DNA from: a virus
Taxonomy: Duplodnaviria > Caudoviricetes
Length of the DNA stretch: 64,000 nt
Virus record (IMG/VR): IMGVR_UViG_3300011116_001007
Strand: one strand, 5' to 3'
Shown: piece after piece, positions 1 through 64,000 of the stretch
How positions within the stretch are numbered: position 1 is the stretch's first letter
Layout of the letters: the number at the start of each line of letters is the position of its first letter
Notes under the pieces: model-generated
Told to the model about the DNA's origin: nothing
Databases searched by the model: none
What the model saw: the letters and a program-made list of their open reading frames with translations, nothing else
Made by a program: the position numbers and the translations under genes

Positions 1-761
1 ATTTCTTCAACATCCTCTGGGCTGGAACTTTGGCACAACAACGACCTTGCTTCGCGTATTTGCCCTTGCTTGAACATGTGTACACAGTCCAGTTTCCAAT
101 CTCTTGCACTGCGATCGCCTGCGCCTGGCGCTGACAACGTGCCCGACTGTGAATTCATCTGCAGCAGATTCAGGCATTTACGCATGTCTGGGTAAGTGGC
201 TTTGACATAACTGTCTAAGGTATCAATGTCAAATTCCACATTTTCTGTGACCAACACAGTGGCAACCCTGGCAGTGAATTCCACATGGTCTGTTTTGACA
301 ATATGGAATCCTTGGCACCGACTGTGCAGCGGAGCAATGATCTTGTGTGGGAAATTGCAAGTCAACACAAAACGCACAGTCTGACTGTAATCTTCCATGA
401 GATTACGCAATGCAGGTTGCACACTATTGGGATTCATGTAGTCTGCTTCGTCAATCAACACCACTTTGAATTTGCCAAATGGCATGGTCTGACAAAAGCT
501 GATCAGTCGATCCACCCATTCAACTTTTCTAGCTTCTTTAGATCCATTGGCGTACATCACATCATATTCGTCAACACCTAATTCATTGATCAGCAGCTTG
601 GCCAGAGTAGTTTTACCTGTGCCTGCTGACCCACTCAGCATGAGATGCGGAATGCTGCCATCTTGTATCCATTGTTTCACTTGATCGCGTTGTTGATCAT
701 CCACAAACACATAGCCGTCCATGGTGTCGGGACGATACTGTTCTACCCAGAGTTGTTTCAT
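1..761 (-). CDS. Clamp loader small subunit (RFC/T4 gp44-like AAA+ ATPase), C-terminus runs off window
   Basis: Manual translation: MKQLWVEQYRP, Walker A GSAGTGKT, Walker B VLIDEAD, sensor/Arg-finger LTCN...HSRC; ATG overlaps upstream TGA. Confidence 0.9.
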   Translation of the reverse strand, partial: MKQLWVEQYRPDTMDGYVFVDDQQRDQVKQWIQDGSIPHLMLSGSAGTGKTTLAKLLINELGVDEYDVMYANGSKEARKVEWVDRLISFCQTMPFGKFKVVLIDEADYMNPNSVQPALRNLMEDYSQTVRFVLTCNFPHKIIAPLHSRCQGFHIVKTDHVEFTARVATVLVTENVEFDIDTLDSYVKATYPDMRKCLNLLQMNSQSGTLSAPGAGDRSARDWKLDCVHMFKQGQIREARSLLCQSSSPEDVEE

Positions 762-1021
762 TGATTGTTACCTAGATTTTTTGAATTTAAAATTGACCAC
801 ATTTGCGTTTGGTCGCGCTCCAACTGTTGCTGTTCCAACCATTCTTGCTCAGGAGCATAAGTTGGACACCGCTTCAACATGTCTTCTAGTGCAAATTGTA
901 TACGATATAAATCTTGTTTGCAACCCCAAGTGGTAAAACCGTCCATGTTAGGATCCGAAGTGGCAAAATAAATTCTTTGTAGTTTGCCAATGATCTCATC
1001 AGCATTCCAATTCTTTATCAT
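758..1021 (-). CDS. Hypothetical protein
   Basis: 87 aa ORF, overlaps both neighbours in the operon. Confidence 0.7.
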   Translation of the reverse strand: MIKNWNADEIIGKLQRIYFATSDPNMDGFTTWGCKQDLYRIQFALEDMLKRCPTYAPEQEWLEQQQLERDQTQMWSILNSKNLGNNQ

Positions 1022-1422
1022 CAGTTGTGTTGCATGTATGTGGGTTTGGCCTCTACATGTATAGCAGTAGAGAATGTGTCGTCGGCTGGCGCCTCGTCAG
1101 ACACCATCATGATGTCTTTGGGATCCACTCTTCGCAAAGTGACCTTGCCCGATTCATCTTCTATGTCAATGCCTCGGGTCCAGCGGCCGTGCTCTACGCA
1201 CACCCATTGACCTTCAACAACGTCTTTTTGTTCAGGGCCCACAGCATACACTCGACCCCACCGCGGACGAATTCCGGTGCTTTTGCCATTGTCGCTGGGA
1301 ATAATAATACCACCAGTACTGAGACGCACATCAAATACCATTTCGCTCACAATCACAGATTCTCCCAATGGGCGAAGTTGACTGCGTTTTATTTCATGTG
1401 GTGCGTATGCTGCTTTGATCAT
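1021..1422 (-). CDS. groES: Co-chaperonin GroES (Cpn10)-like
   Basis: LRPLGESVIV...GGIIIP mobile loop...GRVYAVGP...DIM. Confidence 0.85.
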   Translation of the reverse strand: MIKAAYAPHEIKRSQLRPLGESVIVSEMVFDVRLSTGGIIIPSDNGKSTGIRPRWGRVYAVGPEQKDVVEGQWVCVEHGRWTRGIDIEDESGKVTLRRVDPKDIMMVSDEAPADDTFSTAIHVEAKPTYMQHN

Positions 1423-1631
1423 TGATGTCCTCTGGTGTTTTGAACTTGCTTGTTGTATTGATTGTTGATTTGTTGATTTCGTGCTTGAATTATTTCATTG
1501 TCATCATTGACCAGATCTCCGCGAGCATTCACTTTCATATTGCCCACAGCACGAACCTTTTCATTTCGTTGACGCAATGCACCCATGTCTACTGCTTTGC
1601 CATTGGCGCTTTTGTATATATCTTTTGACAT
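1419..1631 (-). CDS. Hypothetical protein
   Basis: 70 aa ORF; AGGAGG SD and TAAATA motif upstream. Confidence 0.75.
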   Translation of the reverse strand: MSKDIYKSANGKAVDMGALRQRNEKVRAVGNMKVNARGDLVNDDNEIIQARNQQINNQYNKQVQNTRGHQ

Positions 1632-1653
1632 TGTGTACCTCCTAAAACAATAT

Positions 1654-2166
1654 TTAACGCAAAAATTCAGCGACGTCTAAATTATAATGCAAACTGTCAA
1701 TGCGATGCACTCCCAATTTGTACAACACATAACTGGCCACACTACTGCCTCGGCCCACACCCCAGATCACTTGATTCTGAGTCATTGTGTCCACTAGGTA
1801 TTTCAAGTAACGCAATAGGTCAAACAAGTTGCGTTCTTGATACAACAACAATTCTTGCCCACATCGTTGCAATTCATCGTTGTTGTTGCAGCAGCTCAAC
1901 ACCAACTCTGCAATATCCAACGTTTTGTATTCTGCAGGCATGTGCCAATTTTGCTGGCACTGTTGATCAAATTGTTCTGTGGATATAGATTCCACATCTT
2001 TATTATAGATTTCAAAAGCTGGGATATTTTGTAATATATCTGCCGCTGCTGACAAATTCACCGAATCGTCAACTGTGTATCCAGCAAACTGCTGATTGCC
2101 CTGCATCAGCTGATTCACAAGATCAGTTTGATCAAAAATCATTTGCCCGTGACAGTTAGTTTTCAT
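1654..2166 (-). CDS. Stand-alone fragment of DNA polymerase III alpha (DnaE)
   Basis: C-terminal GVGRGSSVASYVLYKLGVHRIDSLHYNLDVAEFL matches the DnaE GRGS...FERFL segment; about 170 aa; start moved to MKTNCH. Confidence 0.8.
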   Translation of the reverse strand: MKTNCHGQMIFDQTDLVNQLMQGNQQFAGYTVDDSVNLSAAADILQNIPAFEIYNKDVESISTEQFDQQCQQNWHMPAEYKTLDIAELVLSCCNNNDELQRCGQELLLYQERNLFDLLRYLKYLVDTMTQNQVIWGVGRGSSVASYVLYKLGVHRIDSLHYNLDVAEFLR

Positions 2167-2752
2167 TTTTGGTAAAGTTGGCGTACACCACGGTGTTGGC
2201 AACATCTTTGGATTCTGTATCTGGCCAGTCAAGTCCAAACTCTCTCCAATTTTTATGTTTGATTTTGACTATGTTGGTTTTGGTATCAGATGGCACATTT
2301 TTTGTGCGGATGGCCGTGGAATCGTTCCACCAACCCGTTTGATGAAATGGCCCAATGGGATCTTCTTCGTCATGCAGATAGCACACATTGTCACCAAGGC
2401 TTGAACTCAGTTCCAATTGTGTTATTTCCATACGCCCTTCCATGATAGCATTGAGTTTGTAGTATAACATCATACCAACAATCTGATCAACTGGTTCTTC
2501 AGGTAGTGTGGTAACATCAATACCCATTTGGTTCATTATTTCTTCATGGTCGGGCCAGCAAGAATTTATAAAAACTGTGCTGTTGAGTCCGTCTACGAAC
2601 GTTTTGACTCTTTCCAGGGCTATGTTGCTGTTGGCAGAGTCCAATGTACGTGTGAGTAGATTCATACCCACGTTATAAGAATTCATCTGTAATCGATCAT
2701 CAAAATACACACCTGCTAAAAAGGCAGTTTCATAGTAGAGTCGCACGTTCAT
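2156..2752 (-). CDS. Hypothetical protein
   Basis: 198 aa ORF, overlaps both neighbours. Confidence 0.75.
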   Translation of the reverse strand: MNVRLYYETAFLAGVYFDDRLQMNSYNVGMNLLTRTLDSANSNIALERVKTFVDGLNSTVFINSCWPDHEEIMNQMGIDVTTLPEEPVDQIVGMMLYYKLNAIMEGRMEITQLELSSSLGDNVCYLHDEEDPIGPFHQTGWWNDSTAIRTKNVPSDTKTNIVKIKHKNWREFGLDWPDTESKDVANTVVYANFTKNEN

Positions 2753-2985
2753 TTGATATCAATCTTGCTGTTAAAATTGCTGTCTTCAATTTGCTTACGA
2801 TAAGTTTCTTGAACTTTTTCTTGATACTTGGTTTGGTAACTTTCAACTGCCATCCTGATTTGGTTGCACAGATGCCCGTTGCCAGTTCGCATGGCAATGC
2901 TCAATTTGTTATTGAGGTCAGTGATCTTTTTGCTGAGATCTTCAACAGTCAGTGAGTCGAGATTACCAATTAAAGGATGTTCCAT
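2749..2985 (-). CDS. Hypothetical coiled-coil protein
   Basis: 78 aa ORF directly behind a sigma70-type promoter. Confidence 0.7.
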   Translation of the reverse strand: MEHPLIGNLDSLTVEDLSKKITDLNNKLSIAMRTGNGHLCNQIRMAVESYQTKYQEKVQETYRKQIEDSNFNSKIDIK

Positions 2986-2991
2986 TGTGCA

Positions 2992-3020
2992 AGTTTACTA
3001 CAAAATGCACTTGAAGTCAA
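2992..3020 (-). promoter_or_regulatory. Sigma70-type promoter
   Basis: TTGACT-N17-TAAACT, 6 nt before the ATG at 2985. Confidence 0.65.
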
Positions 3021-3029
3021 CCGTTAAGG

Positions 3030-4430
3030 TTAACTCCAGTTGCCCACAGATGCAACTGTATTAGTACCAATTGGAGTTAATTTTAAATAACTGTTGGCCA
3101 ATATGGTAGGAGCGCCACCGGGTGCTGCACTGTATTTTATTTGCGGAGTGAATGAGCCGGCTGTGTTGGTACGAACCACGCCTCTGATGGTCACTGTGAT
3201 ATTTTCTGTGGCTGTGGTAGAAGCTGCTGTGACCGCAGTTGCAGTGGCACCTGTGGCGTAGATTCGGCTTACGGTTCCTAATGCATTGCCGGTGGTTGAT
3301 GTGGTATCGGCTGTGTATGCAATGCTGGTCAATGTGCCGCCCAACGCAAATAGTGTACTTAATGTATGACTGGTAGTGCCGGCTGCTCTAGTGATATAGT
3401 ACACTGCTTCCAAAAAGTAACTGGTGCTGCCTGGCAAAGTGATTGTTCCGCTGGCTGGCGAATTAAACACTGATTGAGCAGTGCTCACGTCACTGCCAAC
3501 ATAGTCGGTGGTCAACACAATAAAATGCTCAGTGGGCATCACCCCACGTTGACTTGATTGTGCAGTTCCGTAGAACACTTGTCCATCATATTCTTGGGCA
3601 CCTGCAATGGCCGAAGTGAGGTTGACACCAGAAGTGTACACAATCGGCGCATTGGTCACTGTACCAGCCACGGGACGAATCAACCCTGTTACGTTGCCGC
3701 CTGTGACATTGCCTGTGGCGCTGACAATTCCGCCAGTTGATACGTTGCCGCCAGCAATGTTACCTGTGGCGCTGACAATTCCGCCAGTTGATACGTTGCC
3801 GCCAGCAATGTTACCTGTTGCAGTAAAAGAAACCACAGAGAATGATGTGAAATTGGTCAATGCACGATTCAAATCAAATATAGTAATAGTGGTGCCGGCG
3901 TCATAGGTGCCAAAAGCAAACTCATAATAGCCAGTACTACTGAAAGTAATTACTCCTGCAGAATATCCTTGAATACCGCCAGTGCCCAGCGTGACAGCAG
4001 CCGGCAATGTTACTGTGTGCGTTATATCAGTTATGTTTATTTGCACTTTCACATAGCCGTATTGTCCAGTGGGCGGAAAATTACTAAATGCTAACGTGAT
4101 GTTACCTGTGGTACTGACAGTTTGATAAGGCGCAGTAGTGTAATCAACAGTGACTGTTCCGCTGGTGGTAGTGAGTGCTGTTTTTACTTCACTGATATCT
4201 TGCAATTGAGCACCCACCAACAGCGCATCATTCATGTTGTTGTCCAAGGTGGTGCCAGTCAATGCAGCTTTGAGTATGACTTTGGATTGAAGGTCATTGA
4301 TTTCATTTTCTGCATATTGGAAATTGGTTTTGGTATTGGTAAAATTATCACGGAAGCCTTGACTGTTGTTGTCCTGTCCGGCCACCGGGTATGCTCCGTC
4401 GATGATATTTGGGTTGATGTTACTTGACAT
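3030..4430 (-). CDS. Virion structural protein (tail/baseplate fibre-like); paralog of 4448-5347
   Basis: N-terminus NINPNIIDGAYPVAGQDNNSQGFRDNFTN; Thr/Gly-rich beta repeats. Confidence 0.65.
   Translation of the reverse strand: MSSNINPNIIDGAYPVAGQDNNSQGFRDNFTNTKTNFQYAENEINDLQSKVILKAALTGTTLDNNMNDALLVGAQLQDISEVKTALTTTSGTVTVDYTTAPYQTVSTTGNITLAFSNFPPTGQYGYVKVQINITDITHTVTLPAAVTLGTGGIQGYSAGVITFSSTGYYEFAFGTYDAGTTITIFDLNRALTNFTSFSVVSFTATGNIAGGNVSTGGIVSATGNIAGGNVSTGGIVSATGNVTGGNVTGLIRPVAGTVTNAPIVYTSGVNLTSAIAGAQEYDGQVFYGTAQSSQRGVMPTEHFIVLTTDYVGSDVSTAQSVFNSPASGTITLPGSTSYFLEAVYYITRAAGTTSHTLSTLFALGGTLTSIAYTADTTSTTGNALGTVSRIYATGATATAVTAASTTATENITVTIRGVVRTNTAGSFTPQIKYSAAPGGAPTILANSYLKLTPIGTNTVASVGNWS
3712..3818. 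repeat. Tandem 51-bp (17 aa) duplication in fibre gene
   Basis: cctgtggcgctgacaattccgccagttgatacgttgccgccagcaatgtta at 3712; repeated at 3763. Confidence 0.9.
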
Positions 4431-4447
4431 TCTAGATCCTTGTGCAA

Positions 4448-5347
4448 TTACGCAAACGTGCAGCCATTGTTACCAATGCAAAACCATTTGGAATTGGTAT
4501 ATTGTAATGTGCAGCCACAACCAAGTGTGGCAAATGTGATGGTTCCTGTGCCACTGGCTTTCCAGCCAGCATTGGCCACTGTGATGACCATGTTGCCTGA
4601 CGCAATGGCCACTGCGCTGAATACTTTGATTTGCCCTGTTGTACCTGCTGCCAATGTGGCTGTTTCGGCAGCGGCTGTGGTAAAATAACTGGTAGTTTTT
4701 GTCAAACTGGCAGCAGCACTAGCTGCAAGATCTTCACTGCCAGTCAAGAACAGTGGATTGATAAATCTGTTGCGTGGTCTAGTGAGTTCGCTGAGATAAA
4801 TGGTTGTGCCACCATCATCTGTGTGGAATTGAAATTCATATGTGCCGGTTTCTGCAAATGTGATCACATTGCTAGCAATGCCCTGTATGCCCAGCACAGA
4901 TGCGGCGCTGGCGCCAGTGCCTACTGCACTTGGCAGTGTCAAAGTGTGTGCAGTGCTGGCCACGGTCACACGCACTATGAGCCAACCTTGCTGTGCTGCT
5001 GCTGGAAAGTTGTTGAATGCCAACGTAACCGACCCTGATGTGGTCAATGTCTGATAATGCCCATTGGCATAATCGATTGTGACTGTGCCACTTGTGGTAC
5101 CAATAGCATAGCGTGTGGCAGAGAAATCTCGCATCTGACCATCTATCAACAATGCTCCGGCAAAATTATTGGTAACTCCGGCACCAGTGGTCACTGTGTT
5201 GGATTGTAATGCAGTAATTTCGGACGCAGCATACTCAAAATTAGTTTTGATATTGGTAAAATTATCGCGCATGCCTTTGGTGCTGTTGTCTTGTCCAGCT
5301 ACCGGATACGATCCATTGATGAGGTTTGGGTTGATGCTACTTGTCAT
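4448..5347 (-). CDS. Virion structural protein; paralog of 3030-4430
   Basis: SINPNLINGSYPVAGQDNSTKGMRDNFTN; the first ~190 aa align with the downstream gene. Confidence 0.65.
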   Translation of the reverse strand: MTSSINPNLINGSYPVAGQDNSTKGMRDNFTNIKTNFEYAASEITALQSNTVTTGAGVTNNFAGALLIDGQMRDFSATRYAIGTTSGTVTIDYANGHYQTLTTSGSVTLAFNNFPAAAQQGWLIVRVTVASTAHTLTLPSAVGTGASAASVLGIQGIASNVITFAETGTYEFQFHTDDGGTTIYLSELTRPRNRFINPLFLTGSEDLAASAAASLTKTTSYFTTAAAETATLAAGTTGQIKVFSAVAIASGNMVITVANAGWKASGTGTITFATLGCGCTLQYTNSKWFCIGNNGCTFA

Positions 5348-5359
5348 ATTGTTTGCAGG

Positions 5360-8300
5360 TTAAACCAAGATATTAGCCTTGGGAAATACCAGATATTTAT
5401 CATAGGTATCTGTTGGATCATACATATCCACGGGTTCAATCCAGGCCACGCTGCCTTCGTCAAATATAGTTTGTGTGCTAGAACTTTCCGTCACTGTGGT
5501 CCATGTCACACGAGTCAGTCCCGGCGGAGGACTACCAGCAAAGTACAATTGAGTGCCATGATATTGCACTCCTTGGTCAACAGTCACATATTGATTTTGC
5601 CCAGTTTGTTGACTTAGAGTCAATGTCACTATGCCTTCAGAACTCACAGATACCAGCCAAATTCCCATGCGTTGATTATTAAACCCAGCAGTCATTGATC
5701 CACTGGCATTTGACAATGCATACGCAGTTCCTGGATTGGCCGGATCTTCTAACGTAAAATGTGTAAGATCGTCTACAGTTAAAATATTGAATGCAGTAAT
5801 TATTCCAGTTAAGGCATCGGTAGTGCCTGACACCAAGCCTGACAGATCATCGCCGGTAAACCATATTGCGTCTCCAGCAGTCATGCCAACTGTGCTAACA
5901 CAAGTCACACGATCAGTTGCTGCCACAGTGGCTGTACATGATACTGTGCTGCCGCCGGCCACTGTGGTTGAGGCATCGTATCCTGTGCCCGGAGTTTCTG
6001 GAGCATATGGTCCGCTGCTGTAGGTGGCAGTATAATATTGCCAGGCATCATCTGTGGTAGCATAATCATCAAATGCTTCTTGTTTGGCAAAAATCAATGT
6101 GGCACCATCAATAAGTGCAGCGTTAATTAGCCCGTCGATGCCACCTAAATTATTGATATAATCAATTGATCTGGCATTGACATCGGTAAATGCCAGGCGA
6201 GTGGCGTAAGTGACCGGTCCCAACGCTTGAAGATCTATACTGGCGTAACGATCGAATGTGGTCAAGCTGGGCTTTGGCGTCCAATCTTGTGTGGCGGTAT
6301 CCCAGTTTTTACTCAAGGTAGAATCAAGTACGTATCGATCTACTTTGAAATCTACTTGATTCAGTTGCACTCCAAATTGTGTTTGTATGTAATAGGCAAT
6401 TTGTTTAGAACGATTGGGCTGTGTATAGCATATTACCCAAGCTGGCGTAAATCCCAACACTCGACCATTGGCTTGTTTGCTGGTCATCCATAATGGCAAT
6501 TTATTGGAAATTTGTCCTACCACATCAATCACTTGATCTCGCATGTTTTGCAAACTGTTGGGGTAGACCACATTGATTTGACTGCTGCCATCTGCAGGAT
6601 CTGTAATTGCATAAGGCAACGCCACAATCTTGCTTACACTTTGTCCGGCTGCATTGGTAAGATCGTCAATTATGCGTGAATAGACCACTTCGTATATTAC
6701 GTTGCCAAGTTCATCAGTTGCCTGTGCAGTTGCAATTTCGCCCAGTACTAAATTTTTCCAATAGTGATTTTCGTACAAGCTGCCGACATAGGTATCCAAA
6801 GAGTCTGGCGCCAGGCCAAATGCATGTTGATAAATCACTCGACGGCTCTTGCCAAAATTTGGATCATCGGGCCTGTAAATGTAATCAGGAACAAAAATAG
6901 TGTCGTTGCTTAGTAAACTGTCTATCAATACTCGGTCATTCAACGGTGGCATGGCCTGCACACTGAGATTTTGATAAGGTTTGTTGTATACTCTATTTAC
7001 TGTGACTGTGAATGTTTTGAACACACTGACCACATCCACTGCTCCAGTCAACCGCATGACCGGAGTTAACACAGCACCAGATCCACCGTAACCAGCTGTT
7101 ATTGTCAACGTAGCTGGTTCGGTGTATCCAGCCCCGAAATCATCTATTGCTACCGCAGTAATCACGCCACCATCCAGTGTCACAACACCAGCCACAGCCG
7201 GTTGTGCCGTAGCACCAATTGGTGAGTTAAATTGCAATACAGGTGGGTTTACATTGCTGTATCCAGATCCGCCGTCGGCCACTGTGACCCCCACCACGTC
7301 ATATGTGGGTTGACCTGTGTCCACAGCATAGGCATTGACAGTAAAGGTAAATTTGGTATCAAACACAGTTTCGCCAATGGAGGTGTTTAGTAAAGATGCC
7401 TGATTTTTATCAAATGTAGTATTTCCTAAATCTATAGCAAATGTATTAAAAGTGGTTCTGCCTACTATGTCTCCAGAGGGAAGTAGTTCAAGTCCTTGCG
7501 GTAACAAATTATAGGCTCCACTTTTCAACCTGTAAGATAATTCTCTACCACCGCGATTGACCGCTTCAATTTTGAGTATACTGGTAGATCCATTTTCAAT
7601 CACGCCCAAATCAGCAGGTGTATTCCAGGTAACTTCAGTATCAACTTCGCCCACTACTGTGATGGTAAACGGATATGGATCACTGGGCACCACCAGGCTG
7701 GCAGTCATTGAGCCCGATGCTGTTGTCAAAATCACAGGGTTGCCATCAGGTATGTAAACTGGTAGCTCTCCTGGATAGTTGGGATTGAGCATCATGTTTG
7801 CGGTCACTGTAAATTCAGTGATAAATTCATTGACGCTGACCACTGTGTTTACAAAATACATTGTGGTTGAAGAAGAACTCACGCCACCAAATACCGTACC
7901 TGAAAATACAATAGCTGTGCCTGGACCTAGTTGTGTAGGGCTTGTACAAGTTATCACATTGGTACCTGCTGTGGTAGCAGTACAAGTGATGGCCGTTCCT
8001 ATTGTGTCAGTTTGCCGAGCATAGATATTAAAACTGTATGTTACTTCTGTAACACCTTGATTGGGAATATAACCATAGTACCATCCAGATGTTGGATCCA
8101 ATCCCAGTCCAGGTGCAAATCCTGATCCTTGATTTACAGCTATGGTATAAGTTAAATCACTAGTGTCATAATCATTGGCCCTGAATTGATGAGCATAATA
8201 GTTGTCACTTCGAACCTTGCCAAGATCGCTAGGTAACGTATTGATCAAGAAAGGTCGGCGATATGGCGTTTCATCACTGGTAATACTGGTAGTATCAGCT

Positions 8301-9265
8301 GTAAATATAGTGTCATCGCCAGTGAGACTGGCTCGATCATACACATACATGTAAAAAGTACGTTGGCTCTGGCTCTTGCCGTCAGACACCTGCAATGTAA
8401 ATTCAAAATTTTTGTTGATAGCACTGAATATAAAATCGTATGGCACAGTGAAATCTGGTGTGAGATCATATCCTGGCGGTTTATCAACATTGACACTGGG
8501 TGCAATATAGCCTGACAATAGCCCCAAGGGCGAGATAGAAAGTCCACCGGGCAATTCACCCGATACCAACGTGACTATGTTGGTATCGCCAGGGTCAGTC
8601 CCTAAAATTTCAAACTGAAACTCCACACGATCGCTGTCATAAAATGTACCAATGGATCCAGGTGGTGTAATAAAATCAGGTACATTGTTGCCAGTGACTA
8701 CCAATTCAAATGTTCGATCTTTTATACGATCAGTTGAACCGTTGGCAAGTTTGGTATATGCTCGAATGGCAAATTTGCTGACCACATCTCTGTTGACCTG
8801 AAATGGCACACCTTGCAAACTGGCCACAGCCTGTGGTACTCCAACAATCAACCCATTGTCTGCACATTGAATACCCAACGGCAAATTTCCGGCTATGAGA
8901 GCAAAATAAACATGTTGCCTAAACACCGGAGTCATGACTCCTGTTGCTGTGGTCAATTGTAATGGAACATTGCTAAATTCTGTTGTGGTAATTCTAAATT
9001 TTGTGCTGCTGATCACATCCAACACAAAATATCTTACATAAGGATCTAAACCGCCGAATACTGCACCTTCAAACATCACATTGATATCTTGATACAGTCC
9101 TTCGGTACTGTTGCAAGTTATGGTATTGGTCACTGCATCTGTGGCAGTGCATGTGACGTTCAATGGCAATGCATCAGTGGCTGCAACCAAAGTAGACTGA
9201 TAAAATACTCCTTCGGGAATAACTCCCAAAAGACCTGCTTCAGAAATCCAAACTGGTTGTGCCAT
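5360..9265 (-). CDS. Large virion structural protein (baseplate wedge-like, Ig-like repeats)
   Basis: 1301 aa; repeated LPxGL.L...G.I.G Ig-like motifs; lies in structural block. Confidence 0.65.
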   Translation of the reverse strand: MAQPVWISEAGLLGVIPEGVFYQSTLVAATDALPLNVTCTATDAVTNTITCNSTEGLYQDINVMFEGAVFGGLDPYVRYFVLDVISSTKFRITTTEFSNVPLQLTTATGVMTPVFRQHVYFALIAGNLPLGIQCADNGLIVGVPQAVASLQGVPFQVNRDVVSKFAIRAYTKLANGSTDRIKDRTFELVVTGNNVPDFITPPGSIGTFYDSDRVEFQFEILGTDPGDTNIVTLVSGELPGGLSISPLGLLSGYIAPSVNVDKPPGYDLTPDFTVPYDFIFSAINKNFEFTLQVSDGKSQSQRTFYMYVYDRASLTGDDTIFTADTTSITSDETPYRRPFLINTLPSDLGKVRSDNYYAHQFRANDYDTSDLTYTIAVNQGSGFAPGLGLDPTSGWYYGYIPNQGVTEVTYSFNIYARQTDTIGTAITCTATTAGTNVITCTSPTQLGPGTAIVFSGTVFGGVSSSSTTMYFVNTVVSVNEFITEFTVTANMMLNPNYPGELPVYIPDGNPVILTTASGSMTASLVVPSDPYPFTITVVGEVDTEVTWNTPADLGVIENGSTSILKIEAVNRGGRELSYRLKSGAYNLLPQGLELLPSGDIVGRTTFNTFAIDLGNTTFDKNQASLLNTSIGETVFDTKFTFTVNAYAVDTGQPTYDVVGVTVADGGSGYSNVNPPVLQFNSPIGATAQPAVAGVVTLDGGVITAVAIDDFGAGYTEPATLTITAGYGGSGAVLTPVMRLTGAVDVVSVFKTFTVTVNRVYNKPYQNLSVQAMPPLNDRVLIDSLLSNDTIFVPDYIYRPDDPNFGKSRRVIYQHAFGLAPDSLDTYVGSLYENHYWKNLVLGEIATAQATDELGNVIYEVVYSRIIDDLTNAAGQSVSKIVALPYAITDPADGSSQINVVYPNSLQNMRDQVIDVVGQISNKLPLWMTSKQANGRVLGFTPAWVICYTQPNRSKQIAYYIQTQFGVQLNQVDFKVDRYVLDSTLSKNWDTATQDWTPKPSLTTFDRYASIDLQALGPVTYATRLAFTDVNARSIDYINNLGGIDGLINAALIDGATLIFAKQEAFDDYATTDDAWQYYTATYSSGPYAPETPGTGYDASTTVAGGSTVSCTATVAATDRVTCVSTVGMTAGDAIWFTGDDLSGLVSGTTDALTGIITAFNILTVDDLTHFTLEDPANPGTAYALSNASGSMTAGFNNQRMGIWLVSVSSEGIVTLTLSQQTGQNQYVTVDQGVQYHGTQLYFAGSPPPGLTRVTWTTVTESSSTQTIFDEGSVAWIEPVDMYDPTDTYDKYLVFPKANILV

Positions 9266-9269
9266 AATA

Positions 9270-11453
9270 TTAAACAGTTACCCAGGCAACGCCATTGTAA
9301 AATCTTAGTACACCCAGTGCAGTACTGTAATATAAACTACCCGATTCTGCACTGATTGGATCAGATGAGAAAAACGGTATCACCAGTTGAGTTGACACTG
9401 TGGCATTTAGTGCGGTTATACTATTACTGGCTTGAATGTTATTGCTGATTACATTACCTGTTATACTAACTGTAGTACCTGTCAATGAAGTTGCATTTAC
9501 ATTGACTCCGCCCAACACATTGCCACCTGTGATGTTGCCGGTAACACTCAATGTCCCCAATGTACCAACTGCGGTAATATTGGTCTGTGATGCTGTGGTT
9601 AGTGCTCCTGAAATTCCAGCAACAATAAGATTACCACCTGTGATGTTGCCAGCGGCTGAGATTAATCCACCTGTCAAGATGTTGCCACCTGTTACGTTAG
9701 CACTTACACTCACAGTGGTACCTGTGTGAGTGGTAGCATTGACATTGGCTCCACCTAATACATTGCCACCTGTGATGTTGCCTGTCACACTCACAGTGGT
9801 ACCTGTGTGAGTGGTAGCGTTGACATTGGCTCCGCCCAGCACATTGCCACCAGTGATGTTGCCAGTTACTGACACAGTGGTACCTGTGTGAGTGGTAGCG
9901 TTGACATTGGCTCCGCCTAATACATTGCCACCTGTGATGTTGCCTGTGGTGCTGTAACTGGTTGCAGTACTTGTACCGCTGGAAATGATATTACCAGTTA
10001 TGCTGAGATTACCACCACCTGTGATGTTGCCCCCGGCGCTGATGGTGGTTGAAACTGATAATGCACCACCTGTGACTAAATTACCGCCAGTGATGTTGGC
10101 CACAGCCGAAATTACGCCTGGTGTGATCAAGTTGCCACCTGTAGTATTACCACTGGCTGATAAAATTGCAGCTTGTACCAGTCCAGTGTTAATAACATTG
10201 CCACTGGTTACATTACCGATAGTGATATTGCCGCCAGTGATGTTGCCGGCAGCAGATATCACGCCGGCAGTGAGTACGTTGCCGCCAGTAACATTGGCAG
10301 TGACTGTCAAACTGCTCAATGTACCTACTGAGGTAATATTGGGTTGTGCTGCCGTAACAATTGTTCCAGTTAAATTGCCGCCAGCAATGTTGCCCGTGGC
10401 GCTGATCAATCCAGCAGTGAGTAAATTGCCGCCGGTGATGTTGCCTGTGGCACTGAGTCTTGCACCTGTTACCAATGTTGTGGCATTGACATTGTTGCCA
10501 GCAACATTGCCGCCTGTGAGATTGGCAGTGACATTGGCACCCGAAACATCACCAGTAAGAACAGCACTTGCGCCAGATATCACTCCTAGCGTTATTAAAT
10601 TGCCACCTTGAATATTTCCAGTAGCCGACACAGCAATGGTGGCATTGACATTGTTGGCAGTGACATTTCCTGTTCCGCCTAACGCATTGCTTACTGCAAG
10701 AGAATTTAGTGTCCCCACACTGGTCAAACTGCTGGTAGTCACATTTGAACTCAAAGTAGCGCCAGTTAATAAAGCAGCAGAGGTGGTAGCACTCACTCCA
10801 GTTAATGCGCTGCCATTCCCTACAAAATACGCTGCTGTGACATTGGCAGCACTGGTAATATTACCGGTGGCTGAAACTTGTCCAGCTGTTTGCAAATTAC
10901 CGCCAGATGCATTGCCAGTGGCAATCAATGCGCTGGTTGCAATTAAATTACCTCCAGTGACATTGCCTGTTGATGTGATTTGCCCGGCTGTTCGCAAATT
11001 ACCGCCTTGCACATTGGCGGTCACAGTCAAACTGCCCAGAGTACCCACTGTGGTCAAACTGCTGGTAGTCACATTCGAACTCAATGTACTGCCTGTGATC
11101 AAACTGGCTGCTGGACTGGATACAACTCCAGTTAATGCGCTGCCATCGCCTATGAATTTTCCGCTGGTTACAACATTCCCAACTGCACTGATAATACTGC
11201 TGCCGGTGAATAATCCAGTTAATGTGGCGCCGGTTCCAGACACCACAAACACATTGGCAACTCCTCTGCTGCTGATGTTTACAGTACTGTTGGTAATTAC
11301 TTGTACGTTTGAATTGCCGTTTTGAATACCAGTTACGCCGCCAATACCGTACAACTCAGTAAAATTACTGTTGCAGATATCAAAAGCGTCACGCAAAGGG
11401 GTACCGGTGCCGTCATTGGCGGTATTACCAGTGTCAATGTATTGCTGAGTCAT
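9270..11453 (-). CDS. Tail fibre-like protein with T4 gp9/gp10-type N-terminus
   Basis: IDTGNTANDGTGTPLRDAFDICNSNFTELY, then many TGNITGGN repeats. Confidence 0.7.
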   Translation of the reverse strand: MTQQYIDTGNTANDGTGTPLRDAFDICNSNFTELYGIGGVTGIQNGNSNVQVITNSTVNISSRGVANVFVVSGTGATLTGLFTGSSIISAVGNVVTSGKFIGDGSALTGVVSSPAASLITGSTLSSNVTTSSLTTVGTLGSLTVTANVQGGNLRTAGQITSTGNVTGGNLIATSALIATGNASGGNLQTAGQVSATGNITSAANVTAAYFVGNGSALTGVSATTSAALLTGATLSSNVTTSSLTSVGTLNSLAVSNALGGTGNVTANNVNATIAVSATGNIQGGNLITLGVISGASAVLTGDVSGANVTANLTGGNVAGNNVNATTLVTGARLSATGNITGGNLLTAGLISATGNIAGGNLTGTIVTAAQPNITSVGTLSSLTVTANVTGGNVLTAGVISAAGNITGGNITIGNVTSGNVINTGLVQAAILSASGNTTGGNLITPGVISAVANITGGNLVTGGALSVSTTISAGGNITGGGNLSITGNIISSGTSTATSYSTTGNITGGNVLGGANVNATTHTGTTVSVTGNITGGNVLGGANVNATTHTGTTVSVTGNITGGNVLGGANVNATTHTGTTVSVSANVTGGNILTGGLISAAGNITGGNLIVAGISGALTTASQTNITAVGTLGTLSVTGNITGGNVLGGVNVNATSLTGTTVSITGNVISNNIQASNSITALNATVSTQLVIPFFSSDPISAESGSLYYSTALGVLRFYNGVAWVTV
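9706..9947. repeat. Three tandem 81-bp (27 aa) repeats
   Basis: TGNITGGNVLGGANVNATTHTGTTVSV x3; DNA copies start at 9706, 9787 and about 9868. Confidence 0.9.
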
Positions 11454-11474
11454 AGATAGAGTGTCCTAGTGTAG

Positions 11475-11524
11475 TATTTACCAAAAAATTTTGCTTGCCC
11501 GTACAAGTGTCTACATGCTAAATA
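11475..11524. promoter_or_regulatory. Back-to-back TAAATA late-type promoters for divergent fibre genes
   Basis: tattta 11475-11480 (minus) and taaata 11519-11524 (plus); resemble T4 late TATAAATA. Confidence 0.6.
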
Positions 11525-11543
11525 CATAAAATTGGAGTATTAA

Positions 11544-14126
11544 ATGAGTTATATCATCAATAACAGCCGTGGCGACCAAATAGCATTCATACCCGACGGA
11601 ACAGTAAACACCACCGCTACAGATCTTGCCTTGGTAGGGCGGGCTGTTATAGAATATGGTGTTTATGAAAACGAAAATTATGTGTATTTGCTGGAAAATT
11701 TCTGCAATATCGTTCCGCCTACTCAGCCTATAACTGGTCAGCTATGGTACAACAATTCTGAAGATATACTATCAGTTTATAACAGTGCCAATGTGTTTGT
11801 TGATCTTGCCAGCATTGCGTATGTAGAAGCACAAAAAATCAGCCCTGTATTCACAGGCACGCCCACTGCACCCACTGCTGGCACAGGAACAGCAACCACT
11901 CAATTGGCTACCACGGCATTTGTGACCAACAGTCCAGCTTTTGCCGGCACGCCCACTGCACCCACTGCTGGCACAGGAACAGCGACCACTCAATTGGCTA
12001 CCACGGCATTTGTGACCAACAGTCCCATGTTTGCTGGCACGCCCACAGCGCCCACAGCAGCATCAGGAACCAATTCTACACAAATTGCTACCACAGCATT
12101 TGTGACCAATGGCCCAGCTTTTGCTGTATCGCCCACAGGCCCAACATTGACCAGTTTGACAGATGATGATCGAATGGCCACCACAGCATTTGTACAGGCA
12201 CAAAAGATCAGTCCAGTATTCACTGGAGTACCGGCAGCACCCACTGCCACATCGTCTACCAGTACCACTCAATTGGCCACCACAGCATTTGTACAGGCAC
12301 AAAAGATCAGTCCAGTATTCACTGGAGTACCGGCAGCACCCACACCTGATATCACTGTCAGTAATACGCAGATAGCTACCACACAGTTTGTTACCAACTG
12401 GACCAACGCCATGCCCACCATGAGCCAGCAAAATGCCAGTGCAGTTGCCATCACCGGTGGCACCATAACTGGTATCACACCATTAGCAGTTGAATACGGC
12501 GGCACCGGTGGATCAACTCAAGGCGCTGCTTTTGCAGGGTTGGGCCTGGGCACTATCTCTACACAAGACGCCAATAATGTGGCTATTTCGGGCGGAGTAA
12601 TTTACAATATTTCAGATCTGGCCGTAGTTGATGGAGGAACTGGAGCCAGTGATGCAGCTGGTGCTCGAACAAATCTCGGACTGGGCAGCATCGCCACACA
12701 GAGTGCTGGTGATGTTTCTATCACCGGTGGCATAATTTCTGCCACTGCGCCCACAGCAGCAGCAGGAACAGCAACCACTCAATTGGCTACCACAGCATTT
12801 GTGACCAATAGTCCAGCTTTTGCTGGCATACCCACTGCGCCCACAGCAGCAGCAGGAACAGCAACCACTCAATTGGCTACCACAGCATTTGTGACCAATG
12901 GCCCAGCTTTTGCTGTATCGCCCACAGGTCCAACACCTGGGTACACAGCCGCTGATAATAAAATGGCCACCACTGAGTTTGTGCAGGCACAAAAGGTCAG
13001 TCCGGTATTTACTGGAACACCACAGTCGCCTACTGCTGCATCTAATGATAGCAGTACACAAATAGCCACCACTGAGTTTGTGCAGGCACAAAAGGTCAGT
13101 CCAGTATTTACTGGAACACCAGCGGCACCCACACCTGACATCACTGTCAGTAATACGCAGATAGCTACCACAAGATTTGTTACTAACTGGACCAATGCCC
13201 TGCCCACAATGAGCCAGCAGAATGCCAATGCAGTTGCCATCACTGGTGGTACCATAACTGGTATCACACCATTATCAGTTGAATATGGCGGCACTGGCGG
13301 GTCGTCGCAAGCCGGGGGTCGCACAGGATTGGGCCTGGGCACCATCTCTACACAAAATTCTACTGCTGTAAATATTTCAGGTGGGTCAATCTACAACATC
13401 TCAGACCTGGCTGTGGCCGATGGAGGAACTGGAGCCAGTGATGCAGCTGGTGCTCGAACAAATCTTGGCCTGGGCACTATTGCCACACAAAATGCCAGCG
13501 CAGTTGCCATCACTGGTGGCAGTATCAGCGGGATAACTGCATTGCCAGTGTTGTCTGGAGGAACCGGAGCCAGCAATGCAGCCAGTGCTCGAACAAATCT
13601 CGGACTGGGCACTATTGCCACACAAAATGCCAATGCAGTTGCCATCACCGGCGGCATCATCAGTGGGATAACTCCATTGCCGGTGTTGTCTGGAGGAACT
13701 GGCTCCAATATCGCATCTGTGGCCAGATTAAATTTGGGCATGGGCAGCATAGCCACGCAAGATTCTAGCGCAGTATCAATCAGTGGCGGGTCAATGACCA
13801 ACATCAATATGACCAATTCGACGGTGCAAGCTAATTTAATAACATCCAATATAGTGATCACTGGCGGAACCATCACAGGTATTACTCCATTGGCTGTAAC
13901 AGCCGGGGGTACTGGTTCTGGTGATTATGCCAATGCTTTGGTAAATCTCAATGCTGTGGGAATTACTACTCGGGTTATTGCCGGTACTGGACTCAGTGGC
14001 GGAGGTGCGTTGAGTACCAACGTAACGTTGACCATAGCAAGCAGTTCTAATGGGTACGGTAATCGAACTATTAGTAGTGCAATACCCACAGGCGGCAGCG
14101 ATGGTGATATCTGGTATCAAGTATAA
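11544..14126 (+). CDS. Long tail fibre protein
   Basis: Repeats SPVFTGTPTAPT...TTQLATTAFV (phage fibre repeat) and DGGTGASDAAGARTNLGLG; GGAG SD. Confidence 0.8.
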   Translation: MSYIINNSRGDQIAFIPDGTVNTTATDLALVGRAVIEYGVYENENYVYLLENFCNIVPPTQPITGQLWYNNSEDILSVYNSANVFVDLASIAYVEAQKISPVFTGTPTAPTAGTGTATTQLATTAFVTNSPAFAGTPTAPTAGTGTATTQLATTAFVTNSPMFAGTPTAPTAASGTNSTQIATTAFVTNGPAFAVSPTGPTLTSLTDDDRMATTAFVQAQKISPVFTGVPAAPTATSSTSTTQLATTAFVQAQKISPVFTGVPAAPTPDITVSNTQIATTQFVTNWTNAMPTMSQQNASAVAITGGTITGITPLAVEYGGTGGSTQGAAFAGLGLGTISTQDANNVAISGGVIYNISDLAVVDGGTGASDAAGARTNLGLGSIATQSAGDVSITGGIISATAPTAAAGTATTQLATTAFVTNSPAFAGIPTAPTAAAGTATTQLATTAFVTNGPAFAVSPTGPTPGYTAADNKMATTEFVQAQKVSPVFTGTPQSPTAASNDSSTQIATTEFVQAQKVSPVFTGTPAAPTPDITVSNTQIATTRFVTNWTNALPTMSQQNANAVAITGGTITGITPLSVEYGGTGGSSQAGGRTGLGLGTISTQNSTAVNISGGSIYNISDLAVADGGTGASDAAGARTNLGLGTIATQNASAVAITGGSISGITALPVLSGGTGASNAASARTNLGLGTIATQNANAVAITGGIISGITPLPVLSGGTGSNIASVARLNLGMGSIATQDSSAVSISGGSMTNINMTNSTVQANLITSNIVITGGTITGITPLAVTAGGTGSGDYANALVNLNAVGITTRVIAGTGLSGGGALSTNVTLTIASSSNGYGNRTISSAIPTGGSDGDIWYQV
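12080..13500. repeat. Internal duplication of a ~210 aa block in the fibre gene (offset about 790 bp), plus short tandem units
   Basis: TNGPAFAVSPTGP...PTPDITVSNTQIATT...DGGTGASDAAGARTNLGLG occurs twice. Confidence 0.85.
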
Positions 14127-14138
14127 TACAAATCTATA

Positions 14139-15605
14139 ATGCCAATAATATCTAGACCGGTAGGGTATACAAATTCATTACAAACACTCACGGTATATCC
14201 GTTGATTCCTGACGCTCAACTTACTGCACATCTCTGGGGCGGTGGTGGTGGTGGCGGCGGGAACGATTCTGGCCCCGGAGGCGCAGGAGGTGGTGGCGGG
14301 TTTTCGATTGCCACAATTGCTTGCAACACTGCTGATGTTATTACACTGGCAGTGGGCAGCGGCGGTGGTGGCGGGCTCAGCGGCGGCGGAGTAAGTGGAG
14401 GATCAGGAGGATCTAGCTATGTTGGGTATAGCGTATTCAACACAAGACAATTGGCTGGAACAAATGGATTGATTGCAGTGAGTTTACCTTACGCCTGGAG
14501 CAATTTCATGAACGCCTATGCTGTATGGAATGCCAATGGTGCTTACACGCTTGATGTCTCTACCACTATTTCTGTGCCATTCACTGGTGTATTTGTTTTG
14601 CAGACAGCATTTGATGACGATGGCACAGTATACATAGATGGGATTGCTGTGGCATCTTCCAGCGGAAGTTATAACGGTTCAAGAATTAACAATATTACAA
14701 TAACCAGCGGTTCTCATACTTTACGTATTGTAGGTTATAACTCCGGTGGAGGACCCGCTGGAGTGGCTGTATCGATCAACAGTGGGGCTAGTTTTTCAGG
14801 TGCTCCGGGCGGCAATTCAGGATCACGAGGTGCTAGCGGTAGTGGTGGTGGTGGCGGCGGGGCAACTGTTTTATTACAAAATGGGCTATTGCAGGGCGTG
14901 GCTGCCGGCGGCGGTGGCGGCGGCGGGGCAGGTAATCCTAGCCCAGGTGGCAGCAGTCCCGGACCCAACGGCCAAACTACCACAGGGTTCAATGGTGAAT
15001 CAGGAGCAGGTCATCCAGGTGACGGCGGCGCTGGCGGAGGTGGTGGCGGAGGATACAATGGCAGCACTGGCGGAGGTGGCAATGGTGGAGCATATGGCGG
15101 GTGGCCGGGTGCTAGCGATACTGGTGGACAAGCAGGAAACCCTGGCGCCAGCTGGAGTTTTGCCTATCCAAATGGATTTAATCCCAGTGGTCGAACACCC
15201 GGCGGACAGTCAGGAATCTCAGTACCAGCTGGAGTTGGACAAGGTGGGCGATCAAACGGCGAACGTGGGGGCAATGGATATGCAGTGATATACATGAATG
15301 TTCCTGGGGTGTTTGTAAATCAAGCTGGTACCTATTATGCTACCAAGGAAGTTTATGTGAATGATCAAGGCACTTGGAAAATCACAAATGCAATTTATAT
15401 CAAACAAAATGGGGCCTGGACCCAGGTGTCCGGCCAACAAACTACTAATTTTGAAACTATCAGCGGAGATTGGGGTATGGTTCCGCGGTCCAGTCCATAC
15501 GTTTACTCTCCACCACCGCAACCAAGTGGAGGTGGTGGACCAGGCAGGGGAGAAGGCAGCAGCGGCGTCGCTGGTGGCGGCTTTGGCGGTGGTGGCGGCG
15601 ACTAA
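14139..15605 (+). CDS. Glycine-rich fibre/adhesin protein with a PA14-like domain
   Basis: Poly-Gly tracts flank a central [13 protein letters not shown]...GSHTLRI segment. Confidence 0.6.
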
Positions 15606-15922
15606 ACTGAAAAACTACTGCCGCAGCCGCAGGTGCTGACTGCATTGGGATTTTTTATCACAAAGCTGGCACCCATGGCATCTTCTTTGTAATCAATGTC
15701 TGATTCTTGTAGATATTGCATGCTCATGGCATCTACTACCACTCGCACTTCTTCGTAGTTGAAATCAAAATCATCTTCGTTTTGAATTTCATCAAACGTG
15801 AATCCATAACTGAATCCTGAACAACCGCCGCCTTGCACAAACACACGCAGCATGAGCGCAGGGTTGGCTTCTTCTGCGATCAGCTCACGCAGTTTGCTCA
15901 CAGCAGCAGGTTTGAGATTCAT
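15602..15922 (-). CDS. erpA: Fe-S cluster insertion protein ErpA/IscA (HesB family)
   Basis: [17 protein letters not shown] and C-terminal CGCGSSF; start MNLKP overlaps the SOD stop (TAATG). Confidence 0.92.
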
Positions 15923-16464
15923 TATAGTCTTTCGTTGCACACATCCCAATCAATGATCTTCCAGATATTGTTGAGATATGCTTCTTTGTCGCTTTGATAA
16001 TCCAGGGCCCAGGCATGTTCCCACCAGTCTACTAGCACACAGATGTCGGTGCGTACGGCATGATTGGCGATGGTCTTGATTGCTCCGCTGGTGCTGAGAT
16101 ACACCCATCCAGAGCCTTGTATTTTCATAGCAGTTTCTTTGAATGCTATTTTGAAATCTTCGTAGGTTTTAAAATGTTCTTCTATGAGTGCGAGTACTGC
16201 ACCACGTGGTCGATTGGCACCTTTGGGAGCCCTAAGCTGAGGGAAAAACTTATTGTGTAAAAAACTGCCAGCACGATTAAAATCTGCATTGCCTTCTCCT
16301 GCATTGTATCGCTTGGCATAGCCCTTGGCGAGATGTTCAAAATGGTAATCAATTGTGGCAGCACTCATCACCGGTGCCAGGTCCTTGGGACCATAAGGTA
16401 GTGGAGTAGTTTCTAGTTTGGCCGGTCTGGTGCTGGCTTCCAGTAAGTCTATGTGTTCACGCAT
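15922..16464 (-). CDS. sod: Fe/Mn superoxide dismutase (compact form)
   Basis: LPY...IDYH, FLHN, GSGW, DWWEHA: all four metal ligands present. Confidence 0.88.
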
Positions 16465-16472
16465 ACAGGTAT

Positions 16473-16691
16473 TTATTTTCTTCTAACAATACGCCCTCTA
16501 GTGAGATCGTATGGTGTGAATTCCACTTCTACCCGATCTCCCAGCAGCACTTTGATATTGTTGGTACGCATTCGCCCACTGAGATGTCCCAGCACTGTAT
16601 GCTCAACATTGTCTATTTTGACGCGGAACATCGCAGCAGGTAAAATGTCTTCAACTGTTCCCTCCATTTTGAGAGTTTCTTCTTTGGCCAT
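16473..16691 (-). CDS. infA: Translation initiation factor IF-1
   Basis: MAKEE...EG.V..ILP..MFRV...[32 protein letters not shown]. Confidence 0.95.
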
Positions 16692-16697
16692 ATGCAA

Positions 16698-17147
16698 TTA
16701 CTTAGTGAAGTTGATCTCTGTTGTGATCTTCTTCAATCGATCATAGCGGAAACTGCGCCAGGCAGCCTGATCTAAATCGTAAACTCGCTGGGTCACAGGA
16801 TCAGGTTCTTTGCGCGGTTTTTTATTTTCGGCCAGTGTGTCTAGTCCATCTGGGTTAGCAGTAGAGGATTTGAAAATTGTGCCTACAGGTGCTGGCGGAA
16901 TTCTGCTGCTGTCCAGAGTGCATCGCATGTCACGTGTGGTGCCATCTGATTTCACAAACTGCACAGTGACTTCGCTGGTGGTCAACAGGCCCTTGACCCA
17001 AGCCCTTATTTCCGCTTGGCCTGCGGTGTCAGCTTCTTGATACTGCGTTCCAGGTGCATTTTTCAGCAAGCGAAACACTTCTGCTTTTTCCCAATCCATC
17101 AAATCCATAAGTTCTCCTCTAAAAGTTAATAAACGTTTTTTAATCAT
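16698..17147 (-). CDS. WYL_2/DUF2693-like (SH3-fold) T4-type protein
   Basis: VTVQFVKSDGTTRDMRCTL...VYDLDQAAWRSFR. Confidence 0.65.
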   Translation of the reverse strand: MIKKRLLTFRGELMDLMDWEKAEVFRLLKNAPGTQYQEADTAGQAEIRAWVKGLLTTSEVTVQFVKSDGTTRDMRCTLDSSRIPPAPVGTIFKSSTANPDGLDTLAENKKPRKEPDPVTQRVYDLDQAAWRSFRYDRLKKITTEINFTK

Positions 17148-17500
17148 GTCCATCTCAATGCTGCTATTGTAGCATACTTGGCATACTTTTGACTAATCTT
17201 TATGGTTAGACGATTGTCAGTAGCATCACGATCAGCCATGCCCCAATCCCAATCCCATTTTTGACGACCGACATGTTCTTCTAACCATGGGCGATAGTGA
17301 TCGTTTGGGTCACTGCTATCGACAGATGTTTTACTACCGTCTGGCATCCAATCTATATCTACCCACCCCCTGGGCCATGCTACATTGATTACAACTCCGG
17401 GCATAAATCGCCACCAGAGATGTTCTTTGATATTCAATCCGCAGGGCATCCAATAGTTTTGTCTAAAGAAGAAAAGACCTTTAATCTCACTCTTGCTCAT
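17144..17500 (-). CDS. LRW-array small protein 1
   Basis: Ends YATIAALRWT; ATGA-coupled at both ends. Confidence 0.75.
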   Translation of the reverse strand: MSKSEIKGLFFFRQNYWMPCGLNIKEHLWWRFMPGVVINVAWPRGWVDIDWMPDGSKTSVDSSDPNDHYRPWLEEHVGRQKWDWDWGMADRDATDNRLTIKISQKYAKYATIAALRWT

Positions 17501-17742
17501 GTCCACCTCAATATAAACCATGTTGCCAACTTAGGATCTTTAACTGTGATAGTGGGCACATATTTTGGTCCCAAGTCACGAGGGTCAAACGCTTCGTGTG
17601 GCTGTGGATAAACACGCTCACGCTTGTAGAACCAGGCATAATCGTAATTGTCAACAAGGCCAGTCATATTGCCTTTGCCCACATGTTTGTTTAACCATTC
17701 GGTACACCCTTCGGGCACACCTTGACGAAATTCTACTCTCAT
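17497..17742 (-). CDS. LRW-array small protein 2
   Basis: Ends LATWFILRWT. Confidence 0.75.
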   Translation of the reverse strand: MRVEFRQGVPEGCTEWLNKHVGKGNMTGLVDNYDYAWFYKRERVYPQPHEAFDPRDLGPKYVPTITVKDPKLATWFILRWT

Positions 17743-17990
17743 GTCCACCTCAATAAAAAGAATGTAGCATCACTACCTTCTTTGAAAGCAATCTTGCTGT
17801 CCCAACAATGACATTCAATTTTAGTTTCTTTTAACCAATCTTTCACATTACTAGACACACTAGGAATGTACCATGGATCTGGTATTTTAACAATAGTCCA
17901 ACCCATAGCATTGTATAGTATTTCGGTATCAATACTATCAGCTAAATCTTTAGTTAGTTTATTAAGATATTTGTGTTCTATATCCATCAT
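17739..17990 (-). CDS. LRW-array small protein 3
   Basis: Ends DATFFLLRWT. Confidence 0.75.
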   Translation of the reverse strand: MMDIEHKYLNKLTKDLADSIDTEILYNAMGWTIVKIPDPWYIPSVSSNVKDWLKETKIECHCWDSKIAFKEGSDATFFLLRWT

Positions 17991-18202
17991 AGCCACCTCA
18001 ACAAGAACCATGCAGCATGTTTTTCATCGCGGAACTCGACCACACCTTCGCCAAGATACCTCCACCCATCCTCAGACTGGCCACCGAATTGTTCAAAGCA
18101 CCAATCTATACAGGGACTCCATCCTTTATAATTTGAAGCGATTTTGGGATCATTGGGTACCGGCACACTGACTATATGCCATTCTGGCTGCGGGTATTTC
18201 AT
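17987..18202 (-). CDS. LRW-array small protein 4
   Basis: DWCFEQFG...FRDEKHAAWFLLRWL. Confidence 0.75.
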   Translation of the reverse strand: MKYPQPEWHIVSVPVPNDPKIASNYKGWSPCIDWCFEQFGGQSEDGWRYLGEGVVEFRDEKHAAWFLLRWL

Positions 18203-18399
18203 GACCACCTCAACAGAAACCAATCGTGGTTCTTTCTAACTTGAAACACATAGCCTGTGCTGCCTGAACTCAATAGAAAAGGATTGCAATCATTTTTATA
18301 CATCCAACTAGTAATTTCGTGCCAATCTTCTGTTTTCATACAACGGTAAACTGGATGATTGTTCCAACCTGGATATGATGTTTTCTCTACTTTTGTCAT
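18199..18399 (-). CDS. LRW-array small protein 5
   Basis: Ends HDWFLLRWS. Confidence 0.75.
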   Translation of the reverse strand: MTKVEKTSYPGWNNHPVYRCMKTEDWHEITSWMYKNDCNPFLLSSGSTGYVFQVRKNHDWFLLRWS

Positions 18400-18638
18400 G
18401 ACCATCTCAATGTAAAATGTGTGGCATCTTTTGCGTCCGAGAAATAGAATGTACTACCGGCCCACTCATTTTTTTGCAAACAACAATCACGCCTAGTATG
18501 TTCACTAACCCACCTAACCATTTCCGCAACTTGATCACACCAATCAGTCCAATCCATTCCCGGGCGTACTGTAAGATGTACCTTGTGATAATTCTTGTCA
18601 ATATCACGTTTTTCTTTTCTACGCTGTTTGCTATTCAT
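18396..18638 (-). CDS. LRW-array small protein 6
   Basis: Ends FSDAKDATHFTLRWS. Confidence 0.75.
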   Translation of the reverse strand: MNSKQRRKEKRDIDKNYHKVHLTVRPGMDWTDWCDQVAEMVRWVSEHTRRDCCLQKNEWAGSTFYFSDAKDATHFTLRWS

Positions 18639-18829
18639 GCGCCCCACTTCAGCAAGAACAACATCAGGTGCTTTTGCTTTTTAAAGTAAAAATAGCCGTT
18701 GGCTCTTTGGTGTTCACCAAATTTAAAAGTCTTAGTACACCAGCGATCTGCCTCAAGCCACTTATTGCCTTGGACAATTTTGTAGGGCATCTTGACTCGT
18801 TTGATACCGTAGTCAACAATCAGGGTCAT
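18635..18829 (-). CDS. LRW-array small protein 7
   Basis: RWCTKTF...LMLFLLKWGA. Confidence 0.75.
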   Translation of the reverse strand: MTLIVDYGIKRVKMPYKIVQGNKWLEADRWCTKTFKFGEHQRANGYFYFKKQKHLMLFLLKWGA

Positions 18830-19056
18830 GACCACCTCAACAAAAACAATGTAACATACTTTTCTTTATACAAGTATAACCAGCCACCGAGATAATCCCA
18901 ATGACGGTCATGCGTATGTGTAATAAATCCATTGGGTCCAAAAGTATCCCAGCACCATTCATGCACTTGTTTTATATTACTGCCCGGAGTAGTAAGGCTA
19001 AAATGCACATCCCATCTATCTAACTCGGGACGATGTATAATCTTGGGCAAAGTCAT
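18826..19056 (-). CDS. LRW-array small protein 8
   Basis: EWCWDTFG...YVTLFLLRWS. Confidence 0.75.
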   Translation of the reverse strand: MTLPKIIHRPELDRWDVHFSLTTPGSNIKQVHEWCWDTFGPNGFITHTHDRHWDYLGGWLYLYKEKYVTLFLLRWS

Positions 19057-19349
19057 GACCACTTCAACAAAAACAAAGTGCGGTCCCGTTCATCACGGAA
19101 CCAATACTTGTAATTACTGCCAACCCAACGAGCGTGTTCTACTGACCAATCAGACTCTCCCATTGTATCTATTACCCACTGGTCCATGCCCCACCACTCT
19201 GCCTCAGTGTAGTTTGATGGTCGAATCCAATAGGGCCATTTAGGTTGATTTTCAGCATAGCCAGTTTCAAGGCGTTTCACGTTGATTTCATCTATCCATT
19301 GTGTTGCCATTTTGGTTATCTGTTGTGGAGTCAATATAGCGTTACTCAT
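19053..19349 (-). CDS. LRW-array small protein 9
   Basis: Ends FRDERDRTLFLLKWS. Confidence 0.75.
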   Translation of the reverse strand: MSNAILTPQQITKMATQWIDEINVKRLETGYAENQPKWPYWIRPSNYTEAEWWGMDQWVIDTMGESDWSVEHARWVGSNYKYWFRDERDRTLFLLKWS

Positions 19350-19738
19350 CGCCGCATCTTGGATATGTCAATTGCTTCTTCGTCGCTGAACACAGGCACA
19401 GCATTGCTCTTGTGCATGGTAGCAATGCCTTTGACCTTGGTGCCTGTATACACTTTGGCAGGTGCCAACGCTGCCACACCACCGCCGGTGCCAAGACTGG
19501 GAATGTGAGCAGTACCTGCACGATCTGTGGCACCAGTCAAATTGTAAACCAAGGGTTCTGCTGCTAGAGCACGACGACGCTTCTTTTCTTCTGCAGCCAC
19601 ACCTTGACGTTTCAGCAGTTGTTTCCAGTCAGCTTCGAGTTCACGAGCCTTGCGAGCTTCAGCAGCATTACGGTATTTGAATTTACCCTTCTTCTTGCCA
19701 TTGAGGCTCAGCGCAGGGCCGCACATGTGCATGGTCAT
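19346..19738 (-). CDS. Conserved T4-like-phage hypothetical protein
   Basis: C-terminal YTGTKVKGIATMHKSNAVPVF; AGGAG SD. Confidence 0.75.
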   Translation of the reverse strand: MTMHMCGPALSLNGKKKGKFKYRNAAEARKARELEADWKQLLKRQGVAAEEKKRRRALAAEPLVYNLTGATDRAGTAHIPSLGTGGGVAALAPAKVYTGTKVKGIATMHKSNAVPVFSDEEAIDISKMRR

Positions 19739-19764
19739 AAAGATCTCCTGGTAGTCATGTGCTT

Positions 19765-19793
19765 ATTATAGCACAGCTCAAATTACCGGTCAA
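19765..19793 (-). promoter_or_regulatory. Sigma70-type early promoter
   Basis: TTGACC-N17-TATAAT. Confidence 0.85.
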
Positions 19794-19796
19794 CCG

Positions 19797-20099
19797 TTAT
19801 TTGAACAGGATCAGCGCCATCAAAACGGCTTGCACAATAAATCCCGAGCCCACAGTGATGATATTCAACATGTCTTTGAGCACCACCGCTCGCATGAACA
19901 ACAAGACCAGTCCAGCCCACAAGAACAATATCACGTCCAAACTAGGTGTTCGATCACTGAGTCCTGTCATCAGAGCCAGCAAAGTGGGCACAGTAGCAGC
20001 ATGTAACACTATGGCTGATAACCATCCTAAAGTTTCTGCACTCAATCTGGGCAAGTGTTCACCCAACCAGTCAATAATAGAACGAGATGCAAATATCAT
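19797..20099 (-). CDS. Small multi-TM membrane protein
   Basis: Three hydrophobic segments; ATGA-coupled to SleB. Confidence 0.65.
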   Translation of the reverse strand: MIFASRSIIDWLGEHLPRLSAETLGWLSAIVLHAATVPTLLALMTGLSDRTPSLDVILFLWAGLVLLFMRAVVLKDMLNIITVGSGFIVQAVLMALILFK

Positions 20100-20668
20100 G
20101 TTTTTTCTCCGTAAAAGATATGATGTCCAATTTTCTCTAATTTGGGTTTGTTCCAACCCGGATTCACGTAGTCAGCGTGATAGTACAGTGCGTTTTTCAG
20201 TCCCGGCAAGCGGAATCCTTCCAACAACACTTTTTTGGCCACTTCCTCACTTTCCCTCCACAGGGGTCGGTGTATGGCTTTGCCAGGATGTCCTGATTCA
20301 CAGAACCAGCTGAATTGGCACACTACTTTTTCGTAGAATACGTTTTTCTGATATACCACTGCACATACAGAATTGGCAAAACGTCCAGAGTCCACACGGT
20401 TCAGAGTGACCTGCGCCACACCCACCTTGCCTTCAAACGGTTCGTTGGCAGCTTCCCAATAGATGTTTCTTGTGAGGCATTCCAGTTCTCGGGTGCGTTG
20501 TGCTGCACTGATATAAGTTGCGGATAGACCATCTGGTTGTTCACGCAGGGCATTGAGTCGATTATTGGTCACCACGTACACCACATAGACCACTGCAATC
20601 AGTCCTAGGACTTTGAGTAGATATGAACTGTAGCGTTGTGCCAAAAGGGATATTTGATTTGCTTTCAT
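20096..20668 (-). CDS. Cell wall hydrolase, SleB/Hydrolase_2 family, with N-terminal TM
   Basis: CLTRNIYWEA.NE...GKVGVAQVTLNRV...CQFSW...YYHADYVNP.W...GHHIFY. Confidence 0.9.
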   Translation of the reverse strand: MKANQISLLAQRYSSYLLKVLGLIAVVYVVYVVTNNRLNALREQPDGLSATYISAAQRTRELECLTRNIYWEAANEPFEGKVGVAQVTLNRVDSGRFANSVCAVVYQKNVFYEKVVCQFSWFCESGHPGKAIHRPLWRESEEVAKKVLLEGFRLPGLKNALYYHADYVNPGWNKPKLEKIGHHIFYGEKT

Positions 20669-20748
20669 GGTAGTGTTACTTAATGAAATGGGCAAAATCA
20701 CCCGAAAGATCGGGCCAAAACAGTATGGTTTCGGCCGATCCACTGTGT

Positions 20749-20777
20749 ATTATAACACAGACTGGTCGAATTTGCAA
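20749..20777 (-). promoter_or_regulatory. Sigma70-type promoter for the SleB operon
   Basis: TTGCAA-N17-TATAAT. Confidence 0.65.
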
Positions 20778-21529
20778 ACCGGTATTGGCAACATCTTGTG
20801 CAAATTTGTTGCGCGAATCTCACGGTAGCGACGAAGATTTTTTTTCTCTTGAGGAGTGATATGGGGGAGAAAAAAACCGGTGTCTTGAAGCATGGCCTGT
20901 TCCAGTTCAGGATAGGTCATGCCCAGTTGATCCTCATCGGTGCGACCATCCTCCCACAATCCATCTGTGGGCGGTGCATCGATGATTGACTGCAACAGTC
21001 CCAGTTCACGACCCATGGCCCACACCTCTGTTTTCATGCAGTCGCCAATGGGGCTGATGTCCACACCACCATCGCCGTATTTGGTAAAGAAGCCCACACC
21101 AAAGTCTTCCACTCGATTGCCTGTGCCCACCACAATACCCCGCTGGCTTTGTGCAATCTGATACAGGGTCATCATGCGTAGTCTAGCACGACTGTTGGCA
21201 TAGGCCAGTTCATTGTACACACCGTCCTCTGTGGCTTTTTCAAACTGTTTGAAGGCCGGGGTGAGATCAATTGTTTTGTGTAGCACGTTGTTGGGGAATC
21301 GTTCCGCCAGCCAGGCGCCGTGAGCAACACTGAGACTATGAGTTTTTTTACTTTGGCGTATGGGCATGCTGACTGCATGTACATCCAGTCCAGTCATTGC
21401 ACACAAGGTACTGACCACAGCAGAATCAATGCCACCTGATACTCCCACTACCAACGTGTTAATTTTGGCACTCCGGGCATAACTTTTGATCCACTTCACA
21501 ATAGTGGTAACACGTTGTTTAGGTGTCAT
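20750..21529 (-). CDS. nadE: NH3-dependent NAD+ synthetase
   Basis: GVSGGIDSAVV, N.RARLRM, GTGN..E...GFFTKYGDG, PT.GLW...TDEDQLG. Confidence 0.93.
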   Translation of the reverse strand: MTPKQRVTTIVKWIKSYARSAKINTLVVGVSGGIDSAVVSTLCAMTGLDVHAVSMPIRQSKKTHSLSVAHGAWLAERFPNNVLHKTIDLTPAFKQFEKATEDGVYNELAYANSRARLRMMTLYQIAQSQRGIVVGTGNRVEDFGVGFFTKYGDGGVDISPIGDCMKTEVWAMGRELGLLQSIIDAPPTDGLWEDGRTDEDQLGMTYPELEQAMLQDTGFFLPHITPQEKKNLRRYREIRATNLHKMLPIPVCKFDQSVL

Positions 21530-22092
21530 ACTTTTACTTTTGGCATTTTTTTCAATGTTTCCCACATCAGGGCTTTCTCTTTGCATTTCTTCTCCAGTTT
21601 CTTATATCGTTCGCCCAGTCGGCGTAGGTCATCCCAATCTTTTTCTAACTCGGCGTTGGGCGTGAGTATGTTCAATCGCTCTTCTACCCGTTCCATCCAC
21701 TCAGTCATGCTCTTGCCATTGATCTTGATGTCTGCATCTTTACCTTCTACAGAAATTATAGTACTGGGTTTGTTACCGTAAACGCCGCCAATTGTGTATG
21801 TGCCGCCGCTGCCAGCTACACCAATGGTGTTAATAGTATTGTTACTATAATAAGCACCAGCGCCTGAGCCGCCTGCTAGAGAAACTACTGGATTTGTATC
21901 CCATACTGCACCAGTTGCTGAGCTGGTTCCACCGCTAATGGTAACATTAGCATCGCCCCAATCGATTGAGCTTATTTGCACAGGATTGTCCACAGCCTGT
22001 TTGGCCAAATCACGCATTTTTTCCAGCTGGATGTTTAGCTTTTCAGATAGCTCTTCCGTCGAAGGGTCTTTTAATGAAACAGCCACGGTCAT
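21526..22092 (-). CDS. Hypothetical protein with Gly/Ser-rich linker and C-terminal coiled coil
   Basis: 188 aa ORF, coupled to nadE. Confidence 0.7.
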   Translation of the reverse strand: MTVAVSLKDPSTEELSEKLNIQLEKMRDLAKQAVDNPVQISSIDWGDANVTISGGTSSATGAVWDTNPVVSLAGGSGAGAYYSNNTINTIGVAGSGGTYTIGGVYGNKPSTIISVEGKDADIKINGKSMTEWMERVEERLNILTPNAELEKDWDDLRRLGERYKKLEKKCKEKALMWETLKKMPKVKV

Positions 22093-22093
22093 A

Positions 22094-22282
22094 TTACACC
22101 TTGACAGCTAGGGCTTCTTTTTCTGCGGTGATTTCTTTGCGGCGTTCTTTGATGCCTTTGCTCATTTCTTGCAGGGCTTTTCTTGCTCTGGCAGCAGCAG
22201 CCTTGACACCTTTGCCTGTGAATTTTTCGTTTTCGGCAATGTAAGATTCGTAAGCAGCGACGATTTGTTCATGATTGGTCAT
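22094..22282 (-). CDS. Histone H1-like Hc1-family small basic protein
   Basis: ENEKF..KGVKAAAARARKALQEM.K..K.RRKE. Confidence 0.6.
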   Translation of the reverse strand: MTNHEQIVAAYESYIAENEKFTGKGVKAAAARARKALQEMSKGIKERRKEITAEKEALAVKV

Positions 22283-22520
22283 TTGGGTTCTCCTTGATTA
22301 TGACGATGGCTATGTTATCAGCAGCAGCCCGTTCCAGTTCGGCACTGTAGCTGTGTACATTAAATTCGATAACACGACTGCGGCGGTCGCCAATCCAATC
22401 TTCCAACAATTGGTCTTGTATCATTGGATGATCAGTTTGTGTGGCACCAGCAGCCGACAAAGCCTCATGCCAAGTATATTGTTTGATCTCTTTACCTGGT
22501 GCAATGAAGTTTATTATCAT
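22269..22520 (-). CDS. Hypothetical protein (probably leaderless)
   Basis: ATG 6 nt after TATAAT. Confidence 0.6.
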   Translation of the reverse strand: MIINFIAPGKEIKQYTWHEALSAAGATQTDHPMIQDQLLEDWIGDRRSRVIEFNVHSYSAELERAAADNIAIVIIKENPNDQS

Positions 22521-22526
22521 ACAGTA

Positions 22527-22555
22527 ATTATACTGGCCTGCTGCCGGGTTGTCAA
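22527..22555 (-). promoter_or_regulatory. Consensus sigma70 promoter
   Basis: TTGACA-N17-TATAAT. Confidence 0.85.
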
Positions 22556-22583
22556 TAAAATCACCTGGATTTGGCACTCTTGC

Positions 22584-22832
22584 TCAGTCGAGATATATGT
22601 GTCGACGAAGCCAAGTATCCCATATGGTCAAGTTTGATATGTCATGACTCCATGTGAGCTTGAACTGTTCAAACGCACGTTGTTCATGCAACATCATTCT
22701 ATTGCCTGTGGCATGTGCGTGATCAATTTTGTTATCACGTATCCAAGAACGAAATACTGATTCTGCTTGTTTTTGATTGTGCAAAATTATAATGTACAGT
22801 GGTTCGACTGCGCGATAACTGGCTATGGACAT
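22584..22832 (-). CDS. Hypothetical protein
   Basis: 82 aa; contains an F.LTW motif reminiscent of the LRW family. Confidence 0.6.
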   Translation of the reverse strand: MSIASYRAVEPLYIIILHNQKQAESVFRSWIRDNKIDHAHATGNRMMLHEQRAFEQFKLTWSHDISNLTIWDTWLRRHIYLD

Positions 22833-23096
22833 TTAGTGGAAAGTGGTTCCCGGTGGGGGCGGAGTGGGCTCGATGTTATTTACTTGACTGAATATTACAG
22901 GAAATCTTTCATCCAATTCAATAAAGGAATCATCGTATTCAGCAGCCGTTTCATTTTCTACTCCCAGCAACCGCATGATGGCACCTGTGTGTATTTTTCT
23001 AATGCCAATGTCGTACAGCACTGCCATCAGGTTGATCATGGTCTCGTGGATTTTGTCTTTGTATTGTTCGGGGTCTTGCATACAATTAATTATCAT
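22833..23096 (-). CDS. Hypothetical protein
   Basis: 87 aa ORF; start uncertain. Confidence 0.6.
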   Translation of the reverse strand: MIINCMQDPEQYKDKIHETMINLMAVLYDIGIRKIHTGAIMRLLGVENETAAEYDDSFIELDERFPVIFSQVNNIEPTPPPPGTTFH

Positions 23097-23103
23097 TCAA
23101 AAC

Positions 23104-23128
23104 GAAAAAGCGGCCATTAAGGCCGCTT
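23104..23128 (-). terminator. Intrinsic terminator
   Basis: AAGCGGCC-5 nt loop-GGCCGCTT followed by T-tract on minus strand. Confidence 0.8.
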
Positions 23129-23150
23129 GCTGACTGACGCAAAGTTGCGT

Positions 23151-23519
23151 TTAGGCTGCAGGAGAGCTCACTGCATCTAAAATCTGCTTGGCAGTCACGC
23201 CTTTGGCAGAGCTCTTGGCTTTGACGCCGGCGCTGGCCTGCACTTTGACTTCGCCTTTCTTGGCGATCTTGCTTTTCTCTGCCAGCTTGTTAGCCACAGC
23301 AAAGCCGGCCTCACCATCAGTGATGCCCAAGGTCTGCAGGTGTTGCAGAGCTTCCAGCTTGGTCATTGCACGGGGCAATTCAACCAAGTTGATATTGGTA
23401 CATCCTGCCTTGTTTAGGATCTTGACGCGAGCCACTAGGTCGTTAGCGAAACGAGCCTTGGCGGTGCCATCAGCGTTGGTTGCGGTACCTGCTACGGTAA
23501 AAGTTTTTTCATTTGACAT
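23151..23519 (-). CDS. Conserved hypothetical protein with Lys/Ala-rich tail
   Basis: TFTVAG...ARFAND..ARVKIL.K.G..NINLVELP..MTK. Confidence 0.75.
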   Translation of the reverse strand: MSNEKTFTVAGTATNADGTAKARFANDLVARVKILNKAGCTNINLVELPRAMTKLEALQHLQTLGITDGEAGFAVANKLAEKSKIAKKGEVKVQASAGVKAKSSAKGVTAKQILDAVSSPAA

Positions 23520-23578
23520 AAGTTGCCTTTCTAGTTGCCTGTTGTTAAAAAATCATGCTGTGTTTGCAGCATATCTAA

Positions 23579-23607
23579 AGTATAACACAAGGTGGAATAG
23601 AGGTCAA
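23579..23607 (-). promoter_or_regulatory. Sigma70-type promoter
   Basis: TTGACC-N17-TATACT. Confidence 0.8.
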
Positions 23608-23630
23608 CCACTTTGTGCTATTTAGATCTT

Positions 23631-23759
23631 TTATTTGCTCAATTCCTGAGCATTTGATTTGATGGATTCCACTCCATGATCAGCCATTCGGGCCAGGCCC
23701 GTAAAACCAACCGAAGCCACCACCAATCCCAATACGAATCCCACGATGAATTTGGTCAT
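23631..23759 (-). CDS. Small membrane peptide (42 aa)
   Basis: Manual translation MTKFIVGFVLGLVVASVGFTGLARMADHG...; AAGGA SD. Confidence 0.6.
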   Translation of the reverse strand: MTKFIVGFVLGLVVASVGFTGLARMADHGVESIKSNAQELSK

Positions 23760-23768
23760 ATCAATTCC

Positions 23769-24122
23769 TTATGTTTTTACCAAGGTAGGCATCTTGCCAT
23801 CTTTCAGCGTTTTTGCCATTTGCTGATTACGCTCATCCTGTTCTTTGCGTTCACGCTTTTTGTCAAGGTTCCGATCAATGGTCATACGGTCGTATTCTCG
23901 TGCCCATAATACACCTTGCATAAACCTGTCGGCATGTTCTAATGAACCAACAAACAATTGTGCATCACGGCTGTAGATAGGCAATGCATCAGGATCCTTA
24001 GGCACTAATGCAACATTTTCTCCCCACCGATCGTCGTGCCTATATGCTGTGAATTTCATTCCTAGAAGATCAGCACGTTCTTCTAACTTGCGAATTGTTT
24101 GAATTGTATTCCAGCCACTCAT
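23769..24122 (-). CDS. Hypothetical protein
   Basis: 117 aa ORF. Confidence 0.7.
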   Translation of the reverse strand: MSGWNTIQTIRKLEERADLLGMKFTAYRHDDRWGENVALVPKDPDALPIYSRDAQLFVGSLEHADRFMQGVLWAREYDRMTIDRNLDKKRERKEQDERNQQMAKTLKDGKMPTLVKT

Positions 24123-24397
24123 TTGTCATGCACCATTTGATTAGTACCCACCCAGAAAAATACCAGGCCCACAATGCTCACAATTATGGAAGTAAAAAGT
24201 CCTGCATCAGTTGGGCTGGAGTCAATTCCGCCTGCACCAATCAACAACAAAACTAATCCCAGTGTTGCATTCATCATATTATCCTTCAATTCCTTCAAGG
24301 CTGTGTTGTTCCAACCAACCATAAACCACTTCAATGGGGCACTCCAGCATGACCGAAATGCTTCGTGGACTGTAGCCCTCGATGTACAGTTGCTCAA
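24119..24397 (-). CDS. Small 2-TM protein (true start probably downstream of track start)
   Basis: Two hydrophobic helices in the C-terminal half. Confidence 0.5.
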   Translation of the reverse strand: MSNCTSRATVHEAFRSCWSAPLKWFMVGWNNTALKELKDNMMNATLGLVLLLIGAGGIDSSPTDAGLFTSIIVSIVGLVFFWVGTNQMVHDK

Positions 24398-24424
24398 TGT
24401 CGTAGGTTAGATCTTTTATCTTGC

Positions 24425-24886
24425 TCATGCTGTTTCCTTTTGTGCTGCCAATGCTTCTGACAGTTCAACCAATCGGCTACCCTTATCGGGACAACCACAA
24501 TACCAAACACCGTCTCGCATGATGTAGTAATACTCAGCGCCGCAGTTGTATACCTGTGCTAGGAACTGATCAAACGTGTGAGCCACTTGGAACTCTTGAT
24601 CCTTCTCGCCGCGATCGCGCATGTAAAACGTGCAGTAACCTTGATCCTGAGCGTGTTCGTACAGGGCCTTGTCTTCGGCACTGGTGTGCGGGCTGAACGG
24701 ATGTGCTTCACCAATTACTCGGCCCAACGAACTAAGATTGCCCATGGCCACAAGATGGTTGGCCTTGGCACTGTCATAATGCTCTTGCAAGATAGCGCCG
24801 TTGTGTGCTAGATATCCGTCCCAATGACAGTAAACTGATTTGCACTTTTCACCATGCATAACGCCAATTCGACTACGTGTACCCAT
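24425..24886 (-). CDS. Conserved phage hypothetical protein
   Basis: MGTRSRIG...SVYCHWDGY..HNG.IL.EHY; GGAG SD. Confidence 0.8.
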   Translation of the reverse strand: MGTRSRIGVMHGEKCKSVYCHWDGYLAHNGAILQEHYDSAKANHLVAMGNLSSLGRVIGEAHPFSPHTSAEDKALYEHAQDQGYCTFYMRDRGEKDQEFQVAHTFDQFLAQVYNCGAEYYYIMRDGVWYCGCPDKGSRLVELSEALAAQKETA

Positions 24887-24916
24887 TTTTTACTCCAGTT
24901 AGTTGGTGATGTTTGT

Positions 24917-24945
24917 ATTATAGCAGTTCGGACAATACCGGTCAA
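24917..24945 (-). promoter_or_regulatory. Sigma70-type early promoter
   Basis: TTGACC-N17-TATAAT. Confidence 0.85.
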
Positions 24946-25181
24946 CCTAAAACTACCACACGGCGAGTACCTTCAAAGTCGCCTTCATCTTCGTACATGT
25001 CATTCTCGTCCAAGAGCTTGTCTACACGATGATATTCACTGTACTTGACCACACCTTCGAACACTTCGGATGCCGCAGGAGCGACCCGGGTGCGCCAGTG
25101 ATCACCATAGTTGTAACTGAAATGCACTTCGGCATTAGGGTCCAGATCCATCAATTGTTCGATCAGTTGGAAAACTTGCAT
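24942..25181 (-). CDS. Hypothetical protein
   Basis: 79 aa ORF with GGAG SD. Confidence 0.7.
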   Translation of the reverse strand: MQVFQLIEQLMDLDPNAEVHFSYNYGDHWRTRVAPAASEVFEGVVKYSEYHRVDKLLDENDMYEDEGDFEGTRRVVVLG

Positions 25182-25183
25182 GA

Positions 25184-25462
25184 TTATTCTCCGTCCTTCA
25201 TAACATATTCAAACAGGATCCACTTGGCACGATTCAGACATTGACGGGCATCTTCGGCTCGCATGCTATCAACTTCGCCGTATTCGGTACTGATCATTTC
25301 CTGGGCATCGCTCATGAGGCTTGCAGCCATCATAGCAGGGCCACTGAAACGGAAAGTGATGCTAGATTCCACTGCTTCACGCATGCCTGCTTCGGTCACG
25401 CCGTACATGCGGACTTGACGCTTTTCTTGCTCGGTTAGTGCTTGGTAAGTTGCTGTGGACAT
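25184..25462 (-). CDS. Hypothetical protein
   Basis: AAGGAG SD; own promoter. Confidence 0.7.
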   Translation of the reverse strand: MSTATYQALTEQEKRQVRMYGVTEAGMREAVESSITFRFSGPAMMAASLMSDAQEMISTEYGEVDSMRAEDARQCLNRAKWILFEYVMKDGE

Positions 25463-25492
25463 TTGGGACTCCTTTTTGCTGAACATGTGTAT

Positions 25493-25521
25493 ATTATAGC
25501 CGATCTAGCGATTCTGGTCAA
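25493..25521 (-). promoter_or_regulatory. Sigma70-type early promoter cassette (copy shared with 26575)
   Basis: TTGACC-N17-TATAAT-N6-ATGTTCAGCAAAAAGGA. Confidence 0.85.
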
Positions 25522-25612
25522 CCGTTTTTGTCCCAAAAACCCAGGATTTTGTGTGGGTTTTTCGCAACAATTTCTGTTGTTTTTATGCAACAAAATCCGG
25601 GCTGATTTTTCA

Positions 25613-25774
25613 CTATTTTTTGGGCATCTGCACACACACCACCTTGATGCTGCTCAAGTTCTGTGTTCTGAGTTCTTGAGCTGCTTTGTTACAGGCCGCT
25701 TCTTGTTCAAACTGCCCCACATAGCTCACATTGCTGGCGTACATGCCGCCGATGATTGCAATGGCCCAAATCAT
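25613..25774 (-). CDS. Small exported peptide
   Basis: Manual translation MIWAIAIIGG...C...C...; ATGA-coupled. Confidence 0.55.
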   Translation of the reverse strand: MIWAIAIIGGMYASNVSYVGQFEQEAACNKAAQELRTQNLSSIKVVCVQMPKK

Positions 25775-25992
25775 ATTTTCTTAAACCTTTCCATAAAGGC
25801 AGTGTTGATGATGTCCATCTCCGCCTGACTCACGTAGAAGTCAGTGGCGGGATCGTAGTAGGCGCCTTCTTTGACATCGTAGTACAGCACACGACCTGAG
25901 AAGTTGAACGGCCCTTCTAGGCCTTTGCGTGGGCCATATTTGACACGCATTTGGTCTGTTTCCGAACGATCAGCCACTACAGTATAACCCAT
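25771..25992 (-). CDS. Conserved hypothetical protein
   Basis: GLEGPF...GRVLYYD.KEG.YYDP.TDFY; AAGGAG SD. Confidence 0.75.
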   Translation of the reverse strand: MGYTVVADRSETDQMRVKYGPRKGLEGPFNFSGRVLYYDVKEGAYYDPATDFYVSQAEMDIINTAFMERFKKI

Positions 25993-26018
25993 CTGGTGCT
26001 CCTTGTTGCGATAAATGT

Positions 26019-26047
26019 ATTATAGCAGAACGGTGATTTCTGGTCAA
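26019..26047 (-). promoter_or_regulatory. Sigma70-type early promoter
   Basis: TTGACC-N17-TATAAT. Confidence 0.85.
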
Positions 26048-26060
26048 CCGTCGACAACGA

Positions 26061-26264
26061 TCAATACCCTGATGCCAAATTAATGGCCTGCCAAATAGCA
26101 CCGGGTCGCCCGTGCCAATGTTCAGTTGCAACCAGTTTTTTTCGATTTGCTTCAAACCGAAATATTTGCCACTTGTTACGTTTGGTGGTGTGTTTGTGTA
26201 CTTTGTACACACCGTTGGGTCCGGTGACGGTGCTGGTAGCACCGCGTTGTGTCACTGTAGTCAT
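26061..26264 (-). CDS. Hypothetical protein
   Basis: 67 aa ORF with GGAG SD. Confidence 0.6.
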   Translation of the reverse strand: MTTVTQRGATSTVTGPNGVYKVHKHTTKRNKWQIFRFEANRKKLVATEHWHGRPGAIWQAINLASGY

Positions 26265-26265
26265 A

Positions 26266-26544
26266 TCACATGCTCCAATAAGTTTCGCTGGAAGGCGAGC
26301 AGAAGTAAGGTGTGTTCACGTCCTCTTGGAACTCCACACCGCTCATCAGGTTCTTGCGAGTCACCATGTGGGGTTTGTAGAACCGTGTATCAATGATATT
26401 CAGTTCACCAGCACTCCAACCCGATTTGCGGCAAAGACGAGTGCGAGTGGCGCGGGCAGCACCAAAAGTCTTGTAACTACGAGTGCGGTTAGGACCATCA
26501 GACACAATAAGACCAGTGCCTTTGGCGATAATGTAGTAGCTCAT
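26266..26544 (-). CDS. Hypothetical protein
   Basis: AAGGA SD; C-terminal V.RKNLMSG.EF.E..NTP..C.PSSE.YWSM. Confidence 0.7.
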   Translation of the reverse strand: MSYYIIAKGTGLIVSDGPNRTRSYKTFGAARATRTRLCRKSGWSAGELNIIDTRFYKPHMVTRKNLMSGVEFQEDVNTPYFCSPSSETYWSM

Positions 26545-26574
26545 TTTGGCTTCCTTTTTGCTGAACATGTGTGT

Positions 26575-26603
26575 ATTATAGCAGTTTGGGCAATAGCGGT
26601 CAA
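26575..26603 (-). promoter_or_regulatory. Sigma70-type early promoter cassette
   Basis: TTGACC-N17-TATAAT-N6-ATGTTCAGCAAAAAGGA. Confidence 0.85.
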
Positions 26604-26640
26604 CCAGAAAATTGTGGGTTTTTTGCGACATTTTTCAGCA

Positions 26641-26666
26641 AAAAAACCCTACTTTTGGTAGGGTTT
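26641..26666. terminator. Intrinsic terminator hairpin
   Basis: AAAAAACCCTAC-TTTTG-GTAGGGTTTTT. Confidence 0.75.
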
Positions 26667-26688
26667 TTGTGTGGTTTTTCTGCAACAA

Positions 26689-26907
26689 TTAAGCTAGAAT
26701 ATCACCAAATTCCTGATTGGTATAATAATCTATCAATTTGCGCTGGATCATAGTTAATAAATCCCCGGCATTATCATCCACTATGAATCTCACCGGGCAA
26801 TGTCCCCAACTTCGGCGTGCTTGAAACTCAGCAAACCACTGTCGATGTGATTCCAAAGTTGGATCAAATACCACCCAAGGGCGACCAATAAACGACAGTT
26901 TGCTCAT
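26689..26907 (-). CDS. Conserved hypothetical protein
   Basis: RPWVVFDP...HR.WF.EF...SWG.CPVRF; GAGG SD. Confidence 0.7.
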   Translation of the reverse strand: MSKLSFIGRPWVVFDPTLESHRQWFAEFQARRSWGHCPVRFIVDDNAGDLLTMIQRKLIDYYTNQEFGDILA

Positions 26908-27269
26908 TTGATTTCCTCTGCAGCAGTTATACCAATGAAAGTATTTTCCACTTCCCAGTTGACCCAATTGCAGATTGAATCAAAATCCACAGTTTCGTCA
27001 ATCCATTCGTATCTGAATCCATTGGTGCCGGTTACAATTTGATTGGCAAAGTCGCCTTTGACACGAGATTCAAGTTCACGAATTAGCCGTTCAGGGCCGG
27101 TCCACAGCCTTGCAAATTTGACCACATGTCCAACATGGCCTTCATAACCTTGTGTTCGGCCCACCGGATTGCTGGTAATACCAAAACAGGTACGAGCGAT
27201 TATGTTGTCTGCATCATCCACAAAGCGATGACACCACAGATAGAAATAATATGTTTTAGATTCAGTCAT
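26904..27269 (-). CDS. GIY-YIG-like nuclease-fold protein
   Basis: YFYLW...CFGITSNP..R..GY...RELE. Confidence 0.45.
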   Translation of the reverse strand: MTESKTYYFYLWCHRFVDDADNIIARTCFGITSNPVGRTQGYEGHVGHVVKFARLWTGPERLIRELESRVKGDFANQIVTGTNGFRYEWIDETVDFDSICNWVNWEVENTFIGITAAEEIK

Positions 27270-27270
27270 T

Positions 27271-28458
27271 TTAGAACCCCGCATATTTCTTCATGTCTGG
27301 CACTTGAGGCAAAGCCAATTTGCCACCAAACTTGTTGGGATTGTAGTAATCCATCACCAGCATGGGAGTCAAGCAATTGTCTGTCCAGCCGCCAGGCGCG
27401 TCGTTGGCATCTTGCCAGGCCTCCAGCCGTTGCTTGCAATCTTTGTGAAAGGCCTTGGGCGAACCGTAGAGACTTTGAAACTGTTTGTACAGATCCTGAC
27501 TGATTGCACTCTTGGCATTGCCCAGCGATACTGGATTTTTAGCAGTTCGAGCCGCATGGGCCAATCGTCCAAATGCCAGAATAAAACCACCATCTACACC
27601 TTTTTCGTTGGGGTAGTATTCATCGTGCCAGGCCAGTGCCCATGCCAAATCTGCTTTGGTCACATTGAACAATTTCATATCAGTACCGTGTCCGGCAATC
27701 TGATTGAGACCGTGAATGTAAGTGACCATACCCGGGCTGGCCAATTGCCCTCGTGCGTCACTGGCTTTGGCTGGAAACATTTGGTTATCTTCCAGGATGC
27801 ACTGAATTGCTTCACTTTGAACGTCTTCGTCAAAGTTTGAATTGTACAAGCGGACACCGTTTACACGACTGCGATGCAAGTGATATGCATCAATACCTTT
27901 GCGTCCACCACCGTTGATTTGGCGGAATCCATAACTGGCCACTGCTTCACCTTGTAGTTGGGTGCCCGGAACAACCATGTCTTCGTCAAAGGCTTTGACT
28001 TGCACCAAGAAGTCGTCTTCGATAAGACCCGCTTTGTACAAGTGGTACAGCACACAAGAAGTTTGTTGCCCCTCCCACACTGAGTATCGACCAGTTTTTA
28101 GTTTTGTACACATCACAGGCATGTAAATGCGAGGATCAAATTTGTCAATGATCTTGGCCTGGTGCTCAGCATCTTCATCGCGTTGAATTTCTATGTTGAT
28201 ATCCAACAAAGAGATGGGAACCAAGATTAAAAATCCAAAATGCTCTTGCTTGTATTTTTGACCCCCGAGCCGTTGTGCAAGATTGGTTAGGCTTTGTTGT
28301 ACATGTGAATTGACATGTGCTCGATTGCCACGTACCGAAACTGGCTCGTAGATGGTGGTGGCACCTTGTGGTGTTAGACTGACATTTTGTTGTCGAATCA
28401 TGGGTGCATAGGGATTGGCACCGCGAGTGATCGTGCGAGTTGATACAATAGTTGACAT
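27271..28458 (-). CDS. ParB/Srx-like N-terminal domain protein (DUF6551-like)
   Basis: IQRD...KIIDKFDP...YSVWEGQQT resembles the YQR...VIDGQHR motif. Confidence 0.45.
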   Translation of the reverse strand: MSTIVSTRTITRGANPYAPMIRQQNVSLTPQGATTIYEPVSVRGNRAHVNSHVQQSLTNLAQRLGGQKYKQEHFGFLILVPISLLDINIEIQRDEDAEHQAKIIDKFDPRIYMPVMCTKLKTGRYSVWEGQQTSCVLYHLYKAGLIEDDFLVQVKAFDEDMVVPGTQLQGEAVASYGFRQINGGGRKGIDAYHLHRSRVNGVRLYNSNFDEDVQSEAIQCILEDNQMFPAKASDARGQLASPGMVTYIHGLNQIAGHGTDMKLFNVTKADLAWALAWHDEYYPNEKGVDGGFILAFGRLAHAARTAKNPVSLGNAKSAISQDLYKQFQSLYGSPKAFHKDCKQRLEAWQDANDAPGGWTDNCLTPMLVMDYYNPNKFGGKLALPQVPDMKKYAGF

Positions 28459-28512
28459 GAATTTTCCTTTAAAAGTTGATAGAATGTCTCATAACTTAAA
28501 CAAGACAAACGT

Positions 28513-28541
28513 AGTATAGCACAACTAGTGCAGGAGGTCAA
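28513..28541 (-). promoter_or_regulatory. Sigma70-type promoter
   Basis: TTGACC-N17-TATACT. Confidence 0.8.
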
Positions 28542-28557
28542 CTGATTTTGGACAAAG

Positions 28558-28803
28558 TCACAATGAAAATTTCTGCAACACTCGTCCGCTTTCTTCAAAG
28601 CCAGTTTCGTGCAGTGAAATTTCCATCAGTTCGTGCAACAACACCTGTTTCAGGGCATGCACTTCGTAGCGTTCTTTTGCAGTGAGTTCTTCAAACCAAG
28701 ATTCAAATTCTTCCTGGCTTTGTAACTGCCACATGGTGTCCAACAATCGGCATTGACGCACGGTAAGGTCGGTGATGCTTATGTTATTCATGGTCAACTC
28801 CAT
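28558..28803 (-). CDS. Hypothetical protein
   Basis: About 78 aa ORF. Confidence 0.65.
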   Translation of the reverse strand: MELTMNNISITDLTVRQCRLLDTMWQLQSQEEFESWFEELTAKERYEVHALKQVLLHELMEISLHETGFEESGRVLQKFSL

Positions 28804-28991
28804 TTCAATTGATAAAACGTTGCTAGTGCAGGATCTCGAAAATGAAATATCACAGTTCGATGACGGTTAATGTCATCGGGCGGCACGTATGTCCATGTGA
28901 AATCATATCCCTGAATCAGTCCCGACTGCTCCAGTTGAGTCTTGAGCTCTAGACCCTGCTGTGGACTCATGTTGAAAGTGATTGAATGCAT
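28794..28991 (-). CDS. Dispersed LRW-family small protein
   Basis: Ends FHFRDPALATFYQLKWS. Confidence 0.65.
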   Translation of the reverse strand: MHSITFNMSPQQGLELKTQLEQSGLIQGYDFTWTYVPPDDINRHRTVIFHFRDPALATFYQLKWS

Positions 28992-29227
28992 CAGGGTCGG
29001 GTGATGTATTCTTTGCGTATCAATCGATCACAGAACACCCAGTCTCGAGAGTAGTACAGTCTCAAATCTGTAATGTTGTATTGATTACAGAAACTCTGCC
29101 CGTAACGTATGTTTTGCAATGCGTCCCAGGTGTATTGTTTTTGCCAATTTTCATAGTCCTTTAGTTGTATCGTTACAATTTCTGACTGCGGTTCTTTCAT
29201 CAAGTCTTCAACCATACGTGCAAACAT
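28991..29227 (-). CDS. Hypothetical protein
   Basis: RYGQSFCN.YNI motif. Confidence 0.6.
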   Translation of the reverse strand: MFARMVEDLMKEPQSEIVTIQLKDYENWQKQYTWDALQNIRYGQSFCNQYNITDLRLYYSRDWVFCDRLIRKEYITRP

Positions 29228-29250
29228 CGGTACCTTCCAGAGTTAAAAAA

Positions 29251-30129
29251 TCAAATCTCAATTGTTTTCAGCTGCCAGTTTTGGGCACGAGCTTCGTGGC
29301 CAACATAACCACGTGGGTTACATACCACTCGACAGGTACCAATTGTGTAGTCAAAAACGTCATGCATGTGGCCATGTGTCCACAATACAATTTCAGGATG
29401 GTCCAACATAAATTCAGACAGGTCTGAACCAAATGCACCATTCATCACAAATTGTCCTTGATACTGAGGTGCAATGCTGAGAGGGCTAGGAGCATGATGC
29501 CCTACCACAACAAATCGGCTGCCAGGATTTTTTGCAATCTCGTCACGTACAAATGCCAACATGGTGTTGTGGTCTTCAACTGAATCTTCAGGAGTGAATT
29601 TGCTGGCTCGGGTTTTAAACGTCACTGTGTCTTTGCTGGCATCATAAGGCCAGTCTCCACTGGGCACACGACTTTTGTACGATACCATTCGGTGACTATT
29701 TTCGATGGTGCGGTAATCATTCATGTAGTTACGAATGACCAGCAGGGTCTGCGGGTCATTGCGATTCATGTCAGTCCACAATGTGCCACACAAAAAAGTC
29801 ACGCCATTGATGGTCATGCTTTGCTTTTCCAACACATGCAGATTGGTCAGGTATGATAACTTTTCTTTCAAGCGAGGCACAGTCAATGCGTAGTCGCCCC
29901 GATAGTGCTCGTGATTGCCTGCAATGTATATCACCTGGTCGAATTGTTCTGCACAATGTTCGAAGAAGCTGTGATATCTTTGGCTCTGAGCATGTGGGAT
30001 GCCACGATCCATCAATTCGCAAGCCACACAGATATCGCCGCCCAGGATCAGTACATCAGCATGATCGGTGTTGTTGATTTCAAGTGGTCCAAACTCCAAG
30101 TGGACGTCAGATGCTAATGCGATTTTCAT
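29251..30129 (-). CDS. Calcineurin-like metallophosphoesterase
   Basis: SDVHLE, GGDI, GNHEHY, GHHAP, HGHMH. Confidence 0.9.
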   Translation of the reverse strand: MKIALASDVHLEFGPLEINNTDHADVLILGGDICVACELMDRGIPHAQSQRYHSFFEHCAEQFDQVIYIAGNHEHYRGDYALTVPRLKEKLSYLTNLHVLEKQSMTINGVTFLCGTLWTDMNRNDPQTLLVIRNYMNDYRTIENSHRMVSYKSRVPSGDWPYDASKDTVTFKTRASKFTPEDSVEDHNTMLAFVRDEIAKNPGSRFVVVGHHAPSPLSIAPQYQGQFVMNGAFGSDLSEFMLDHPEIVLWTHGHMHDVFDYTIGTCRVVCNPRGYVGHEARAQNWQLKTIEI

Positions 30130-30487
30130 TTATTTCTTGGTCAAATTGTTTCTTCAACACAGCCAGTGCAGCAGGATCACCGCGGGCTATAGCTGCGTTT
30201 TTATCGGGATAGCGTTGATTAAAGTTCTTTATAATTTCAACTAGATTTTGCCCGGTACACACAAAGTCTTTTGTAAAGTGATTGTAACATAGAAATTGAT
30301 TGTCAACTGATTCAACCTCTAAAATAATCAGTGTTTCGTTTTCCAACTTCTCCAAAGTTTTCAATGCTTCCGGCGGCAGGCCTTCTAGTTCTTGTAACGC
30401 ACGCCAGGTCTGCCAGGCCTGATAAAAATGTATCAGTGCGGCACCAACCAAAATGCCAAGCACAACAGGAATTAAAAATTCAGTCAT
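30107..30487 (-). CDS. Membrane-anchored hypothetical protein
   Basis: N-terminal TM; ATG 6 nt after TATAAT. Confidence 0.7.
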   Translation of the reverse strand: MTEFLIPVVLGILVGAALIHFYQAWQTWRALQELEGLPPEALKTLEKLENETLIILEVESVDNQFLCYNHFTKDFVCTGQNLVEIIKNFNQRYPDKNAAIARGDPAALAVLKKQFDQEINENRISI

Positions 30488-30494
30488 ATTGTAA

Positions 30495-30815
30495 TTATAC
30501 CTGCCGCATGGATTCCAAAGTGATCATCTTGCCCAGTTCGCGTTCAAAGTCCAGGTCGTCTGGAATCACATAGTGCCGGTATTGGGTATCATCTTTGCGA
30601 CGGTCGTAGTGTCGGAATGTGATGATCTTGCCACCAATAGCTGGCATCACAGTGATGTTCAGTCCCGAGTGGCCGTCGATGGTGTCACTGTTGACACGAA
30701 CCGTGCCGCGAGTTGATTGGATCAGTGCATTTGATTCTTTCAGATTGAGTTGTATACTGGCGTTGTCCCAATCTTCGCGCACCCACCGGGCGATCATACG
30801 TTTAAACCATTTCAT
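30495..30815 (-). CDS. Hypothetical protein
   Basis: ATGA-coupled to the upstream gene. Confidence 0.7.
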   Translation of the reverse strand: MKWFKRMIARWVREDWDNASIQLNLKESNALIQSTRGTVRVNSDTIDGHSGLNITVMPAIGGKIITFRHYDRRKDDTQYRHYVIPDDLDFERELGKMITLESMRQV

Positions 30816-31264
30816 ACTGCTTTCCTTTGTTTCAAATATTGTTCCCATTGGATCCACTGGTTCTTGACCAGGAATCCCCAATCACGCTGTTTGCGTCCGG
30901 GCATGAACAAGGTCCAACAGGTGATGTTGGGATCCAGTTCGATCCTGTGATAGGTATTGGCCTGAGCAGTGCGAAAACTGCCTGCGCCGCACCAACGTGC
31001 GACTTCTCCAATTTTGCGTCCTTCAGCATCGAATGTGGGGCGCCATTCCCAATAACCACCTTTCAATATCAGTGTGGCAAAGGGCCATGGATGATCATGC
31101 ACATCGTCTGGATCACTCTTGAGGAACTTGTGTACAAACACATTGAACGGAAAACGTTCGCGGTCTTTGAGAAACACATAGTAACGTTCCAAATAAGGTT
31201 CATTGTCCAGCCTGTCATGAATAACGCGATAACGTCCTAGTCGGGTAAAAAGTTGCTTGATCAT
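30812..31264 (-). CDS. Cupin-fold conserved phage protein
   Basis: VHDHPW...ILKGGYWE...YHRIEL...WTLF..G...WGF. Confidence 0.65.
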   Translation of the reverse strand: MIKQLFTRLGRYRVIHDRLDNEPYLERYYVFLKDRERFPFNVFVHKFLKSDPDDVHDHPWPFATLILKGGYWEWRPTFDAEGRKIGEVARWCGAGSFRTAQANTYHRIELDPNITCWTLFMPGRKQRDWGFLVKNQWIQWEQYLKQRKAV

Positions 31265-31286
31265 GCATTGAGTCCTTTACACAGCT

Positions 31287-31315
31287 ATTATAGCAGATTG
31301 TGATTTACTGGTCAA
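31287..31315 (-). promoter_or_regulatory. Sigma70-type early promoter
   Basis: TTGACC-N17-TATAAT. Confidence 0.85.
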
Positions 31316-31316
31316 C

Positions 31317-31344
31317 AAAAAACCCTGCACCAGGCAGGGTTTTT
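31317..31344. terminator. Intrinsic terminator
   Basis: AAAAAACCCTGC-ACCAG-GCAGGGTTTTT. Confidence 0.85.
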
Positions 31345-31366
31345 GCATGTTGGTTATCCGAACGGA

Positions 31367-31633
31367 TTAGACCAAACCAAGGGCCATGGCCTTGTAGCCA
31401 GCTGCCACAATCTTGCGGCTAGGTTTGCCAATCACATACTCGGTGACTTTGGTGTTGTTGCCAGCCACACGGCTGTTGGCATACACAGCATAACCAGCAG
31501 CACGGATGCGGCTGGCTTCGGCGGAAAGATTCTTCACACCAAAACGCTTTTCAGCAGCAGCAGGGGTCAACTTCTCGCCGTTGTACAAAGCACTGAATAC
31601 CTTGAATGTTTTTGTTTCTGGATTAAAACGCAT
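31367..31633 (-). CDS. Winged-helix-like DNA-binding protein
   Basis: L.NG..LT...A..RFGV.NL.A..SR.R..GYAVY. Confidence 0.6.
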   Translation of the reverse strand: MRFNPETKTFKVFSALYNGEKLTPAAAEKRFGVKNLSAEASRIRAAGYAVYANSRVAGNNTKVTEYVIGKPSRKIVAAGYKAMALGLV

Positions 31634-31784
31634 ATAATTTACCTTTCATTAGTGAATAGCTGTTGCGTACAGCATTTGACTATTGTATAACAATCTTGTG
31701 ACAGTTGCAACAGTTTCTGGCAAAAATATATTGTAGTTTGCTCAATCTGATAAATATCTGTGCATAATAATAACGGCGTACATT

Positions 31785-32216
31785 ATGTTACACACCATCA
31801 CCACCATAACCGACGAGCTCGAACTCTTGATCAAGGATGACCCAGTGCGTCCTGAGATACCCATACAAGATCGAATCAACAGCAACAGCAGAATTTATCT
31901 GCTGAAAACCGGCGACAGTACATCAGCTGTGACCTGTGTTAAGTTTCTCACCAACGTGCCTGCTGCTGTGGAAGACATGGCCGACCTGGTCGAGAGTGCC
32001 ACAACCGCTGTATTCTATACCATTTGGAGTTATGCTGCCGGCGCAGGCCGAACCTTGATACAAGAAGCACAAAAAAGTATCAAGGCTGAATTTCCTGACA
32101 TACAGACCTATGTGACCTTGAGTCCCAAGACCGAGATGGCTCGACGTTTCCATCTCAAGAATGGTGCGTTGGAACTGAGAGAAAATATCACCACCATCAA
32201 TTACATTTACAAATAA
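31785..32216 (+). CDS. GNAT-like/malonyl-CoA-decarboxylase-like fold protein
   Basis: AVFYTIWSY..GAGR.LI...VTLSP; TAAATA upstream. Confidence 0.45.
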   Translation: MLHTITTITDELELLIKDDPVRPEIPIQDRINSNSRIYLLKTGDSTSAVTCVKFLTNVPAAVEDMADLVESATTAVFYTIWSYAAGAGRTLIQEAQKSIKAEFPDIQTYVTLSPKTEMARRFHLKNGALELRENITTINYIYK

Positions 32217-32243
32217 AAAAAGCCACCCTAAGGGTGGCTTTTT
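32215..32243. terminator. Bidirectional terminator between convergent genes
   Basis: AAAAAAGCCACCC-TAA-GGGTGGCTTTTT. Confidence 0.9.
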
Positions 32244-32261
32244 AGTTTGTGCTACTGGAGT

Positions 32262-32492
32262 TTACTTCTTGTTGAAGGACCAATAGATCACGCCTATTGC
32301 AACCAAACCAACCAGTCCTTGGCTGCCCAGGGCAGCTACAAATTTGATCAGGCTTGCAGTCACATCGATTGCCAGGAACGGAACTGCGGCACCAAATAGG
32401 ATTTGCAGAATCACGCCAGCAGCGATCAGTTTGATACCAATATCGATGATACCGTTTAAAAGGCCATTAGCCTTTGCCATTACATTGTCCAT
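32262..32492 (-). CDS. Small 2-TM membrane protein
   Basis: Two hydrophobic helices and basic C-terminus; AGGAG SD; TAAATA upstream. Confidence 0.7.
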   Translation of the reverse strand: MDNVMAKANGLLNGIIDIGIKLIAAGVILQILFGAAVPFLAIDVTASLIKFVAALGSQGLVGLVAIGVIYWSFNKK

Positions 32493-32612
32493 AAAATAAA
32501 CTCCTTTAAAAAGCACATTTTTAGTGTGCTGGATTTTATTTAAGAATTATTACAGCAATCTTGTGTAATACCCAGGATTTTTGGTTGGTTTTGTCATTAA
32601 CGGCTAGGTTAA

Positions 32613-32930
32613 CTATTCAGGCTCATGCCATTGACCTTCAAAACAATGTCGCATCTCATGACCAAGATTGGCCAATGTGGTTTGTTTTTTGGTGTACACA
32701 AAACATTTGGTTTTGTTGAACTTGGCACAGCCGCGCAGTTCACCTTGGCCGGGATTCTTGGGTTTGCCGTAGCAGGCCTGGTCTAGGTCCTCCACTATGA
32801 TCCATTCAATGATCTTGGGAGTATGGCCGGGACTGACATTAAAGATCAAATCGTCTTGGCCCACTCGCAATGTGTCTGCTGGACTGATTGCTGCACTCAA
32901 TAGCAATAACAAAGCCACTAACACTTTCAT
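32613..32930 (-). CDS. Exported protein with HExxH motif
   Basis: Signal peptide MKVLVALLLLLSAA; LGHEMRHCF. Confidence 0.65.
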   Translation of the reverse strand: MKVLVALLLLLSAAISPADTLRVGQDDLIFNVSPGHTPKIIEWIIVEDLDQACYGKPKNPGQGELRGCAKFNKTKCFVYTKKQTTLANLGHEMRHCFEGQWHEPE

Positions 32931-32932
32931 GA

Positions 32933-33100
32933 TTACTTCTCCTGTGTGGATTTTTTGCTCAAGGTAAATGACCCATCCTCGTTGGCTGTCCAGGTCAGCG
33001 TGTCGCCTATTTCCCAACCCATCTCGTCGCACATGCCTTCGGGGAATGGCATTATTAACTCTCCTGTTTCGGGATCTTCTATCAAAGTCACTGTGGTCAT
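32933..33100 (-). CDS. AbrB/MazE-like small DNA-binding protein
   Basis: Manual translation VTLIEDPETGELIMPFP...EMGWEIGDTL.W. Confidence 0.55.
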   Translation of the reverse strand: MTTVTLIEDPETGELIMPFPEGMCDEMGWEIGDTLTWTANEDGSFTLSKKSTQEK

Positions 33101-33324
33101 ATGATGTGTCCTGTTACGTTGTAGATCAATTGATCTAACTCCGATTGATAATCGTGATTGCCCATTCTGCGTTTCATCCAGATTTGTTCTACCAACTCTT
33201 TGCTACCGTATGGGCCTGAACTTGTGGGCAATTCGCCACGAGTTTCTAACTCTTCAATTAGATCGCCTGTTTCAAAGTCACTCAAATCAACATCTATTTC
33301 AACTTCTTTGTATACGTATGGCAT
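33097..33324 (-). CDS. Hypothetical protein
   Basis: EVEIDVDLSDF...DLIEELE.RG; AGGAG SD. Confidence 0.7.
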   Translation of the reverse strand: MPYVYKEVEIDVDLSDFETGDLIEELETRGELPTSSGPYGSKELVEQIWMKRRMGNHDYQSELDQLIYNVTGHII

Positions 33325-33456
33325 GTTATTGCTCCTGTGAAATTTCTACAATGTGATATTTACTGTGCGGATACTGTTGTTGCAACCATTCAACCAGGCC
33401 GGGTTCCCAAGGAAACAACACAGATTGATAACGATTGGTAATGTATTTAGACATGT

Positions 33457-33960
33457 TTATCCCAATTCAAAAGTAATTACGATTCTATCTACTGTTCGAT
33501 CCACGGGGTCAAATCCATGCACCAGGTCAGCATCAAACACCATCAACATGTTTTGTTCTACGGGCACTGCTTGATCTTCAAAAATCAGTGTCTCGCCCGA
33601 ACCCACTTGTGCATAGTATGTGGCCACTGATTTAACCATGCTGGTATTTGGCAAACTTGAATGCCGGTGTGCATGGGCACCAATCCATTGCTGTGATTTA
33701 TGAAGGTTGGCCCAGGACCGCATCACGCTCAATCCGGTCAATTGTTCAATTGCTGCGGCCAAGGGCTGTATTTCTGCTGTCAGCCTGTATGCATTTTGAG
33801 CATGCACAGGGTCTGTGCTGGACCACGATTCGTACCCGCTGGGAATCGCAGGAACCTGGCTGCGGTTGCCTACAGGATTTTTGTACAAGAACACACAATC
33901 TCTAATGGCTGCATTGACCACCGTCTGTCTATCTTGATAAAAATCATTTACTATTTGCAT
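33457..33960 (-). CDS. 2OG-Fe(II) oxygenase-like protein
   Basis: SWAN...AHAH...TYY...MVFDADLVH...RIVITF. Confidence 0.7.
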   Translation of the reverse strand: MQIVNDFYQDRQTVVNAAIRDCVFLYKNPVGNRSQVPAIPSGYESWSSTDPVHAQNAYRLTAEIQPLAAAIEQLTGLSVMRSWANLHKSQQWIGAHAHRHSSLPNTSMVKSVATYYAQVGSGETLIFEDQAVPVEQNMLMVFDADLVHGFDPVDRTVDRIVITFELG

Positions 33961-33988
33961 TTTGTTTCCTTGTCTTCAGCGAACACAA

Positions 33989-34336
33989 TCACTTCACACT
34001 TTTTACATGTTTACAATCGCCGCGGAATCTAAATCCACTGCAAGTGCAATTCATTGTGCCGTTGACTTCAGTGACCCGATACACGTCACCCTTGCTGCCT
34101 TGCACTTCCCACACACGCCCCTGCGGTTCTTCCGGCTTGACAGCTACCTCAAACTGCACAGGATTCACTGTGAATTTGCGGCCGCGCATGTCCAGGCGAA
34201 TGGGTGCCTTGAAAGTGGTAGGTATGCCAGTGCCAAACGGAACATAGGCAAACATCTTGCTCTTGGCATCATCCAGGAGATACACATGGTTAGGTGCCTG
34301 ACCTTTCCAGTCTGTGATTTCAGCAAACCATTTCAT
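33989..34336 (-). CDS. SWIM zinc-finger protein
   Basis: V.GSKG..Y.V...CTC.GF.FR..CKH. Confidence 0.75.
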   Translation of the reverse strand: MKWFAEITDWKGQAPNHVYLLDDAKSKMFAYVPFGTGIPTTFKAPIRLDMRGRKFTVNPVQFEVAVKPEEPQGRVWEVQGSKGDVYRVTEVNGTMNCTCSGFRFRGDCKHVKSVK

Positions 34337-34463
34337 CTTGACATGATCCTTTGTAGCACTTGACGAGCCTGAGAAAGATCCTGGATCTCAGGCTCACTAG
34401 GAAGCCAATTTGAGTACGGTTGTTTCCAACGTATGGTGTACAGGGTCATCAAACTCTCCTGAC

Positions 34464-34799
34464 TTAACAAGGTTTTGCAATACGATAAGTGATGCCTTGC
34501 TTGGTTGACACCTTGGTAATATCACCCAATTTTTCGTAGTCCTTCTCAAGCAGAGCTAGGTTCTTGCGATCTCTCACAGTGGGCTGGTCCACTTTGATTG
34601 CGATGAATTTGTTTCGCGGATTGATGTAGATGGCACTGGCGGAGTAGCAAAGTTCCAGGCCCAGCTTCATGCGCTCGGCACGAGTGCGCTGGGTGCTGGT
34701 GTAGTGGCTCCACATGGCTGCGGCTCTCATTCTGGCGTCACGGGCTGCGGCAAAAGCATAAAAACCAGCGTTGTCAGTGTCTAAGTTAACGGCTTTCAT
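34464..34799 (-). CDS. Hypothetical protein
   Basis: AAGGAG SD; own promoter. Confidence 0.7.
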   Translation of the reverse strand: MKAVNLDTDNAGFYAFAAARDARMRAAAMWSHYTSTQRTRAERMKLGLELCYSASAIYINPRNKFIAIKVDQPTVRDRKNLALLEKDYEKLGDITKVSTKQGITYRIAKPC

Positions 34800-34825
34800 T
34801 CGGGCTCCTTTGTTGCTAAGTGTAT

Positions 34826-34854
34826 ATTATAGCACAATTGAGTTTAGTGGTCAA
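34826..34854 (-). promoter_or_regulatory. Sigma70-type early promoter
   Basis: TTGACC-N17-TATAAT. Confidence 0.85.
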
Positions 34855-35272
34855 CCAGAATTTGTTGCACGTATTCCAGGGCATTTAGTACCTGATCTGT
34901 AGGAACTGCATGACTATTATATCCTGAGATAATATGATTTAGATAATATTCGCTGGGTGGATAATAATCCTGGTCAGGATTCATATAATATACTTCAGCC
35001 AATAATATACGGCGGCCCAGAGATACTCGTTGTTGGCTGCGATTATAATAATGTGGATAACCTTCCAGATAATCCAGGGCCGTCAAATGCTCTGCGGTAA
35101 TTTGCCATAATACTCCATCCACAAAACTGCCCGGGGTAGATACCACATCTGCATGATGTGCAAATCTAAATGAGTGTTCTAGCAAACGAGCATGGCCCAG
35201 GCTCAGGGCGCCAGGACACCGATAGGCCATGCTGTCGGGATTGGTATTCATACCATAGGAAAAATATAACAT
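34844..35272 (-). CDS. Gamma-glutamylcyclotransferase (AIG2-like)
   Basis: LYFSYGMN...RCP...V.GVLW...LD..EGYP..Y. Confidence 0.85.
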   Translation of the reverse strand: MLYFSYGMNTNPDSMAYRCPGALSLGHARLLEHSFRFAHHADVVSTPGSFVDGVLWQITAEHLTALDYLEGYPHYYNRSQQRVSLGRRILLAEVYYMNPDQDYYPPSEYYLNHIISGYNSHAVPTDQVLNALEYVQQILVDH

Positions 35273-35278
35273 GCTGTA

Positions 35279-35307
35279 ATTATAGCATGAAATAGATTAC
35301 TGGTCAA
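35279..35307 (-). promoter_or_regulatory. Sigma70-type promoter (leaderless start)
   Basis: TTGACC-N17-TATAAT-N6-ATG. Confidence 0.85.
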
Positions 35308-35897
35308 CCACGCTTGTCTATGATTTTGTCAGCCAGTCCGTATGCAACCGATTCGCTAGCACTCATGAAAAAGTCACGTTCCATGTCCCGTAGCAATTCT
35401 TCATAGGTTTTGCCTGCGGTGTTGTGCCGGACATAAATTTCGGTAAGATACTGTTTCATCTTTTGTATCTCTTGTGCTTGAATTTGAATGTCGGTGGCCT
35501 GGCCTCTTGCACCACCTGATGGTTGGTGAATCATATGTCGAGCATGTGGCAAGATGTGTCGCTTGCCTGCTGCACCGGCTGTGGCCAACAACGACCCCAT
35601 GCTGGCTGCTTGACCCATCACAATGGTATGAATATCGCATTTGATAAACTGCATGGTATCATAGATGGCCATGCCTGCTGTGACACTTCCGCCTGGGCTG
35701 TTGATGTACAAGCTGATGTCTTTGTCAGAATTTTCACTTTCTAAAAACAACAATTGCGCCACAATCAAGCTGGCACTGTGTTCTGACACTTCTCCGTCTA
35801 GCATGATAATGCGGTCACGTAGCAGTCGGCTGTAGATATCATAGCTGCGCTCGCCCTTGCTGGTTTGTTCTAAAACGATTGGTACTAAAGTTGACAT
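35304..35897 (-). CDS. clpP: ATP-dependent Clp protease proteolytic subunit
   Basis: [33 protein letters not shown] (Ser), MIHQP (His), ERD (Asp). Confidence 0.95.
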
Positions 35898-35991
35898 GGT
35901 GTTCCTTGTTGGTCGATTGTGCTATTTTACAGTGTATTTTATCTAATAGCAAGACATTTTGGAAAGCAACTTGTTCTTCGCTAAATACCAC

Positions 35992-37581
35992 ATGAGAGAT
36001 TTATTAGACTTGCTGGACAAAGTTGCCTTGCCATTGGCAGAAGGTGTGGGGCTTGCCAACCGCAAACCCGGCGAAAAATTCAAAAACAGTGTAGGAGACG
36101 TGGTCACGTTCCAGGGGCTGGAATTTTATCCCGAATCGGGTCGATTTGCCACTCCTGAAGAACTGCAAGCAGGAGTGGATTCTGTGTTGGCCACCAAACA
36201 GATTGATGCTACCCAGATACATTGGGTCAACACCCCTAACAAAAGTGCAGGTGCATTCAGCCTGGCCACATTCACTGGAGAAGATGGCACACCTTATTAT
36301 CTAGGCCGTTGGTCCGGAGCAAACAGTCCCAACCGTGCACAGAACAAGTTTGCACACGATGACATTCCAGGCGGATTTAAATATCAAAGCGGTGCAGGTG
36401 TCAAAGAAAACACTGGATACAAACCCAGCGAAATACTGACACAATTCCAAGACAACACACCCGAATCAATATTGCAACAAATCGTTGCCAAGTTTGGCGA
36501 CGGCAGTGACGAAGCTGTGGCGGCGCAGACTTTTATCAGTTCAGACATTCCTTGCAAGATACCAAAAGGAAACATGAACCCCGATGCGTTCCGCGATTAC
36601 TTCTGTGAAATGTTGCAACCCATAGCCTTGGTCATGGGCAAGAATGTCACAGGCAATGCTGCTGAGGCTGCTGACATCTTCTTTGGCAGCAGCGGTTATG
36701 CTGATTGTACCATCAGCTTTAACACCAATACCATTGGTGGCTTGTATGATAGTTTGCTGGTGAATCCCGACGGTCGCCAGATAAAATTATCCAGCAAGGG
36801 TAAAAATGGTGCCAGTGCCAGTGTTACCAATCTATTGAAATCTGTAGAAGAACTGGCAAACACACCCAATGGCAAACAACTGTTAAACAAACACCAAGAA
36901 GTTATAGAAATTTTAAACATCATCAACCGAGACGGTCACTTTGGTGCTCCTTTGACCCTGGCTGTAAAGTACAAGATTATTGATCCAAAAGAAGCTGCAC
37001 AGATTCCCAAGCTCAAAGGCCTAGGACCCAAAGACACTGTGGTAGGGGCAGGTATATTGAGTCCAAAACTAGAAAAATTATATACCAATCGCAAGAGCAA
37101 AGACCCCAAGCGAGTGATTCCCCTAGAGCACATGACTGCCAGCATTGCATACAACGTGGCAGACTATGTGAACAAGAATACTGACTTTGGAAAAGCAGCT
37201 TCGGAAATCTTGAACAATGCCGCCCTGGTCCAGGTGTACACAAATACTTCAGTCAGTGCCGACACCATTACCATTACCAAGATGGATGCAGTGTATCCTA
37301 GTAAAACAGTTACTGGTGTGTATCTAGATGCCAGCAAAGTTTATTTCAGCACAGGCGGCAAAGGCAATTTTACATTTACCATCATGAAGAATGGCGCCAC
37401 TGAAAAAGATGTGAACCCCATGGATCCAGTGGATGAGCCAGATGATACCTCGCCCACTACCACTGCTGATCTAGATGCAGAAACTAATAGGCCCAGATTG
37501 ACTGGGCCGGGTGCTCGAGCAGCTAGATCAACAGCAGCGCCCAAAATGGATTTGGCCACTGTTGGTCGTCAACGTCGTTGA
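35992..37581 (+). CDS. Large late hypothetical protein (possibly capsid-internal)
   Basis: TAAATA 4 nt before ATG; N-terminus MRDLLDLLD...LAE. Confidence 0.7.
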   Translation: MRDLLDLLDKVALPLAEGVGLANRKPGEKFKNSVGDVVTFQGLEFYPESGRFATPEELQAGVDSVLATKQIDATQIHWVNTPNKSAGAFSLATFTGEDGTPYYLGRWSGANSPNRAQNKFAHDDIPGGFKYQSGAGVKENTGYKPSEILTQFQDNTPESILQQIVAKFGDGSDEAVAAQTFISSDIPCKIPKGNMNPDAFRDYFCEMLQPIALVMGKNVTGNAAEAADIFFGSSGYADCTISFNTNTIGGLYDSLLVNPDGRQIKLSSKGKNGASASVTNLLKSVEELANTPNGKQLLNKHQEVIEILNIINRDGHFGAPLTLAVKYKIIDPKEAAQIPKLKGLGPKDTVVGAGILSPKLEKLYTNRKSKDPKRVIPLEHMTASIAYNVADYVNKNTDFGKAASEILNNAALVQVYTNTSVSADTITITKMDAVYPSKTVTGVYLDASKVYFSTGGKGNFTFTIMKNGATEKDVNPMDPVDEPDDTSPTTTADLDAETNRPRLTGPGARAARSTAAPKMDLATVGRQRR

Positions 37582-37584
37582 CGT

Positions 37585-38151
37585 TTACTGCGCTGAGTCT
37601 AATTCTTTAAACGCTTCGGTGCTGCGTGTTGCGGCACGGTCTTTGAGAATCAATTGATCTTTGCGTGTTTGCAATGCATTGGCTTCGCCGGTGGGCAACG
37701 CTACCAAAGCATAGCTACGAAAGCGACTGCCTTCGGCCATGCGTTTGATTTCTTTGGTTTCTACACCAGTGATGTCCACTCCGGGGCAAACACTACGGAT
37801 GGCCAATTCAGAAAGTTCATGCGTGGATTCTGACGTTTCTTGCATGAACATCTTGGCCTGCTGGCTGACTCGGCCTCCGGCTGCCATACAGATTTTGCCG
37901 TATGCAAACAGTTTGGCCTTGTAGTCGGCCATGCTCATGTCTGAGCTCACAGCAGTACCGTTGGCATACACTGCATTTTTGCTGGCTGGCAGGTCGGTCA
38001 TCCACGCAGGTGCTTTGGCAATAGACTTTTCCACGTGGGCCTCACGTTTGACTTCCACAGCGGCTGCACGTTTCTCATAGTCATCTTTGGGGGCGCTGGA
38101 GCAGGCTGCAATCACAGCCGCCACCGGAAGCAATACAAAAAGTTTTTTCAT
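37585..38151 (-). CDS. Lipoprotein (LPP20-like)
   Basis: Lipobox IAAC; P.WM...AVYA.G.AVS. Confidence 0.7.
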   Translation of the reverse strand: MKKLFVLLPVAAVIAACSSAPKDDYEKRAAAVEVKREAHVEKSIAKAPAWMTDLPASKNAVYANGTAVSSDMSMADYKAKLFAYGKICMAAGGRVSQQAKMFMQETSESTHELSELAIRSVCPGVDITGVETKEIKRMAEGSRFRSYALVALPTGEANALQTRKDQLILKDRAATRSTEAFKELDSAQ

Positions 38152-38160
38152 TTCAAGTCC

Positions 38161-38283
38161 TTACTTAGATTTAATCCATTCACCAGCTTTGCTCAAGTCT
38201 TGGCCTGCGCCGCTGACTGCTCCGCCTACTGTACCACATGCAGACAAGGCTGCAATTAGGATTGTTACCAACACCAGTTTCAT
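38161..38283 (-). CDS. Entericidin EcnA/B-like small lipoprotein
   Basis: Manual translation MKLVLVTILIAALSACGTVGGAVSGAGQDLSKAGEWIKSK; AGGAG SD. Confidence 0.65.
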   Translation of the reverse strand: MKLVLVTILIAALSACGTVGGAVSGAGQDLSKAGEWIKSK

Positions 38284-38312
38284 AGGATACTCCTAAAAAG
38301 TTACGATAATGT

Positions 38313-38341
38313 ATTGTAGCACAAAAATCAATTGTGGTCAA
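38313..38341 (-). promoter_or_regulatory. Sigma70-type promoter
   Basis: TTGACC-N17-TACAAT. Confidence 0.8.
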
Positions 38342-38902
38342 TCAGAATTTGTCAACCACTACCCAAAGGTTGTCCTGAACTTGGCAGATCACACCGCGGA
38401 AAGTTCGGATGTCTCGGCCTGTCCAGTTGGGTTCCAGGAACATTTGGCATTGAGCACCGTTGTGCCAGAATCTTCCAGGGTAATCTGGGTTGGGTCGGAA
38501 CTGGTGCAGCGGTGCCATGGTACCAGGATTGGTGCGTTTCAACACATCCAAATCAGGTTGGTCGGTGCAGATCATGGTTTTTTCGCTGATGGTTTGCACA
38601 CGACCCACACGCTCGCGTACTTCATCTTCGGCTATCTTGACTGCACGGGCACAGGCTTCTTCTCTGGGGCGATCTCCTGCCCATTCGTATTCGCCAAACG
38701 CACTGTGCCAGTCGTTGTTGATTCTCACGCGGAACGTGACCATGCACTTTCGGCCACCATTCAGTGCAGGAACCACTTCGGGTCGAATCACACTGCGTTC
38801 AGCAATTGCCACAGTGGTTCTACTCACTGTGCGATCGTTTAGCACACAGTCTGCCAAGGTCAATGCCGGCAGCAGGGTCAAGATCACAGCTAGTTTTTTC
38901 AT
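38342..38902 (-). CDS. Exported Cys-rich hypothetical protein
   Basis: Signal peptide MKKLAVILTLLPALTLA; 6 Cys. Confidence 0.7.
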   Translation of the reverse strand: MKKLAVILTLLPALTLADCVLNDRTVSRTTVAIAERSVIRPEVVPALNGGRKCMVTFRVRINNDWHSAFGEYEWAGDRPREEACARAVKIAEDEVRERVGRVQTISEKTMICTDQPDLDVLKRTNPGTMAPLHQFRPNPDYPGRFWHNGAQCQMFLEPNWTGRDIRTFRGVICQVQDNLWVVVDKF

Positions 38903-39246
38903 GGGCATTCTCTCGCCAACATCTGTAAATGATAGTCAATGTACCAATTGGTCTGACCGCTGTTGATATCTTGCAGTTGTTGATGTTGTGCAGGATTGGT
39001 AAATTTTAGCAAAGGGTTCATGGCCACTTCTAATCCGGCCAGAATTCGTTCATCTTTGGTTTGTCGCATGTTCTGCAACATGGCCACTTGATTGGCTTTT
39101 TGGCGGCAGTCTCTTACAAAATGATTCAATTGATCATGCGCCATTGGCACCCGGTCTGGTCGAGACGCGGCACAGCCACTAAACAGGCTGGCAGCGATAA
39201 CGCATGTGCCAAATACGACTGCGGATCTCAGAGCGAGCATTTTCAT
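38899..39246 (-). CDS. Putative lipoprotein
   Basis: Lipobox-like LFSGC; signal peptide overlaps the upstream gene. Confidence 0.55.
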   Translation of the reverse strand: MKMLALRSAVVFGTCVIAASLFSGCAASRPDRVPMAHDQLNHFVRDCRQKANQVAMLQNMRQTKDERILAGLEVAMNPLLKFTNPAQHQQLQDINSGQTNWYIDYHLQMLARECP

Positions 39247-39424
39247 ATGTTTCCTGATTTTCAAAAGGTTGTCGTGGAACTTGAGATTGTGAATTTAACC
39301 ATTCAATTATGGCCACACGATTGGCACAGTCATTAGGCATGGCCTGTACACTGGGTGGTGGCCGTTGTGCAATTGGCATGGCACAGCCCGACAATGCCAA
39401 CACAACAGGCAGTAGATATTTCAT
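39179..39424 (-). CDS. Putative lipoprotein
   Basis: MKYLLPVVLALSGC. Confidence 0.7.
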   Translation of the reverse strand: MKYLLPVVLALSGCAMPIAQRPPPSVQAMPNDCANRVAIIEWLNSQSQVPRQPFENQETYENARSEIRSRIWHMRYRCQPV

Positions 39425-39645
39425 ACTTGTTTATTTGGATTGGTAATCTTGGCATTCACGCAGGTACCTTCCAAGATGGTATATTTGCCTTGACCGGCTG
39501 TTTCAGCCACTTCCAGCATGTGGATCTTCTGAGTGTCAATACTGGCTTTGCATTGTGCCTCATTCCGGTAATAATTCTGGGCCTGCATGAAGTTGCAGTT
39601 GCTATCAAAGCATATGAACAACACGGGTATGAAAATTTCTAACAT
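39421..39645 (-). CDS. Small exported Cys-containing protein
   Basis: Hydrophobic N-terminus; C...C...C...C. Confidence 0.6.
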   Translation of the reverse strand: MLEIFIPVLFICFDSNCNFMQAQNYYRNEAQCKASIDTQKIHMLEVAETAGQGKYTILEGTCVNAKITNPNKQV

Positions 39646-39666
39646 GATGCATGTCCTTGTGTTTGT

Positions 39667-39695
39667 ATTATAGCACTGATTGAATTACTGGTCAA
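39667..39695 (-). promoter_or_regulatory. Sigma70-type early promoter
   Basis: TTGACC-N17-TATAAT. Confidence 0.85.
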
Positions 39696-39873
39696 CTCCA
39701 AAGTGCATGTCGATCAGTCGATCAATGCTACGTCCCAGCGGGTTATTGGCTCGTGCCACAACCGTAACACATTCTTGAATGATCAGCTCGGCAAACTTTT
39801 CGTAATTGAAATTAAGGCCAAATTCATTGTGTTCCCAGCATTGTGGTTCAAGTTCTTTGATTAGTTTTCTCAT
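39685..39873 (-). CDS. MNERI-family member (divergent)
   Basis: IKEL...EKFAELIIQEC...HFGV. Confidence 0.75.
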   Translation of the reverse strand: MRKLIKELEPQCWEHNEFGLNFNYEKFAELIIQECVTVVARANNPLGRSIDRLIDMHFGVDQ

Positions 39874-39961
39874 GCTCTATCCACCCTGGCATCTATGTTG
39901 GAACGATGACACATGTACAGTACTCCCACAATGTATCCTACTAAAAATCCCCAGAAAAAGT

Positions 39962-40210
39962 TCATAGTTCAACTTTCAAACGATTAATGCCTTCATGCGG
40001 GCAGTACAGTTCACTGAGTCTCCAGCATTCCATATACTCGTCGTGTTCCTGCTGGGTCACATATCTAAAAGGAAATGAATCTAAATTTTTATCTCGCAAT
40101 CGTTGCAAAATTTTCTCAGGAGCATCCCATTCAAACACACAATCAGCAGGATGATTGGCCAATGCTGCGGTCAATCCAGCTTTGATATCTCGTAATCTAA
40201 GAAACCTCAT
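39962..40210 (-). CDS. Hypothetical protein
   Basis: ATGA-coupled to the last GVEE junction. Confidence 0.65.
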   Translation of the reverse strand: MRFLRLRDIKAGLTAALANHPADCVFEWDAPEKILQRLRDKNLDSFPFRYVTQQEHDEYMECWRLSELYCPHEGINRLKVEL

Positions 40211-40425
40211 TCTTCAACACCATATTCTCGTTTAAGATCATCTAATGCTTTGCGAACCTTTTCAGCAACTGGCCGATACTTCACAGGGCCGATAGGATGA
40301 TAGTTCCATTCTGTGCCCTTCCACACTCTATTACCATTCAATAGTCGATCAACCTCTGCTAGGATTTCAAAGCGAGGATCAGCCCACATCTTGATTTGAT
40401 TATCAGGAACGACGGGTGTGTTCAT
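40207..40425 (-). CDS. Array cargo protein with GVEE tail
   Basis: Body unrelated to the MNERI family; ends YGVEE. Confidence 0.7.
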   Translation of the reverse strand: MNTPVVPDNQIKMWADPRFEILAEVDRLLNGNRVWKGTEWNYHPIGPVKYRPVAEKVRKALDDLKREYGVEE

Positions 40426-40520
40426 AGTCCATGCCTGGCTAGAATATTACTCAACCACATCAATCCTAAACCAAATAGAATAGTACTAATGATTAGCAAT
40501 TTGATTTCAGTTCGGTTCAT
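40422..40520 (-). CDS. Array cargo: 32 aa TM peptide
   Basis: Manual translation MNRTEIKLLIISTILFGLGLMWLSNILARHGL; ATGA-coupled at both ends. Confidence 0.6.
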   Translation of the reverse strand: MNRTEIKLLIISTILFGLGLMWLSNILARHGL

Positions 40521-40765
40521 TCTTCAACTCCGAAATGTTCTTTAATCTCTAGAATAGGATGTAAGTATTCTTCACCAGGTCTGCTCATTCTAACAGTGTA
40601 TGGACTAATAATATCAATACATTCCTGCACAATCAACTCGGCGAACTTTTCTAAATCTTGGTCATTGATGCTATCGGAGCGCGGACCTTCCCATCGTTTC
40701 ATTCCAAAATCACCGTTTCGCACAAGCCCAGCCTCAAGGGCAAGTTGTTTAATTCGTTCGTTCAT
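40517..40765 (-). CDS. MNERI-family member
   Basis: MNERIKQLA...EKFAELIVQEC...EHFGVEE. Confidence 0.8.
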   Translation of the reverse strand: MNERIKQLALEAGLVRNGDFGMKRWEGPRSDSINDQDLEKFAELIVQECIDIISPYTVRMSRPGEEYLHPILEIKEHFGVEE

Positions 40766-40863
40766 TCTTCAACTCCGGTTGCTGGACAGAATGGTGTATG
40801 CCCATTCTTGTTGGGATTTCTGTAACAATGCTTGCACCAGTTATAATCTTTAGGTTGGTTCAT
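40762..40863 (-). CDS. Array cargo: 33 aa Cys/His peptide with GVEE tail
   Basis: Manual translation MNQPKDYNWCKHCYRNPNKNGHTPFCPATGVEE. Confidence 0.6.
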   Translation of the reverse strand: MNQPKDYNWCKHCYRNPNKNGHTPFCPATGVEE

Positions 40864-41072
40864 TCTTCAACTCCGATACATTGTTCCACATCCTCTAAGA
40901 TACGCTTGAGTTCGTCAATGTTCATTTCCAAAAACTCTGTCGTATAGATGGCAGCAATTTGCTCAACATTTGTTACATCCTTAGCATACCTTTTAACTCG
41001 ATACTCGGTCAGCATCTTTTCCTTGCCGGCGATTGTGTTACGCAGGTTCTCTGCTAGGGTTTGGATGTTCAT
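40860..41072 (-). CDS. Array cargo coiled-coil protein with GVEE tail
   Basis: MNIQTLAENLR...CIGVEE. Confidence 0.7.
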   Translation of the reverse strand: MNIQTLAENLRNTIAGKEKMLTEYRVKRYAKDVTNVEQIAAIYTTEFLEMNIDELKRILEDVEQCIGVEE

Positions 41073-41251
41073 TCTTCAACTCCGAAATGTTCTAAGATAC
41101 CATTAGGTCCATCAAACGCAAGTGTAGCACACTCACGCACAATCAACAAGGCGAACTTTTCTTCGTCAAACCCAAACGCTAGTAACTCACCATTTACACC
41201 GTAAGTTTCAATTCGGCACTGTTCAGCAAATTTTTCAATTCGTTCGTTCAT
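41069..41251 (-). CDS. MNERI-family member
   Basis: MNERIEKFA...EKFALLIVREC...EHFGVEE. Confidence 0.8.
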   Translation of the reverse strand: MNERIEKFAEQCRIETYGVNGELLAFGFDEEKFALLIVRECATLAFDGPNGILEHFGVEE

Positions 41252-41487
41252 TCTTCAACACCAAAACGTTTTTTGATCCGATATGCGGCACTGCGGACAC
41301 CGGTACTATAGGGGCCATAATCATCCTCATCATCCAACATGCCAACACATTCTCTCACAATCAACTCAGCAAATTTTTTTGTAAATTCAGATGGTACATA
41401 CATTTTATCAACATCTCCGTCCGGATCGTTACCATTCATAACGATAGACATAGCCTGAAGATTAAGTTCTTTAATTCGTTCGTTCAT
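41248..41487 (-). CDS. MNERI-family member
   Basis: MNERIKELN...KKFAELIVREC...RFGVEE. Confidence 0.8.
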   Translation of the reverse strand: MNERIKELNLQAMSIVMNGNDPDGDVDKMYVPSEFTKKFAELIVRECVGMLDDEDDYGPYSTGVRSAAYRIKKRFGVEE

Positions 41488-41723
41488 TCTTCAACTCCAA
41501 AATGTTGTTTAATAACAGAATTACAATCCATCATTTTATCAACGTGAGGTTGACCTTTTACTAAGGCCGCGCATTCTTTCACAATCAACTCGGCGAACTT
41601 TTCTATTTGCTCTAATCCTTCTTGTTCAGTGTCGGTTAGGGCATGGATAGTACGATAGTAATGTAACAATAGTGCTGGCTCAAGTTTAGCCTGTAGAGCA
41701 AGTTCTTTAATTCGTTCGTTCAC
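41484..41723 (-). CDS. MNERI-family member (GTG start)
   Basis: NERIKELA...EKFAELIVKEC...QHFGVEE. Confidence 0.8.
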   Translation of the reverse strand: MNERIKELALQAKLEPALLLHYYRTIHALTDTEQEGLEQIEKFAELIVKECAALVKGQPHVDKMMDCNSVIKQHFGVEE

Positions 41724-41953
41724 TTGTTATTCTCCAAATAAAACATACCAACACGAACTAACGCTTCGGCGTGTTCACGGTCTTTTGGCAACACCACTGC
41801 TTCACCATTGATAAGTTTGTTATACTCACTAGCACATTCCCGAACAATCAACTCGGCGAACTTTTCCAACTGAAGGGCATCAATGTGCTGATAGAATTCT
41901 TTAGGCTTAAAGATACCAGCCTGTTGAGCAAGTTCATCTATTCGTTCGTTCAT
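41720..41953 (-). CDS. MNERI-family member (alternative C-terminus)
   Basis: MNERIDELA...EKFAELIVREC. Confidence 0.8.
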   Translation of the reverse strand: MNERIDELAQQAGIFKPKEFYQHIDALQLEKFAELIVRECASEYNKLINGEAVVLPKDREHAEALVRVGMFYLENNK

Positions 41954-42111
41954 CGTAATTCCTCTAATGCTCGTTTAACATGCTTCTTTTTGTATTGTGG
42001 GAATGCTTTGATGATGTCCTCATCAAACAAATAGTGCGGATTGCTTCGTTGATGTTCACCGATGAATTCTTCAACCTCATCTAGTAGCTTGGCAAATTTT
42101 TCGTCTTTCAT
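41950..42111 (-). CDS. Array cargo hypothetical protein (53 aa)
   Basis: Manual translation MKDEKFAKLLDEVEEF...RALEELR; ATGA-coupled. Confidence 0.6.
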   Translation of the reverse strand: MKDEKFAKLLDEVEEFIGEHQRSNPHYLFDEDIIKAFPQYKKKHVKRALEELR

Positions 42112-42386
42112 TGTTCAACTTCCTCTACTGGTTGGTTAGGGATGTTTTCTGTATCGCCATCTTTAGCAAAAGTAAATCCCAAACCTAACATTATTTCAGT
42201 CTCTGATGGTGTACAGTTGCCGCGAAAAATAAAAATTCTACGGGTTAGGTTGTCGTTAGAATAATAAATCCTGTAGGACACTCGGGGCACATTTAATTTT
42301 TCTGAAAGTATAGCCAACGATATCTCATCACCCCAATCTTCGGTGATAGATTCCCGTTGTTGTTCATACATAAAATCTTTCATCAT
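42108..42386 (-). CDS. Array cargo hypothetical protein
   Basis: 92 aa; ATGA-coupled at both ends. Confidence 0.65.
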   Translation of the reverse strand: MMKDFMYEQQRESITEDWGDEISLAILSEKLNVPRVSYRIYYSNDNLTRRIFIFRGNCTPSETEIMLGLGFTFAKDGDTENIPNQPVEEVEQ

Positions 42387-42631
42387 TCTTCAACTCCGAA
42401 ATGTTTCAGTAATTCTTCTGGCTCAGGATGCCAAGCGTTGTTGCTATCATCATAACCAGAAATATCTTCAATAAACTTAGCACATTCCCGAACAATCAAC
42501 TCGGCGAACTTTTCGTTATAGTGTTGAAACCATGCTTGGTCAAAGGTACGGCGATCTGCCACCCCTTCGGTGGTAATGTCATTGATTGGTTGAAATGCCT
42601 CAAGAGCAAGTTCTCGAATTCGTTCGTTCAT
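42383..42631 (-). CDS. MNERI-family member
   Basis: MNERIRELA...EKFAELIVREC...KHFGVEE. Confidence 0.8.
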   Translation of the reverse strand: MNERIRELALEAFQPINDITTEGVADRRTFDQAWFQHYNEKFAELIVRECAKFIEDISGYDDSNNAWHPEPEELLKHFGVEE

Positions 42632-42789
42632 TTTTTAAAACTTTCGATCCATTGTACTAGAATATCCCTAGCCTCTTTCGGGCCAAGACCAAAGTATTCT
42701 TGAAGATACGGCGCGGCACCCCACATATTGGTCACTCCAGAATCCCGTAGTGCAACAAGATACTCAAAATATTCTTTATTATCGTTCAT
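42628..42789 (-). CDS. Conserved small phage protein
   Basis: YL..LRDSGVTNMWGAAPYL...F. Confidence 0.7.
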   Translation of the reverse strand: MNDNKEYFEYLVALRDSGVTNMWGAAPYLQEYFGLGPKEARDILVQWIESFKK

Positions 42790-43078
42790 TCTTCTTCTCC
42801 GACAATTCTGTTTCCATTTTGTCAATTGCTGTGTCAAGCATGGCAGTTGTGATCTCGTTTGGATTCATTCCAAAATGCAGTTTGATCATGTCCACACCCT
42901 GCCCGCGACTGATCATGTCACGCAACATTGGTGCCAATGCAATACAACATTCACGAATGACCAACTCAGCGGTACGATTCTGAATCTCTTTGATTTTATT
43001 GTAGCCTAACGCTACCCAAGTCTCGGGTACCAGTTCATCCAGCACCTGACCCGTAATCTGGTTAATTCGTTGGTTCAT
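42779..43078 (-). CDS. Divergent MNERI-family member
   Basis: MNQRINQI...AELVIREC...LHFG. Confidence 0.7.
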   Translation of the reverse strand: MNQRINQITGQVLDELVPETWVALGYNKIKEIQNRTAELVIRECCIALAPMLRDMISRGQGVDMIKLHFGMNPNEITTAMLDTAIDKMETELSEKKNER

Positions 43079-43230
43079 GCGTCCAGTCCTGACTTGACAT
43101 GTTTTGGGCGGCGACGATACTGCACTCGGCTTTGTTCTGCACGGTGACGGAATGGTGTGTCGCGTGAATACAGTTCCACAGCACGACGGCGCTGGCGAGG
43201 CAGTTCAATTCGAAAACTCACGGGTTTCAT
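43075..43230 (-). CDS. Small basic protein, ArfA-like motif
   Basis: Manual translation ...DTPFRHRAEQSRVQYRRRPKH... Confidence 0.45.
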   Translation of the reverse strand: MKPVSFRIELPRQRRRAVELYSRDTPFRHRAEQSRVQYRRRPKHVKSGLDA

Positions 43231-43262
43231 AAAATATCCATAAAAAATCCGGTGTATGCTGT

Positions 43263-43291
43263 ATTATAGCACAAACCGGATTAGTGGTCAA
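43263..43291 (-). promoter_or_regulatory. Sigma70-type promoter driving the MNERI array operon
   Basis: TTGACC-N17-TATAAT. Confidence 0.85.
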
Positions 43292-43313
43292 CCTGGAATT
43301 TGAGCCGTTTTTG

Positions 43314-43448
43314 TTAGATCCAGCCCCGGAAATCTTCCATCATAAGCCGTTGAGCACCTTTATGATCGCCGTTGCGTGCCATATTTGCAGCCGTATTGGC
43401 CAGGGCCATTGCACCAAAAAAGTTGTAAATGGATTTTAATATGGTCAT
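43314..43448 (-). CDS. Small hypothetical protein (44 aa)
   Basis: Manual translation MTILKSIYNFFGAMALA...; TAATG-coupled. Confidence 0.55.
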   Translation of the reverse strand: MTILKSIYNFFGAMALANTAANMARNGDHKGAQRLMMEDFRGWI

Positions 43449-43621
43449 TACCATCCCCTACGCAAATGGTTCAAATCAAATTGACGAGTCAATCGATCCA
43501 CATCGCAGGCAGTTTGTGGTGCATTTCTAACAATGTATTCTTCCAATGCTGAACTGTAGGTTTGTGGCCTACTGAACGTCTGAAACATCTTGTGGAAGTA
43601 TTCAGTCAATTGATTCAACAT
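43448..43621 (-). CDS. Small protein, DUF3563-like
   Basis: Manual translation ...LEEYI....PQ...DVDRL.RQFD; GGAG SD. Confidence 0.5.
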   Translation of the reverse strand: MLNQLTEYFHKMFQTFSRPQTYSSALEEYIVRNAPQTACDVDRLTRQFDLNHLRRGW

Positions 43622-43625
43622 GGCT

Positions 43626-43913
43626 TTAGGCTCCTTTGGTTTTGCCTGTGCCTGTGGCTTGATAGGCTTTCATGATGCCTTCGCCAAACTTCACATAGTC
43701 AAATTTGGCAGTATCGCGCATCAATTTGACGCTTTCGGTCATGATGCTGTTGCTTGCATCTGTGGTGGCCTTAAAGGCCTTTTTGGTGTATTCTGCTTGA
43801 GTGTCAATGAATTGGTTCATGGACTCTGCAATGTGCTCGTTGGTGACAAAAGTCTTAACGAATTGTTTTTTACCATTTTGAATGGTGTCGATCATGGTGT
43901 CTGCTGTAAACAT
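43626..43913 (-). CDS. Phasin-like helical protein
   Basis: 95 aa all-helical amphipathic protein; AAGGAG SD; structured 5' UTR. Confidence 0.5.
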   Translation of the reverse strand: MFTADTMIDTIQNGKKQFVKTFVTNEHIAESMNQFIDTQAEYTKKAFKATTDASNSIMTESVKLMRDTAKFDYVKFGEGIMKAYQATGTGKTKGA

Positions 43914-43919
43914 GGTGTT

Positions 43920-43935
43920 CTCCTTAATAAGCAAG
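43920..43935 (-). promoter_or_regulatory. ROSE-like SD-sequestering hairpin
   Basis: CUU-G-CUU-AUU-AAGGAG, bulged G. Confidence 0.55.
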
Positions 43936-44099
43936 CAAATTATAGGACCCGCCCCGTGCAGCATCCTATGTGCTATTATATATGATAAAATGCTGCGACC
44001 GCACATTTTCCGGCGAAATACAGAAGAAAAAATAAATAAAAGTGCAGTTCGCGGATCTGGACAATCCCAACTGCTCTATGATTATTAAGGAATCACAGC

Positions 44100-44543
44100 A
44101 TGCCTATTTATAAATCTACTCATACTTTTCCCTATGTGTATCTTTGTCAGGAAAAAGATTCACCGTATTTCTATATCGGATATCGATACGCAAATCGAGT
44201 GCCGTCATCTGAAGATTTTGGAAAACATTATTTTACATCAAACAAGTATGTTAAAGAAAACTTTGACAAGTTTGATCATACCATAGTAGCAGAGTTTTTT
44301 GACAAAAAAGATGCATACACATTTGAATCTGAACTGATCAAAGAATTGAACTCAAAATATCTGCTGAATGCCCAGCGGATAGGGCGGCTCACGGGCACAT
44401 CATACAAACCCAAGATAACAGAAGAAGTTATTTCAAAAACTTGTGCTTTGCCCGAATGCAACAAGATTTTCACCAACTGGCGGTCAAAATGCTGCTGTAT
44501 CTCGCATAGTAAAAAATACGCAGGTATGCGACGTCACCAATAA
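44100..44543 (+). CDS. GIY-YIG (Seg-like) free-standing endonuclease
   Basis: YVY...FYIGYR...YFTS...AY.FE; Cys-rich C-terminus; opposite strand to neighbours upstream. Confidence 0.7.
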   Translation: MPIYKSTHTFPYVYLCQEKDSPYFYIGYRYANRVPSSEDFGKHYFTSNKYVKENFDKFDHTIVAEFFDKKDAYTFESELIKELNSKYLLNAQRIGRLTGTSYKPKITEEVISKTCALPECNKIFTNWRSKCCCISHSKKYAGMRRHQ

Positions 44544-44563
44544 ATAAATCATAGGAGAACATT

Positions 44564-44863
44564 ATGTTGAAACGAATAGTTGAATTTTTCACTGGTAAAA
44601 AAGAACCAGTTGCTGCACCTGAAGCTGCACCATACAAAGTAGAAGCGCCAGCGCCTGCCAAGATTCCTGAGCCTGCTGTTGCACCATTGGCAACAGATCA
44701 AGCCGCGGTGGTCAGTGCCGCAGAAGGATCTGCTGTGACTTTGACTCCTGTTGCAAAGGCACCGCCAGCAAAGAAGCCAGCTGCAAAGAAAACCGCTGTG
44801 CCAAAGAAGCCAGCAGCAGCCAAAGCAACTGCCAAGCCTAGAACCAAAAAGACCCCACAGTAA
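44564..44863 (+). CDS. Pro/Ala/Lys-rich histone-like (AlgP/PhaF-tail-like) protein
   Basis: KAPPAKKPAAKK...; TAAATA and AGGAG upstream. Confidence 0.7.
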   Translation: MLKRIVEFFTGKKEPVAAPEAAPYKVEAPAPAKIPEPAVAPLATDQAAVVSAAEGSAVTLTPVAKAPPAKKPAAKKTAVPKKPAAAKATAKPRTKKTPQ

Positions 44864-44883
44864 ACTACTAGGTTTACACCCCC

Positions 44884-44913
44884 AAAACCCCTCTTAAATA
44901 ATAGAGGGGTTTT
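44884..44913 (+). terminator. Terminator hairpin whose loop is TAAATAAT
   Basis: AAAACCCCTCT-TAAATAAT-AGAGGGGTTTT. Confidence 0.8.
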
Positions 44914-44938
44914 ATTTTGACTAGAAAAGGGGGAAACC

Positions 44939-45466
44939 ATGGCTGAATCTCGCTCAGAAAGAGAAGCACATATAAAAGACAAAGCAGGCTGGGTGATCAC
45001 AGTTGTGGCAGCATTGCTAGCAGTGAACACCTACGTTGCCAATGGCATCAGCAGTGGCATATTGACCAATACCATTCGAGCCAACGACACTTGGAACTTT
45101 TATCAGGCCAAGAGCATCAAACAGGCCATAGCAGAAAATGCCAGAGATGATGCTGCTGGCCGTCGAGACACCAAAAAAGTTCAAGAACTGACTGAAAAAA
45201 TTGATCGCTTGATCAGCGACCCTGCAACAAATGAAGGCAAACGAGAACTCATGGTTCGAGCTCGAGCCTTGGAAGCCGACCGCGATGAAGCCAAATTGCA
45301 CAGCCCGTGGCTGACTTTTGCCGGGTCAGCACTGCAACTCAGCATAGTGTTGTTGAGTGCCAGTATCCTGGCAGTGAGCATGGGCATGTTTTACTCCAGC
45401 ATAGGTGTGGGCTTGATAGGGGCCATTCTGATGAGCCAAGGAATTTGGCTATGGTTTCCATTGTAA
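44939..45466 (+). CDS. DUF4337-family membrane protein
   Basis: TM...W.FYQAKSIK...C-terminal TM pair. Confidence 0.75.
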   Translation: MAESRSEREAHIKDKAGWVITVVAALLAVNTYVANGISSGILTNTIRANDTWNFYQAKSIKQAIAENARDDAAGRRDTKKVQELTEKIDRLISDPATNEGKRELMVRARALEADRDEAKLHSPWLTFAGSALQLSIVLLSASILAVSMGMFYSSIGVGLIGAILMSQGIWLWFPL

Positions 45467-45669
45467 AATGGTCAGTGATAGCATGGTTGTCAATCATGGC
45501 AGTGTCCAGTGAAGAAAATCTCAGCCAATCTAAAAAAGATCAGGCGTGGGTGTGTGTGCGTTGGCAATGGGTCGGCGCCCCAGTTGACGGTCGAGTCACT
45601 TGCGTGGCCTGGGCCAAGAAAGATTGTTCCAATAGATTGTACCCGGAAATATGTAAAAGGGGCGGGTAA
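45451..45669 (+). CDS. Small exported Cys-rich protein
   Basis: WVCVRWQW.G...V.C..W.KKDCS..LYPEICK; start uncertain. Confidence 0.55.
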   Translation: MVSIVKWSVIAWLSIMAVSSEENLSQSKKDQAWVCVRWQWVGAPVDGRVTCVAWAKKDCSNRLYPEICKRGG

Positions 45670-45672
45670 CCA

Positions 45673-46287
45673 ATGGATCCAATTACCATAGGTCTTGCAT
45701 TCACTGCCGCACAATCAGCAATAGGTCACATCAAACAGGCCATAGCACTGGGCAAGGATGTCAACAGCATCATTGGCCAAGTGGGGCACTTTTTTGAAGC
45801 AGCAGACCAAGTTCACGTGGCCAGCATCAAGGCCAAACACGGTGCCATGGGCAAAACTGATGCTCAAATTGGTCGCCAAGCTCTTGAGTTTGCCATGCGT
45901 AGCAATCAATTGCGAGAAGATGAAAGAGCTCTCAAAGACATGATATATTGGCAGCTGGGCAAGCCTGAAATATGGCAAGAGATGATTGCTGAACGTACTA
46001 GATTGTTGAAAGAGAAACGTGCAGGCGAAGAAGCAATTGCCAAGGCCAAACAAGCACACAAAGAAAAGATGGCCAAGATGCTCATGCTGACCATGTATAT
46101 TATAGCAGGAGCTGCTATTGTTTTTTCATTTGTGATGATGGGTGTGCAACTTTACAGCATGGATCAAGAACAAAAAGCATTTGAAGCTGCACAAGCAAAA
46201 AACCTAAGGATTCGTCGTGAACAGCAATGGGCTAGAGAACAAGAACAAAAGAAACAACTAGATGCCGCTGCCAAGAACGGTGCCTAG
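45673..46287 (+). CDS. Conserved coiled-coil membrane protein
   Basis: MDPIT...; one TM near residues 140-165. Confidence 0.7.
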   Translation: MDPITIGLAFTAAQSAIGHIKQAIALGKDVNSIIGQVGHFFEAADQVHVASIKAKHGAMGKTDAQIGRQALEFAMRSNQLREDERALKDMIYWQLGKPEIWQEMIAERTRLLKEKRAGEEAIAKAKQAHKEKMAKMLMLTMYIIAGAAIVFSFVMMGVQLYSMDQEQKAFEAAQAKNLRIRREQQWAREQEQKKQLDAAAKNGA

Positions 46288-46403
46288 TGCCTATGCCTAT
46301 CGTTGGCCCAGTCTTTAAACATCACCCAAAATATCATCACTAGAGGCACACACCCTAGTAAAAATAAAACATCGTTGAATGTGATGACAATATTGAAATA
46401 CAT
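46284..46403 (-). CDS. Small TM peptide (39 aa)
   Basis: Manual translation MYFNIVITFNDVLFLLGCVPLVMIFWVMFKDW... Confidence 0.5.
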   Translation of the reverse strand: MYFNIVITFNDVLFLLGCVPLVMIFWVMFKDWANDRHRH

Positions 46404-46463
46404 CAAGTATTTATTAACCACTGGGTTTGATGCTGGTGCCAAAAACACCTGGCTAAATACTTA

Positions 46464-47567
46464 ATGTATCCACTTTATGAAAATATAAATTTAAACACGT
46501 ATGAAACTTTGTTCGGTTACTATACGTTAGGATTTATACAATACCATCGGCCGGACTTGTTTATCATTGATATTAGATTAAAAAATCGATCGTGGGATAT
46601 TCCCCACGACATGGCCAATTACGATTGGCTAGAATCAAAAATACAACTGGGCTTGAGTCAAGGTCGGTCCGTGGTAATCATACCAGAAGACGAACATGTG
46701 GTGTTCGCAGTCAATACCCAACTGACTACTATATTAAACAACTATGTAAACAGTCCTGTGTATTGGATCACCATGCTGGATAGTCTGGCACAACAAGTCT
46801 ATAGAGAACGCCATCAATTCCGTATCAAAATATTAGAGTTGCCATGGTTGCTGTTGAATGAGTGCTTGACTTATTATCTAGTGGCCAACACAGCAACAAA
46901 CTTTATGCCAAATGATCAGAACTATAATTTTTTTTGTTTGATTGGAAATACTGCCAGTCGTCACAAAGGCAACTTAGCTCGAGAATTGCATAACCGACGT
47001 CTGAGCAGTCACGGATTGATCACAGTGAATAAAAATTGTTCCATTGACGCAGATCTACTGGAATTTTGCCAGGTCAATCAGGAAGTAGTATACGATCCTT
47101 CTATAAATCCAGACTATCCAATGATAGCAAGACAAACCAACGTCAATGGAACTTGGGTGTCGCAAAATGTCAAAAATTACCTATACATAGATCAACAGTA
47201 TCATCACATACCGTTGGCGATAAATCCTGAAACCATAACCAGTGCATTCAAAAGCACAGAAAAAAGCATTTGGCCCATACTGCTAGGCAAACTATTTTTA
47301 ATTTACGGCAGACCTGGATCAATGGCCTGGATACAACGATTTTACGACATTGATATAACATCATTTGCAAACATAGCATATGATGCTATTCCCGGATTTG
47401 ATTCTAACAAAATTCGATTGAATAGAATGATTGATGACAACCGAGACTTGATTCAAAATGCCAAAGATATACAAACACAATTACAACCCCAATTAGAGTG
47501 TGCTAGGTGGACATTGGGCCGAAACTTGTACAAATTTTTTGTTTCGCAATTGGAGTTTATCCCTTGA
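46464..47567 (+). CDS. Glycosyltransferase-like protein (TEK...P family)
   Basis: STEKSIWPILLGKLFLIYG motif resembles GT10/GT-B C-terminal domain; TAAATA 4 nt before ATG. Confidence 0.5.
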   Translation: MYPLYENINLNTYETLFGYYTLGFIQYHRPDLFIIDIRLKNRSWDIPHDMANYDWLESKIQLGLSQGRSVVIIPEDEHVVFAVNTQLTTILNNYVNSPVYWITMLDSLAQQVYRERHQFRIKILELPWLLLNECLTYYLVANTATNFMPNDQNYNFFCLIGNTASRHKGNLARELHNRRLSSHGLITVNKNCSIDADLLEFCQVNQEVVYDPSINPDYPMIARQTNVNGTWVSQNVKNYLYIDQQYHHIPLAINPETITSAFKSTEKSIWPILLGKLFLIYGRPGSMAWIQRFYDIDITSFANIAYDAIPGFDSNKIRLNRMIDDNRDLIQNAKDIQTQLQPQLECARWTLGRNLYKFFVSQLEFIP

Positions 47568-48280
47568 AAACCTTAACCACTGCTGGGTGTAGTTTTACGT
47601 TGGATAACTATCAAAAAACCTGGGCCAATTATCTGTCAGAAAGTCTCAACTGTGATCTGGTAAATCTTGGTGCCAGAGGTGCTGGAATTGATTTTATTAC
47701 CAAAAGAGTAATGTATCACTGTGCCCACAATGACACAGATTTAATTGTTGTGATGTTGCCCAGTGTGGATAGATTTGATTGGTATTTGGATCAACACCAT
47801 CCATTAAAAACCAATGGCCTATCCATAGCCAGTTGGCAAAACGGGAAGAATCCTTCGTTGATGGCACTGGACGGTCAGCCAAATTATACTGAAGGATATT
47901 CTTTATCCGGCGGCGAAATACGTGGGCACAAACGTCATTGGTTCAAATATTATTACAGTGAAACTTCTGCATTGTTGAATTATTGGACTGCCGTTTATAA
48001 TTTAGAAAATTTTTTCAAAATTAAAAATATACCATACTATTTTACCACTGCGTATGATAAAGACAATCTAGTGGAACAGTCCTACAATCAAACTCAAAAC
48101 AGCAGCAATTTCAATTGGATTTTTGATTGTATCAATTGGGAGAAATTTATATTTTATCAATCCAATCGGGGATTTCTAAATTTTACAAAAGATCAAAAAT
48201 TTAACATTGTAAACAATCATCCAGTGACCGATGCACATAAGTCTTGGGTTGACAATGTTTTACTGACAAAATTTAATTGA
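47564..48280 (+). CDS. SGNH/GDSL-like protein
   Basis: AGCSFT...W...VNLG.RG.G...HP..AH; TTG start with GGAG SD. Confidence 0.55.
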   Translation: MKTLTTAGCSFTLDNYQKTWANYLSESLNCDLVNLGARGAGIDFITKRVMYHCAHNDTDLIVVMLPSVDRFDWYLDQHHPLKTNGLSIASWQNGKNPSLMALDGQPNYTEGYSLSGGEIRGHKRHWFKYYYSETSALLNYWTAVYNLENFFKIKNIPYYFTTAYDKDNLVEQSYNQTQNSSNFNWIFDCINWEKFIFYQSNRGFLNFTKDQKFNIVNNHPVTDAHKSWVDNVLLTKFN

Positions 48281-48284
48281 ATGA

Positions 48285-48575
48285 TCACTGCAAAATCATA
48301 CGCATTAACCCGATGGAGTCGATTGTGACCAACAGGCCGCAGTTGGCCAGCATGCCAAAAGATCTACGGCTATAAGAAGCCCACCCATACATACAACACT
48401 GGCAAATAAAAACAGGATAGATAAGAACCAAAGGCGGTGTTGGAACAGTGAGCGCCATAGTAACACTACATCCGATACTAAGCGCCCAAGCCGTAGTTTC
48501 AATGATAAAACGTAAAGGGTATGCTCGATAGTCATCTTTGATCCAGGTTGTGATGTTGATTAAAACATTGCTCAT
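48285..48575 (-). CDS. Small 3-TM membrane protein
   Basis: Three hydrophobic segments. Confidence 0.7.
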   Translation of the reverse strand: MSNVLINITTWIKDDYRAYPLRFIIETTAWALSIGCSVTMALTVPTPPLVLIYPVFICQCCMYGWASYSRRSFGMLANCGLLVTIDSIGLMRMILQ

Positions 48576-49741
48576 GTTCTGTCAGAAAAATAATTTTGCT
48601 TTTCTCCAACTCGATCAAGATCGGTGGTCATGCAATGCACTCCGCCGTCATAAAAATATATTTGTGGAATATCTATCACGTGAACGGTGATTCCATACTT
48701 CTCTAATTTAGAATTAAGTTGATCGTTTTTTACCAGAGTAATAACATTTTTTGTGTCAACCACCAGCATATTTACATCAAACACACTTTCCCCAGATGAT
48801 CCTACCCAAGAATCAAAGCTATTTTCTACTAGGTCTATCAACTCATCGTCGGTCTCGTGGCCTGGGTACCACCATCGATTTCGTATTCTCTTAGAGAGTT
48901 CTTTATGTGCTGCCATTGGGTTATTATTACGAACATATATAACTTCCCAGCCGGGAAAATACCTATCATAATCAATTACCAAGTCAGGATCGTCATGTGC
49001 AACAATTAGTCCTGGACAAATAACACAAAATATGCCATCTGTGTGACCGACTGAATCAATCATATGATTTCTGTAATCTGCAAATTCAGTATCATAGATG
49101 GTCTGACGCTTAGCCAAGTCACGATCTGCTGCCATTGTTCCAAAATACAGATCTTGTCCAATTCTATTTAATAGTCCGCCGTCGGACATTGCCCAGTCAA
49201 CAGTTTGATTTCCCTGCTGCTTGACAAGGTCTAATATATCACCATAACAATTGTTAAAATGAGTCAGCCAACCCATTTCTCCTGCCAAGTTAAAATGATC
49301 GTATGCTTCGTTTATTTGTGCAGTAGGAGCATGTGCTAAAAAATCATAAACACTATTGTATCTATCCCACGAAGGATCTGCTATGTTAGCGTAATATTTT
49401 TTCCAGTACTGATCGCTCCAATTCTGATAATAAAATTTATTGCCTATCATCATCATGGTATTACGAGGTTGTAATGGTGGACAAGGGCCAATTTGTTTTT
49501 TCTCATCAAAAGGATACTGAAAATTTACATTTGGTCTTAGTACCTGCACCCCGAGATCTTGCAATTTTTTTACTAATAATTTTAGTCCACTCTCAGTATC
49601 AATGGACATACATTCAAGCAAGCTTCTTAATCGTGGCTGTTTGATCCAAGAAAAATATTCAGGAGGAACTGTCTGCCCCACAATACAGGTTTGTAATGGA
49701 TCCCAATTCTGATGTATGCTAAACATTATTTTTTTGTTCAA
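48572..49741 (-). CDS. Amidinotransferase family protein A
   Basis: WDPL..CIVG, PR, DGG, GHTDG, DVNMLV, GGVHC.T. Confidence 0.85.
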   Translation of the reverse strand: MNKKIMFSIHQNWDPLQTCIVGQTVPPEYFSWIKQPRLRSLLECMSIDTESGLKLLVKKLQDLGVQVLRPNVNFQYPFDEKKQIGPCPPLQPRNTMMMIGNKFYYQNWSDQYWKKYYANIADPSWDRYNSVYDFLAHAPTAQINEAYDHFNLAGEMGWLTHFNNCYGDILDLVKQQGNQTVDWAMSDGGLLNRIGQDLYFGTMAADRDLAKRQTIYDTEFADYRNHMIDSVGHTDGIFCVICPGLIVAHDDPDLVIDYDRYFPGWEVIYVRNNNPMAAHKELSKRIRNRWWYPGHETDDELIDLVENSFDSWVGSSGESVFDVNMLVVDTKNVITLVKNDQLNSKLEKYGITVHVIDIPQIYFYDGGVHCMTTDLDRVGEKQNYFSDRT

Positions 49742-50744
49742 ACAATTGCTGACTGGCTAGATTCTTACCTTTGGCTTCAACTTGAATATCCCAATCGTCA
49801 CTAAAGGTCAATGCCCAGTCGTTCACAGCACGATTCCACATGAAGTCACTGTGTGCGCGAAGCTTTTGCTTGCGATATCCGCGATCAAGTAGTTGGTCGA
49901 GGTCAGGTCTGACAAGGGGATCGTGATCCACCAAAACGTCTTCACGACTAACACTGTAGTGAAGAACAGGACGAGTACCACGCCAAGACTCCAACACGCG
50001 ACGCGCCCTAGGGTCCACGGGTGTGATGTATTCACCGGTGCGGATCCAGTGGTGGTGGATGTCCAGCGTAAGAGCACAATGCTCAGCCACAGCCAAAGTA
50101 ACGTCGATACCATTTGTCATCTCATCATTCTCGATGGCAATTAAGTTTCTAGCTTCGGGAGTAAGTCTGCCCAAAGTACGTAGAAATTTAGCGGGGCCAC
50201 CTTTACCGCTTAAATGTACATTTATCTTGAAACCGTGATCATGCCAATTTTTTCCATAACCCATCCAACGAGCCATGTCCACATGATATTCAAATTCTAG
50301 TATGCTGCGTTCTACAATTTCGTCTGCTTCCGATGCCAGCACACAAAACTGTCCAGGATGAAAGCTCAGTCGCACACCCAGTCTGCGGGCAGTTTCACCA
50401 ACAGGGGCAAAGATACGAGCACAGTGATTTTGTATTTCTTGACGCTGCCACCAGTTGATCCATGACGGTTCAGTGTAGCCTTGCAGCATTTCACTGCCCA
50501 GTCGTACCATTCTGCGACCTTCAGGCAGCGTGGCCACACGTTCAATCAGTCTGACTGCTGCGGCAGCATTGTGATTCATTATGTCCCATTGACGCTGTTC
50601 TGCCTCGGCTGCATGCTCGCGGAGCCAGCGCATGGTGGTTGATCGGCCGTTTAGATCACGGTCCACAGCATTGACTTTCATGCCGCCACATTCGGACGGA
50701 TCATTGAGCCATTTGCAACAAAAACCAATTTGGGGTGTAGTCAT
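49719..50744 (-). CDS. uvsE: UV-damage endonuclease UvsE/UVDE
   Basis: GFCC, RLSFHPGQF.VL, ENDE, LDIHHH, HYS, AHSD, VEAK.K. Confidence 0.92.
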   Translation of the reverse strand: MTTPQIGFCCKWLNDPSECGGMKVNAVDRDLNGRSTTMRWLREHAAEAEQRQWDIMNHNAAAAVRLIERVATLPEGRRMVRLGSEMLQGYTEPSWINWWQRQEIQNHCARIFAPVGETARRLGVRLSFHPGQFCVLASEADEIVERSILEFEYHVDMARWMGYGKNWHDHGFKINVHLSGKGGPAKFLRTLGRLTPEARNLIAIENDEMTNGIDVTLAVAEHCALTLDIHHHWIRTGEYITPVDPRARRVLESWRGTRPVLHYSVSREDVLVDHDPLVRPDLDQLLDRGYRKQKLRAHSDFMWNRAVNDWALTFSDDWDIQVEAKGKNLASQQLFEQKNNV

Positions 50745-50750
50745 GCGTTA

Positions 50751-50779
50751 ATTATACGACACTTTAAGTATTGTGTCAA
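50751..50779 (-). promoter_or_regulatory. Consensus sigma70 promoter, leaderless uvsE
   Basis: TTGACA-N17-TATAAT-N6-ATG. Confidence 0.85.
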
Positions 50780-50805
50780 TCACATGTTGCGCCAAACCCA
50801 CACAG

Positions 50806-51717
50806 TTAAGTTCTTACCAAATCCAGCGTCACACAATGAAAGCCGCCGCCCAAAGTTCGGCTGTGGCGCAACTGCAATGGAATTACGGTAAAATTGTAGC
50901 TTTTTAATGTTTTGATCAATTCGGTTTGCGCTTGATCCACAATCACTGTGGCGGGATTGACCACCAACATGTTCATACCTATCCATTTTGAAGCATATGG
51001 ATATTGATAAAAGTCCTGTGCAACCACATCTGACACCCAAATTTTATGCCATCCATCAAACACTTGGGGCACATGGTCAAACCCTACCCTTGATGCATTG
51101 ATCATGACCAGGCCTTCTCTCAAGGGCATTATGGTGCTGTCAATATGCACACCTGAATAAAAATTGCACAGTTCTATTTTTACATCAGGAAATTGGTCAC
51201 ACAGCCAATTGTAAGCTGCGCGATTGCCCGACGGCGATTCCAAAAATAGCATGTGATCATTGAGTCGTAGCACATTGGCAGCATCCATGGTCATGCCTTC
51301 GTTCCTGGGCATAAACCGGTAGTGATCTGCACTGTCAACAATTTCATGATAACATTGCAATTCCATATCTCTGCAGGGATACATCATTGCAGGATCAACT
51401 ATGGTTGAACCATACACAAGCAGCCGATCACGTGGACAATAGTTGGAAAAACCATCATGCAATTGAAAGTTCAGCGGATCAGGACGCACTACTTCCACAC
51501 CCAGCTCAGTCAATGTTGAAGCCAGCTTGTCCAGGTCTTCATTGGTTTCATCAATGATTGTTTGTGGCACAGGCCCACTTGGAACTGGAGTCGCCGTCCA
51601 GGTGGTCTTTTTGCTTTCCTGGCTGAACACAGGATCATTAACTGGCCAATTGGCATTGGTGGCGGATCCAACTATTATTTTGCGTAATTGGCTCCACTCG
51701 TTAACACTTGATATCAT
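50806..51717 (-). CDS. Amidinotransferase family protein B (glycine/inosamine amidinotransferase-like)
   Basis: NEW..LRKIIVG, CPRD, DAANV, HIDST, MNMLV, GGGFHCVT. Confidence 0.9.
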   Translation of the reverse strand: MISSVNEWSQLRKIIVGSATNANWPVNDPVFSQESKKTTWTATPVPSGPVPQTIIDETNEDLDKLASTLTELGVEVVRPDPLNFQLHDGFSNYCPRDRLLVYGSTIVDPAMMYPCRDMELQCYHEIVDSADHYRFMPRNEGMTMDAANVLRLNDHMLFLESPSGNRAAYNWLCDQFPDVKIELCNFYSGVHIDSTIMPLREGLVMINASRVGFDHVPQVFDGWHKIWVSDVVAQDFYQYPYASKWIGMNMLVVNPATVIVDQAQTELIKTLKSYNFTVIPLQLRHSRTLGGGFHCVTLDLVRT

Positions 51718-52232
51718 ACATGCCCTGTAATTTGTAAGGTGTACCTGGGCTGAACACCCAAGTTGGCTGCCAGATGTGGAGTATCATAATGCCATTCTAC
51801 CACATCTCCTGCCAGCCACTCAGTAAATGGCCGGCCATCAAATTCAGCATAGTGTCCCGACTTCCAGTCTTCCATGTACACTATGGCTCGTCGTATTGTG
51901 GTTTCGCGGCCTTGCAAATCAAACAACTGTACATATCTTTTGTACAAGTCCTGATGTGTAGGAAGTATAGTGCCTGGCCGCATGCGGTAGTAACTGGTGC
52001 CAATGTCTTTCCATCCCATCTCAGTGTAAATTTCTAAGAATTTTTTATTGAAACTGGGTTGCGGTTGCCGCATGTCGCACATGTCGCCTGTGAATCGATT
52101 GGCAAACCCCAGGTCAAGCCAATATTGCAAGTTAGCTAGATCATTGAATTCTTCATTCAAATAATTCAGCTTTTTAAATTCATCATTCCAGAACACTGGA
52201 AGATGATATTTAAGCAGGTCTTGTGTTGCCAT
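51714..52232 (-). CDS. Fe(II)/2OG dioxygenase (Asp/Asn beta-hydroxylase-like)
   Basis: PG..LP.HQD...PH.A.N.G..PR..LQITG (HxD...H). Confidence 0.75.
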   Translation of the reverse strand: MATQDLLKYHLPVFWNDEFKKLNYLNEEFNDLANLQYWLDLGFANRFTGDMCDMRQPQPSFNKKFLEIYTEMGWKDIGTSYYRMRPGTILPTHQDLYKRYVQLFDLQGRETTIRRAIVYMEDWKSGHYAEFDGRPFTEWLAGDVVEWHYDTPHLAANLGVQPRYTLQITGHV

Positions 52233-53463
52233 AATGAATCACAGTGACACCGTCGGCGGCCTTATTCAGTTTGCGCCAAGGATCCACAATAACGCTACCC
52301 CCAGGGATTGCACAATATGGCTGTGTGTCCAGTTGATCGCCGGTGTATTCATATGTGATCTTGCGATTGTGTGCCCACAGCACCACATGAGGCCCGTGCA
52401 ATTCTGCCACAACGTCAGCAGGGTCATCTGCCAAGGGGTCAAGATAAACAACTGAATGTCCCAGTTCTTTGATATAATGGCCTACCAAGGTGGAGTATGA
52501 TCCAATGCAATAAGGAACATCGGGCTTGTAGGCTTTGCCGTGTATGGCAATAGGCAAGTCTTCGCCTGTGATCCACCCGCTTGCTTGGTCCACCAAGAAC
52601 TGGGCTAGATTCTTTGCTTGAATTTCTCTAGCATGCATCACAGTATCAAACAAGTCGTAACCAATGTCATACTCTTTGGCCAGCCAACGCAAGGCAATGT
52701 TGTCTCGTGGATGACATGCACCTGCATCGCCCATGCCTGCTGTCATGTATTTGGGACCCATGATTCTCATGGTGCTACGTGCCAATGCATCTGTGACCAC
52801 ATCAACGTTGATATGTCCTATACGCAATGCAAAATCTTGAACCATATTGACCAGGCCTACTTTGGCACTGATAAATGTGTTGTAGAAAATCTTCATTGCT
52901 TCGCATTCGTCCCAGGTGCCAATTTCGTAACGTGGATCGTTTTGCATGATGGTTTTGTACAGGTCAATCAGCTCGCCAGCCAGTGCGTTAGGGTTGCCGT
53001 CATCGGTACCAATCATGACCATTTCAGGATTGACCATATCCCATTTGACCGAACCCATGGCAATCAAGTAAGGGTTGTACAAAAACTGATGCTGTGGATC
53101 CAGCAGTGGGAAAAACTTACGTCGGGTAGTGCCCGGTAACACTGTGCTGATCAGCACAATTTTTTTAGAACTTCTAGCATACTTGTTGACTTTTTGTATG
53201 GCATCAATCACAGCTTCGTGCCCAAAGTCTCTGGGTTCCATGTGGCTTGACGGCACAGACCCATCGTAGCCTTCAGCATGCGGTGTTGGCACAGCAATAA
53301 AAATCCATTCGCTCTCATTCACCAACTCTTCAATATCACAAACTTTTACCGAGTCACTGGTTCGTGGGTAAATATCGTAGCCTCTAACTTCATGCTTCTC
53401 TGCCATGACTTCGGCACAATCTAGTCCCAGTTTGCCAATGCCAATAAATCCAATTTTTTTCAT
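52210..53463 (-). CDS. UDP-glucose/GDP-mannose dehydrogenase family
   Basis: GIGKLG, IAVPTP, STV.PGTT, E..K.FYN, GACHPRD (catalytic Cys). Confidence 0.9.
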   Translation of the reverse strand: MKKIGFIGIGKLGLDCAEVMAEKHEVRGYDIYPRTSDSVKVCDIEELVNESEWIFIAVPTPHAEGYDGSVPSSHMEPRDFGHEAVIDAIQKVNKYARSSKKIVLISTVLPGTTRRKFFPLLDPQHQFLYNPYLIAMGSVKWDMVNPEMVMIGTDDGNPNALAGELIDLYKTIMQNDPRYEIGTWDECEAMKIFYNTFISAKVGLVNMVQDFALRIGHINVDVVTDALARSTMRIMGPKYMTAGMGDAGACHPRDNIALRWLAKEYDIGYDLFDTVMHAREIQAKNLAQFLVDQASGWITGEDLPIAIHGKAYKPDVPYCIGSYSTLVGHYIKELGHSVVYLDPLADDPADVVAELHGPHVVLWAHNRKITYEYTGDQLDTQPYCAIPGGSVIVDPWRKLNKAADGVTVIHYGNTRPA

Positions 53464-54744
53464 ATGAGTGTTCCTTTAGATAGATTATATAATTTTTTGC
53501 ATGATGTTGTCAACCATGACATAACAATTTATCGCTTTTGGCCTCATGGTTCAAAAAAACTTGAGCATCTGAAACCTCTAGTAGAAAATAAGCATTGGTT
53601 TCTGCACATGACCAGTCCCACAGTAATTTTTCACGACCAAGAACCATTGAATTTTACTTACTGGACCACAGAAGACTTTGTTCAACACTGGAAAAATCAT
53701 GTGATCAATTATGAATTAAATCCTCTTTTGCATTTGAATACTGAACAAGCCAATTACCAAACGTCGTTGCATCTCAGAGGATTAATTGGTAAGAATTTGT
53801 ACGACTATGTTTTGCTTGTGCATTCGGAAAAAAATAGCAAAGCAATGGATACTTACTTTCAACATGGATTTTTGCCTGTGTATTACTGGGCACATGCCAT
53901 GATTGCCGCCGATTGGTTTAGATATGCTGTTCATGATCCTGTTCTGCAATACAATACTGACACGTTCACACAAGATTTTTTAATATACAATCGTGCCTGG
54001 TCGGGCACCAGAGAATACCGATTGTATTTTTTAGATCAATTGGTTCGGGCAGGGTTGACAAAACATTGCCGCACCAGTTTTGCTCCTGAAGATTCAGGAG
54101 TTCATTACAGTCAACATGCATTTGTTAACCCACAGTTGGCCATCAACTCCACTGAACTAGAAACAGTGTTGCCATTGAATACACACCATTCAGATGCCAG
54201 TGCTGATTATAACAATCAAGATTATGCACAAACAGGTATGGAAATTGTGTTGGAAACACTGTTTGATGATGATCGATGGCATCTCACAGAAAAAGCCCTG
54301 CGACCAATTGCTTGCGGCAAACCCTTTATGTTGGTTGCCACAGCTGGCAGTTTGAAATATCTTCGTAGTTACGGTTTTGAAACATTTGACGATTTTATTG
54401 ACGAGTCGTATGATCTTGAAACAGATCCTGTGGCTAGATTAACTGCTGTGATTCGAGAGATGGCTAGAATAAGCGCTCTCAGTTCCGCTGACAAAATTGT
54501 GCTATGGCATCGACTGCACCTGATTGCTGCCAGAAACAAACAGAGATTTTTTTCAGCTGAATGGCAAACCGGTATAGTGCAAGAATACCTTGACAATATG
54601 AATCAAGCCCTGACCACAGTCAATCAACACTGTACCGGAAAGCACTGGGAACAATTTCAAAATATAAATCGTGGCAGATCGCCGGATGAGATTGAGCAGA
54701 TATCATGCTATTTAAAGTCTAGACAAAATTCCATCCCAATCTGA
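53464..54744 (+). CDS. Glycosyltransferase-like protein (TEK...P family)
   Basis: LTEKALRPIACGKPF...GSL.YLRSYGF.TF.DFIDESYD. Confidence 0.55.
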   Translation: MSVPLDRLYNFLHDVVNHDITIYRFWPHGSKKLEHLKPLVENKHWFLHMTSPTVIFHDQEPLNFTYWTTEDFVQHWKNHVINYELNPLLHLNTEQANYQTSLHLRGLIGKNLYDYVLLVHSEKNSKAMDTYFQHGFLPVYYWAHAMIAADWFRYAVHDPVLQYNTDTFTQDFLIYNRAWSGTREYRLYFLDQLVRAGLTKHCRTSFAPEDSGVHYSQHAFVNPQLAINSTELETVLPLNTHHSDASADYNNQDYAQTGMEIVLETLFDDDRWHLTEKALRPIACGKPFMLVATAGSLKYLRSYGFETFDDFIDESYDLETDPVARLTAVIREMARISALSSADKIVLWHRLHLIAARNKQRFFSAEWQTGIVQEYLDNMNQALTTVNQHCTGKHWEQFQNINRGRSPDEIEQISCYLKSRQNSIPI

Positions 54745-55062
54745 AGACGGTTCATTTTCTTTAAATGCCATCACACGTTGCAGTAGATCTGTGTAAAATG
54801 TGTCTAGTTCTCCTCCCCACTTGCCCATGAGGCCTTGAATGGCCTGTTCACAATAGTTCCATTGCCGATCTCGGTAATATTGTATGAGATCTGCATGTAT
54901 CTTCTTGTGTGCATCTAACAGTGGAAATTCATTCAGTCCAATTTTTTCTACCACACACCAGGTGGGCATGATATCACCATTGGGCATGCGAAATGTGTCC
55001 AATTCCAAACAAGTGAAATTGCCAACAATGTTGTTGATAGAGTCTCCAAAAATAATGTTCAT
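54712..55062 (-). CDS. Hypothetical protein resembling the C-terminal appendage of class III adenylate cyclases
   Basis: YY..R.W..CE..I..L.GKW.GELD.FY...RV...P...WDG. Confidence 0.45.
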   Translation of the reverse strand: MNIIFGDSINNIVGNFTCLELDTFRMPNGDIMPTWCVVEKIGLNEFPLLDAHKKIHADLIQYYRDRQWNYCEQAIQGLMGKWGGELDTFYTDLLQRVMAFKENEPSSDWDGILSRL

Positions 55063-55086
55063 TGTATTTCCTTTTAAATATGTATC

Positions 55087-55875
55087 ATGACATTTGTATT
55101 TGATTTAATTTCTGACCTACACATTGATTCCTGGGGAGAATTTTCCTGGGAATCTCAAGCCACCAGCCCTGTATGCATCGTAGCCGGCGATATTGGCCGA
55201 AATAGACCTGATGTGTTCAAAGCCTTGCATCACCTGGGACAATGTTACCAAGCGGTGTTTTATATTGACGGCAATGACGAACATGCAGGTCGCTTGGACA
55301 ATGTTGGCAAAAGCTATCTTGACCTGGCTCGAAAAATTGACAAGATTCCAAACGTGGTTTACCTCCAAGACAACATGGTAGTGGCCGACGGAGTGGCTAT
55401 CTTGGGCACAAATGGCTGGTGCGCTTTTGATTTTGATCTGGTACAAGATCCTGCCGAAGTAGAACGTTGGTGCCAAGAAGAATACAGCATCACTGAAGAT
55501 ATGACTCAAAAACTAGTTAAAATGGCCGGTACAGATGCTGCATACATGATGAATTCAGTCAAGCGACTGCAGACACATAGAGACGTTAAAAAAATTATCA
55601 TGGTTACCCATGTTGTTCCTGATCCTGCACTGATAGCACATGACATTGATCTAGTTGATACACCGCGATTCAATGTCATGGGCAATCGTTACATGATGCA
55701 GGCTCTTGCCGCTGATACTGAAAACAAAATTGACACATGGTGTTTTGGACACTATCATGGCTCAGTGGATCAAACTCGCAGTGGAATAAGATTTGTCAAC
55801 AACTGTAGAGGCAGGGCAGATGTACCATACGCTCGTCAAGTGTATCACCCCAAGCGCATAGTGATCGAATACTAA
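55087..55875 (+). CDS. Calcineurin-like metallophosphoesterase (variant)
   Basis: SDLH, AGDI, GNDEH, THVVP, FGHYH. Confidence 0.8.
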   Translation: MTFVFDLISDLHIDSWGEFSWESQATSPVCIVAGDIGRNRPDVFKALHHLGQCYQAVFYIDGNDEHAGRLDNVGKSYLDLARKIDKIPNVVYLQDNMVVADGVAILGTNGWCAFDFDLVQDPAEVERWCQEEYSITEDMTQKLVKMAGTDAAYMMNSVKRLQTHRDVKKIIMVTHVVPDPALIAHDIDLVDTPRFNVMGNRYMMQALAADTENKIDTWCFGHYHGSVDQTRSGIRFVNNCRGRADVPYARQVYHPKRIVIEY

Positions 55876-56183
55876 CCCATGCTTTCAGGTTCTAGCTTGA
55901 TCTGCAGGGGAAATCCTTGTGCTCGAGCCAGCATGGTCACTTCCACACCTTTTTGTTCAGCAATTTCGTATGGCAATACTGCCACACATGCAGCGCCAGT
56001 TTGATGCACATCCACCGTGATCTGTTGGGCAGTTTCCACAGTGTAATTGAAATAATCGATCAGTGATTCAATCACAAATTCCATAGAAGTTTGATTGTCA
56101 TTGAGATAGACCACTTTGAACAATGGCGGTTCTTTGACAGCTTCTGATGGTTTAATTTTGGTACGGGTATCTGATTGCGACAT
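55872..56183 (-). CDS. clpS: Clp protease adaptor ClpS
   Basis: PP.FKVVYLNDN.TSMEFV...VH..G...EIAE.K...A...FPL. Confidence 0.9.
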   Translation of the reverse strand: MSQSDTRTKIKPSEAVKEPPLFKVVYLNDNQTSMEFVIESLIDYFNYTVETAQQITVDVHQTGAACVAVLPYEIAEQKGVEVTMLARAQGFPLQIKLEPESMG

Positions 56184-56240
56184 ATTGGTTCCTATGTAGA
56201 AGTGTGCAACACCATGTTGCACACTCTATGTTTTATTATA

Positions 56241-56693
56241 TTACTTAGCGTAAGAAATAGCGATCGTCTTGGGCTTTTGTGCCTCAGGAATATCACGTAC
56301 AAGGTGAATATTCAAGATTCCCAGTTCCAAGTGTGCATGGTCTATTTCCACATGATCAGCCAGTTTGAATTCACGACGGAAATCTCTTGCGCTAATACCC
56401 TTGTGTAGATAGTTAATGTCAGGTAAATCTTCTTCCTTGATTGTGTTCTTACCCTCAATGACCAGGATGTTTTTGTCCTTGGTCACTGTCAAATTGTCCA
56501 GGGCAAATCCAGCCACAGCCAAACTGATCATGTATTCGTCCTCGTTGATTTGGACCACATTGTATGGAGGGTAATTTGTGCCAGACTGTTGAGAGTGTAT
56601 GCGATTCAGCTCATCAAACATGTGGTCGAAACCAATACCAAATTTGGTGAGTGCTGGAATATCCAGGGCGCGAAGATGTAAAGTTTTTGTCAT
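56241..56693 (-). CDS. Small heat shock protein (IbpA/Hsp20)
   Basis: GIGFD.MF..L...NYPPYNV...LAVAGF...YLHKGISAR.F.R.F.L...G.L.I.L...PE..KP..I.I. Confidence 0.95.
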   Translation of the reverse strand: MTKTLHLRALDIPALTKFGIGFDHMFDELNRIHSQQSGTNYPPYNVVQINEDEYMISLAVAGFALDNLTVTKDKNILVIEGKNTIKEEDLPDINYLHKGISARDFRREFKLADHVEIDHAHLELGILNIHLVRDIPEAQKPKTIAISYAK

Positions 56694-56700
56694 TTGTTTT

Positions 56701-56767
56701 CTCCTTTAATAAGCAAGTATGACGTTTTGAGTAGACCCCACCATGGGCATCTACAAGTGTATTTATA
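56701..56767 (-). promoter_or_regulatory. TATAAATA late promoter plus ROSE-like RNA thermometer 5' UTR
   Basis: TATAAATA 56760-56767; hairpin 56731-56754; CUU-G-CUU-AUUA-AAGGAG 56701-56717. Confidence 0.65.
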
Positions 56768-56776
56768 CAGGAAATC

Positions 56777-57028
56777 TCAATGGTTGTCAAGACTCATTGG
56801 CTCAATTATTCTATAATCCACAGTTTTTACAGTGGGATTCCAGGTCAGCGCAAAAAAACTATACATATCATCAGGCTCCAAAACCACACGCTTGACATAT
56901 TTTACTGTTTTGGTTTGATAAGTTATGTTGTATTTTTTGCTCCAGGTGTCTAGCTCTGCGCCCAATACCATCCAGGCCCAGGTGTACGCTTCTTTGGATT
57001 TTGATGGCAAATCAAAAGCAATGTACAT
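56777..57028 (-). CDS. Hypothetical protein (LRW-like F.LTW motif)
   Basis: ...YSFFALTWN... Confidence 0.6.
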   Translation of the reverse strand: MYIAFDLPSKSKEAYTWAWMVLGAELDTWSKKYNITYQTKTVKYVKRVVLEPDDMYSFFALTWNPTVKTVDYRIIEPMSLDNH

Positions 57029-57030
57029 GA

Positions 57031-58239
57031 CTAAAAATTAGCTGCCTTTAGTGCAATAGGAGCCTCAACTTGATCCACATCAATTTCCACAGTTTTTATG
57101 CCTTGTGTGTGATATTGACGCAGATAAAACATGTGAGGTAGCAGCACACGTTCCAGCTCAGAATGCAGGCCACGAGCGCCTGTTTTGTTTTTCATGGTGC
57201 GTTCAGCAATGAGATCCAAGCTGGCATCAGTAAACTTCAACTCCACACTGTCACAATTGAACAACCAACTGTATTGCGAAATGTAGCTGTGTTTGACCTG
57301 TGTCAATATCATCACCAGATCTGCTTTGCTGAGTTCTTCCAGCGACACCCAGCTTTGGAATCGACCCACAAACTCTGGAATCATGCCATAACGGATTAGA
57401 TCTTCTGGAGTAGTTTTGGCCAAGTGCAAAGAACTGTCACGATCCATATTGGCACCAAATCCAATGGTGGTACCTTTGGTACGATTTTTTACTATGTTGT
57501 CCAGGCCCACAAATGCGCCGCCGCCTATAAACAGGATATTCCTAGTATCAATTTCCACAGTTTCACCCGATGGGTGCTTGCGGCCACCTTGCGGAGTGAT
57601 CCTACATTTGGTACCTTCTACCAGCTTGAGCAAGGCCTGTTGTACGCCTTCTCCACTGACATCTCTAGTGATACTGGCACTTTCACTTTTGCGACTGATC
57701 TTGTCTATTTCGTCAATGAACACAATACCGCGCTGTGTTTTTTCCACGTCATTGCCGGCAGCAGCAAACAGTCTACCAATCATGCTTTCAACATCATCAC
57801 CCACATATCCGGCTTCGGTAAGGCTGGTAGCATCAGCAATCACAAATGGCACATCTAAGTAACGTGCCACAGTTCGAGCCAGCAGTGTTTTGCCCGAACC
57901 AGTTGGTCCCAACATCAAGATATTGGTTTTTTCAATTTCTACATTGACGTCTTGATTGTTGATACGCTTGTAATGATTGACCACAGCCACACTCAACACT
58001 TGTTTAGCTTGTTCTTGTCCAATCACGTATCTGTCAAGGTGCCGCTTGATCTCCATTGGGTCCAATGAATCGCCTGTGTCAGCAGGTGTGACAATCAGAT
58101 CATCTTTCAACAAGGTCTCGCACAATTCCACACATTCGTTGCAGATGGCCACGGCTTCGCCAACTATGAGTTTGGTCACAATGTCCTTGTGTTTGCCGCA
58201 AAAACTGCAAGTAGTGTTACTGGTTTCGTTATTTTTCAT
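57031..58239 (-). CDS. clpX: ATP-dependent Clp protease ATPase subunit
   Basis: Zn domain CSFCGK...[30 protein letters not shown] loop, GARGL. Confidence 0.95.
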
Positions 58240-59740
58240 TGGTTTGTTTCTTGAGTTGTTCTGCCACTTGGTCACGCTCGCTATCGCTCAGCAAATCTGG
58301 ATCGTATTCTCCGCCATCTATTTTTTCAATTAAGTAGTTGATATAAGCGTCGTCATAAGTGTAACTGTCTGTGACATTTTTGTCAACCTCCATCCAGTCC
58401 TGACCATTGAATTTGTATACAACTGTGGGCTGCACATCTATTCGAACAAACGTATCTCCTCGCTTGGCATCCGTGGGGAACACTGTGCCAAAGCTGCTGT
58501 CAGGATATTCCATCCAGGGCAATTGTTTGATAATGCCCATCCTGAATCGTATGCGTTGGTTCTTTAATGTGTCAGCTGGATGGTCAAGTTTCCAGCGTTT
58601 GATCCTGGCTTTGATCCGGGGGTCGTCTTCGTCAATTTCTTCATCGTTGGCCTGGATTCCTGACAACACAATCTCAAGTTTTTCTTTGTCTCTTAAAAAA
58701 GGACCATCGCCAACATCACAATTTCTGTTGGGGCAGAACGGTCCAATACCTGGTGCATTCAGCAGCGGTGTGCCACACTTGTAGCAAGGTTCTAATTCGG
58801 GATCACTGGGTTCGGGGCGATATACTTGAATTGGCGCAGGTTCTATACCTGGAGGAGTATCACTGCCTGCAGGTGTAAACAAGTAGGGATGATCTTTGAT
58901 ATCAAATTCTTTTTCTGCTGGCAGCTCGGGATCGGGCACAGGGTCATCTACTGTTTCGGGTATTTCTTCACTATCTTTGGCTTTCTCTCTGGCCCATTTC
59001 AAACTTTCAGACGCTGCCAGCAACAACATGATGGCCAGCGGATCAAACACGCATACCAACAAGATGATAACCCAACGCACAGCACGTTCCAACACGTTGG
59101 TGTCAGGATTGTCTCCGTAGATCAATGCTGCGATATATTTTATCGGTCCAACCTCTGCCTCCACTTTGCGTACCTCGGCGGCAATAGGCGCACGGGCATT
59201 GTTAAGTTCCGCGATAGACTTCTGCGACTGTAGTATTTCATTTTGAAGGCGACTACGTTCTTTCTGCTGGGACTTTCGCATAGCCACAGCTTTGTCGGCA
59301 CCTTTTTCATCTGTTGAGCGGCCCAGTACTGAGTCCACTCCCTCATCCATCTGTTTAAGTGCCTTACGGTTTGCTTCAATATTCTCTTTTTCGGTTTTGA
59401 TTTTTTCATCATATATTGCTATCTTGGCTTGTACATCACCTGATACCAAGTTCTGATCGCTGTGTGCTTTTGACAAAAATCCAAAGATACCCATTGATGT
59501 GATCAGCATCAACATCAGCACAGCTGGCACTAGATACAATTTCATCAACCATCTAGCACGTGACCAATATTCATGCAGCCACAAGGTCACAACAACTTTG
59601 GCCAATTCAAGGATTGATCCCATGACCATGATGGGAATCACTGCTGCTGCAAATATAGCGGTCAAGCCGGCTATGCTGTAGTAGGCAGCAATGACACTTA
59701 GGCTCAAGGCCACAAATAAGGTAATAAGACTGAGGAACAT
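58229..59740 (-). CDS. Membrane-anchored coiled-coil protein with acidic linker, CxxC motif and C-terminal domain
   Basis: N-terminal TMs, long coiled coil, TM, CYKC...FCPNRNC; TAAATA 5 nt before ATG. Confidence 0.75.
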
Positions 59741-59744
59741 AAGA

Positions 59745-59996
59745 TTATTTACCGGGCGGTGCCACTGGAGTGACCGCATACTTTAAAGCTATCCAAGTGG
59801 CAAATTTTTCGTCTGGCACCTCAAACCATATCACCTGAGGACTACGCACTGGTGAACTGGTCAAACGACGTTTTACACCTTGTTGTCCACGCCAATTTTT
59901 TCCGTACAATGCAATGGCTTCGCGAATGATCTTGTACCAGATGCGGACATCATCAATTTCCATGTATACACGGTGCATGGACACGGATTCAGACAA
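59745..59996 (-). CDS. Hypothetical protein (LRW-like C-terminus)
   Basis: ...WFEVPDEKFATWIALKY. Confidence 0.6.
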   Translation of the reverse strand: MSESVSMHRVYMEIDDVRIWYKIIREAIALYGKNWRGQQGVKRRLTSSPVRSPQVIWFEVPDEKFATWIALKYAVTPVAPPGK

Positions 59997-59998
59997 GT

Positions 59999-60415
59999 TT
60001 AGTCCTGGTTGCCTTGTGCGACAACATTGCCATCATCATCACTCAGCTCTAAAGGACCTTCAAGGATGTAATCGGTGTCATTGCATGACCAACCCAAATT
60101 TTCTAGGCCTTCAAAGTAATCTTCATTCCATGCATCTATGATAGCATCTTGTTCTTCTTCAGTCATGTCCTCAGGCCAGTCCCAATCTGCCCAACAACCA
60201 TCGTCAAGACTTTCTAGTTCCCATTCATAGTCATCGCTGCCAATTTCATAACCATCCGGATTCACTAGATCAATTTCGGGCTGTTCATCGCTTTCGCAAT
60301 AGAATGTGCCCCAACGATAACCTTCAGTACGGATGATTTCTTTGCCGTCTTTGTACCAGTGTTGCTTTTCAACTGCGTTTTTTTTATGTTGTGTTTTGAG
60401 TGTCCAAGTTGGCAT
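59999..60415 (-). CDS. Acidic hypothetical protein
   Basis: GGA SD; Trp/Asp/Glu-rich. Confidence 0.7.
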   Translation of the reverse strand: MPTWTLKTQHKKNAVEKQHWYKDGKEIIRTEGYRWGTFYCESDEQPEIDLVNPDGYEIGSDDYEWELESLDDGCWADWDWPEDMTEEEQDAIIDAWNEDYFEGLENLGWSCNDTDYILEGPLELSDDDGNVVAQGNQD

Positions 60416-60416
60416 T

Positions 60417-60707
60417 TTAATTTCCTTTGAATTGTTCAACTATTCCTGGGTTGTCTTCAAACAATGCTATCAGTGCATGGGTAAAAAATTTAACTTGTTT
60501 CTCAGTCATGTCCAAGTCATATGTGTGATCCAGCATGTGAATAACTTCGTGCCATTTGGCAATTTTTATTGTCTGGGCAGTCATGTTTTGGTTGATTGAA
60601 ATTTCTTGTGTGTTGAAATTTGCAAGACCAATATTGCCGCCCATTTCTTCTGAAGGCTTCATCACAATTGCGTACTCAATGCCGCTGATTTTTATTTTGT
60701 AAATCAC
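60417..60707 (-). CDS. HExxH small metallopeptidase-like protein
   Basis: WHEVIHM; GTGA-coupled start. Confidence 0.6.
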   Translation of the reverse strand: MIYKIKISGIEYAIVMKPSEEMGGNIGLANFNTQEISINQNMTAQTIKIAKWHEVIHMLDHTYDLDMTEKQVKFFTHALIALFEDNPGIVEQFKGN

Positions 60708-60916
60708 GAGTCCCGATCCATTTCGCATGCTTCGCGCACAAGACTCAATACCTCGTCCACAGTACTGCACATGATCTTGGCGCTGACGTAATCGCTTTTT
60801 TTATTGCGACCGCCAACTTCGACCATGAAGCCGTTGTCATACATGTTGATGGTGAAGTTGTCATTCACCTTGACCAGTTTGTCACCGATCTTACTTACTT
60901 TTTTTGCTGTTGCCAT
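60704..60916 (-). CDS. Hypothetical protein
   Basis: GGAG SD; INMYDNGFMVEVGG. Confidence 0.7.
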   Translation of the reverse strand: MATAKKVSKIGDKLVKVNDNFTINMYDNGFMVEVGGRNKKSDYVSAKIMCSTVDEVLSLVREACEMDRDS

Positions 60917-60929
60917 AATTCTCTCCTGA

Positions 60930-61126
60930 TTACACGGGTTTGTTCATTTCAAATGCTTTGTGTATCTTGTGCTTGACCAAGGCAGACCCCACACATACAC
61001 CTTTGCCCCCGCATTGATCGATGCAGAATGCCGCAGCTATCCTTGCCAATCGTTCCACAGCGTCGGCCTGATCCGGGGTATATTTCAACCCAGCTTCAGA
61101 AGCCATGCGTTCAATCAATGCGTTCA
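60930..61126 (-). CDS. Small hypothetical protein (MNERI-like architecture)
   Basis: MNALIERMA.EAG...ERLARI...C. Confidence 0.55.
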
Positions 61127-61128
61127 TA

Positions 61129-61974
61129 TCATGTCCAAAGACTGTCACGAGCCCGAATCAAACGAATCATCATGTCAGTATCTTCTTTTTCGTAGGCTCG
61201 TTCAATCTTGTCTAGCAGTTTCATAGCTTTGGTACTGGCATTTCTACTGGCAGGATCTTTTTCAGAAACTCCAATCCATCTGTTACCATGTTTAATACGC
61301 AACATTTCACAGTAATCACTCCAACCACTAGCATCATGTGGGTCTGGACGATTTGGATATACAGTAGTCCACCATAGATACAATTCTTTAATTTCCTTGG
61401 CACGTAATGCTTGACCAGTGGGCTTGCCGTAATTGGGATCAGTTTCTTCTACACCCCAGTCTGAGCCCATTGTTAAAGTCATTGCCCAGTCAAGATGATC
61501 GAGACCTGCTTGAGGGCAACGCCAAGTGCGCCAACGGAACCAACCCGTGGCCCAGAATGGTGCTTTATACTTTGCTCGGGCTTCTTTATCGCCCCAGGCA
61601 ATGTGATGCCATGCTTGTTCTATCTCAACAAAATCAACCAACTCATTGAATAAGCAAGGCAAAAAGCGGTTGCCCACGTCGCACCATTCGCCCGGTTTAA
61701 TATCCCGGGCATGAGCGGTAAGACTATGAGTGCGACTAACCCAACGGTTGTTAATGTAGTACTTGATATCATATAGTTTCCTTACAGGCCAGGTTACAAA
61801 ATCTTGGATGTGCCCCAGTGCTTCTTCCGCAAGCCAATATCGAAAGTTGTGCTTCATTTGTGCCTGAGTGGTCCACTCATCCCATTCTTCGCTTGTGCCT
61901 GCATTCAATTTCTTAGTGCCGCGAAGCCAATCTGCGAAAGGACTGCAACTCCAATAATTTGTATGTTGTGCCAT
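61129..61974 (-). CDS. Trp-rich hypothetical protein
   Basis: 281 aa ORF, coupled. Confidence 0.75.
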   Translation of the reverse strand: MAQHTNYWSCSPFADWLRGTKKLNAGTSEEWDEWTTQAQMKHNFRYWLAEEALGHIQDFVTWPVRKLYDIKYYINNRWVSRTHSLTAHARDIKPGEWCDVGNRFLPCLFNELVDFVEIEQAWHHIAWGDKEARAKYKAPFWATGWFRWRTWRCPQAGLDHLDWAMTLTMGSDWGVEETDPNYGKPTGQALRAKEIKELYLWWTTVYPNRPDPHDASGWSDYCEMLRIKHGNRWIGVSEKDPASRNASTKAMKLLDKIERAYEKEDTDMMIRLIRARDSLWT

Positions 61975-62429
61975 TATTTTACTTCTTTGTAGGTCTGTGG
62001 AAAAATTTCTTTCTTCACAGCACCGTAATCGCCTGTACCGTGACGTACAATATAATCATTACCTTTGGTATAGGTAAGGTCGCCCCAAGTTGTGTGCAGC
62101 ACACCATCATGATCCGCAAGTTTTACCTGTTTAGGAATAGACTTAGGACTAGCTGTGCCATCACCATTGTCTGTTTTTAACTCATGAAAAGTTTCTGGAT
62201 CATTAAGATATTCTTCGCCTTCGGGTCCGGTAATAACATAATCGCCGACCCTTCCTGGTAACGCCTCATTTTCTAGTGATTTAATAATTTCGGGTTCTTT
62301 CAAAATCCTAAACGGTTCAATCTTGGTTGAAATCTTAGCGGCAATAAACGATCCTGTTTTAAACCAGTCATCATTGATCACAGTACCTTCTACTAGATCG
62401 ATATGTTTTCTAATGTCTTGTGTGTTCAT
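61974..62429 (-). CDS. PGDYG-like tandem-domain protein
   Basis: GDYVITGPEGEEY and GNDYIV...GDYG.VKKEIF..TY. Confidence 0.55.
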   Translation of the reverse strand: MNTQDIRKHIDLVEGTVINDDWFKTGSFIAAKISTKIEPFRILKEPEIIKSLENEALPGRVGDYVITGPEGEEYLNDPETFHELKTDNGDGTASPKSIPKQVKLADHDGVLHTTWGDLTYTKGNDYIVRHGTGDYGAVKKEIFPQTYKEVK

Positions 62430-62854
62430 TATTGATATTCCTTATCTAATTTTACATTGGTAAGACCTGCTATCACTTGGAAGTTATCCCAAGCATCTTT
62501 TGCGGCAACATTTTTTTCCAGCTCACTGCTGGGCAATACTGCTTCCAACCAAATTTCTGGCCTACGAGCAGGGCGAGCACCAAATTTGCGAGGCTGATGC
62601 ATTTTGCCATCATCGTATAACATGATGCTCACACTGCGGAATCGATCCTCGTCATCCTTGCTGTGATAATCGTAATTGCCCCATTCGGGATTGCTCAATC
62701 CGCCATGAGTGTAACCGTCCCAAATTCCTGCCCACTGTGTGTCATCGTGCGGATCAAAATTTGTACGGGTGATCACTACCAATACATCGTCCGTATCCAC
62801 ACGACCTTCCACAATGTCAAGAACACAACGACTGTAACTCAGTCCAACTTTCAT
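62429..62854 (-). CDS. Conserved hypothetical protein
   Basis: MKVGLSYSRCV.DIVEG.V...GK.HQPRKFG. Confidence 0.75.
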   Translation of the reverse strand: MKVGLSYSRCVLDIVEGRVDTDDVLVVITRTNFDPHDDTQWAGIWDGYTHGGLSNPEWGNYDYHSKDDEDRFRSVSIMLYDDGKMHQPRKFGARPARRPEIWLEAVLPSSELEKNVAAKDAWDNFQVIAGLTNVKLDKEYQ

Positions 62855-63396
62855 TTAAATAATCCTTCAGTGCTCAATGCCAGTTCTTCACGATGCTGGT
62901 CCATGGCCGCTTGCAATGCCTGTTCAATAAATTGATTCAAAGTGATATCCTGTTCGTGTGCCAGTTTCATGTATAGAAACAACTCGTGTTCGGGCAAATC
63001 CAAATCCAAAGCCACTCGGGTATCATACTCTTGACCGTTCACAATGGCCTGAGCTTTTTCCAACCAATCAGACTCCACATCAAGATCTATGTGTTTGACA
63101 TCGTCCCAGGCAAAATCTCCCATGCCACGTTCCTCAGTTTCTTTGCGATGCTTTTCCACAAATTTGGGATTGATCAAGCGATAAGCCCGGTTGTGGGTGT
63201 AGTCACACACTTCAACTTCGTAGACCTTTTGACTCTTGGTGCTGAACACCATGTTGGCACTCCAGCCACCTGCGCCATGGAGGCCGTTCCAAGCACCAAT
63301 TTGATAACTGTTGGGGCCGTAACACTTCCACCCATAATCGTCGCCCTCGCCAATGCGATAGTTGATTGTTTCCATAAACTGCTGTACTGTGATCAT
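62851..63396 (-). CDS. Conserved hypothetical protein with C-terminal HicB/RHH-like segment
   Basis: AHEQDITLNQFIE.AL; GGAG SD. Confidence 0.65.
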   Translation of the reverse strand: MITVQQFMETINYRIGEGDDYGWKCYGPNSYQIGAWNGLHGAGGWSANMVFSTKSQKVYEVEVCDYTHNRAYRLINPKFVEKHRKETEERGMGDFAWDDVKHIDLDVESDWLEKAQAIVNGQEYDTRVALDLDLPEHELFLYMKLAHEQDITLNQFIEQALQAAMDQHREELALSTEGLFK

Positions 63397-63409
63397 ATTT
63401 ACTCCTGTA

Positions 63410-64000
63410 TTAAATCTTCTCGTTGGCTTCAAATCCACGGAATCTTACAAATCTCGGAAACCTCAAACTGTAGGTTCCGTCTTGGTTTTGCGTGACTGCA
63501 TCAGCTTCAACTTCAATGACGTTATCAAGCAAAGTATCACGTGTGTCCCAAAACCGCTGGCGATCATCGTCACTAAAACCGCTACCAACATTGACTCTAA
63601 TGTTTCTGTCATTGTCTGTTCCTTCACATATTATAGCACCCAAGCGGTCCGCATTGCGACCAGTTCCTTGCTCAAAACCCACAATATTGAGATCAACAGT
63701 GATGGTGGGTTTCCATTTCATCCAAAAGTCTGACCGCTTGCACTCATATGGTGCATCCAGATTCTTGATCATGATGCCCTCAAAGCCTTCAGCAACACAA
63801 TCCTGTGCATACCGATTCATCACGTCATGTCCTTCAGCTGTGTCCAAATCCACTTCAACACCACTCATTATACGCAAACAGGTGGTTTGAGCAAACTGGC
63901 GTTGGCACACTTTTTCCAACCAATCCAACCGTTTGCGTTGTTGTCTATTGCAATGTCCTTCTTTGAATTCATGCAAGCCCATGATATCAAACACATGATA
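63410..64000 (-). CDS. lig: ATP-dependent DNA ligase (N-terminus outside window)
   Basis: YHVFD, EGFEGIMIK, YECKRS..W.KWK, VGSGFSD, SLRFPRF. Confidence 0.92.
   Translation of the reverse strand, partial: YHVFDIMGLHEFKEGHCNRQQRKRLDWLEKVCQRQFAQTTCLRIMSGVEVDLDTAEGHDVMNRYAQDCVAEGFEGIMIKNLDAPYECKRSDFWMKWKPTITVDLNIVGFEQGTGRNADRLGAIICEGTDNDRNIRVNVGSGFSDDDRQRFWDTRDTLLDNVIEVEADAVTQNQDGTYSLRFPRFVRFRGFEANEKI

Follow-up and report, generated by a model that had tools for sequence, protein, structure and literature searches.

The window, by which we mean the whole stretch of 64,000 nucleotides that was analysed, carries on its minus strand, at 17144-19349, nine genes of 64-118 aa (g1 to g9; Table 1) chained by ATGA overlaps, the stop of every gene being the TGA within the ATGA that carries the next start. 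Coordinates, tails and stops of the ORFs bear out the initial annotation, which had described nine consecutive small ORFs with L(R/K)W ends and ATGA overlaps. The same overlap is found at the outer junctions, where a 130-aa gene leads into g1 and g9 leads into WYL_2. The nine proteins contain 5-10% tryptophan and span pI values of 5.1-10.0 and net charges of -3 to +9 (the median pI of the family is 6.5), the strong acidity of DNA-mimic anti-restriction proteins of the Ocr, ArdA and Arn type being absent among them. In g8, a long insert separates the first helix from the last strands.

Table 1. Genes and signals of the array region. Lengths of g1-g9 are counted between the ATG within each ATGA and the stop; E values of g1-g9 are those obtained with the foreign-only profile; L001 is a syntenic relative.
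Feature	Position	Strand	Remarks
Promoter-like site TTGACC-17-TATAAT	19765..19793	-	sigma-70 type; TG before the -10 box; 11 of 12 positions; best site in 15400-20400
First operon gene, 130 aa	19346..19738	-	basic, unnamed; TGA overlaps ATG of g1
g1, 98 aa	19053..19349	-	ends FLLKWS; E 7.6e-14; 73% identity to L001 a94
g2, 76 aa	18826..19056	-	ends FLLRWS; E 3.4e-15; AlphaFold pLDDT 83.7
g3, 64 aa	18635..18829	-	ends FLLKWGA; pI 10; E 1e-14; 48% identity to L001 a63
g4, 80 aa	18396..18638	-	ends FTLRWS; E 7.8e-11; without counterpart in L001
g5, 66 aa	18199..18399	-	ends FLLRWS; E 4e-6; leave-one-out E 0.017
g6, 71 aa	17987..18202	-	ends FLLRWL; E 2.6e-22, top score of the array
g7, 83 aa	17739..17990	-	ends FLLRWT; E 1.3e-8; 65% identity to L001 a84
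g8, 81 aa	17497..17742	-	ends FILRWT; E 8.8e-8, in two pieces
g9, 118 aa	17144..17500	-	ends AALRWT; divergent; extra N-terminal part of ~60 aa; E 0.09
WYL_2 (Sm-like SH3 barrel)	16698..17147	-	PF10902 E 9.6e-10; start in last junction repeat; same position in L001
IF-1-like (infA)	16473..16697	-	L001 counterpart has PF01176; 62.5% identity
Eight 15-nt junction repeats TTGARRTGGNNATGA	low coordinates 19053, 18826, 18396, 18199, 17987, 17739, 17497, 17144	-	span 17144..19067
Variant junction CTGAAGTGGGGCGCATGA (g3/g4)	18635-18652	-	atypical, follows g3

At 19765, where the initial annotation had placed a promoter, there is a promoter-like site, which is conserved in one relative, L001: almost no difference is seen between the -35 box and the ATG, while the DNA upstream of the -35 box has diverged. 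This single strong promoter-like site would serve the whole array, and none of the terminator-like sites detected falls at a junction. The 130-aa gene that opens the operon has no match in Pfam, NCBIfam or PADLOC and shows 64% identity to a 129-aa gene at the equivalent site in L001. At the other end, gene order in both the window and L001 confirms that WYL_2 and infA follow the array directly, and infA probably closes this early unit. Contigs from RNA libraries that cover the array region come only from relatives and could be DNA carry-over, and do not establish transcription.

Among 947 ORFs of the window, a profile of 111 foreign sequences recovers g1-g8 with E values from 2.6e-22 to 4e-6, and leave-one-out profiles made from the window copies give values from 4e-8 to 0.017. 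The profile HMM comparison recommended by the initial annotation therefore links eight of the nine genes to the foreign-only profile; g9, marginal in these searches (E 0.09; leave-one-out E 1.8), is linked by profile-profile comparison (hhalign probability 96% with E 2e-9 for the final 49 columns, the profile counting g9 among its 120 rows). As judged from these alignments, g1-g8 are homologous and g9 is a divergent member of the same family. The family, unnamed and defined here from metagenomic relatives as the 'LRW' mini-proteins, can be told by its C-terminal tail, F-x-L-[RK]-W plus one or two residues; by this mark all nine window genes count as members, and the tail occurs in almost all of 147 representatives and in 71-89% of 546 unique locus members. 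A first database search returned 753 family matches, mostly of the g1 type at 51-76% identity, and g9-type genes have 641 homologue clusters, of which the best 120 are at 62-75% identity. In nearly all of the 150 representatives listed the domain sits at the C-terminal end. Aquatic phage contigs carry from 1 to 26 copies, complete genomes of 344-382 kb being among them, and copy number near g9-type genes runs from 1 to 17. With at least 1,225 metagenomic clusters at 50% identity (representatives all of 53-158 aa) and up to 26 copies in one genome, the original term 'expanded family' was, if anything, an understatement. No assigned function had been recognised at that time either, and none is given in any library searched: the nine genes have no significant match in Pfam-A, PHROGs v4, NCBIfam or PADLOC, and when 120 diverse members were scanned singly against curated families none was matched by more than one of them. 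Moreover, the family profile found nothing better than E 0.33 among PDB sequences, tblastn with g1, g2, g9 and a consensus-like member gave no match in 50,697 GenBank phage records, no relative of g9 was found in 185,579 GTDB species genomes, and no description of the LRW mini-protein family was found in the literature.

Structures were predicted for two of the nine members, g2 and g9, which are the two most different. The AlphaFold model of g2 (pLDDT 83.7) follows the order beta-beta-alpha-(alpha)-beta-beta-alpha, and that of g9 (pLDDT 74) keeps the same core order with one strand and an N-terminal helix added; the viral structure matches of both overlap. According to these models the family fold is a small beta-beta-alpha-beta-beta-alpha sandwich, which supports the shared layout of helix, hairpin and terminal helix initially proposed. 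Instead of the unrelated folds, or the housekeeping role, that had been considered as possible outcomes, g2 and g9 model as the same basic fold. Foldseek against the PDB gave nothing at E<=0.001. With VIA-align the best solved matches, among KH, DCoH and eIF1, reach Z 5.5 for g2 and 5.2 for g9, in the range below Z 8 that the tool calls common by chance; KH is the best solved match of both models, DCoH and eIF1/SUI1 tie with it within 0.1 Z for g2, and further eIF1/SUI1 and ribosomal-protein matches occur for both at Z 4.4-5.5 (SUI1 TM 0.54). For the modelled structures such matches are at noise level and uninformative on binding function. Matches in BFVD and the Atlas were unnamed viral clusters only and those in AFDB three unnamed entries, with weak rows for DUF1801, SUI1 and Imm51 also returned from AFDB clusters, the Atlas or BFVD. 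Like DCoH, eIF1/SUI1 and KH, the domain is modelled as a two-layer sandwich of four strands and two helices, and DCoH and eIF1, but not KH, have its beta-beta-alpha-beta-beta-alpha order; at Z 5.1-5.5 and 4-10% identity, with no sequence similarity and no common motifs, this resemblance is probably one of common architecture and not of membership. The LRW domain is tiny, gives good models, and should lend itself readily to expression and structure determination.

The mechanistic point with the strongest support, missing from the initial annotation, concerns the junctions. The 15-bp repeat attributed there to eight of them is real: TTGARRTGGNNATGA has eight exact matches in the 64 kb window, all at array junctions, against a chance expectation of 0.01, and none of 100 shuffles gave eight. 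Its codons read Leu-Arg/Lys-Trp-x-stop, those for Leu-Arg-Trp spell the Shine-Dalgarno (SD)-like GAGGTGG, and the GAGG stops 5 nt short of the overlapping ATG. The repeat is a dual-coding element, at once the C-terminus of one protein and the SD site of the next gene. In this line, AGG makes up 60% of the codons at the Arg/Lys site versus 4% of Arg/Lys codons elsewhere, and TTG makes up 59% of those at the Leu site versus 23% elsewhere. Where stop and following start overlap, AGG accounts for 66-84%, a share that falls to 27% if more than 15 nt separate the gene from the next ATG (p=1e-5). A second, independent set of 79 loci, fetched by protein and not by DNA pattern, gave AGG as 79-88% of Arg codons with overlap, 38-50% without it and 8% elsewhere (p=1e-5).

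The protein side of the repeat is under constraint as well. Among the 546 unique locus members the [RK]W motif is kept in 85-89% of those with a downstream overlap versus 71-79% of those without it, where tails run 4-8 aa longer; because the motif mostly persists without overlap and the tail then extends, the C-terminal sequence is constrained by both protein and RNA. The same extension weakens the idea that the LRW tail acts as a C-terminal degron or through its free carboxylate. That junction conservation is a mere by-product of a conserved protein C-terminus, with no role in translation or recombination, would agree with the persistence of the tail in members lacking an overlapping gene and with the occasional swap of its Trp for Phe or Tyr, as expected of a core aromatic residue. 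It is nevertheless very unlikely, given that synonymous codon choice tracks overlap (AGG 66-88% with and 27-39% without, p=1e-5, two sets) and that at other positions of these genes AGG represents just 8% of Arg codons.

Close relatives differ in array content, with breakpoints at junctions. The syntenic L001, whose flanks are 62-86% identical to those of the window, has five array genes, four of which are window counterparts in another order and one of which has no window match. Identity to the L001 counterparts is 62-73% for g1, g7 and g9, about the same as for the infA, WYL_2 and 130-aa genes (62-68%). The gene g2 is missing from L001 and from a natural variant, and in contigs of other samples the end of g1 is joined straight to the start of g4. 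Recombination at the junction repeats is suggested, and most of the joints seen in reads have short flanks (21-27 letters) that may merely reflect the repeat. Copy number across relatives, whose comparison had been advised, is 5 in L001 and 7, 20 and 26 in complete genomes, and arrays of other phages sit in unrelated contexts (AAA/DUF2201, NT5C, an Eco57I-type enzyme). The qualification of the family as 'diversifying' stands for the set and order of the cassettes, which vary, but not for the paralogs themselves, which are old lineages, each conserved (for g9, the best 120 homologue clusters at 62-75% identity). The members may, as initially proposed, each be aimed at a different host target or host allele.

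Relatives in other phages carry further segments ahead of the LRW domain, namely capsid-protein residues ~45-100 or ~151-210 and, in some cases, a terminase-like Q-motif/Walker-A piece. The Gp23 match in these loci has PF07068 E values of 1e-13 to 1e-7, and the internal capsid-fragment class reaches an hhalign probability of 93% (E 4e-7). The ~45-100 segment maps to residues 74-128 of gp23 of Aeromonas phage 31, a highly conserved N-terminal segment within which the Gol peptide presumably lies, at about residues 93-122 of T4 gp23; we take the gp23 N-terminal segment of the relatives to include this Gol-equivalent region. Similarity of the terminase fragments is weak per sequence (E 0.016-0.4), always in identical register, and a query with them gave no match in GenBank phages. 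In the window, g7 is the sole gene aligning to Gp23, the other eight having no recognisable fragment: its residues 1-36 align weakly with capsid residues 184-225 (hhalign probability 29%, E 6e-4), in the register of the clear capsid-fragment class and with no Pfam match, and the major capsid protein may be the source of its N-terminal helix. The nearest capsid N-terminus is that of Vibrio phage 2.275.O, a phage with no copy of the family. For the N-terminal extension class seen most often (15 loci), neither GenBank phages nor three complete genomes yielded a parent gene. A split-gene or intron origin of the chimeras was rejected because they lie inside small-gene arrays, not beside the real genes, and complete genomes retain an intact capsid gene and terminase elsewhere. 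As a separate observation, the loop HPDKPDAWSRW of the LRW domain resembles terminase residues 245-274 in three sequences (E 0.005-0.07); the family profile gives no match to terminase.

The explanation that we prefer, with a probability of about 55% for the whole, is that of an early operon with dual-coding junctions and exchangeable cassettes encoding protein-binding modulators. The array would be part of the early programme of an uncultured freshwater T4-like giant phage of ~308 kb, as an operon at whose conserved sigma-70-type promoter (19793-19765) the host RNA polymerase probably starts, and one mRNA would span the 130-aa gene, the nine paralogs, WYL_2 and IF-1. The end codons Leu-Arg/Lys-Trp-x of each paralog read (T)TGAGGTGG-nn-ATGA, and therefore the same letters finish the last helix, give a strong SD and hold the overlapping stop and start. 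A terminating ribosome could restart at once on the next gene, each cassette supplying translation signals for whatever follows, and recombination between junction repeats could add, drop or reorder cassettes with the operon not silenced. We infer both the translational re-initiation at the junctions and the early timing of expression. The products are small, soluble, Trp-rich proteins with a conserved hydrophobic core. Their loops and N-terminal extensions vary, and these variable parts would determine which partner a given paralog binds. Our best guess is that they most likely are protein-binding modulators made early in infection, directed to host proteins (for take-over or counter-defence) or to the phage's own capsid and packaging proteins; the idea of such a binding function is drawn from their size, early position, variable loops and fusion partners.

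The fusion partners also allow an unlikely reading in which the scaffold shows conserved capsid and large-terminase pieces early, as decoys or sponges against host abortive-infection sensors. The arrays would then be batteries of display proteins, g7 among them, that pre-empt Lit, CapRel or Avs-type sensors or engage EF-Tu. The pieces (the capsid N-arm, probably the Gol-equivalent region; the capsid E-loop and spine helix; the terminase Walker-A region) would occupy or blunt sensors, or EF-Tu, that otherwise react to full-length late proteins, and members in which no fragment can be recognised would act on other defences. Gol is known to bind EF-Tu and trigger Lit (PMC3014915); of the Avs proteins, Avs1-3 detect the large terminase and Avs7 the capsid protein in combination with EF-Tu (PMC13581612). 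Members with capsid ~45-100, ~151-210 or terminase-like Q-motif/Walker-A pieces do recur in arrays elsewhere, within the arrays and not adjoining the real genes, and g7 may belong, in shortened form, to the capsid-helix class. However, an early copy of a trigger peptide could equally set the sensor off, eight of the nine window genes show no such fragment and the link of g7 is weak (probability 29%). Moreover, in two records the fragments keep the order that they have within the capsid gene, and therefore might be remnants of a broken-up duplicate and not designed decoys. If display were nonetheless the function, the plug-and-play junction would let phages swap countermeasures quickly.

That the proteins bind RNA or the ribosome, tuning the translation of host or phage messages, is quite improbable. 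Their position beside a phage-encoded IF-1 and the Sm-like WYL_2, in the window and in L001, fits this role, as do the KH, eIF1/SUI1 and ribosomal-protein matches of both models and the abundance of Trp, which at the surface could stack on bases. Nevertheless, those structural scores are within the range described as common by chance, the order of elements is unlike that of KH, there is no uniformly basic surface because pI spans 5.1 to 10, and the unrelated surroundings of arrays in other phages do not repeat the association. Least probable of all is that the proteins are packaged in the capsid and injected with the DNA like the internal proteins of T4, with the capsid pieces as targeting handles. 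Small size and variability between relatives would suit it, and the capsid N-arm or spine-helix segments of some relatives could co-assemble with the shell, but the array stands behind a sigma-70-type promoter, the T4-type late promoter motif TATAAATA is absent in or near it (being present only at 44105 and 56760), no common N-terminal targeting peptide is seen, and most members have no capsid-like segment.

A large share of what is unexplained in the genomes of large phages consists of small early genes of unknown function, and the LRW family is among the larger families of such genes, missing from every curated library searched. The array offers a clear natural case of two selections acting on the same sequence, as protein C-terminus and as ribosome-binding site, and its dual-use junction would make the genes self-expressing cassettes, which helps to explain the growth and shrinkage of arrays. 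In addition, the grafting of capsid and terminase pieces on one scaffold gives a concrete, bench-testable hypothesis of counter-defence or assembly control.

Translational coupling via an overlapping ATGA, with an SD inside the upstream gene, is known from cases such as the trp operon of E. coli. The array shares with it the ATGA overlap and an SD-like sequence 5 nt upstream within the preceding coding sequence; unlike the textbook case, the SD is written into the family-defining Leu-Arg-Trp motif, it is repeated at every junction of arrays that reach about 20 genes, and the codons chosen for it vary with whether a gene follows. With the Gol/Lit and Avs triggers, the relatives have in common the gp23 N-terminal or terminase-like Walker-A pieces, taken from the two proteins that sensors recognise, but here they are joined to a small domain of unrelated kind and located in accessory arrays, and in the window only g7 perhaps, and weakly, carries one. 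A close parallel in layout is found in T4-type phages, with their hyperplastic regions and promoter-early stem-loop (PeSL) cassettes (PMC2839356; PMC4122927): these too group small early genes without known function in blocks whose content varies between close relatives within syntenic flanks, and PeSL cassettes also have a short conserved boundary sequence thought to guide modular exchange. PeSLs, however, are non-coding promoter and terminator motifs between unrelated genes, and no non-coding early promoter with stem-loop terminator was found at the boundaries of the array, whose genes are paralogs of one family. The array has instead a single promoter, no intergenic DNA, since its genes overlap by 4 nt, and a boundary repeat that is itself coding and also holds the SD, the stop and the start.

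The nine open reading frames of the array, g1 to g9 in order of transcription, all lie on the minus strand, each with its ATG inside an ATGA whose TGA closes the preceding gene, and all nine products close with L-[RK]-W and one or two further residues. The initial annotation had described such a tandem array with ATGA overlaps and L(R/K)W ends, which was confirmed in every detail. It had also reported a 15-bp junction repeat, and the 15-nt pattern TTGARRTGGNNATGA indeed occurs in eight exact copies in the 64 kb window, all of them at array junctions (0.01 copies expected by chance), while the ninth junction, g3/g4, carries a longer variant. A WYL_2 gene (PF10902, E 1e-9) begins at the last junction repeat and is followed by an IF-1-like gene; further out, there are genes for a Fe/Mn superoxide dismutase, a Fe-S assembly protein and a tail fibre on one side, and for a cell-wall hydrolase and a NAD synthase on the other. 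Among GenBank phages, the region has a single DNA match, between hypothetical gene 114 of Delftia phage PhiW-14 and a 106-nt stretch of the 130-aa gene that precedes the array (74.5% identity). The protein g9 was recorded on a 308,552-bp contig and the window DNA is also present in freshwater viral, river and lake metagenomes, the source being an uncultured freshwater giant phage.

Coordinates of the array, its surroundings and fused members in other phage loci (L numbers, loci; P numbers, proteins of relatives)
Feature	Position	Strand	Remarks
130-aa unnamed gene	window 19346-19738	-	precedes array; ATGA junction to g1 like array genes
Array g1-g9	window 19349-17144	-	sizes from ATGA starts: 98, 76, 64, 80, 66, 71, 83, 81, 118 aa
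Putative sigma-70-type promoter	window 19793-19765	-	TTGACC-17-TATAAT with upstream TG; ~25 nt before 130-aa gene
Promoter comparison	window 19730-19800; L001 5610-5680	- (window)	L001, syntenic 348-kb relative contig
Glycine-rich protein	window 14139-15605	+	488 aa; long GGGGG runs; directly after 860-aa tail-fibre gene
Lone ORF	window 28794-28970	-	58 aa; ends FYQLKWS; next ATG two bases past its TGA
Capsid-fragment member	L119 1423-2153		N-arm (about 45-100) or internal (about 151-210) piece
Capsid-fragment member	L135 1432-3082	minus-strand reading	as for L119
Capsid-fragment member	L116 1429-1845		as for L119
Capsid-fragment member	L117 1453-1806		as for L119
Terminase-like class 3 members	L042, L053, L077, L013, L114		proteins P0179, P0193, P0195, P0219, P0275
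Class 4 example	L015 3851-4009		~50-aa extension

Pairwise identity among the nine proteins is low (16-37%), and membership in one family was therefore tested without circularity. Leave-one-out profiles built from the window copies recovered g1 to g8 (E 4e-8 to 0.017) and did not recover g9; a profile made from 111 foreign sequences found, among the 947 ORFs of the window, g1 to g8 at E 2.6e-22 to 4e-6 and g9 at E 0.09. The g9-type proteins form a large and well conserved group of 641 clusters, the best 120 of which show 62-75% identity, and their alignment matches the family profile over its last 49 columns with a probability of 96% (E 2e-9), g9 itself being one of the 120 rows of the family alignment used. 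AlphaFold models of g2 and g9, the two most different members, point to one common core order of elements: strand, strand, helix, short helix, strand, strand and helix in g2 (pLDDT 83.7), to which g9 (pLDDT 74) adds one strand and an N-terminal helix. The earlier proposal of a common helix, hairpin and terminal helix agrees with these predicted folds. The fully or nearly invariant positions comprise two Trp, one in the first helix and one in the third strand, the Phe of the fourth strand and the F-x-L-x-W motif of the last helix; Trp makes up 5-10% of the nine proteins, compared with 1.5% in the long ORFs of the window, and their pI ranges from 5.1 to 10. The lone 58-aa ORF outside the array, which matches the foreign-only profile weakly (E 0.009) over the last strands and helix only, might represent a tenth member, either truncated or highly divergent. 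As for the glycine-rich protein downstream of the tail-fibre gene, no Pfam match was found.

These small Trp-rich proteins ending in L-[RK]-W, here called the LRW family, constitute a new and very large protein family. The profile of the nine retrieved 753 proteins from a word-indexed database and, in an exhaustive search at E<=0.001, 1,225 representatives of 50%-identity clusters; the 150 listed of these are 53-158 aa long, and in nearly all of them the domain match extends to the C-terminal end. No source gives the relatives a name beyond "hypothetical protein". Neither the nine genes nor 120 diverse relatives gave a match in Pfam, PHROGs, NCBIfam or PADLOC, sequence and Foldseek searches of the PDB found nothing for the family, and tblastn of four members against 50,697 GenBank phage records gave no match. 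Relatives of g9 were absent from the species genomes searched, BFVD and the Atlas held only unnamed clusters of uncultured tailed phages, AFDB three unnamed entries, and literature searches found no published description of the family.

The junctions carry two codes at once. The final sense codons are TTG AGG TGG nnA, followed by TGA, which places GAGGTGG so that its GAGG ends five bases upstream of the overlapping ATG; GAGG is the core of the Shine-Dalgarno site. If the peptide alone mattered, the choice among synonymous codons should match the usual usage of the genes, and it does not. In a first set, the members in pattern-fetched loci once junctions matching the search pattern were left out, AGG accounts for 60% of codons at the Arg/Lys site and for 4% at the remaining Arg/Lys positions of these genes; TTG makes up 59% of the Leu codons versus 23% elsewhere. 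Moreover, AGG reaches 66-84% where the stop is overlapped by the next start and falls to 27% where the following ATG lies over 15 nt further on (Fisher p=1e-5). In a second set of 79 loci, retrieved through degenerate g9 peptide patterns that allow no selection on junction DNA, the share of AGG among the Arg codons of the site is 79-88% in overlapping junctions and 38-50% in members that lack an overlap, against 8% at other positions (p=1e-5). The peptide motif is kept in 71-79% of members without a downstream overlap versus 85-89% of those with one. Since the codon bias tracks the neighbour while the motif largely persists without the overlap, both the protein fold and an RNA signal shape the junction letters. 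Members without a downstream overlap sometimes carry Phe or Tyr in place of Trp and have tails 4-8 residues longer, and a free C-terminus immediately after the Trp is not required. By analogy with the textbook behaviour of ATGA overlaps, ribosomes would re-initiate at these junctions. Altogether, the array anatomy and the dual-coding junction can be regarded as well supported, with little room for doubt.

A comparison with L001 indicates how the array changes. Both contigs share the order NAD synthase, hydrolase, 129/130-aa gene, array, WYL_2, IF-1, superoxide dismutase and Fe-S protein, with flanking proteins 62-86% identical, and the five-gene array of L001 contains, in this order, counterparts of g1 (73%), g3 (48%), g9 (62%) and g7 (65%). 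Its fifth gene is missing from the window, and g2, g4, g5, g6 and g8 have no counterpart in L001. In contigs from two other studies, one an RNA and one a DNA library with flanks of 52 and 40 letters, an alternative g1 end is fused straight to the g4 ATG and g2 and g3 are absent; other such joints, with flanks of 21-27 letters that may just reflect the repeat, were left uncounted. By these comparisons, the paralogs are old lineages, each conserved, and the rapid change is in the set of cassettes that an array contains. An exchange of cassettes at the junctions is probable, for which recombination between junction repeats would be the obvious route.

The best sigma-70-type site of the region lies just before the 130-aa gene. 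The DNA of L001 is almost identical from the -35 box to the ATG and unrelated upstream of the -35, and the 130-aa protein is only 64% identical to its counterpart despite this near-identical promoter and leader, a conservation footprint that supports a working promoter. Upstream of the promoter, L001 also has two inserted genes, one for a radical-SAM protein and one of 101 aa, both missing from the window. Because the site is conserved and no T4-type late motif was found near the array, early transcription by the host polymerase is likely, as judged from consensus and conservation; the RNA-library contigs over the region cannot prove transcription.

Similar arrays are widespread. One junction variant was found in at least 109 stretches of viral contigs, which together with a few other loci hold at least 579 family members by profile, up to 21 of them on one strand of a 10-kb locus in the densest case. 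Among 32 loci with full flanks, fetched via the g9-type protein, 1-17 members occur within 6 kb, and the nine of the window make an ordinary array of middling size. Three complete genomes of 344-382 kb contain 20, 26 and 7 profile matches, mostly in a single block of ~10 kb, and since all three encode a Gp23-type capsid protein and a T4-type terminase, the carriers can be considered T4-like giant phages.

About a tenth of the members in other phages bear N-terminal extensions of at least 35 aa, which fall into four recurrent classes. Class 1 matches the N-terminal part of the Gp23 capsid protein (PF07068, E 1e-13 to 1e-7; phrog_138, E 1e-10), and tblastn matched it to capsid genes in 1,190 phage records. 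In Aeromonas phage 31 gp23 the corresponding segment spans residues 74-128, and in the capsid proteins encoded by the carriers themselves it spans residues about 45-100, with 30-56% identity. With Gol at about residues 93-122 of T4 gp23, the class 1 segment would presumably contain the Gol-equivalent region. A review (PMC3014915) calls the Gol region the most conserved part of gp23 and describes it as binding to EF-Tu and setting off the Lit protease. For class 2 the match is internal, to residues about 151-210 of the capsid protein (hhalign probability 93%, E 4e-7), and in two records both capsid pieces appear in capsid-gene order. In g7, residues 1-36 show a weak alignment (probability 29%, E 6e-4) to residues 184-225 of the capsid protein, in the same register as class 2, and one bridging sequence is common to the g7 and class 2 sets. 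The class 3 pieces keep a single register against residues 54-93 of the large terminase of their carriers, the segment with the Q-motif and Walker-A, in alignments that are each weak (E 0.016-0.4; PHROG terminase matches E 0.009-0.08). Class 4, the commonest (15 loci), is a segment of ~50 aa with RFL..HGC.TWREY..., for which neither GenBank phages nor the three complete carrier genomes yielded a parent gene. The chimeric genes lie within arrays and do not adjoin the genuine genes for capsid protein and terminase, which are found intact at other places.

Some further observations concern these chimeras. Capsid- and terminase-fused members have one domain sub-type in common (FSRAKWY ... PDAWSRW), a pattern that resembles an exchange of N-termini. 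The loop HPDKPDAWSRW of this sub-type (L042, L053 and L077) resembles the terminase HPDRxEEW at residues 245-274 (L129-L131), at E 0.005-0.07 in three sequences, and the family profile does not match the terminase. The capsid N-terminus closest to a chimera fragment (49% identity, E 1e-8) belongs to the cultured Vibrio phage 2.275.O (MG592671.1, 349 kb), whose genome has no family copy.

Our best guess, with a probability of about 0.35-0.4, is that the LRW proteins are protein-binding modulators of early infection. An attractive, unproven alternative would make them decoys or blunters of host sensors of late phage proteins, since the chimeras carry pieces of capsid protein and large terminase, both recognised by several defence sensors: Lit senses the capsid protein via Gol (PMC3014915), Avs1-3 recognise the large terminase, and Avs7 the capsid protein in combination with EF-Tu (PMC13581612). 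A role as RNA or translation factors is another rival; exhaustive structural comparison placed KH, DCoH and eIF1 in its top rows, at Z 5.2-5.5 only, a range rated common by chance. Injected proteins represent a further one. Next to these rivals, modulation of early infection by protein binding is the reading we favour. As to known systems, the array is an unusual form of a known theme, the variable small-gene blocks of T4-like phages, rather than a new kind of system.

Follow-up and report, generated by a model that had tools for sequence, protein, structure and literature searches.

Two arrays of tiny genes and their junctions

The window, i.e. the whole 64,000-nt stretch of DNA analysed, comes from an uncultured freshwater jumbo phage and carries all genes on the minus strand, including two arrays of mini-genes and one lone family copy (Table 1). 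A 6-kb part of the window had no match among the INPHARED phages by Megablast, and Pfam and PHROGs searches with ten array proteins assigned no family. All nine array-1 genes end in the codons (T/C)TG-ARR-TGG-NNA-TGA, read as ...(F/A)(L/I/T)L(R/K)W-x-stop, and eight array-2 ORFs end in G-V-E-E-stop, encoded by GG(A/T)-GTT-GAA-GAA-TGA with an ATGA stop/start overlap. An earlier note on this DNA had described such tails and overlaps, and ATGA was confirmed at 9/9 array-1 junctions and at most array-2 junctions; over the whole window this overlap is the most frequent junction class, in which respect the arrays are not special. The note had further placed GAGGTG within the TTG AGG TGG codons, which applies to five array-1 tails (stops 18826, 18199, 17987, 17739 and 17497) but not to the other four, where AGA (18396, 17144) or AAG (19053, 18635) leaves the SD weaker or absent. 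Its two other SD assignments agree with what was found: the GGAG of the GVEE tails, put 7 nt before the ATG, begins at −11, with GGA in 6/8 window tails and GGT in 2/8, and in the lone copy (gene 28794-28991) TGG AGT TGA sets GGAG, read as W-S-stop, six bases ahead of the next ATG (start 28791). In the family copy ending in F-Y-L-E-N-N-K, GGAG is kept in a different codon phase, 8 bases before an overlapped GTG start, and the array-terminal copies end in GVD(I/Q), where the DNA serves as a promoter −35. Good SDs are lacking in the two GGT-bearing GVEE tails and in the four LRW tails with AGA or AAG, and the genes persist.

Table 1. Positions of the array genes, tails and promoters in the window
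Feature	Position	Strand	Remarks
WYL_2-domain gene after array 1, unrelated	16698-17153	-	start overlapped by last LRW tail
Array 1: nine consecutive LRW-family mini-genes, 64-118 aa	17144..19349	-	chained by ATGA overlaps
Array-1 tails, 15 bases each	stops 19053, 18826, 18635, 18396, 18199, 17987, 17739, 17497, 17144	-	
Last array-1 tail, TTG AGA TGG ACA TGA	17144..17158	-	ATGA overlaps start 17147
Representative strong array-1 junction, TTG AGG TGG ACA TGA	17739..17753	-	SD GAGGTG; overlapped start 17742
Early-type promoter (as for array 2) upstream of gene 19346-19738 and array 1	19765..19793	-	consensus scan
Lone LRW-family copy, junction TTG AAA TGG AGT TGA CC ATG	28789..28808	-	gene 28794-28991
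Array-terminal tail GGA GTT GAC CAG TAA (H-F-G-V-D-Q-stop)	39667..39699	-	
Strong promoter for next unit: TTGACC, 17 bases, TATAAT with TG	39667..39699	-	TTGACC (−35) inside array-terminal tail
Array 2: MNERI...EKFAELIVREC...HFGVEE mini-genes and interleaved unrelated small ORFs	39685..43078	-	nearly all ATGA/GTGA-chained
GGT variants of cassette	41248-41262 and 40207-40221	-	
Cys-rich 33-aa ORF, not MNERI family	40762..40863	-	starts MN, ends T-G-V-E-E with exact cassette
Further non-MNERI ORFs, MN start and T-G-V-E-E end	40860-41072; 40207-40425	-	exact cassette; GGT
Family copy ending F-Y-L-E-N-N-K (TTG GAG AAT AAC AAG TGA)	41720..41737	-	
Internal EKFAELIVREC block	41830..41865	-	36 nt identical to 42478-42513; codon-frozen across phages; crossover point
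Cassette GGAGTTGAAGAATGA, read G-V-E-E-stop	42383..42397; identical 41484-41498, 41069-41083, 40860-40874, 40762-40776, 40517-40531	-	
Early-type promoter upstream of array 2	43263..43291	-	11/12 matches, TG-extended; consensus scan

The SD distances of both arrays (GGAG at −11, GAGG at −9) equal the phage's usual spacing, as AGGA, GGAG or AGGAG stands at −9 to −13 in about half of the non-overlapping window genes. A core SD 4-mer at −15 to −7 was determined at 11/18 array junctions versus 4.9% of random positions in the window. Consensus scans located one strong promoter ahead of each array and no terminator-like site inside array 2, and a terminator-like hairpin lies within array 1 at 19081-19103. 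GGAG SDs could also be imagined as targets of RegB, a T4-like early-mRNA nuclease; RegB (PF10715) was searched for in five related contigs (168-300 kb, partial records) without a match, and the control genomes likewise gave none.

Codon choice in the tails

With a five-member sub-alignment as the query, 310 MNERI homologs were collected from 80 other viral contigs, falling into 198 clusters at 55% identity, and same-codon probabilities were calculated for 193 dereplicated homologs from ~80 other phage contigs. At the variable columns synonymous sites were saturated and codon sharing was at chance level. In the tail, the observed versus expected probabilities were 0.88 versus 0.31 for Gly, 0.83 versus 0.32 for Val, and 0.89 and 0.94 versus 0.66 for the two Glu codons, while the Phe adjoining GGA was synonymously free (0.51 versus 0.51). 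The tail Gly was GGA in 204/212 cases (96%) with a start 8-14 nt downstream versus 19/35 (54%) without one (Fisher p = 3e-10), i.e. the 3′-end codon shift falls when no start lies at RBS distance; the GGA background was 20-28%, and Gly before Val within long ORFs was GGA in 20%. GTT encoded the tail Val in 97% of homologs. The same bias was found in the window alone, with GGA in 9/11 versus a 21% background (p = 3e-5) and GTT in 11/11 versus 23% (p = 8e-8). One homolog, L019, reads HFG-FGVEE, its first Gly being GGT and its second GGA. ATGA ends 235/308 MNERI homologs; an upstream overlap was scored only with a real upstream ORF, because M-N starts always give ATGA. GVEE occurred 162 times with an ATGA overlap versus once without, and an SD-like motif was present in 54/64 family-family junctions outside the window.

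For the LRW family, the homolog search with one protein returned only close orthologs. The LRW Arg was AGG in 18/34 cases (53%) against a background of 8-9% (p = 8e-11), about six-fold or more, and in the window alone in 5/7 against 9.4% (p = 1.3e-4). As a codon-pair control, Arg before Trp in long ORFs was AGG in 4%, so that the LRW tail stands thirteen-fold above it. Constraint in this family climbs toward the final four codons, the stop being TGA in 30/32 and the last codon almost always NNA; AGR prevails at canonical spacing from the next start and CGN when RW is more distant from it (small numbers, Fisher p = 0.009). The comparison of tail codons with general usage that the earlier note had suggested thus came out in favour of its idea for both families, and the homologs retain LRW and GVEE with codons far from random.

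Codon freezing in the MNERI family is not confined to the tail, being also seen in the internal block and the first eight codons. As the RBS of an upstream gene cannot explain the internal block, something else must be at work in this family at the level of DNA or RNA, perhaps with a share in the tail too; frozen codons alone are therefore no proof of RBS function. The drop of GGA in start-less tails does not fully separate selection for an RBS from homogenisation, because tail-less copies would also leave any recombining pool. Visual inspection of the codon-frozen blocks for mutual RNA pairing gave only a 6-bp complement, GAACTT / AAGTTC. Two further observations concern the tail: GGA in start-less tails (54%) is still above the 28% background, several of these tails resembling recent derivatives of the cassette, and freezing extends in equal degree from GGAG to the spacer TTGAAGA, which SD pairing alone would not require.

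The cassette outside its family and frame

The GGAGTTGAAGAATGA motif was found 203 times versus 0 in the reversed sequence, and an ORF of 25 or more codons begins at its ATG in 199 of these 203 (98%). In thirty copies the string is intergenic or in another frame, read as ...FRS-stop, ...WS-stop, LLRWS-stop, or FGVE-stop plus TAATG. The cassette tail is also carried by 25 non-family proteins, forming at least 23 clusters, and the ORF downstream of the cassette is non-family in 170/240 cases, representing at least 144 clusters, which is consistent with the note's suggestion that the tail may switch on whatever lies downstream.

Whole genes have been gained, lost and swapped between close relatives with breakpoints exactly at cassette junctions. 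L081 and L082 differ by whole-gene indels at junctions, while in L002 versus L003 the ends of homology coincide with a junction or the internal block, and unrelated sequence has been exchanged between them. These breakpoints fit the note's proposal of how such arrays grow.

Readings of the tails and comparison with known systems

In the AF2 models, LRW lies inside the C-terminal helix (65-75), within a 17-residue conserved block, and GVEE is coil after the last helix; Foldseek of both models against the PDB returned nothing below E = 0.7. On these models the two arrays differ: LRW is a genuine motif of the protein, into which the SD enters by codon choice, and the GVEE tail is unstructured and owes its sequence mainly to the DNA. 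The earlier suggestion of a peptide motif partly selected at the DNA level accordingly stands for the GVEE tail and for the codon choice of LRW, but not for the LRW peptide itself, a predicted structural helix.

We consider it probable, at roughly 0.78, that in both tiny-gene families the final codons also supply the following gene with its ribosome-binding site and start codon, and the codon statistics over hundreds of related phage genes indicate that the DNA signal itself is under selection. Both arrays would be early-type operons, long and polycistronic, in which the translation-initiation region of each tiny gene falls within the final four or five codons of its predecessor. In array 2, GGAGTTGAAGAATGA would combine an SD (GGAG), a 7-nt A/T-rich spacer and an ATG with the overlapped TGA stop, so that the nucleotides would be selected and the peptide tail G-V-E-E would be largely a by-product. 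In array 1, Arg is preferably AGG, AGG-TGG thus yielding (G)AGGTG, and the last codon is NNA, NNA-TGA yielding ATGA; the RBS would here be inscribed in a protein motif. A ribosome ending at the TGA would re-initiate on the ATG that overlaps it, or else a fresh 30S subunit would bind there, aided by the SD. As many genes end in the same short string, it could also act as microhomology for gene insertion, loss and swap, and any ORF landing behind the tail would acquire a working RBS. An extension of this reading, which we hold only tentatively, takes GGAGTTGAAGAATGA as a mobile translational ‘socket’ and the MNERI genes as leader cistrons delivering ribosomes to ORFs recombined behind them.

That LRW and GVEE are kept for protein function only, with the SD-like strings coincidental, is scarcely credible: the position of LRW in a predicted helix and conserved block would suit it, as would the R/K exchange, which is conservative for the protein and destroys the SD, but this reading is already contradicted by the codon statistics, namely the excess of AGG over both the background and internal R-W pairs, the 96% of GGA, and the near-constant NNA-TGA ends, as well as by the frame-shifted and intergenic cassette copies. 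It is also very improbable that unrelated proteins share GVEE as a C-terminal tag, be it a degron, a sorting signal or a partner-binding signal. The same four-residue tail does sit on at least 23 unrelated protein clusters, as an exposed coil in the AF2 model as usual for tags, and the phage encodes a ClpP (35304-35897); a tag, however, should leave its codons free, while GGA reaches 96% and GTT 97%, copies of the nucleotide string exist in other frames and in intergenic DNA, GVEE comes nearly always with the ATGA overlap, and the array-terminal copies end in GVD(I/Q) at a promoter −35.

Somewhat less remote, though still unlikely, is that the conserved ends and middle are recombination blocks, i.e. 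homology patches for exchange between paralogs or co-infecting phages, with the SD-like content incidental or secondary. The internal EKFAELIV block is codon-frozen though far from any start, its 36 nt are identical in two window paralogs, and the breakpoints of L002 versus L003 and of L081 versus L082 fall as this reading would have them. Conversion tracts, however, would not skip one base, yet the Phe beside GGA is free, and so synonymously are Val and Arg within the internal block; with a downstream gene that is mostly unrelated, the homology shared comes to no more than 15 nt; an ORF follows the motif in any frame in 98%; and the distance of GGAG from the start is the usual one for an SD of this phage. 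Recombination also needs prior identity, so it may be a consequence of that identity rather than its cause.

With the final codons read as the next gene's initiation region, the ‘conserved C-terminal protein motif’ GVEE, which annotators would take for a functional peptide, would be mostly a translated ribosome-binding site, an artefact to be reckoned with whenever motifs or families are derived from phage ORFans. The two arrays would place two grades of one design side by side, a DNA-dictated peptide and a DNA signal written into a structural motif, and as a pair would be a natural case of dual coding of unusual clarity. They also suggest a simple route by which giant-phage mini-gene arrays could gain, lose and swap members with newcomers staying translatable, and for synthetic biology the 15-mer would be a compact natural coupling junction, already tried by evolution before at least 144 downstream gene clusters. 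Were the socket idea true, hundreds of unrelated small genes could be acquired by these jumbo phages and expressed at once.

At stop/start overlaps, termination-reinitiation couples translation in E. coli trpE-trpD and trpB-trpA and in many phage operons. The present junctions share the geometry of such coupling, with ATGA and an upstream SD within a putative single transcription unit. Eyre-Walker reportedly established in 1996 the general principle that the 3′-end codons of genes are constrained. Such constraint by a downstream RBS is a textbook principle (PMC8410138, PMC2784483), of which the arrays are a clean case without any new mechanism; our literature search found this general principle, and a description of the MNERI family or of the GGAGTTGAAGAATGA cassette was not found. 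The ATGA overlap, the preference for TGA, the SD within the final codons of the preceding gene and the skewed 3′ codons are shared with that constraint (PMC2784483). Unlike the weak genome-wide bias of that principle (PMC2784483), a near-invariant 15-nt string recurs here in hundreds of genes of many phages, fixes a four-residue tail, is found in other frames and at the ends of unrelated proteins, and matches the C-terminal motif of a family.

According to Arbiol et al. 2010 (PMC2839356), the PeSLs of T4-type phages are intergenic promoter-plus-terminator units repeated between small non-essential genes. Like PeSLs as portrayed there, the cassette is a short repeated regulatory sequence at which whole genes are inserted, deleted and replaced between close relatives; unlike them, it is a 15-nt translational signal inside the coding sequence, without a promoter or stem-loop. 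If true, the socket would parallel, at the level of translation, the promoter cassettes of the PeSL type, and the other codon-frozen MNERI blocks would serve the same shuffling machinery.

Layout of the two mini-gene arrays and their junctions

The window is a gene-dense stretch from an uncultured phage, whose ClpP is nearest to those of the ~490-kb jumbo phages Atu_ph07 and Phosso, and no near DNA match to it was found among deposited phages. Between 16 and 44 kb the genes lie on the minus strand, including two tandem mini-gene arrays, each with a strong early-type promoter upstream. The ORFs of array 1 (LRW family) have only a C-terminal block in common, ending ...F-L-L-(R/K)-W-x, and array 2 contains MNERI-family genes with GVEE tails; neither family matched Pfam or PHROGs, and a scan of the array 2 interior gave no terminator-like site. 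Two genes downstream of array 1, and apparently cotranscribed with it, the phage encodes a homolog of the translation initiation factor IF-1. The last LRW tail feeds the gene of a WYL_2 domain protein, which is unrelated to the LRW family. In the first MNERI-like copy the sequence is ...HFG-MNPNE... and runs on in frame for ~30 more residues (GGA ATG AAT...), as though the stop of a junction had disappeared and the two reading frames had merged; locus L037 of another viral contig has this form too, and it is thus conserved.

Coordinates of the arrays and associated features (window positions unless a locus is named)
Feature	Position	Strand	Description
Array 1	17144-19349	minus	nine consecutive ORFs, 64-118 aa
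Array 2	39685-43078	minus	MNERI...EKFAELIVREC...HFGVEE mini-genes, unrelated small ORFs interspersed
Strong early-type promoter, upstream of array 1	19793-19765		TTGACC, 17 bases, TG-extended TATAAT
Strong early-type promoter, upstream of array 2	43291-43263		TTGACC, 17 bases, TG-extended TATAAT
IF-1 homolog	16473-16697		PF01176, E = 7.7e-22
WYL_2 (Sm-like SH3 barrel) domain protein	16698-17153		PF10902, E = 1e-9
Lone LRW copy	28794-28991		
First MNERI-like copy	42779-43078		...HFG-MNPNE... form
MNERI gene starts, examples	42631, 41953, 41723, 41487, 40765		
Internal EKFAELIV block	41830-41865 and 42478-42513		identical 36-nt in two window paralogs
Array-terminal MNERI tails	39667-39699 (copy 39685); L042 ~3418-3460; L079 ~6477-6520		

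The earlier note had pointed to Shine-Dalgarno-like strings within the C-terminal motif codons of these mini-genes, just ahead of the next start, and read them as the ribosome-binding site (RBS) of the next gene; its coordinates, its tail strings and the observation itself were all confirmed on the window nucleotides. All array 1 genes end in (T/C)TG ARR TGG NNA TGA, in which the A just before the stop, together with the TG of that stop, makes the start codon of the following gene, with the Arg/Lys codon being AGG (giving GAGGTG) in 5/9, AGA in 2/9 and AAG in 2/9. In array 2, eight ORFs end in GG(A/T) GTT GAA GAA TGA, six of them with GGA, so that GGAG stands seven bases ahead of the ATG in the overlap. 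The lone LRW copy has AAA TGG AGT TGA CC ATG at its end. A core Shine-Dalgarno (SD) 4-mer at -15 to -7 was found at 11/18 array junctions, versus 4.9% of random positions and about one-third of the other real-looking minus-strand overlaps. Junctions of the ATGA-overlap type outnumber every other class over the whole window, and about half of the non-overlapping genes have AGGA, GGAG or AGGAG at -9 to -13. Because overlaps and SDs are also common outside the arrays, the design is a general packing habit of the phage, and the arrays stand out in that the codons bearing the SD are also those of each family's conserved C-terminal peptide.

Codon choice and start position in the GVEE tail

By a degenerate-peptide scan of viral contigs the MNERI family was located at no fewer than 370 places, i.e. 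at least 370, of which 80 loci were retained; an HMM search of their ORFs yielded 310 members, mostly arrayed and forming 198 single-linkage clusters at 55% identity. In the 162 homologs from outside the window with the ending G-(V/I)-(E/K)-E-stop, GGA was strongly preferred for Gly (159), as the earlier note would have it, together with GTT for Val (153) and GAA for the internal Glu (137/138), and the Phe adjoining Gly was TTC in 107 versus TTT in 55. For 193 representatives, the sharing of the same codon by identical residues was compared with chance. Variable columns stood at chance level (e.g. 0.34 versus 0.33; 0.53 versus 0.53), and synonymous sites are therefore saturated; in the tail, sharing reached 0.88 versus 0.31 expected for Gly, 0.83 versus 0.32 for Val, and 0.89 and 0.94 versus 0.66 for the Glu residues, with Phe at 0.51 versus 0.51. 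A general codon-pair effect behind GGA was ruled out, as Gly before Val is GGA in just 20% inside long ORFs. Frozen codons alone are no proof of an RBS, because the internal motif GAA AAG TTC GCC GAG TTG ATT and the first eight codons, ATG AAC GAA CGA ATT AAA GAA CTT, are frozen too, less strongly than the tail (Ala GCC 0.66 versus 0.30 expected, Leu TTG 0.66 versus 0.21, Arg CGA 0.72 versus 0.25).

More specific to an RBS is the dependence on start position: where a start opening an ORF lies 8-14 nt past the Gly codon, GGA was used in 204/212 unique MNERI members, versus 19/35 where no such start exists and GGT or GGC is common (Fisher p = 3e-10). One copy even reads HFG-FGVEE, its first Gly being GGT and its second GGA, and GVEE was essentially exclusive to ATGA overlaps (162 with versus 1 without). 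The string GGAGTT(G/A)A(A/G)(G/A/T)AATG occurred 203 times in the loci versus 0 in reversed sequence, with ORFs of 25 or more codons beginning at its ATG in 199/203, and 30 copies were intergenic or in another frame, for example ...FRS-stop, ...WS-stop or FGVE-stop plus TAATG. At L026 8539-8563, an LRW-family gene of another phage ends TTG AGG TGG AGT TGA AGA ATG A, the string being read there as ...LLRWS-stop, the array 1 tail; therefore, one and the same DNA gives the LRWS tail in one reading frame and the GGAGTTGAAGAATGA cassette in another. The exact 15-mer cassette was counted in frame in 244 unique copies, of which 25 (23 clusters) belong to non-family proteins, such as zinc-ribbon mini-proteins, a conserved PDN...DPRF...PVKY family and a 105-aa family, and the ORF that follows falls outside the MNERI family in 170/240 (144 clusters). 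In the predicted structure (AF2; 91 sequences, mean pLDDT 81) GVEE is coil, the last helix stopping at ...HF.

Array-terminal MNERI copies in three independent phages, including that of the window, end in H-F-(G/E)-V-D-(I/Q)-stop. Their GGAGTTGAC(A/C) holds the -35 hexamer of the next unit's strong promoter, the codons GTT GAC (A/C) being that hexamer, so the protein tail there overlaps a promoter, not an RBS. The last residues of MNERI copies follow whichever signal the DNA needs.

The LRW tail as SD carrier and protein motif

LRW and MNERI families co-occur in many of the MNERI contigs. Among 41 dereplicated LRW tails, Arg was AGG in 18/34 versus 8-9% in long ORFs (p = 8e-11), the bias that the earlier reading anticipated, and internal Arg-Trp pairs used AGG in 4%. 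Constraint grows toward the gene end, the conserved Asp and Lys columns upstream being synonymously free; at the final codons, Leu is TTG in 20/29, Arg AGG in 16/26, the last codon nearly always NNA and the stop TGA in 30/32. At canonical spacing Arg was AGG or AGA in 21/24, and with RW further from the start CGN dominated (5/8); within 12 nt of the start AGR outnumbered CGN by 23 to 3 (versus further, Fisher p = 0.009), in samples that are small and partly related.

Unlike GVEE, LRW falls within a 17-residue conserved block, (F/Y)xF(R/K)(D/E)ExDA(T/A)x(F/W)x(L/I)(R/K)W, and lies inside the C-terminal helix (residues 65-75; AF2, mean pLDDT 80), and Lys replaces Arg in 7/41 tails with loss of the SD; LRW is therefore a genuine protein motif. 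In these tails the RBS would be served by codon choice and the free last residue only. The proposal that the peptide motifs are partly selected as DNA is supported for the GVEE tail, by the codon, position and frame tests, and for the codon choice and last residue of LRW, not for the LRW peptide.

Breakpoints at the junctions and comparison with known systems

The earlier note also saw in the tails a way for arrays to grow. L081 and L082, loci of close relatives of the window phage, differ in gene content at two sites, by a single gene at one and by two genes at the other, with both breakpoints exactly at TGG-NNA-TGA junctions and flanking alignments overlapping by ~17 nt; L002 and L003 are mosaics with ~95% identity in common segments, whose homology edges fall at GGAGTT...AATGA or at the AAGTTCGCC block inside the gene, the stretches between being unrelated. 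Such indel and swap breakpoints fit growth via junction tails, and they feed as well the main rival, that block uniformity is kept by recombination and not by translation, which gains further from the 36-nt block identical in the window paralogs. For the tail we rank recombination below RBS selection, because free synonymous sites singly adjoin frozen ones, an unrelated downstream gene leaves just 15 nt of identity, and nearly all copies of the string appear to be used as starts.

For the internal block, recombination remains the best available explanation: EKFAELIV is frozen at synonymous sites across the 193 dereplicated homologs, far from any start codon, crossovers between close relatives fall at this block, and homogenisation or another DNA/RNA function may be the cause. 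The MNERI start ATG AAC GAA CGA ATT is conserved as nucleotides (CGA 87% versus 17% background, AAC 90% versus 36%) whatever the upstream gene, so the DNA/RNA-level constraint extends to the start side of the initiation region. Judged from sequence, the interpretation of the tail as an RBS is supported, with qualifications.

A literature search found no description of the MNERI family or its cassette, and the present analysis adds quantitative evidence from codons, position and frame and sets the GVEE and LRW families in contrast. That a gene's 3′ end can hold the next gene's SD, skewing codon and stop-codon use, is known (Eyre-Walker 1996, as summarised in PMC8410138), and TGA is favoured by 4-nt overlaps (Palleja et al. 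2009, PMC2784483). The present case is a vivid example of a known principle, replicated well and extending it modestly, with no new mechanism. In T4-type phages, recombination is likewise known at regulatory cassettes that recur between small genes (PeSLs); as described in PMC2839356, these are promoter-terminator units, unlike the junction cassette here.

Follow-up and report, generated by a model that had tools for sequence, protein, structure and literature searches.

A conserved four-gene phage cassette that may make and transfer a guanidino sugar

The window, a 64,000-nucleotide stretch of DNA, comes from a giant freshwater phage. The region of interest within it contains the following genes and promoter-like sites:

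46464..47567, + strand: 367-aa protein, possible distant GT-B; accessory, with an ET..TEK..P..GK region common to g426
47507..48280, + strand: 257-aa SGNH/DUF6071-like protein; accessory
48285..48575, - strand: 96-aa protein with no assigned function; usual partner 3' of UvdE
48572..49741, - strand: amidinotransferase A (AT-A), 389 aa from a TTG; accessory
49719..50744, - strand: UvdE-family UV-damage endonuclease, 341 aa; outside the sugar module
50751..50779, - strand: promoter-like site P2, TTGACA-N17-TATAAT
50806..51717, - strand: amidinotransferase B (AT-B), StrB1-type, 303 aa; core, last operon gene
51714..52232, - strand: sm172, predicted minimal Fe(II)/2-oxoglutarate dioxygenase, 172 aa; core
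52210..53463, - strand: UGDH-like NDP-sugar 6-dehydrogenase, 417 aa; core, operon gene 1
53484..53513, - strand: promoter-like site P1, TTGACA-N18-TATAAT
53464..54744, + strand: g426, 426 aa, predicted GT-B fold; core

The original prediction treated this 8.3-kb stretch (46464-54744) as a single pathway. The ORFs that it named are all present where it placed them, but the conserved, functional unit consists of four genes: the dehydrogenase, sm172, AT-B and g426. Within this phage lineage, the first three adjoin one another in 84-86 of 87 loci, with g426 lying divergently upstream in 76 of the 87, a linkage that holds even where identity falls to 55% for the dehydrogenase and 25-32% for g426. 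The overlapping operon that had been claimed is borne out, since the dehydrogenase and sm172 genes overlap by 23 nt, the sm172 and AT-B genes overlap by 4 nt, and the synteny is conserved; the three genes form a translationally coupled operon, with g426 divergent. P1, a 12/12 match to the σ70-type consensus, is followed by AAGGA and then by the dehydrogenase ATG at 53463. On the opposite strand, it falls inside the initial 50 nt of the g426 ORF, and in many relatives TTGCAA or TTGACA-N18-TATAAT is found at this position. Because P1 is a perfect σ70-type promoter, the cassette is probably expressed early, which is not as expected for decoration of the virion, one of the roles first proposed. 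P2 is also a 12/12 match and lies 6 nt 5' of the UvdE ATG (a leaderless start). Of 75 relatives, 42 have a site of this type, scoring 11-12 of 12, either 3' of AT-B or 5' of UvdE; P2 thus marks a boundary between two transcription units.

The remaining genes lie outside the functional unit. UvdE (Pfam UvdE, 1.2e-26; phrog_8420, 8.7e-67; PDB 3bzj, 8.6e-14; HPGQ and ENDE motifs retained) is a repair gene unrelated to the sugar cassette, and its distance from AT-B varies among relatives. Although it lies between AT-A and AT-B, it was left out of the original prediction. The 96-aa gene is present in 48 loci and is directly 3' of UvdE wherever AT-A is absent. AT-A, which is found in 8 of the 87 loci, is inserted between these two genes and appears, from the promoter arrangement, to be co-transcribed with UvdE rather than with the cassette. 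It is a divergent member of the AT-B family, belonging to a phage-specific subfamily (PDB AGAT, 9e-7; 21-25% identity to cellular StrB1-type genes in full-length alignments), and it probably starts at the ATG at 49726. Both amidinotransferases had been credited with Asp/His/Cys motifs; this is correct for AT-B and only partly so for AT-A, which retains H233/D235 and C370 but has Asn in place of the PRD aspartate, with the loss of one guanidino-binding Asp. In L008, relatives of AT-A (~40% identity) adjoin an NDP-sugar epimerase, a mini-DegT and a g426-like protein.

The genes for the 367-aa and SGNH-like proteins turn up in 4 of the 87 loci, always together; like AT-A, they are strain-variable add-ons. 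The 257-aa protein, which has no significant Pfam match, is SGNH/DUF6071-like by language-model features only (Atlas feature score 0.96-0.98 against DUF6071/SGNH clusters); this likeness, previously noted, stands, while a part in the pathway does not. The 367-aa protein has only the TEK-motif region in common with g426 (BLASTP 5e-5 over 69 aa; hhalign probability 58%, E 1e-4, 53 columns), does not match the g426 HMM, and is possibly a distant GT-B. Consequently, of the two flanking TEK..P genes first described as glycosyltransferase-like, g426 is retained as a core gene with a predicted GT-B fold and the other is accessory. Co-occurrence across phages likewise holds for the four-gene unit (~85 loci) and not for the add-ons.

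Related genes are also linked in a second phage lineage, represented by 84 loci picked via another sm172 subfamily. Here an AT-B-type amidinotransferase is adjacent in 76 of the 84 and a g426-type GT-B is present in 73; in 66 a mini-DegT immediately precedes the amidinotransferase, and UGDH is found in 47. The order is mini-DegT, amidinotransferase, oxygenase, GT-B. The sm172 domain is often joined to a GT-B domain, and g426 paralogues form tandem arrays of up to four. The sm172-GT-B fusions seen in other phages are ~590 aa, a GT-B-sm172-GT-B protein is 1018 aa, and a DegT-sm172 fusion was seen once.

The first operon gene matches the N-terminal (3e-14) and central (5e-14) Pfam domains of the UDPG/MGDP dehydrogenase family, TIGR03026 (8.9e-37, under the model's cut-off) and phrog_9148 (1e-85). 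Its C-terminal domain is not recognized by Pfam, and NCBIfam scores fall under the cut-offs. Alignment with PDB sequences reveals GxGxxG, ExxKxxxN and the catalytic Cys within GACHPRD; thus the catalytic Cys, Lys and Asn are retained. The protein has 54% aa identity to a gene of Synechococcus phage Bellamy annotated as UDP-glucose 6-dehydrogenase, which is inside an operon of GT, carbamoyltransferase, NadE-like and methyltransferase genes.

AT-B aligns end to end with StrB1 (PDB 1bwd, E 2.6e-62). Residues D97, D145, H191, D193 and C295, which comprise the catalytic triad and both guanidino-binding Asp, are invariant. Its 7487 homologues include more than 100 clusters at 79-96% identity; cellular relatives are at most 42% identical, and the AT-B clade is phage only. 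Since StrB1 is the best solved relative of AT-B and the window contains two amidinotransferases, synthesis of a streptidine-like aminocyclitol (antibiotic) by two such enzymes has to be considered. This is extremely improbable. AT-A is missing from ~90% of relatives, is transcribed separately with a DNA-repair gene and lacks one guanidino-binding Asp, and so the two-enzyme logic fails; no inositol dehydrogenase, StsC-type aminotransferase or other aminotransferase, kinase, phosphatase, or relative of StrG/StrH is present. In addition, the S. griseus ORFs at the presumed StrG and StrH positions show no relation to sm172 or g426.

Family membership by itself does not dictate which acceptor AT-B uses, because cellular StrB1-type genes sit in non-sugar contexts. 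Among cellular homologues with 37-41% identity to AT-B, one in Microcoleus neighbors genes for lysine 2,3-aminomutase and an ATP-grasp ligase, and one in an acidobacterium neighbors an Orn/DAP decarboxylase and an N-methyltransferase. Such neighborhoods favor a free guanidino metabolite made from a non-sugar amine (polyamine, lysine or β-lysine), which could function in DNA condensation, signalling or antagonism, the adjacent sugar genes being merely co-located. The lack of an aminotransferase in this lineage's cassette is consistent with such a product, as is the label "antibiotic synthesis genes" given, without experiments, to the homologues in Synechococcus phage S-SCSM2R (PMC12801897). However, a free metabolite is rather unlikely: the cellular contexts contain no sm172, UGDH or g426, the phage cassette has no decarboxylase, aminomutase or ligase, the amidinotransferase, sm172 and GT-B are linked across two phage lineages, and sm172 is fused to GT-B, DegT and, by fold, NDP-sugar enzymes.

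No sequence match to sm172 is found in Pfam or PDB. Its AF2 model (pLDDT 95.5) contains a DSBH, and its structural matches are Fe/2OG dioxygenases, the top ones being prolyl 4-hydroxylases: P. putida P4H (4j25, E 2.5e-7), chlorovirus vCPH (5c5t) and C-P4H-II. D95 and H153 are invariant among 60 homologues, and H93 and R163 are at least 90% conserved. From its modeled fold, sm172 is a predicted Fe/2OG oxygenase of a family that has no Pfam model. The model of g426 (AF2 pLDDT 91.9) yields only GT-B enzymes in Foldseek (best E 2.6e-3). Using VIA-align, its matches include T4 BGT (1c3j, Z 11.9 over 278 aa), POGLUT1 and POGLUT2 (Z 10.5-11.0; POGLUT2, Z 11.0), α1,3-FucT (Z 10.7) and T4 AGT (Z 10.6). 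There is no sequence relation to curated GT families; none of 3958 homologues has a Pfam match, and R183, E264 and E276 are invariant. The family is acidic, mostly of pI 5.5-6.5, and a structure search reveals proteins in which a g426-like fold is joined to an NDP-sugar epimerase/dehydratase or a methyltransferase. Thus, g426 is predicted to be a GT-B-fold glycosyltransferase of a new kind, in a family without a Pfam model.

The prolyl 4-hydroxylase matches suggest hydroxylation-dependent protein glycosylation, following the logic of collagen, Skp1 and mimivirus L230. Here sm172 would hydroxylate a protein of the phage or its host at Pro, Lys or Asp, g426 would add a uronic acid derived from the dehydrogenase, and AT-B would modify the sugar or a lysine. 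Asp_Arg_Hydrox is present on 19% of the members of one Atlas cluster, g426 resembles the protein O-glucosyltransferases POGLUT1 and POGLUT2, and the oxygenase-GT fusions of phages resemble bifunctional hydroxylase-GT enzymes. Furthermore, the proteins of S-SCSM2R virions included a different amidinotransferase and one resembling prolyl dihydroxylase (PMC12801897). Nevertheless, protein glycosylation of this type is quite improbable. The DegT-sm172 fusion and the fixed order of mini-DegT, amidinotransferase and sm172 point to consecutive small-molecule steps, the joining of g426-like folds to NDP-sugar epimerases and methyltransferases argues in the same direction, and the POGLUT likeness is non-specific because the GT-B matches all lie within ~1.5 Z units of each other.

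The presence of T4 BGT and AGT among the top matches of g426 raises DNA hypermodification, in which g426 would be a similar DNA glycosyltransferase that places a charged sugar on a modified base. The T4 glucosyltransferase genes are expressed early, and P1 is of the early type; moreover, L008 interleaves AT-A-like, mini-DegT and g426-like genes with folE and queD-type genes. Yet DNA, one of the targets first proposed, is disfavored, and this possibility is very improbable. Three relatives (92-100% complete) encode neither a ThyA-family hydroxymethylase nor a C5 DNA methyltransferase, and so a hydroxymethyl-pyrimidine acceptor could not be made by known routes. The acidity of the g426 family also argues against DNA, and its tandem arrays suggest glycan chains.

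The best explanation, which we consider narrowly probable, is that the cassette makes and transfers a guanidino (uronic) sugar. The synteny in ~85 loci, the domain fusions, and the sister cassette with its sugar aminotransferase connect the operon with a glycosyltransferase-fold protein and with nucleotide-sugar chemistry. In the proposed pathway, the UGDH-like enzyme would oxidize C6 of an NDP-hexose to give a uronic acid, and sm172 would then oxidize or hydroxylate a sugar carbon; most economically, it would make a keto group that is subsequently aminated by a sugar aminotransferase. AT-B would shift the amidino group of L-arginine, via a Cys295 thiouronium, onto the sugar amine, generating the guanidino sugar and ornithine. 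Finally, the fast-evolving g426 would transfer the product, probably to a glycan or protein belonging to either the infected cell or the phage. The cationic, guanidinylated sugar or glycan of the original prediction therefore survives as the best reading, but its amine source is absent from this lineage's cassette: the window contains no aminotransferase, and across the ~87 loci none lies closer than 8 kb to AT-B. Consequently, the amine must be supplied either by a DegT encoded at another place in the genome or by the host as an amino sugar (GlcN phosphate, for example). Relatives with near-complete genomes carry genes for both a full DegT and a mini-DegT away from the cassette.

Each component can be compared with known systems. 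AT-B resembles StrB1, the S. griseus L-arginine:inosamine-phosphate amidinotransferase (1BWD), along its full length (~39% identical to the S. griseus version in L108), with identical PRD, DAA, HxD and GGGFHC motifs; it differs in having an internal deletion and ~45 fewer residues, and in a locus without any streptidine partner. Like P. putida P4H (4J25), sm172 has a DSBH core, an HxD..H facial triad and an Arg ten residues past the distal His. Unlike P4H-type enzymes, to which it is 14-16% identical, it is only 172 aa, has no Pfam match, and in other phages is fused to GT-B or DegT rather than to peptide-binding domains. The two-Rossmann GT-B architecture of g426 (residues 3-381) is that of T4 BGT (1C3J), POGLUT1/2 and GT10 fucosyltransferases, but g426 has 6-10% identity to such enzymes, lacks a Pfam/CAZy-type signature and is acidic, and no hydroxymethyl-pyrimidine pathway occurs in relatives.

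Among phage loci, Campylobacter phage CP220 gp086 ("possible glycine amidinotransferase"; 25% identity, intact triad) adjoins nucleotide-diphospho-sugar transferases. Unlike AT-B, it lies among five radical-SAM genes with no UGDH, and the 173-aa protein upstream is unrelated to sm172. In S-SCSM2R, ORF308, which is homologous to sm172 (29% identity, E 9e-21), is directly 5' of the amidinotransferase ORF309 (36% identity), and the genes overlap, as here; however, the pair is surrounded by GT genes (three or four), a mini-DegT and a radical-SAM gene, with no adjacent dehydrogenase. The mini-DegT cassette of the second lineage differs from the present one, which has no DegT, the order dehydrogenase, oxygenase, amidinotransferase, and a separate, divergent GT-B. 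Nevertheless, the two share the same three families (AT-B type, sm172 and g426) and tight packing, often with UGDH nearby.

The reading frames that the original prediction had assigned to a single pathway for a guanidinylated sugar (46464-54744) are present where it had placed them, with corrections. Together with two promoter-like sites, P1 and P2, they are arranged as follows:

46464-47567, plus strand: 367-aa protein
47507-48280, plus strand: 257-aa protein
48285-48575, minus strand: 96-aa protein
48572-49741, minus strand: AT-A, the second amidinotransferase
49719-50744, minus strand: UvdE (homology to PF03851 and PDB 3bzj)
50779-50751, minus strand: P2, a perfect TTGACA-N17-TATAAT without a Shine-Dalgarno (SD) sequence
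50806-51717, minus strand: AT-B, amidinotransferase (homology to StrB1, 1bwd)
51714-52232, minus strand: sm172, 172-aa oxygenase (predicted DSBH fold and HxD...H...R)
52210-53463, minus strand: UGDH-like dehydrogenase (PF03721, PF00984)
53513-53484, minus strand: P1, a perfect σ70 consensus; AAGGA comes next, then the start codon (ATG) of the dehydrogenase
53464-54744, plus strand: g426, 426-aa protein (predicted GT-B fold)

Both perfect σ70 consensus sites of the region, P1 and P2, are on its minus strand. P1 falls entirely within the initial 50 nt of the g426 reading frame, but is read from the opposite strand. Within 53461-53513 the start codons of the dehydrogenase and g426 stand back to back (CAT/ATG), and the -35/-10/SD region of the dehydrogenase operon is contained in the first 17 codons of g426, again on the opposite strand. 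As the g426 N-terminus over the P1 region (MSVPLDRLYNFL...) is kept in relatives, 53461-53513 may be under a double constraint. With 6 nt between the end of P2 and the ATG of UvdE, the UvdE mRNA is probably leaderless. The positions of P1 and P2 are reoccupied in relatives, the P2 site being found in 42 of 75. Given the placement of P1 and P2 and the overlaps between genes (23 nt for dehydrogenase/sm172, 4 nt for sm172/AT-B), the dehydrogenase, sm172, and AT-B are predicted to form one operon, and UvdE, AT-A, and the 96-aa gene another. The T4 late promoter motif (TATAAATA) does not occur in the cassette; its only two copies in the window, at 44105 and 56760, are at chance level. Judged only by promoter type, the cassette would be expressed early.

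The linkage of these genes was followed in 80 IMG/VR loci picked by AT-B (68-84% identity) plus metagenome contigs, with counts over 87 loci. AT-B is present in 87/87, sm172 in 86/87, the dehydrogenase in 84/87, and g426, divergent and upstream, in 76/87. This four-gene core is intact even where identity has fallen to 55% for the dehydrogenase and 25-32% for g426. UvdE is found in 71/87 loci at a variable distance, AT-A in 8/87, and the 367-aa/257-aa pair in 4/87. A second, independent sample consists of 84 IMG/VR loci picked through a different sm172 subfamily; an AT-B-type amidinotransferase lies directly upstream of the sm172-type gene in 76 of these, a g426-type GT-B is present in 73, a mini-DegT just before the amidinotransferase in 66, and a UGDH in 47. 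Co-occurrence across phages, proposed as a check on the pathway, is observed for AT-B, sm172, the dehydrogenase, and g426 in the first sample and for the amidinotransferase, oxygenase, and GT-B in the second. The idea of one pathway extending over all of 46464-54744 is supported in part, for the four linked genes; it does not extend to UvdE, which the original prediction had omitted, to AT-A, or to the 367-aa/257-aa pair. For annotation, three parts of the 8.3-kb stretch should be told apart: the conserved core, the DNA-repair gene as an interloper, and add-ons that vary among strains. The window is assigned to an uncultured T4-like jumbo phage from freshwater; the closest related loci are on IMG/VR contigs of 200-364 kb, and the matching sequencing datasets, all of them DNA, are viral, riverine, and freshwater metagenomes. 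Scans with two homologous proteins returned 4 loci (P0305) and none (P0263). Hundreds of IMG/VR loci carry the cassette families; the cassette is very widespread among phages, and its families are abundant in aquatic viromes.

By its sequence, the dehydrogenase is a member of the UDP-glucose/GDP-mannose dehydrogenase family. It matches PF03721 (N-terminal, NAD-binding; 3e-14), PF00984 (central; 5e-14), and phrog_9148 (1e-85), and its Rossmann motif GIGKLG, E..K...N, and catalytic Cys in GACHPRD agree with solved UGDHs (3vtf alignment); the C-terminal domain has no Pfam match. Its substrate is not assignable, because it scores below every NCBIfam cut-off (TIGR03026, 126.8 bits versus 189.8 required), the equivalog models for UDP-Glc, UDP-GlcNAc, UDP-ManNAc, and GDP-Man all being far under theirs. 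When the whole stretch is compared with phage records by Megablast, the sole match is 332 nt of the Bellamy dehydrogenase gene.

The match of AT-B to StrB1 (1bwd; E 2.6e-62, query 2-303 with chain 4-340) covers its full length, AGAT is matched at 4e-26, and the hydrolase models give 0.25 (arginine deiminase) and 1.5e-3 (DDAH). D97 (PRD), D145 (DAA), H191, D193, and C295 are invariant in its alignment, the CP220 homologue included. Thus AT-B, which has 7487 homologues, is assigned to the AGAT/StrB1 amidinotransferase family (pentein fold), with a predicted Arg-dependent transfer of the amidino group to an amine. Cellular StrB1-type genes are at most 42% identical to it, and sm172, UGDH, and g426 were never found beside them. 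Two cellular contexts were examined. In Microcoleus, the amidinotransferase is grouped with a lysine 2,3-aminomutase and an ATP-grasp ligase, and a gene for a MatE exporter is close by; in an acidobacterium, the amidinotransferase accompanies an NNMT-type N-methyltransferase and an Orn/DAP decarboxylase. These clusters (L095:6698-10094 and L101:6074-9071) are small and apparently undescribed. Since neither context involves a sugar, a "StrB1-like" label leaves the acceptor undefined. These cellular contexts agree with the alternative that the phage enzymes make a free guanidino metabolite, with which the phage-specific linkage and the gene fusions disagree; we regard this as unlikely.

The other two core proteins, the oxygenase and the GT-B protein, have no Pfam model. 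For sm172 there is no Pfam match even at E≤10 and no PDB sequence match, and no similarity to gp085, the CP220 upstream protein; its 562 cluster representatives make up a separate family of their own. In an alignment of 60 members D95, R115, and H153 are invariant and H93 and R163 are at least 90% conserved. The resulting HxD...H...R signature corresponds to the triad that binds iron plus a basic residue facing the C5 carboxylate of 2OG. The AF2 model (pLDDT 95.5) best matches P. putida prolyl hydroxylase (E 2.5e-7, TM 0.61), and among its 429 PDB matches at E≤1e-3, the best 50 are mostly Fe/2OG dioxygenases, the rest being other cupin-fold enzymes. These data place sm172 in the Fe(II)/2-oxoglutarate dioxygenase superfamily (DSBH fold), with a predicted enzyme activity. 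A complex prediction for sm172 with g426 (score 0.00) gives no verdict and speaks neither for nor against binding.

None of the 3958 homologues of g426 has a Pfam domain, and g426 itself has no Pfam match; GT10 is a lead by features only (0.79). The g426 model (pLDDT 91.9) has a GT-B fold, in which a cleft separates two Rossmann-like domains. VIA-align finds 30 GT-B structures at Z≥8 (8-11.9) that span residues 3-390, including T4 β-glucosyltransferase (BGT; Z 11.9 over 278 residues), POGLUT2 (11.0), α1,3-fucosyltransferase (10.7), and T4 α-glucosyltransferase (AGT; 10.6). Foldseek returns GT-B enzymes only (glycogen synthase, probability 0.99). Thus, g426 is a putative glycosyltransferase, and its transfer of a sugar is predicted from the model. 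The resemblance to T4 BGT and AGT, like the early-type promoter, would suit glycosylation of DNA. Against this, no ThyA-family hydroxymethylase or C5-methyltransferase is encoded by three relatives of 92-100% completeness, and the g426 family is acidic; DNA as the target is very unlikely. Tandem g426-type GT-B genes, up to four, occur in the second-lineage loci. In L214, L238, and L259, four or five such paralogues are present, mostly in tandem around the mini-DegT, amidinotransferase, and oxygenase cassette. The paralogue arrays suggest oligosaccharide assembly.

A sugar is taken to be the substrate of the cassette because of gene fusions, the second sample, and gene contexts in other phages. 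The sm172 domain is fused to g426-type GT-B domains (sm172-GT, ~590 aa; GT-sm172-GT, 1018 aa) and also to a DegT sugar aminotransferase. By structure search, folds resembling g426 are joined in one protein with an NDP-sugar epimerase/dehydratase domain or with a methyltransferase domain. In S-SCSM2R an sm172/amidinotransferase pair lies amid GTs, a mini-DegT, and a radical-SAM gene; the Bellamy dehydrogenase homologue is in a GT/carbamoyltransferase/NadE/methyltransferase operon. Hydroxylation of a protein followed by its O-glycosylation would also be in keeping with the oxygenase-GT fusions, the P4H-like fold of sm172, and the POGLUT-like matches, but the DegT-sm172 fusion suits it less well, as does the constant order of DegT, amidinotransferase, and sm172, and it is quite improbable.

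The preferred reading is that the cassette makes and transfers a guanidino sugar. 2OG oxygenases, for example TET and thymine 7-hydroxylase, oxidise alcohols to carbonyls. In the simplest chemistry for the canonical cassette (mini-DegT, amidinotransferase, sm172-type oxygenase, GT-B; side by side in L221, for example), sm172 would oxidise a sugar carbinol to the ketone, the mini-DegT would transaminate the keto-sugar, the amidinotransferase would amidinate the sugar amine while converting arginine to ornithine, and the GT-B protein would transfer the product. UGDH would contribute a carboxylate. The window holds an aminotransferase-less variant of this uncharacterised phage cassette: it has no aminotransferase, the 8 kb around AT-B contain none in ~87 loci, and mini-DegT, epimerase, and S-SCSM2R GT/rSAM queries have no match in the window. 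What is said here of whole genomes comes from three near-complete relatives of 320-364 kb (G001-G003, the records behind L014, L051, and L063). A full-length DegT and a mini-DegT are encoded there, far from the cassette, so the amine could be supplied in trans or come from a host amino-sugar phosphate. As a speculation, GlcN-phosphate would resemble the aminocyclitol phosphate used by StrB1. A wider proposal, possible but doubtful, is that aquatic phages make a guanidino-substituted sugar nucleotide, here probably a zwitterionic guanidino-uronic one, of a class not described for any glycoconjugate. The keto group for amination would come from the new oxygenase family and the amidino group from the StrB1-type amidinotransferase; early in infection, the new GT-B family would attach the sugar to proteins or to the surface of the infected cell. 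Blocking of superinfection or masking of receptors are possible purposes.

AT-A, which has only 44 homologues, is by its alignments a divergent, phage-specific amidinotransferase subfamily. It matches AGAT in its C-terminal region (9.3e-7) and cellular StrB1-type genes over its full length (21-25% identity, E down to 4e-13). Both amidinotransferases had been said to keep their Asp/His/Cys motifs. This is fully so for AT-B; in AT-A the catalytic H233, D235, and C370 are invariant, but the guanidino-binding Asp of PRD is replaced (PRN in the window, PRS in P0131, a 70% relative). Relatives at ~40% identity retain PRD, and AT-A relatives have an NDP-sugar epimerase on one side and, on the other, a mini-DegT and then a g426-like protein. 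In a 99-kb freshwater phage contig (L008:7054-13314), the row consists of NDP-sugar epimerase, AT-A-like protein, mini-DegT, g426-like 579-aa protein, GTP cyclohydrolase I, HIT, and a PTPS/QueD-type protein, so that sugar/amidino genes are interleaved with 7-deazaguanine precursor genes. In addition to AT-B, G001-G003 each have two or three paralogues of the AT-A type, spread over several islands, and one in G002 adjoins a mini-DegT (130.2-131.7 kb).

The frame at 49719-50744 is, from its homology, a bona fide UvdE UV-damage endonuclease, a DNA-repair gene outside the cassette (PF03851, 1.2e-26; PDB 3bzj, 8.6e-14, in whose alignment the metal-site motifs HPGQ and ENDE are matched, as is the His cluster). 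In many relatives the AT-B/UvdE interval contains unrelated inserted cargo. This site is a hotspot for same-strand genes (L058:8914-10730, L082:8947-12565, and similar), with either a 420-aa/184-aa pair or a set of 245-aa, 419-aa, radical-SAM/SPASM, and 145-aa proteins recurring; radical-SAM excepted, the cargo proteins have no family and are unrelated to cassette proteins. The 367-aa protein has only a 53-69-residue motif region in common with g426, seen as a motif-level hhalign match, and is not matched by the g426 HMM. For the 257-aa protein, likeness to SGNH/DUF6071 comes from language-model features alone (Atlas similarity 0.96-0.98 to clusters so named); its Pfam hit to DUF6473 is not significant (E 0.023). 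Beside the cassette, 55087-58275 encodes a metallophosphoesterase and a full ClpX (NF003745, E 2e-159), and the equivalent block of L003, L005, and L006 also has ribosomal protein S21, HSP20, and ClpS (precomputed Pfam). Pfam searches of ten large ORFs elsewhere in the window were uninformative.

If its product is a guanidino sugar, the cassette would provide glycobiology with a new cationic building block, phage glycan genes with a concrete chemistry, and enzymes for guanidinylated sugars. A full-text literature search yielded no paper combining "guanidino sugar" with "amidinotransferase". Experiments on a phage amidinotransferase were likewise not found in the literature. The sole published comment found on a homologue is its annotation in S-SCSM2R as an "antibiotic synthesis gene"; a different amidinotransferase is reported from the virion proteome (PMC12801897).

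The proposal of a cationic glycan is supported in part, in that fusions and synteny argue for a sugar context, while its streptidine logic fails. A streptidine-like aminocyclitol as product is extremely improbable, with no DegT partner in the window or the 87 related loci; the inositol dehydrogenase, StsC-type aminotransferase, kinase, and phosphatase of that pathway do not accompany the amidinotransferase. The StrG and StrH positions in the S. griseus locus, where these genes are not annotated, follow the published cluster order; sm172 and g426 profiles match the ORFs at these positions with a probability of <1%, so that those ORFs are unrelated to sm172 and g426. Whereas the streptidine pathway uses two amidinations of an aminocyclitol, the second amidinotransferase of the window, AT-A, is accessory, and the enzymes here are those of known superfamilies brought together in an uncharacterised cassette.
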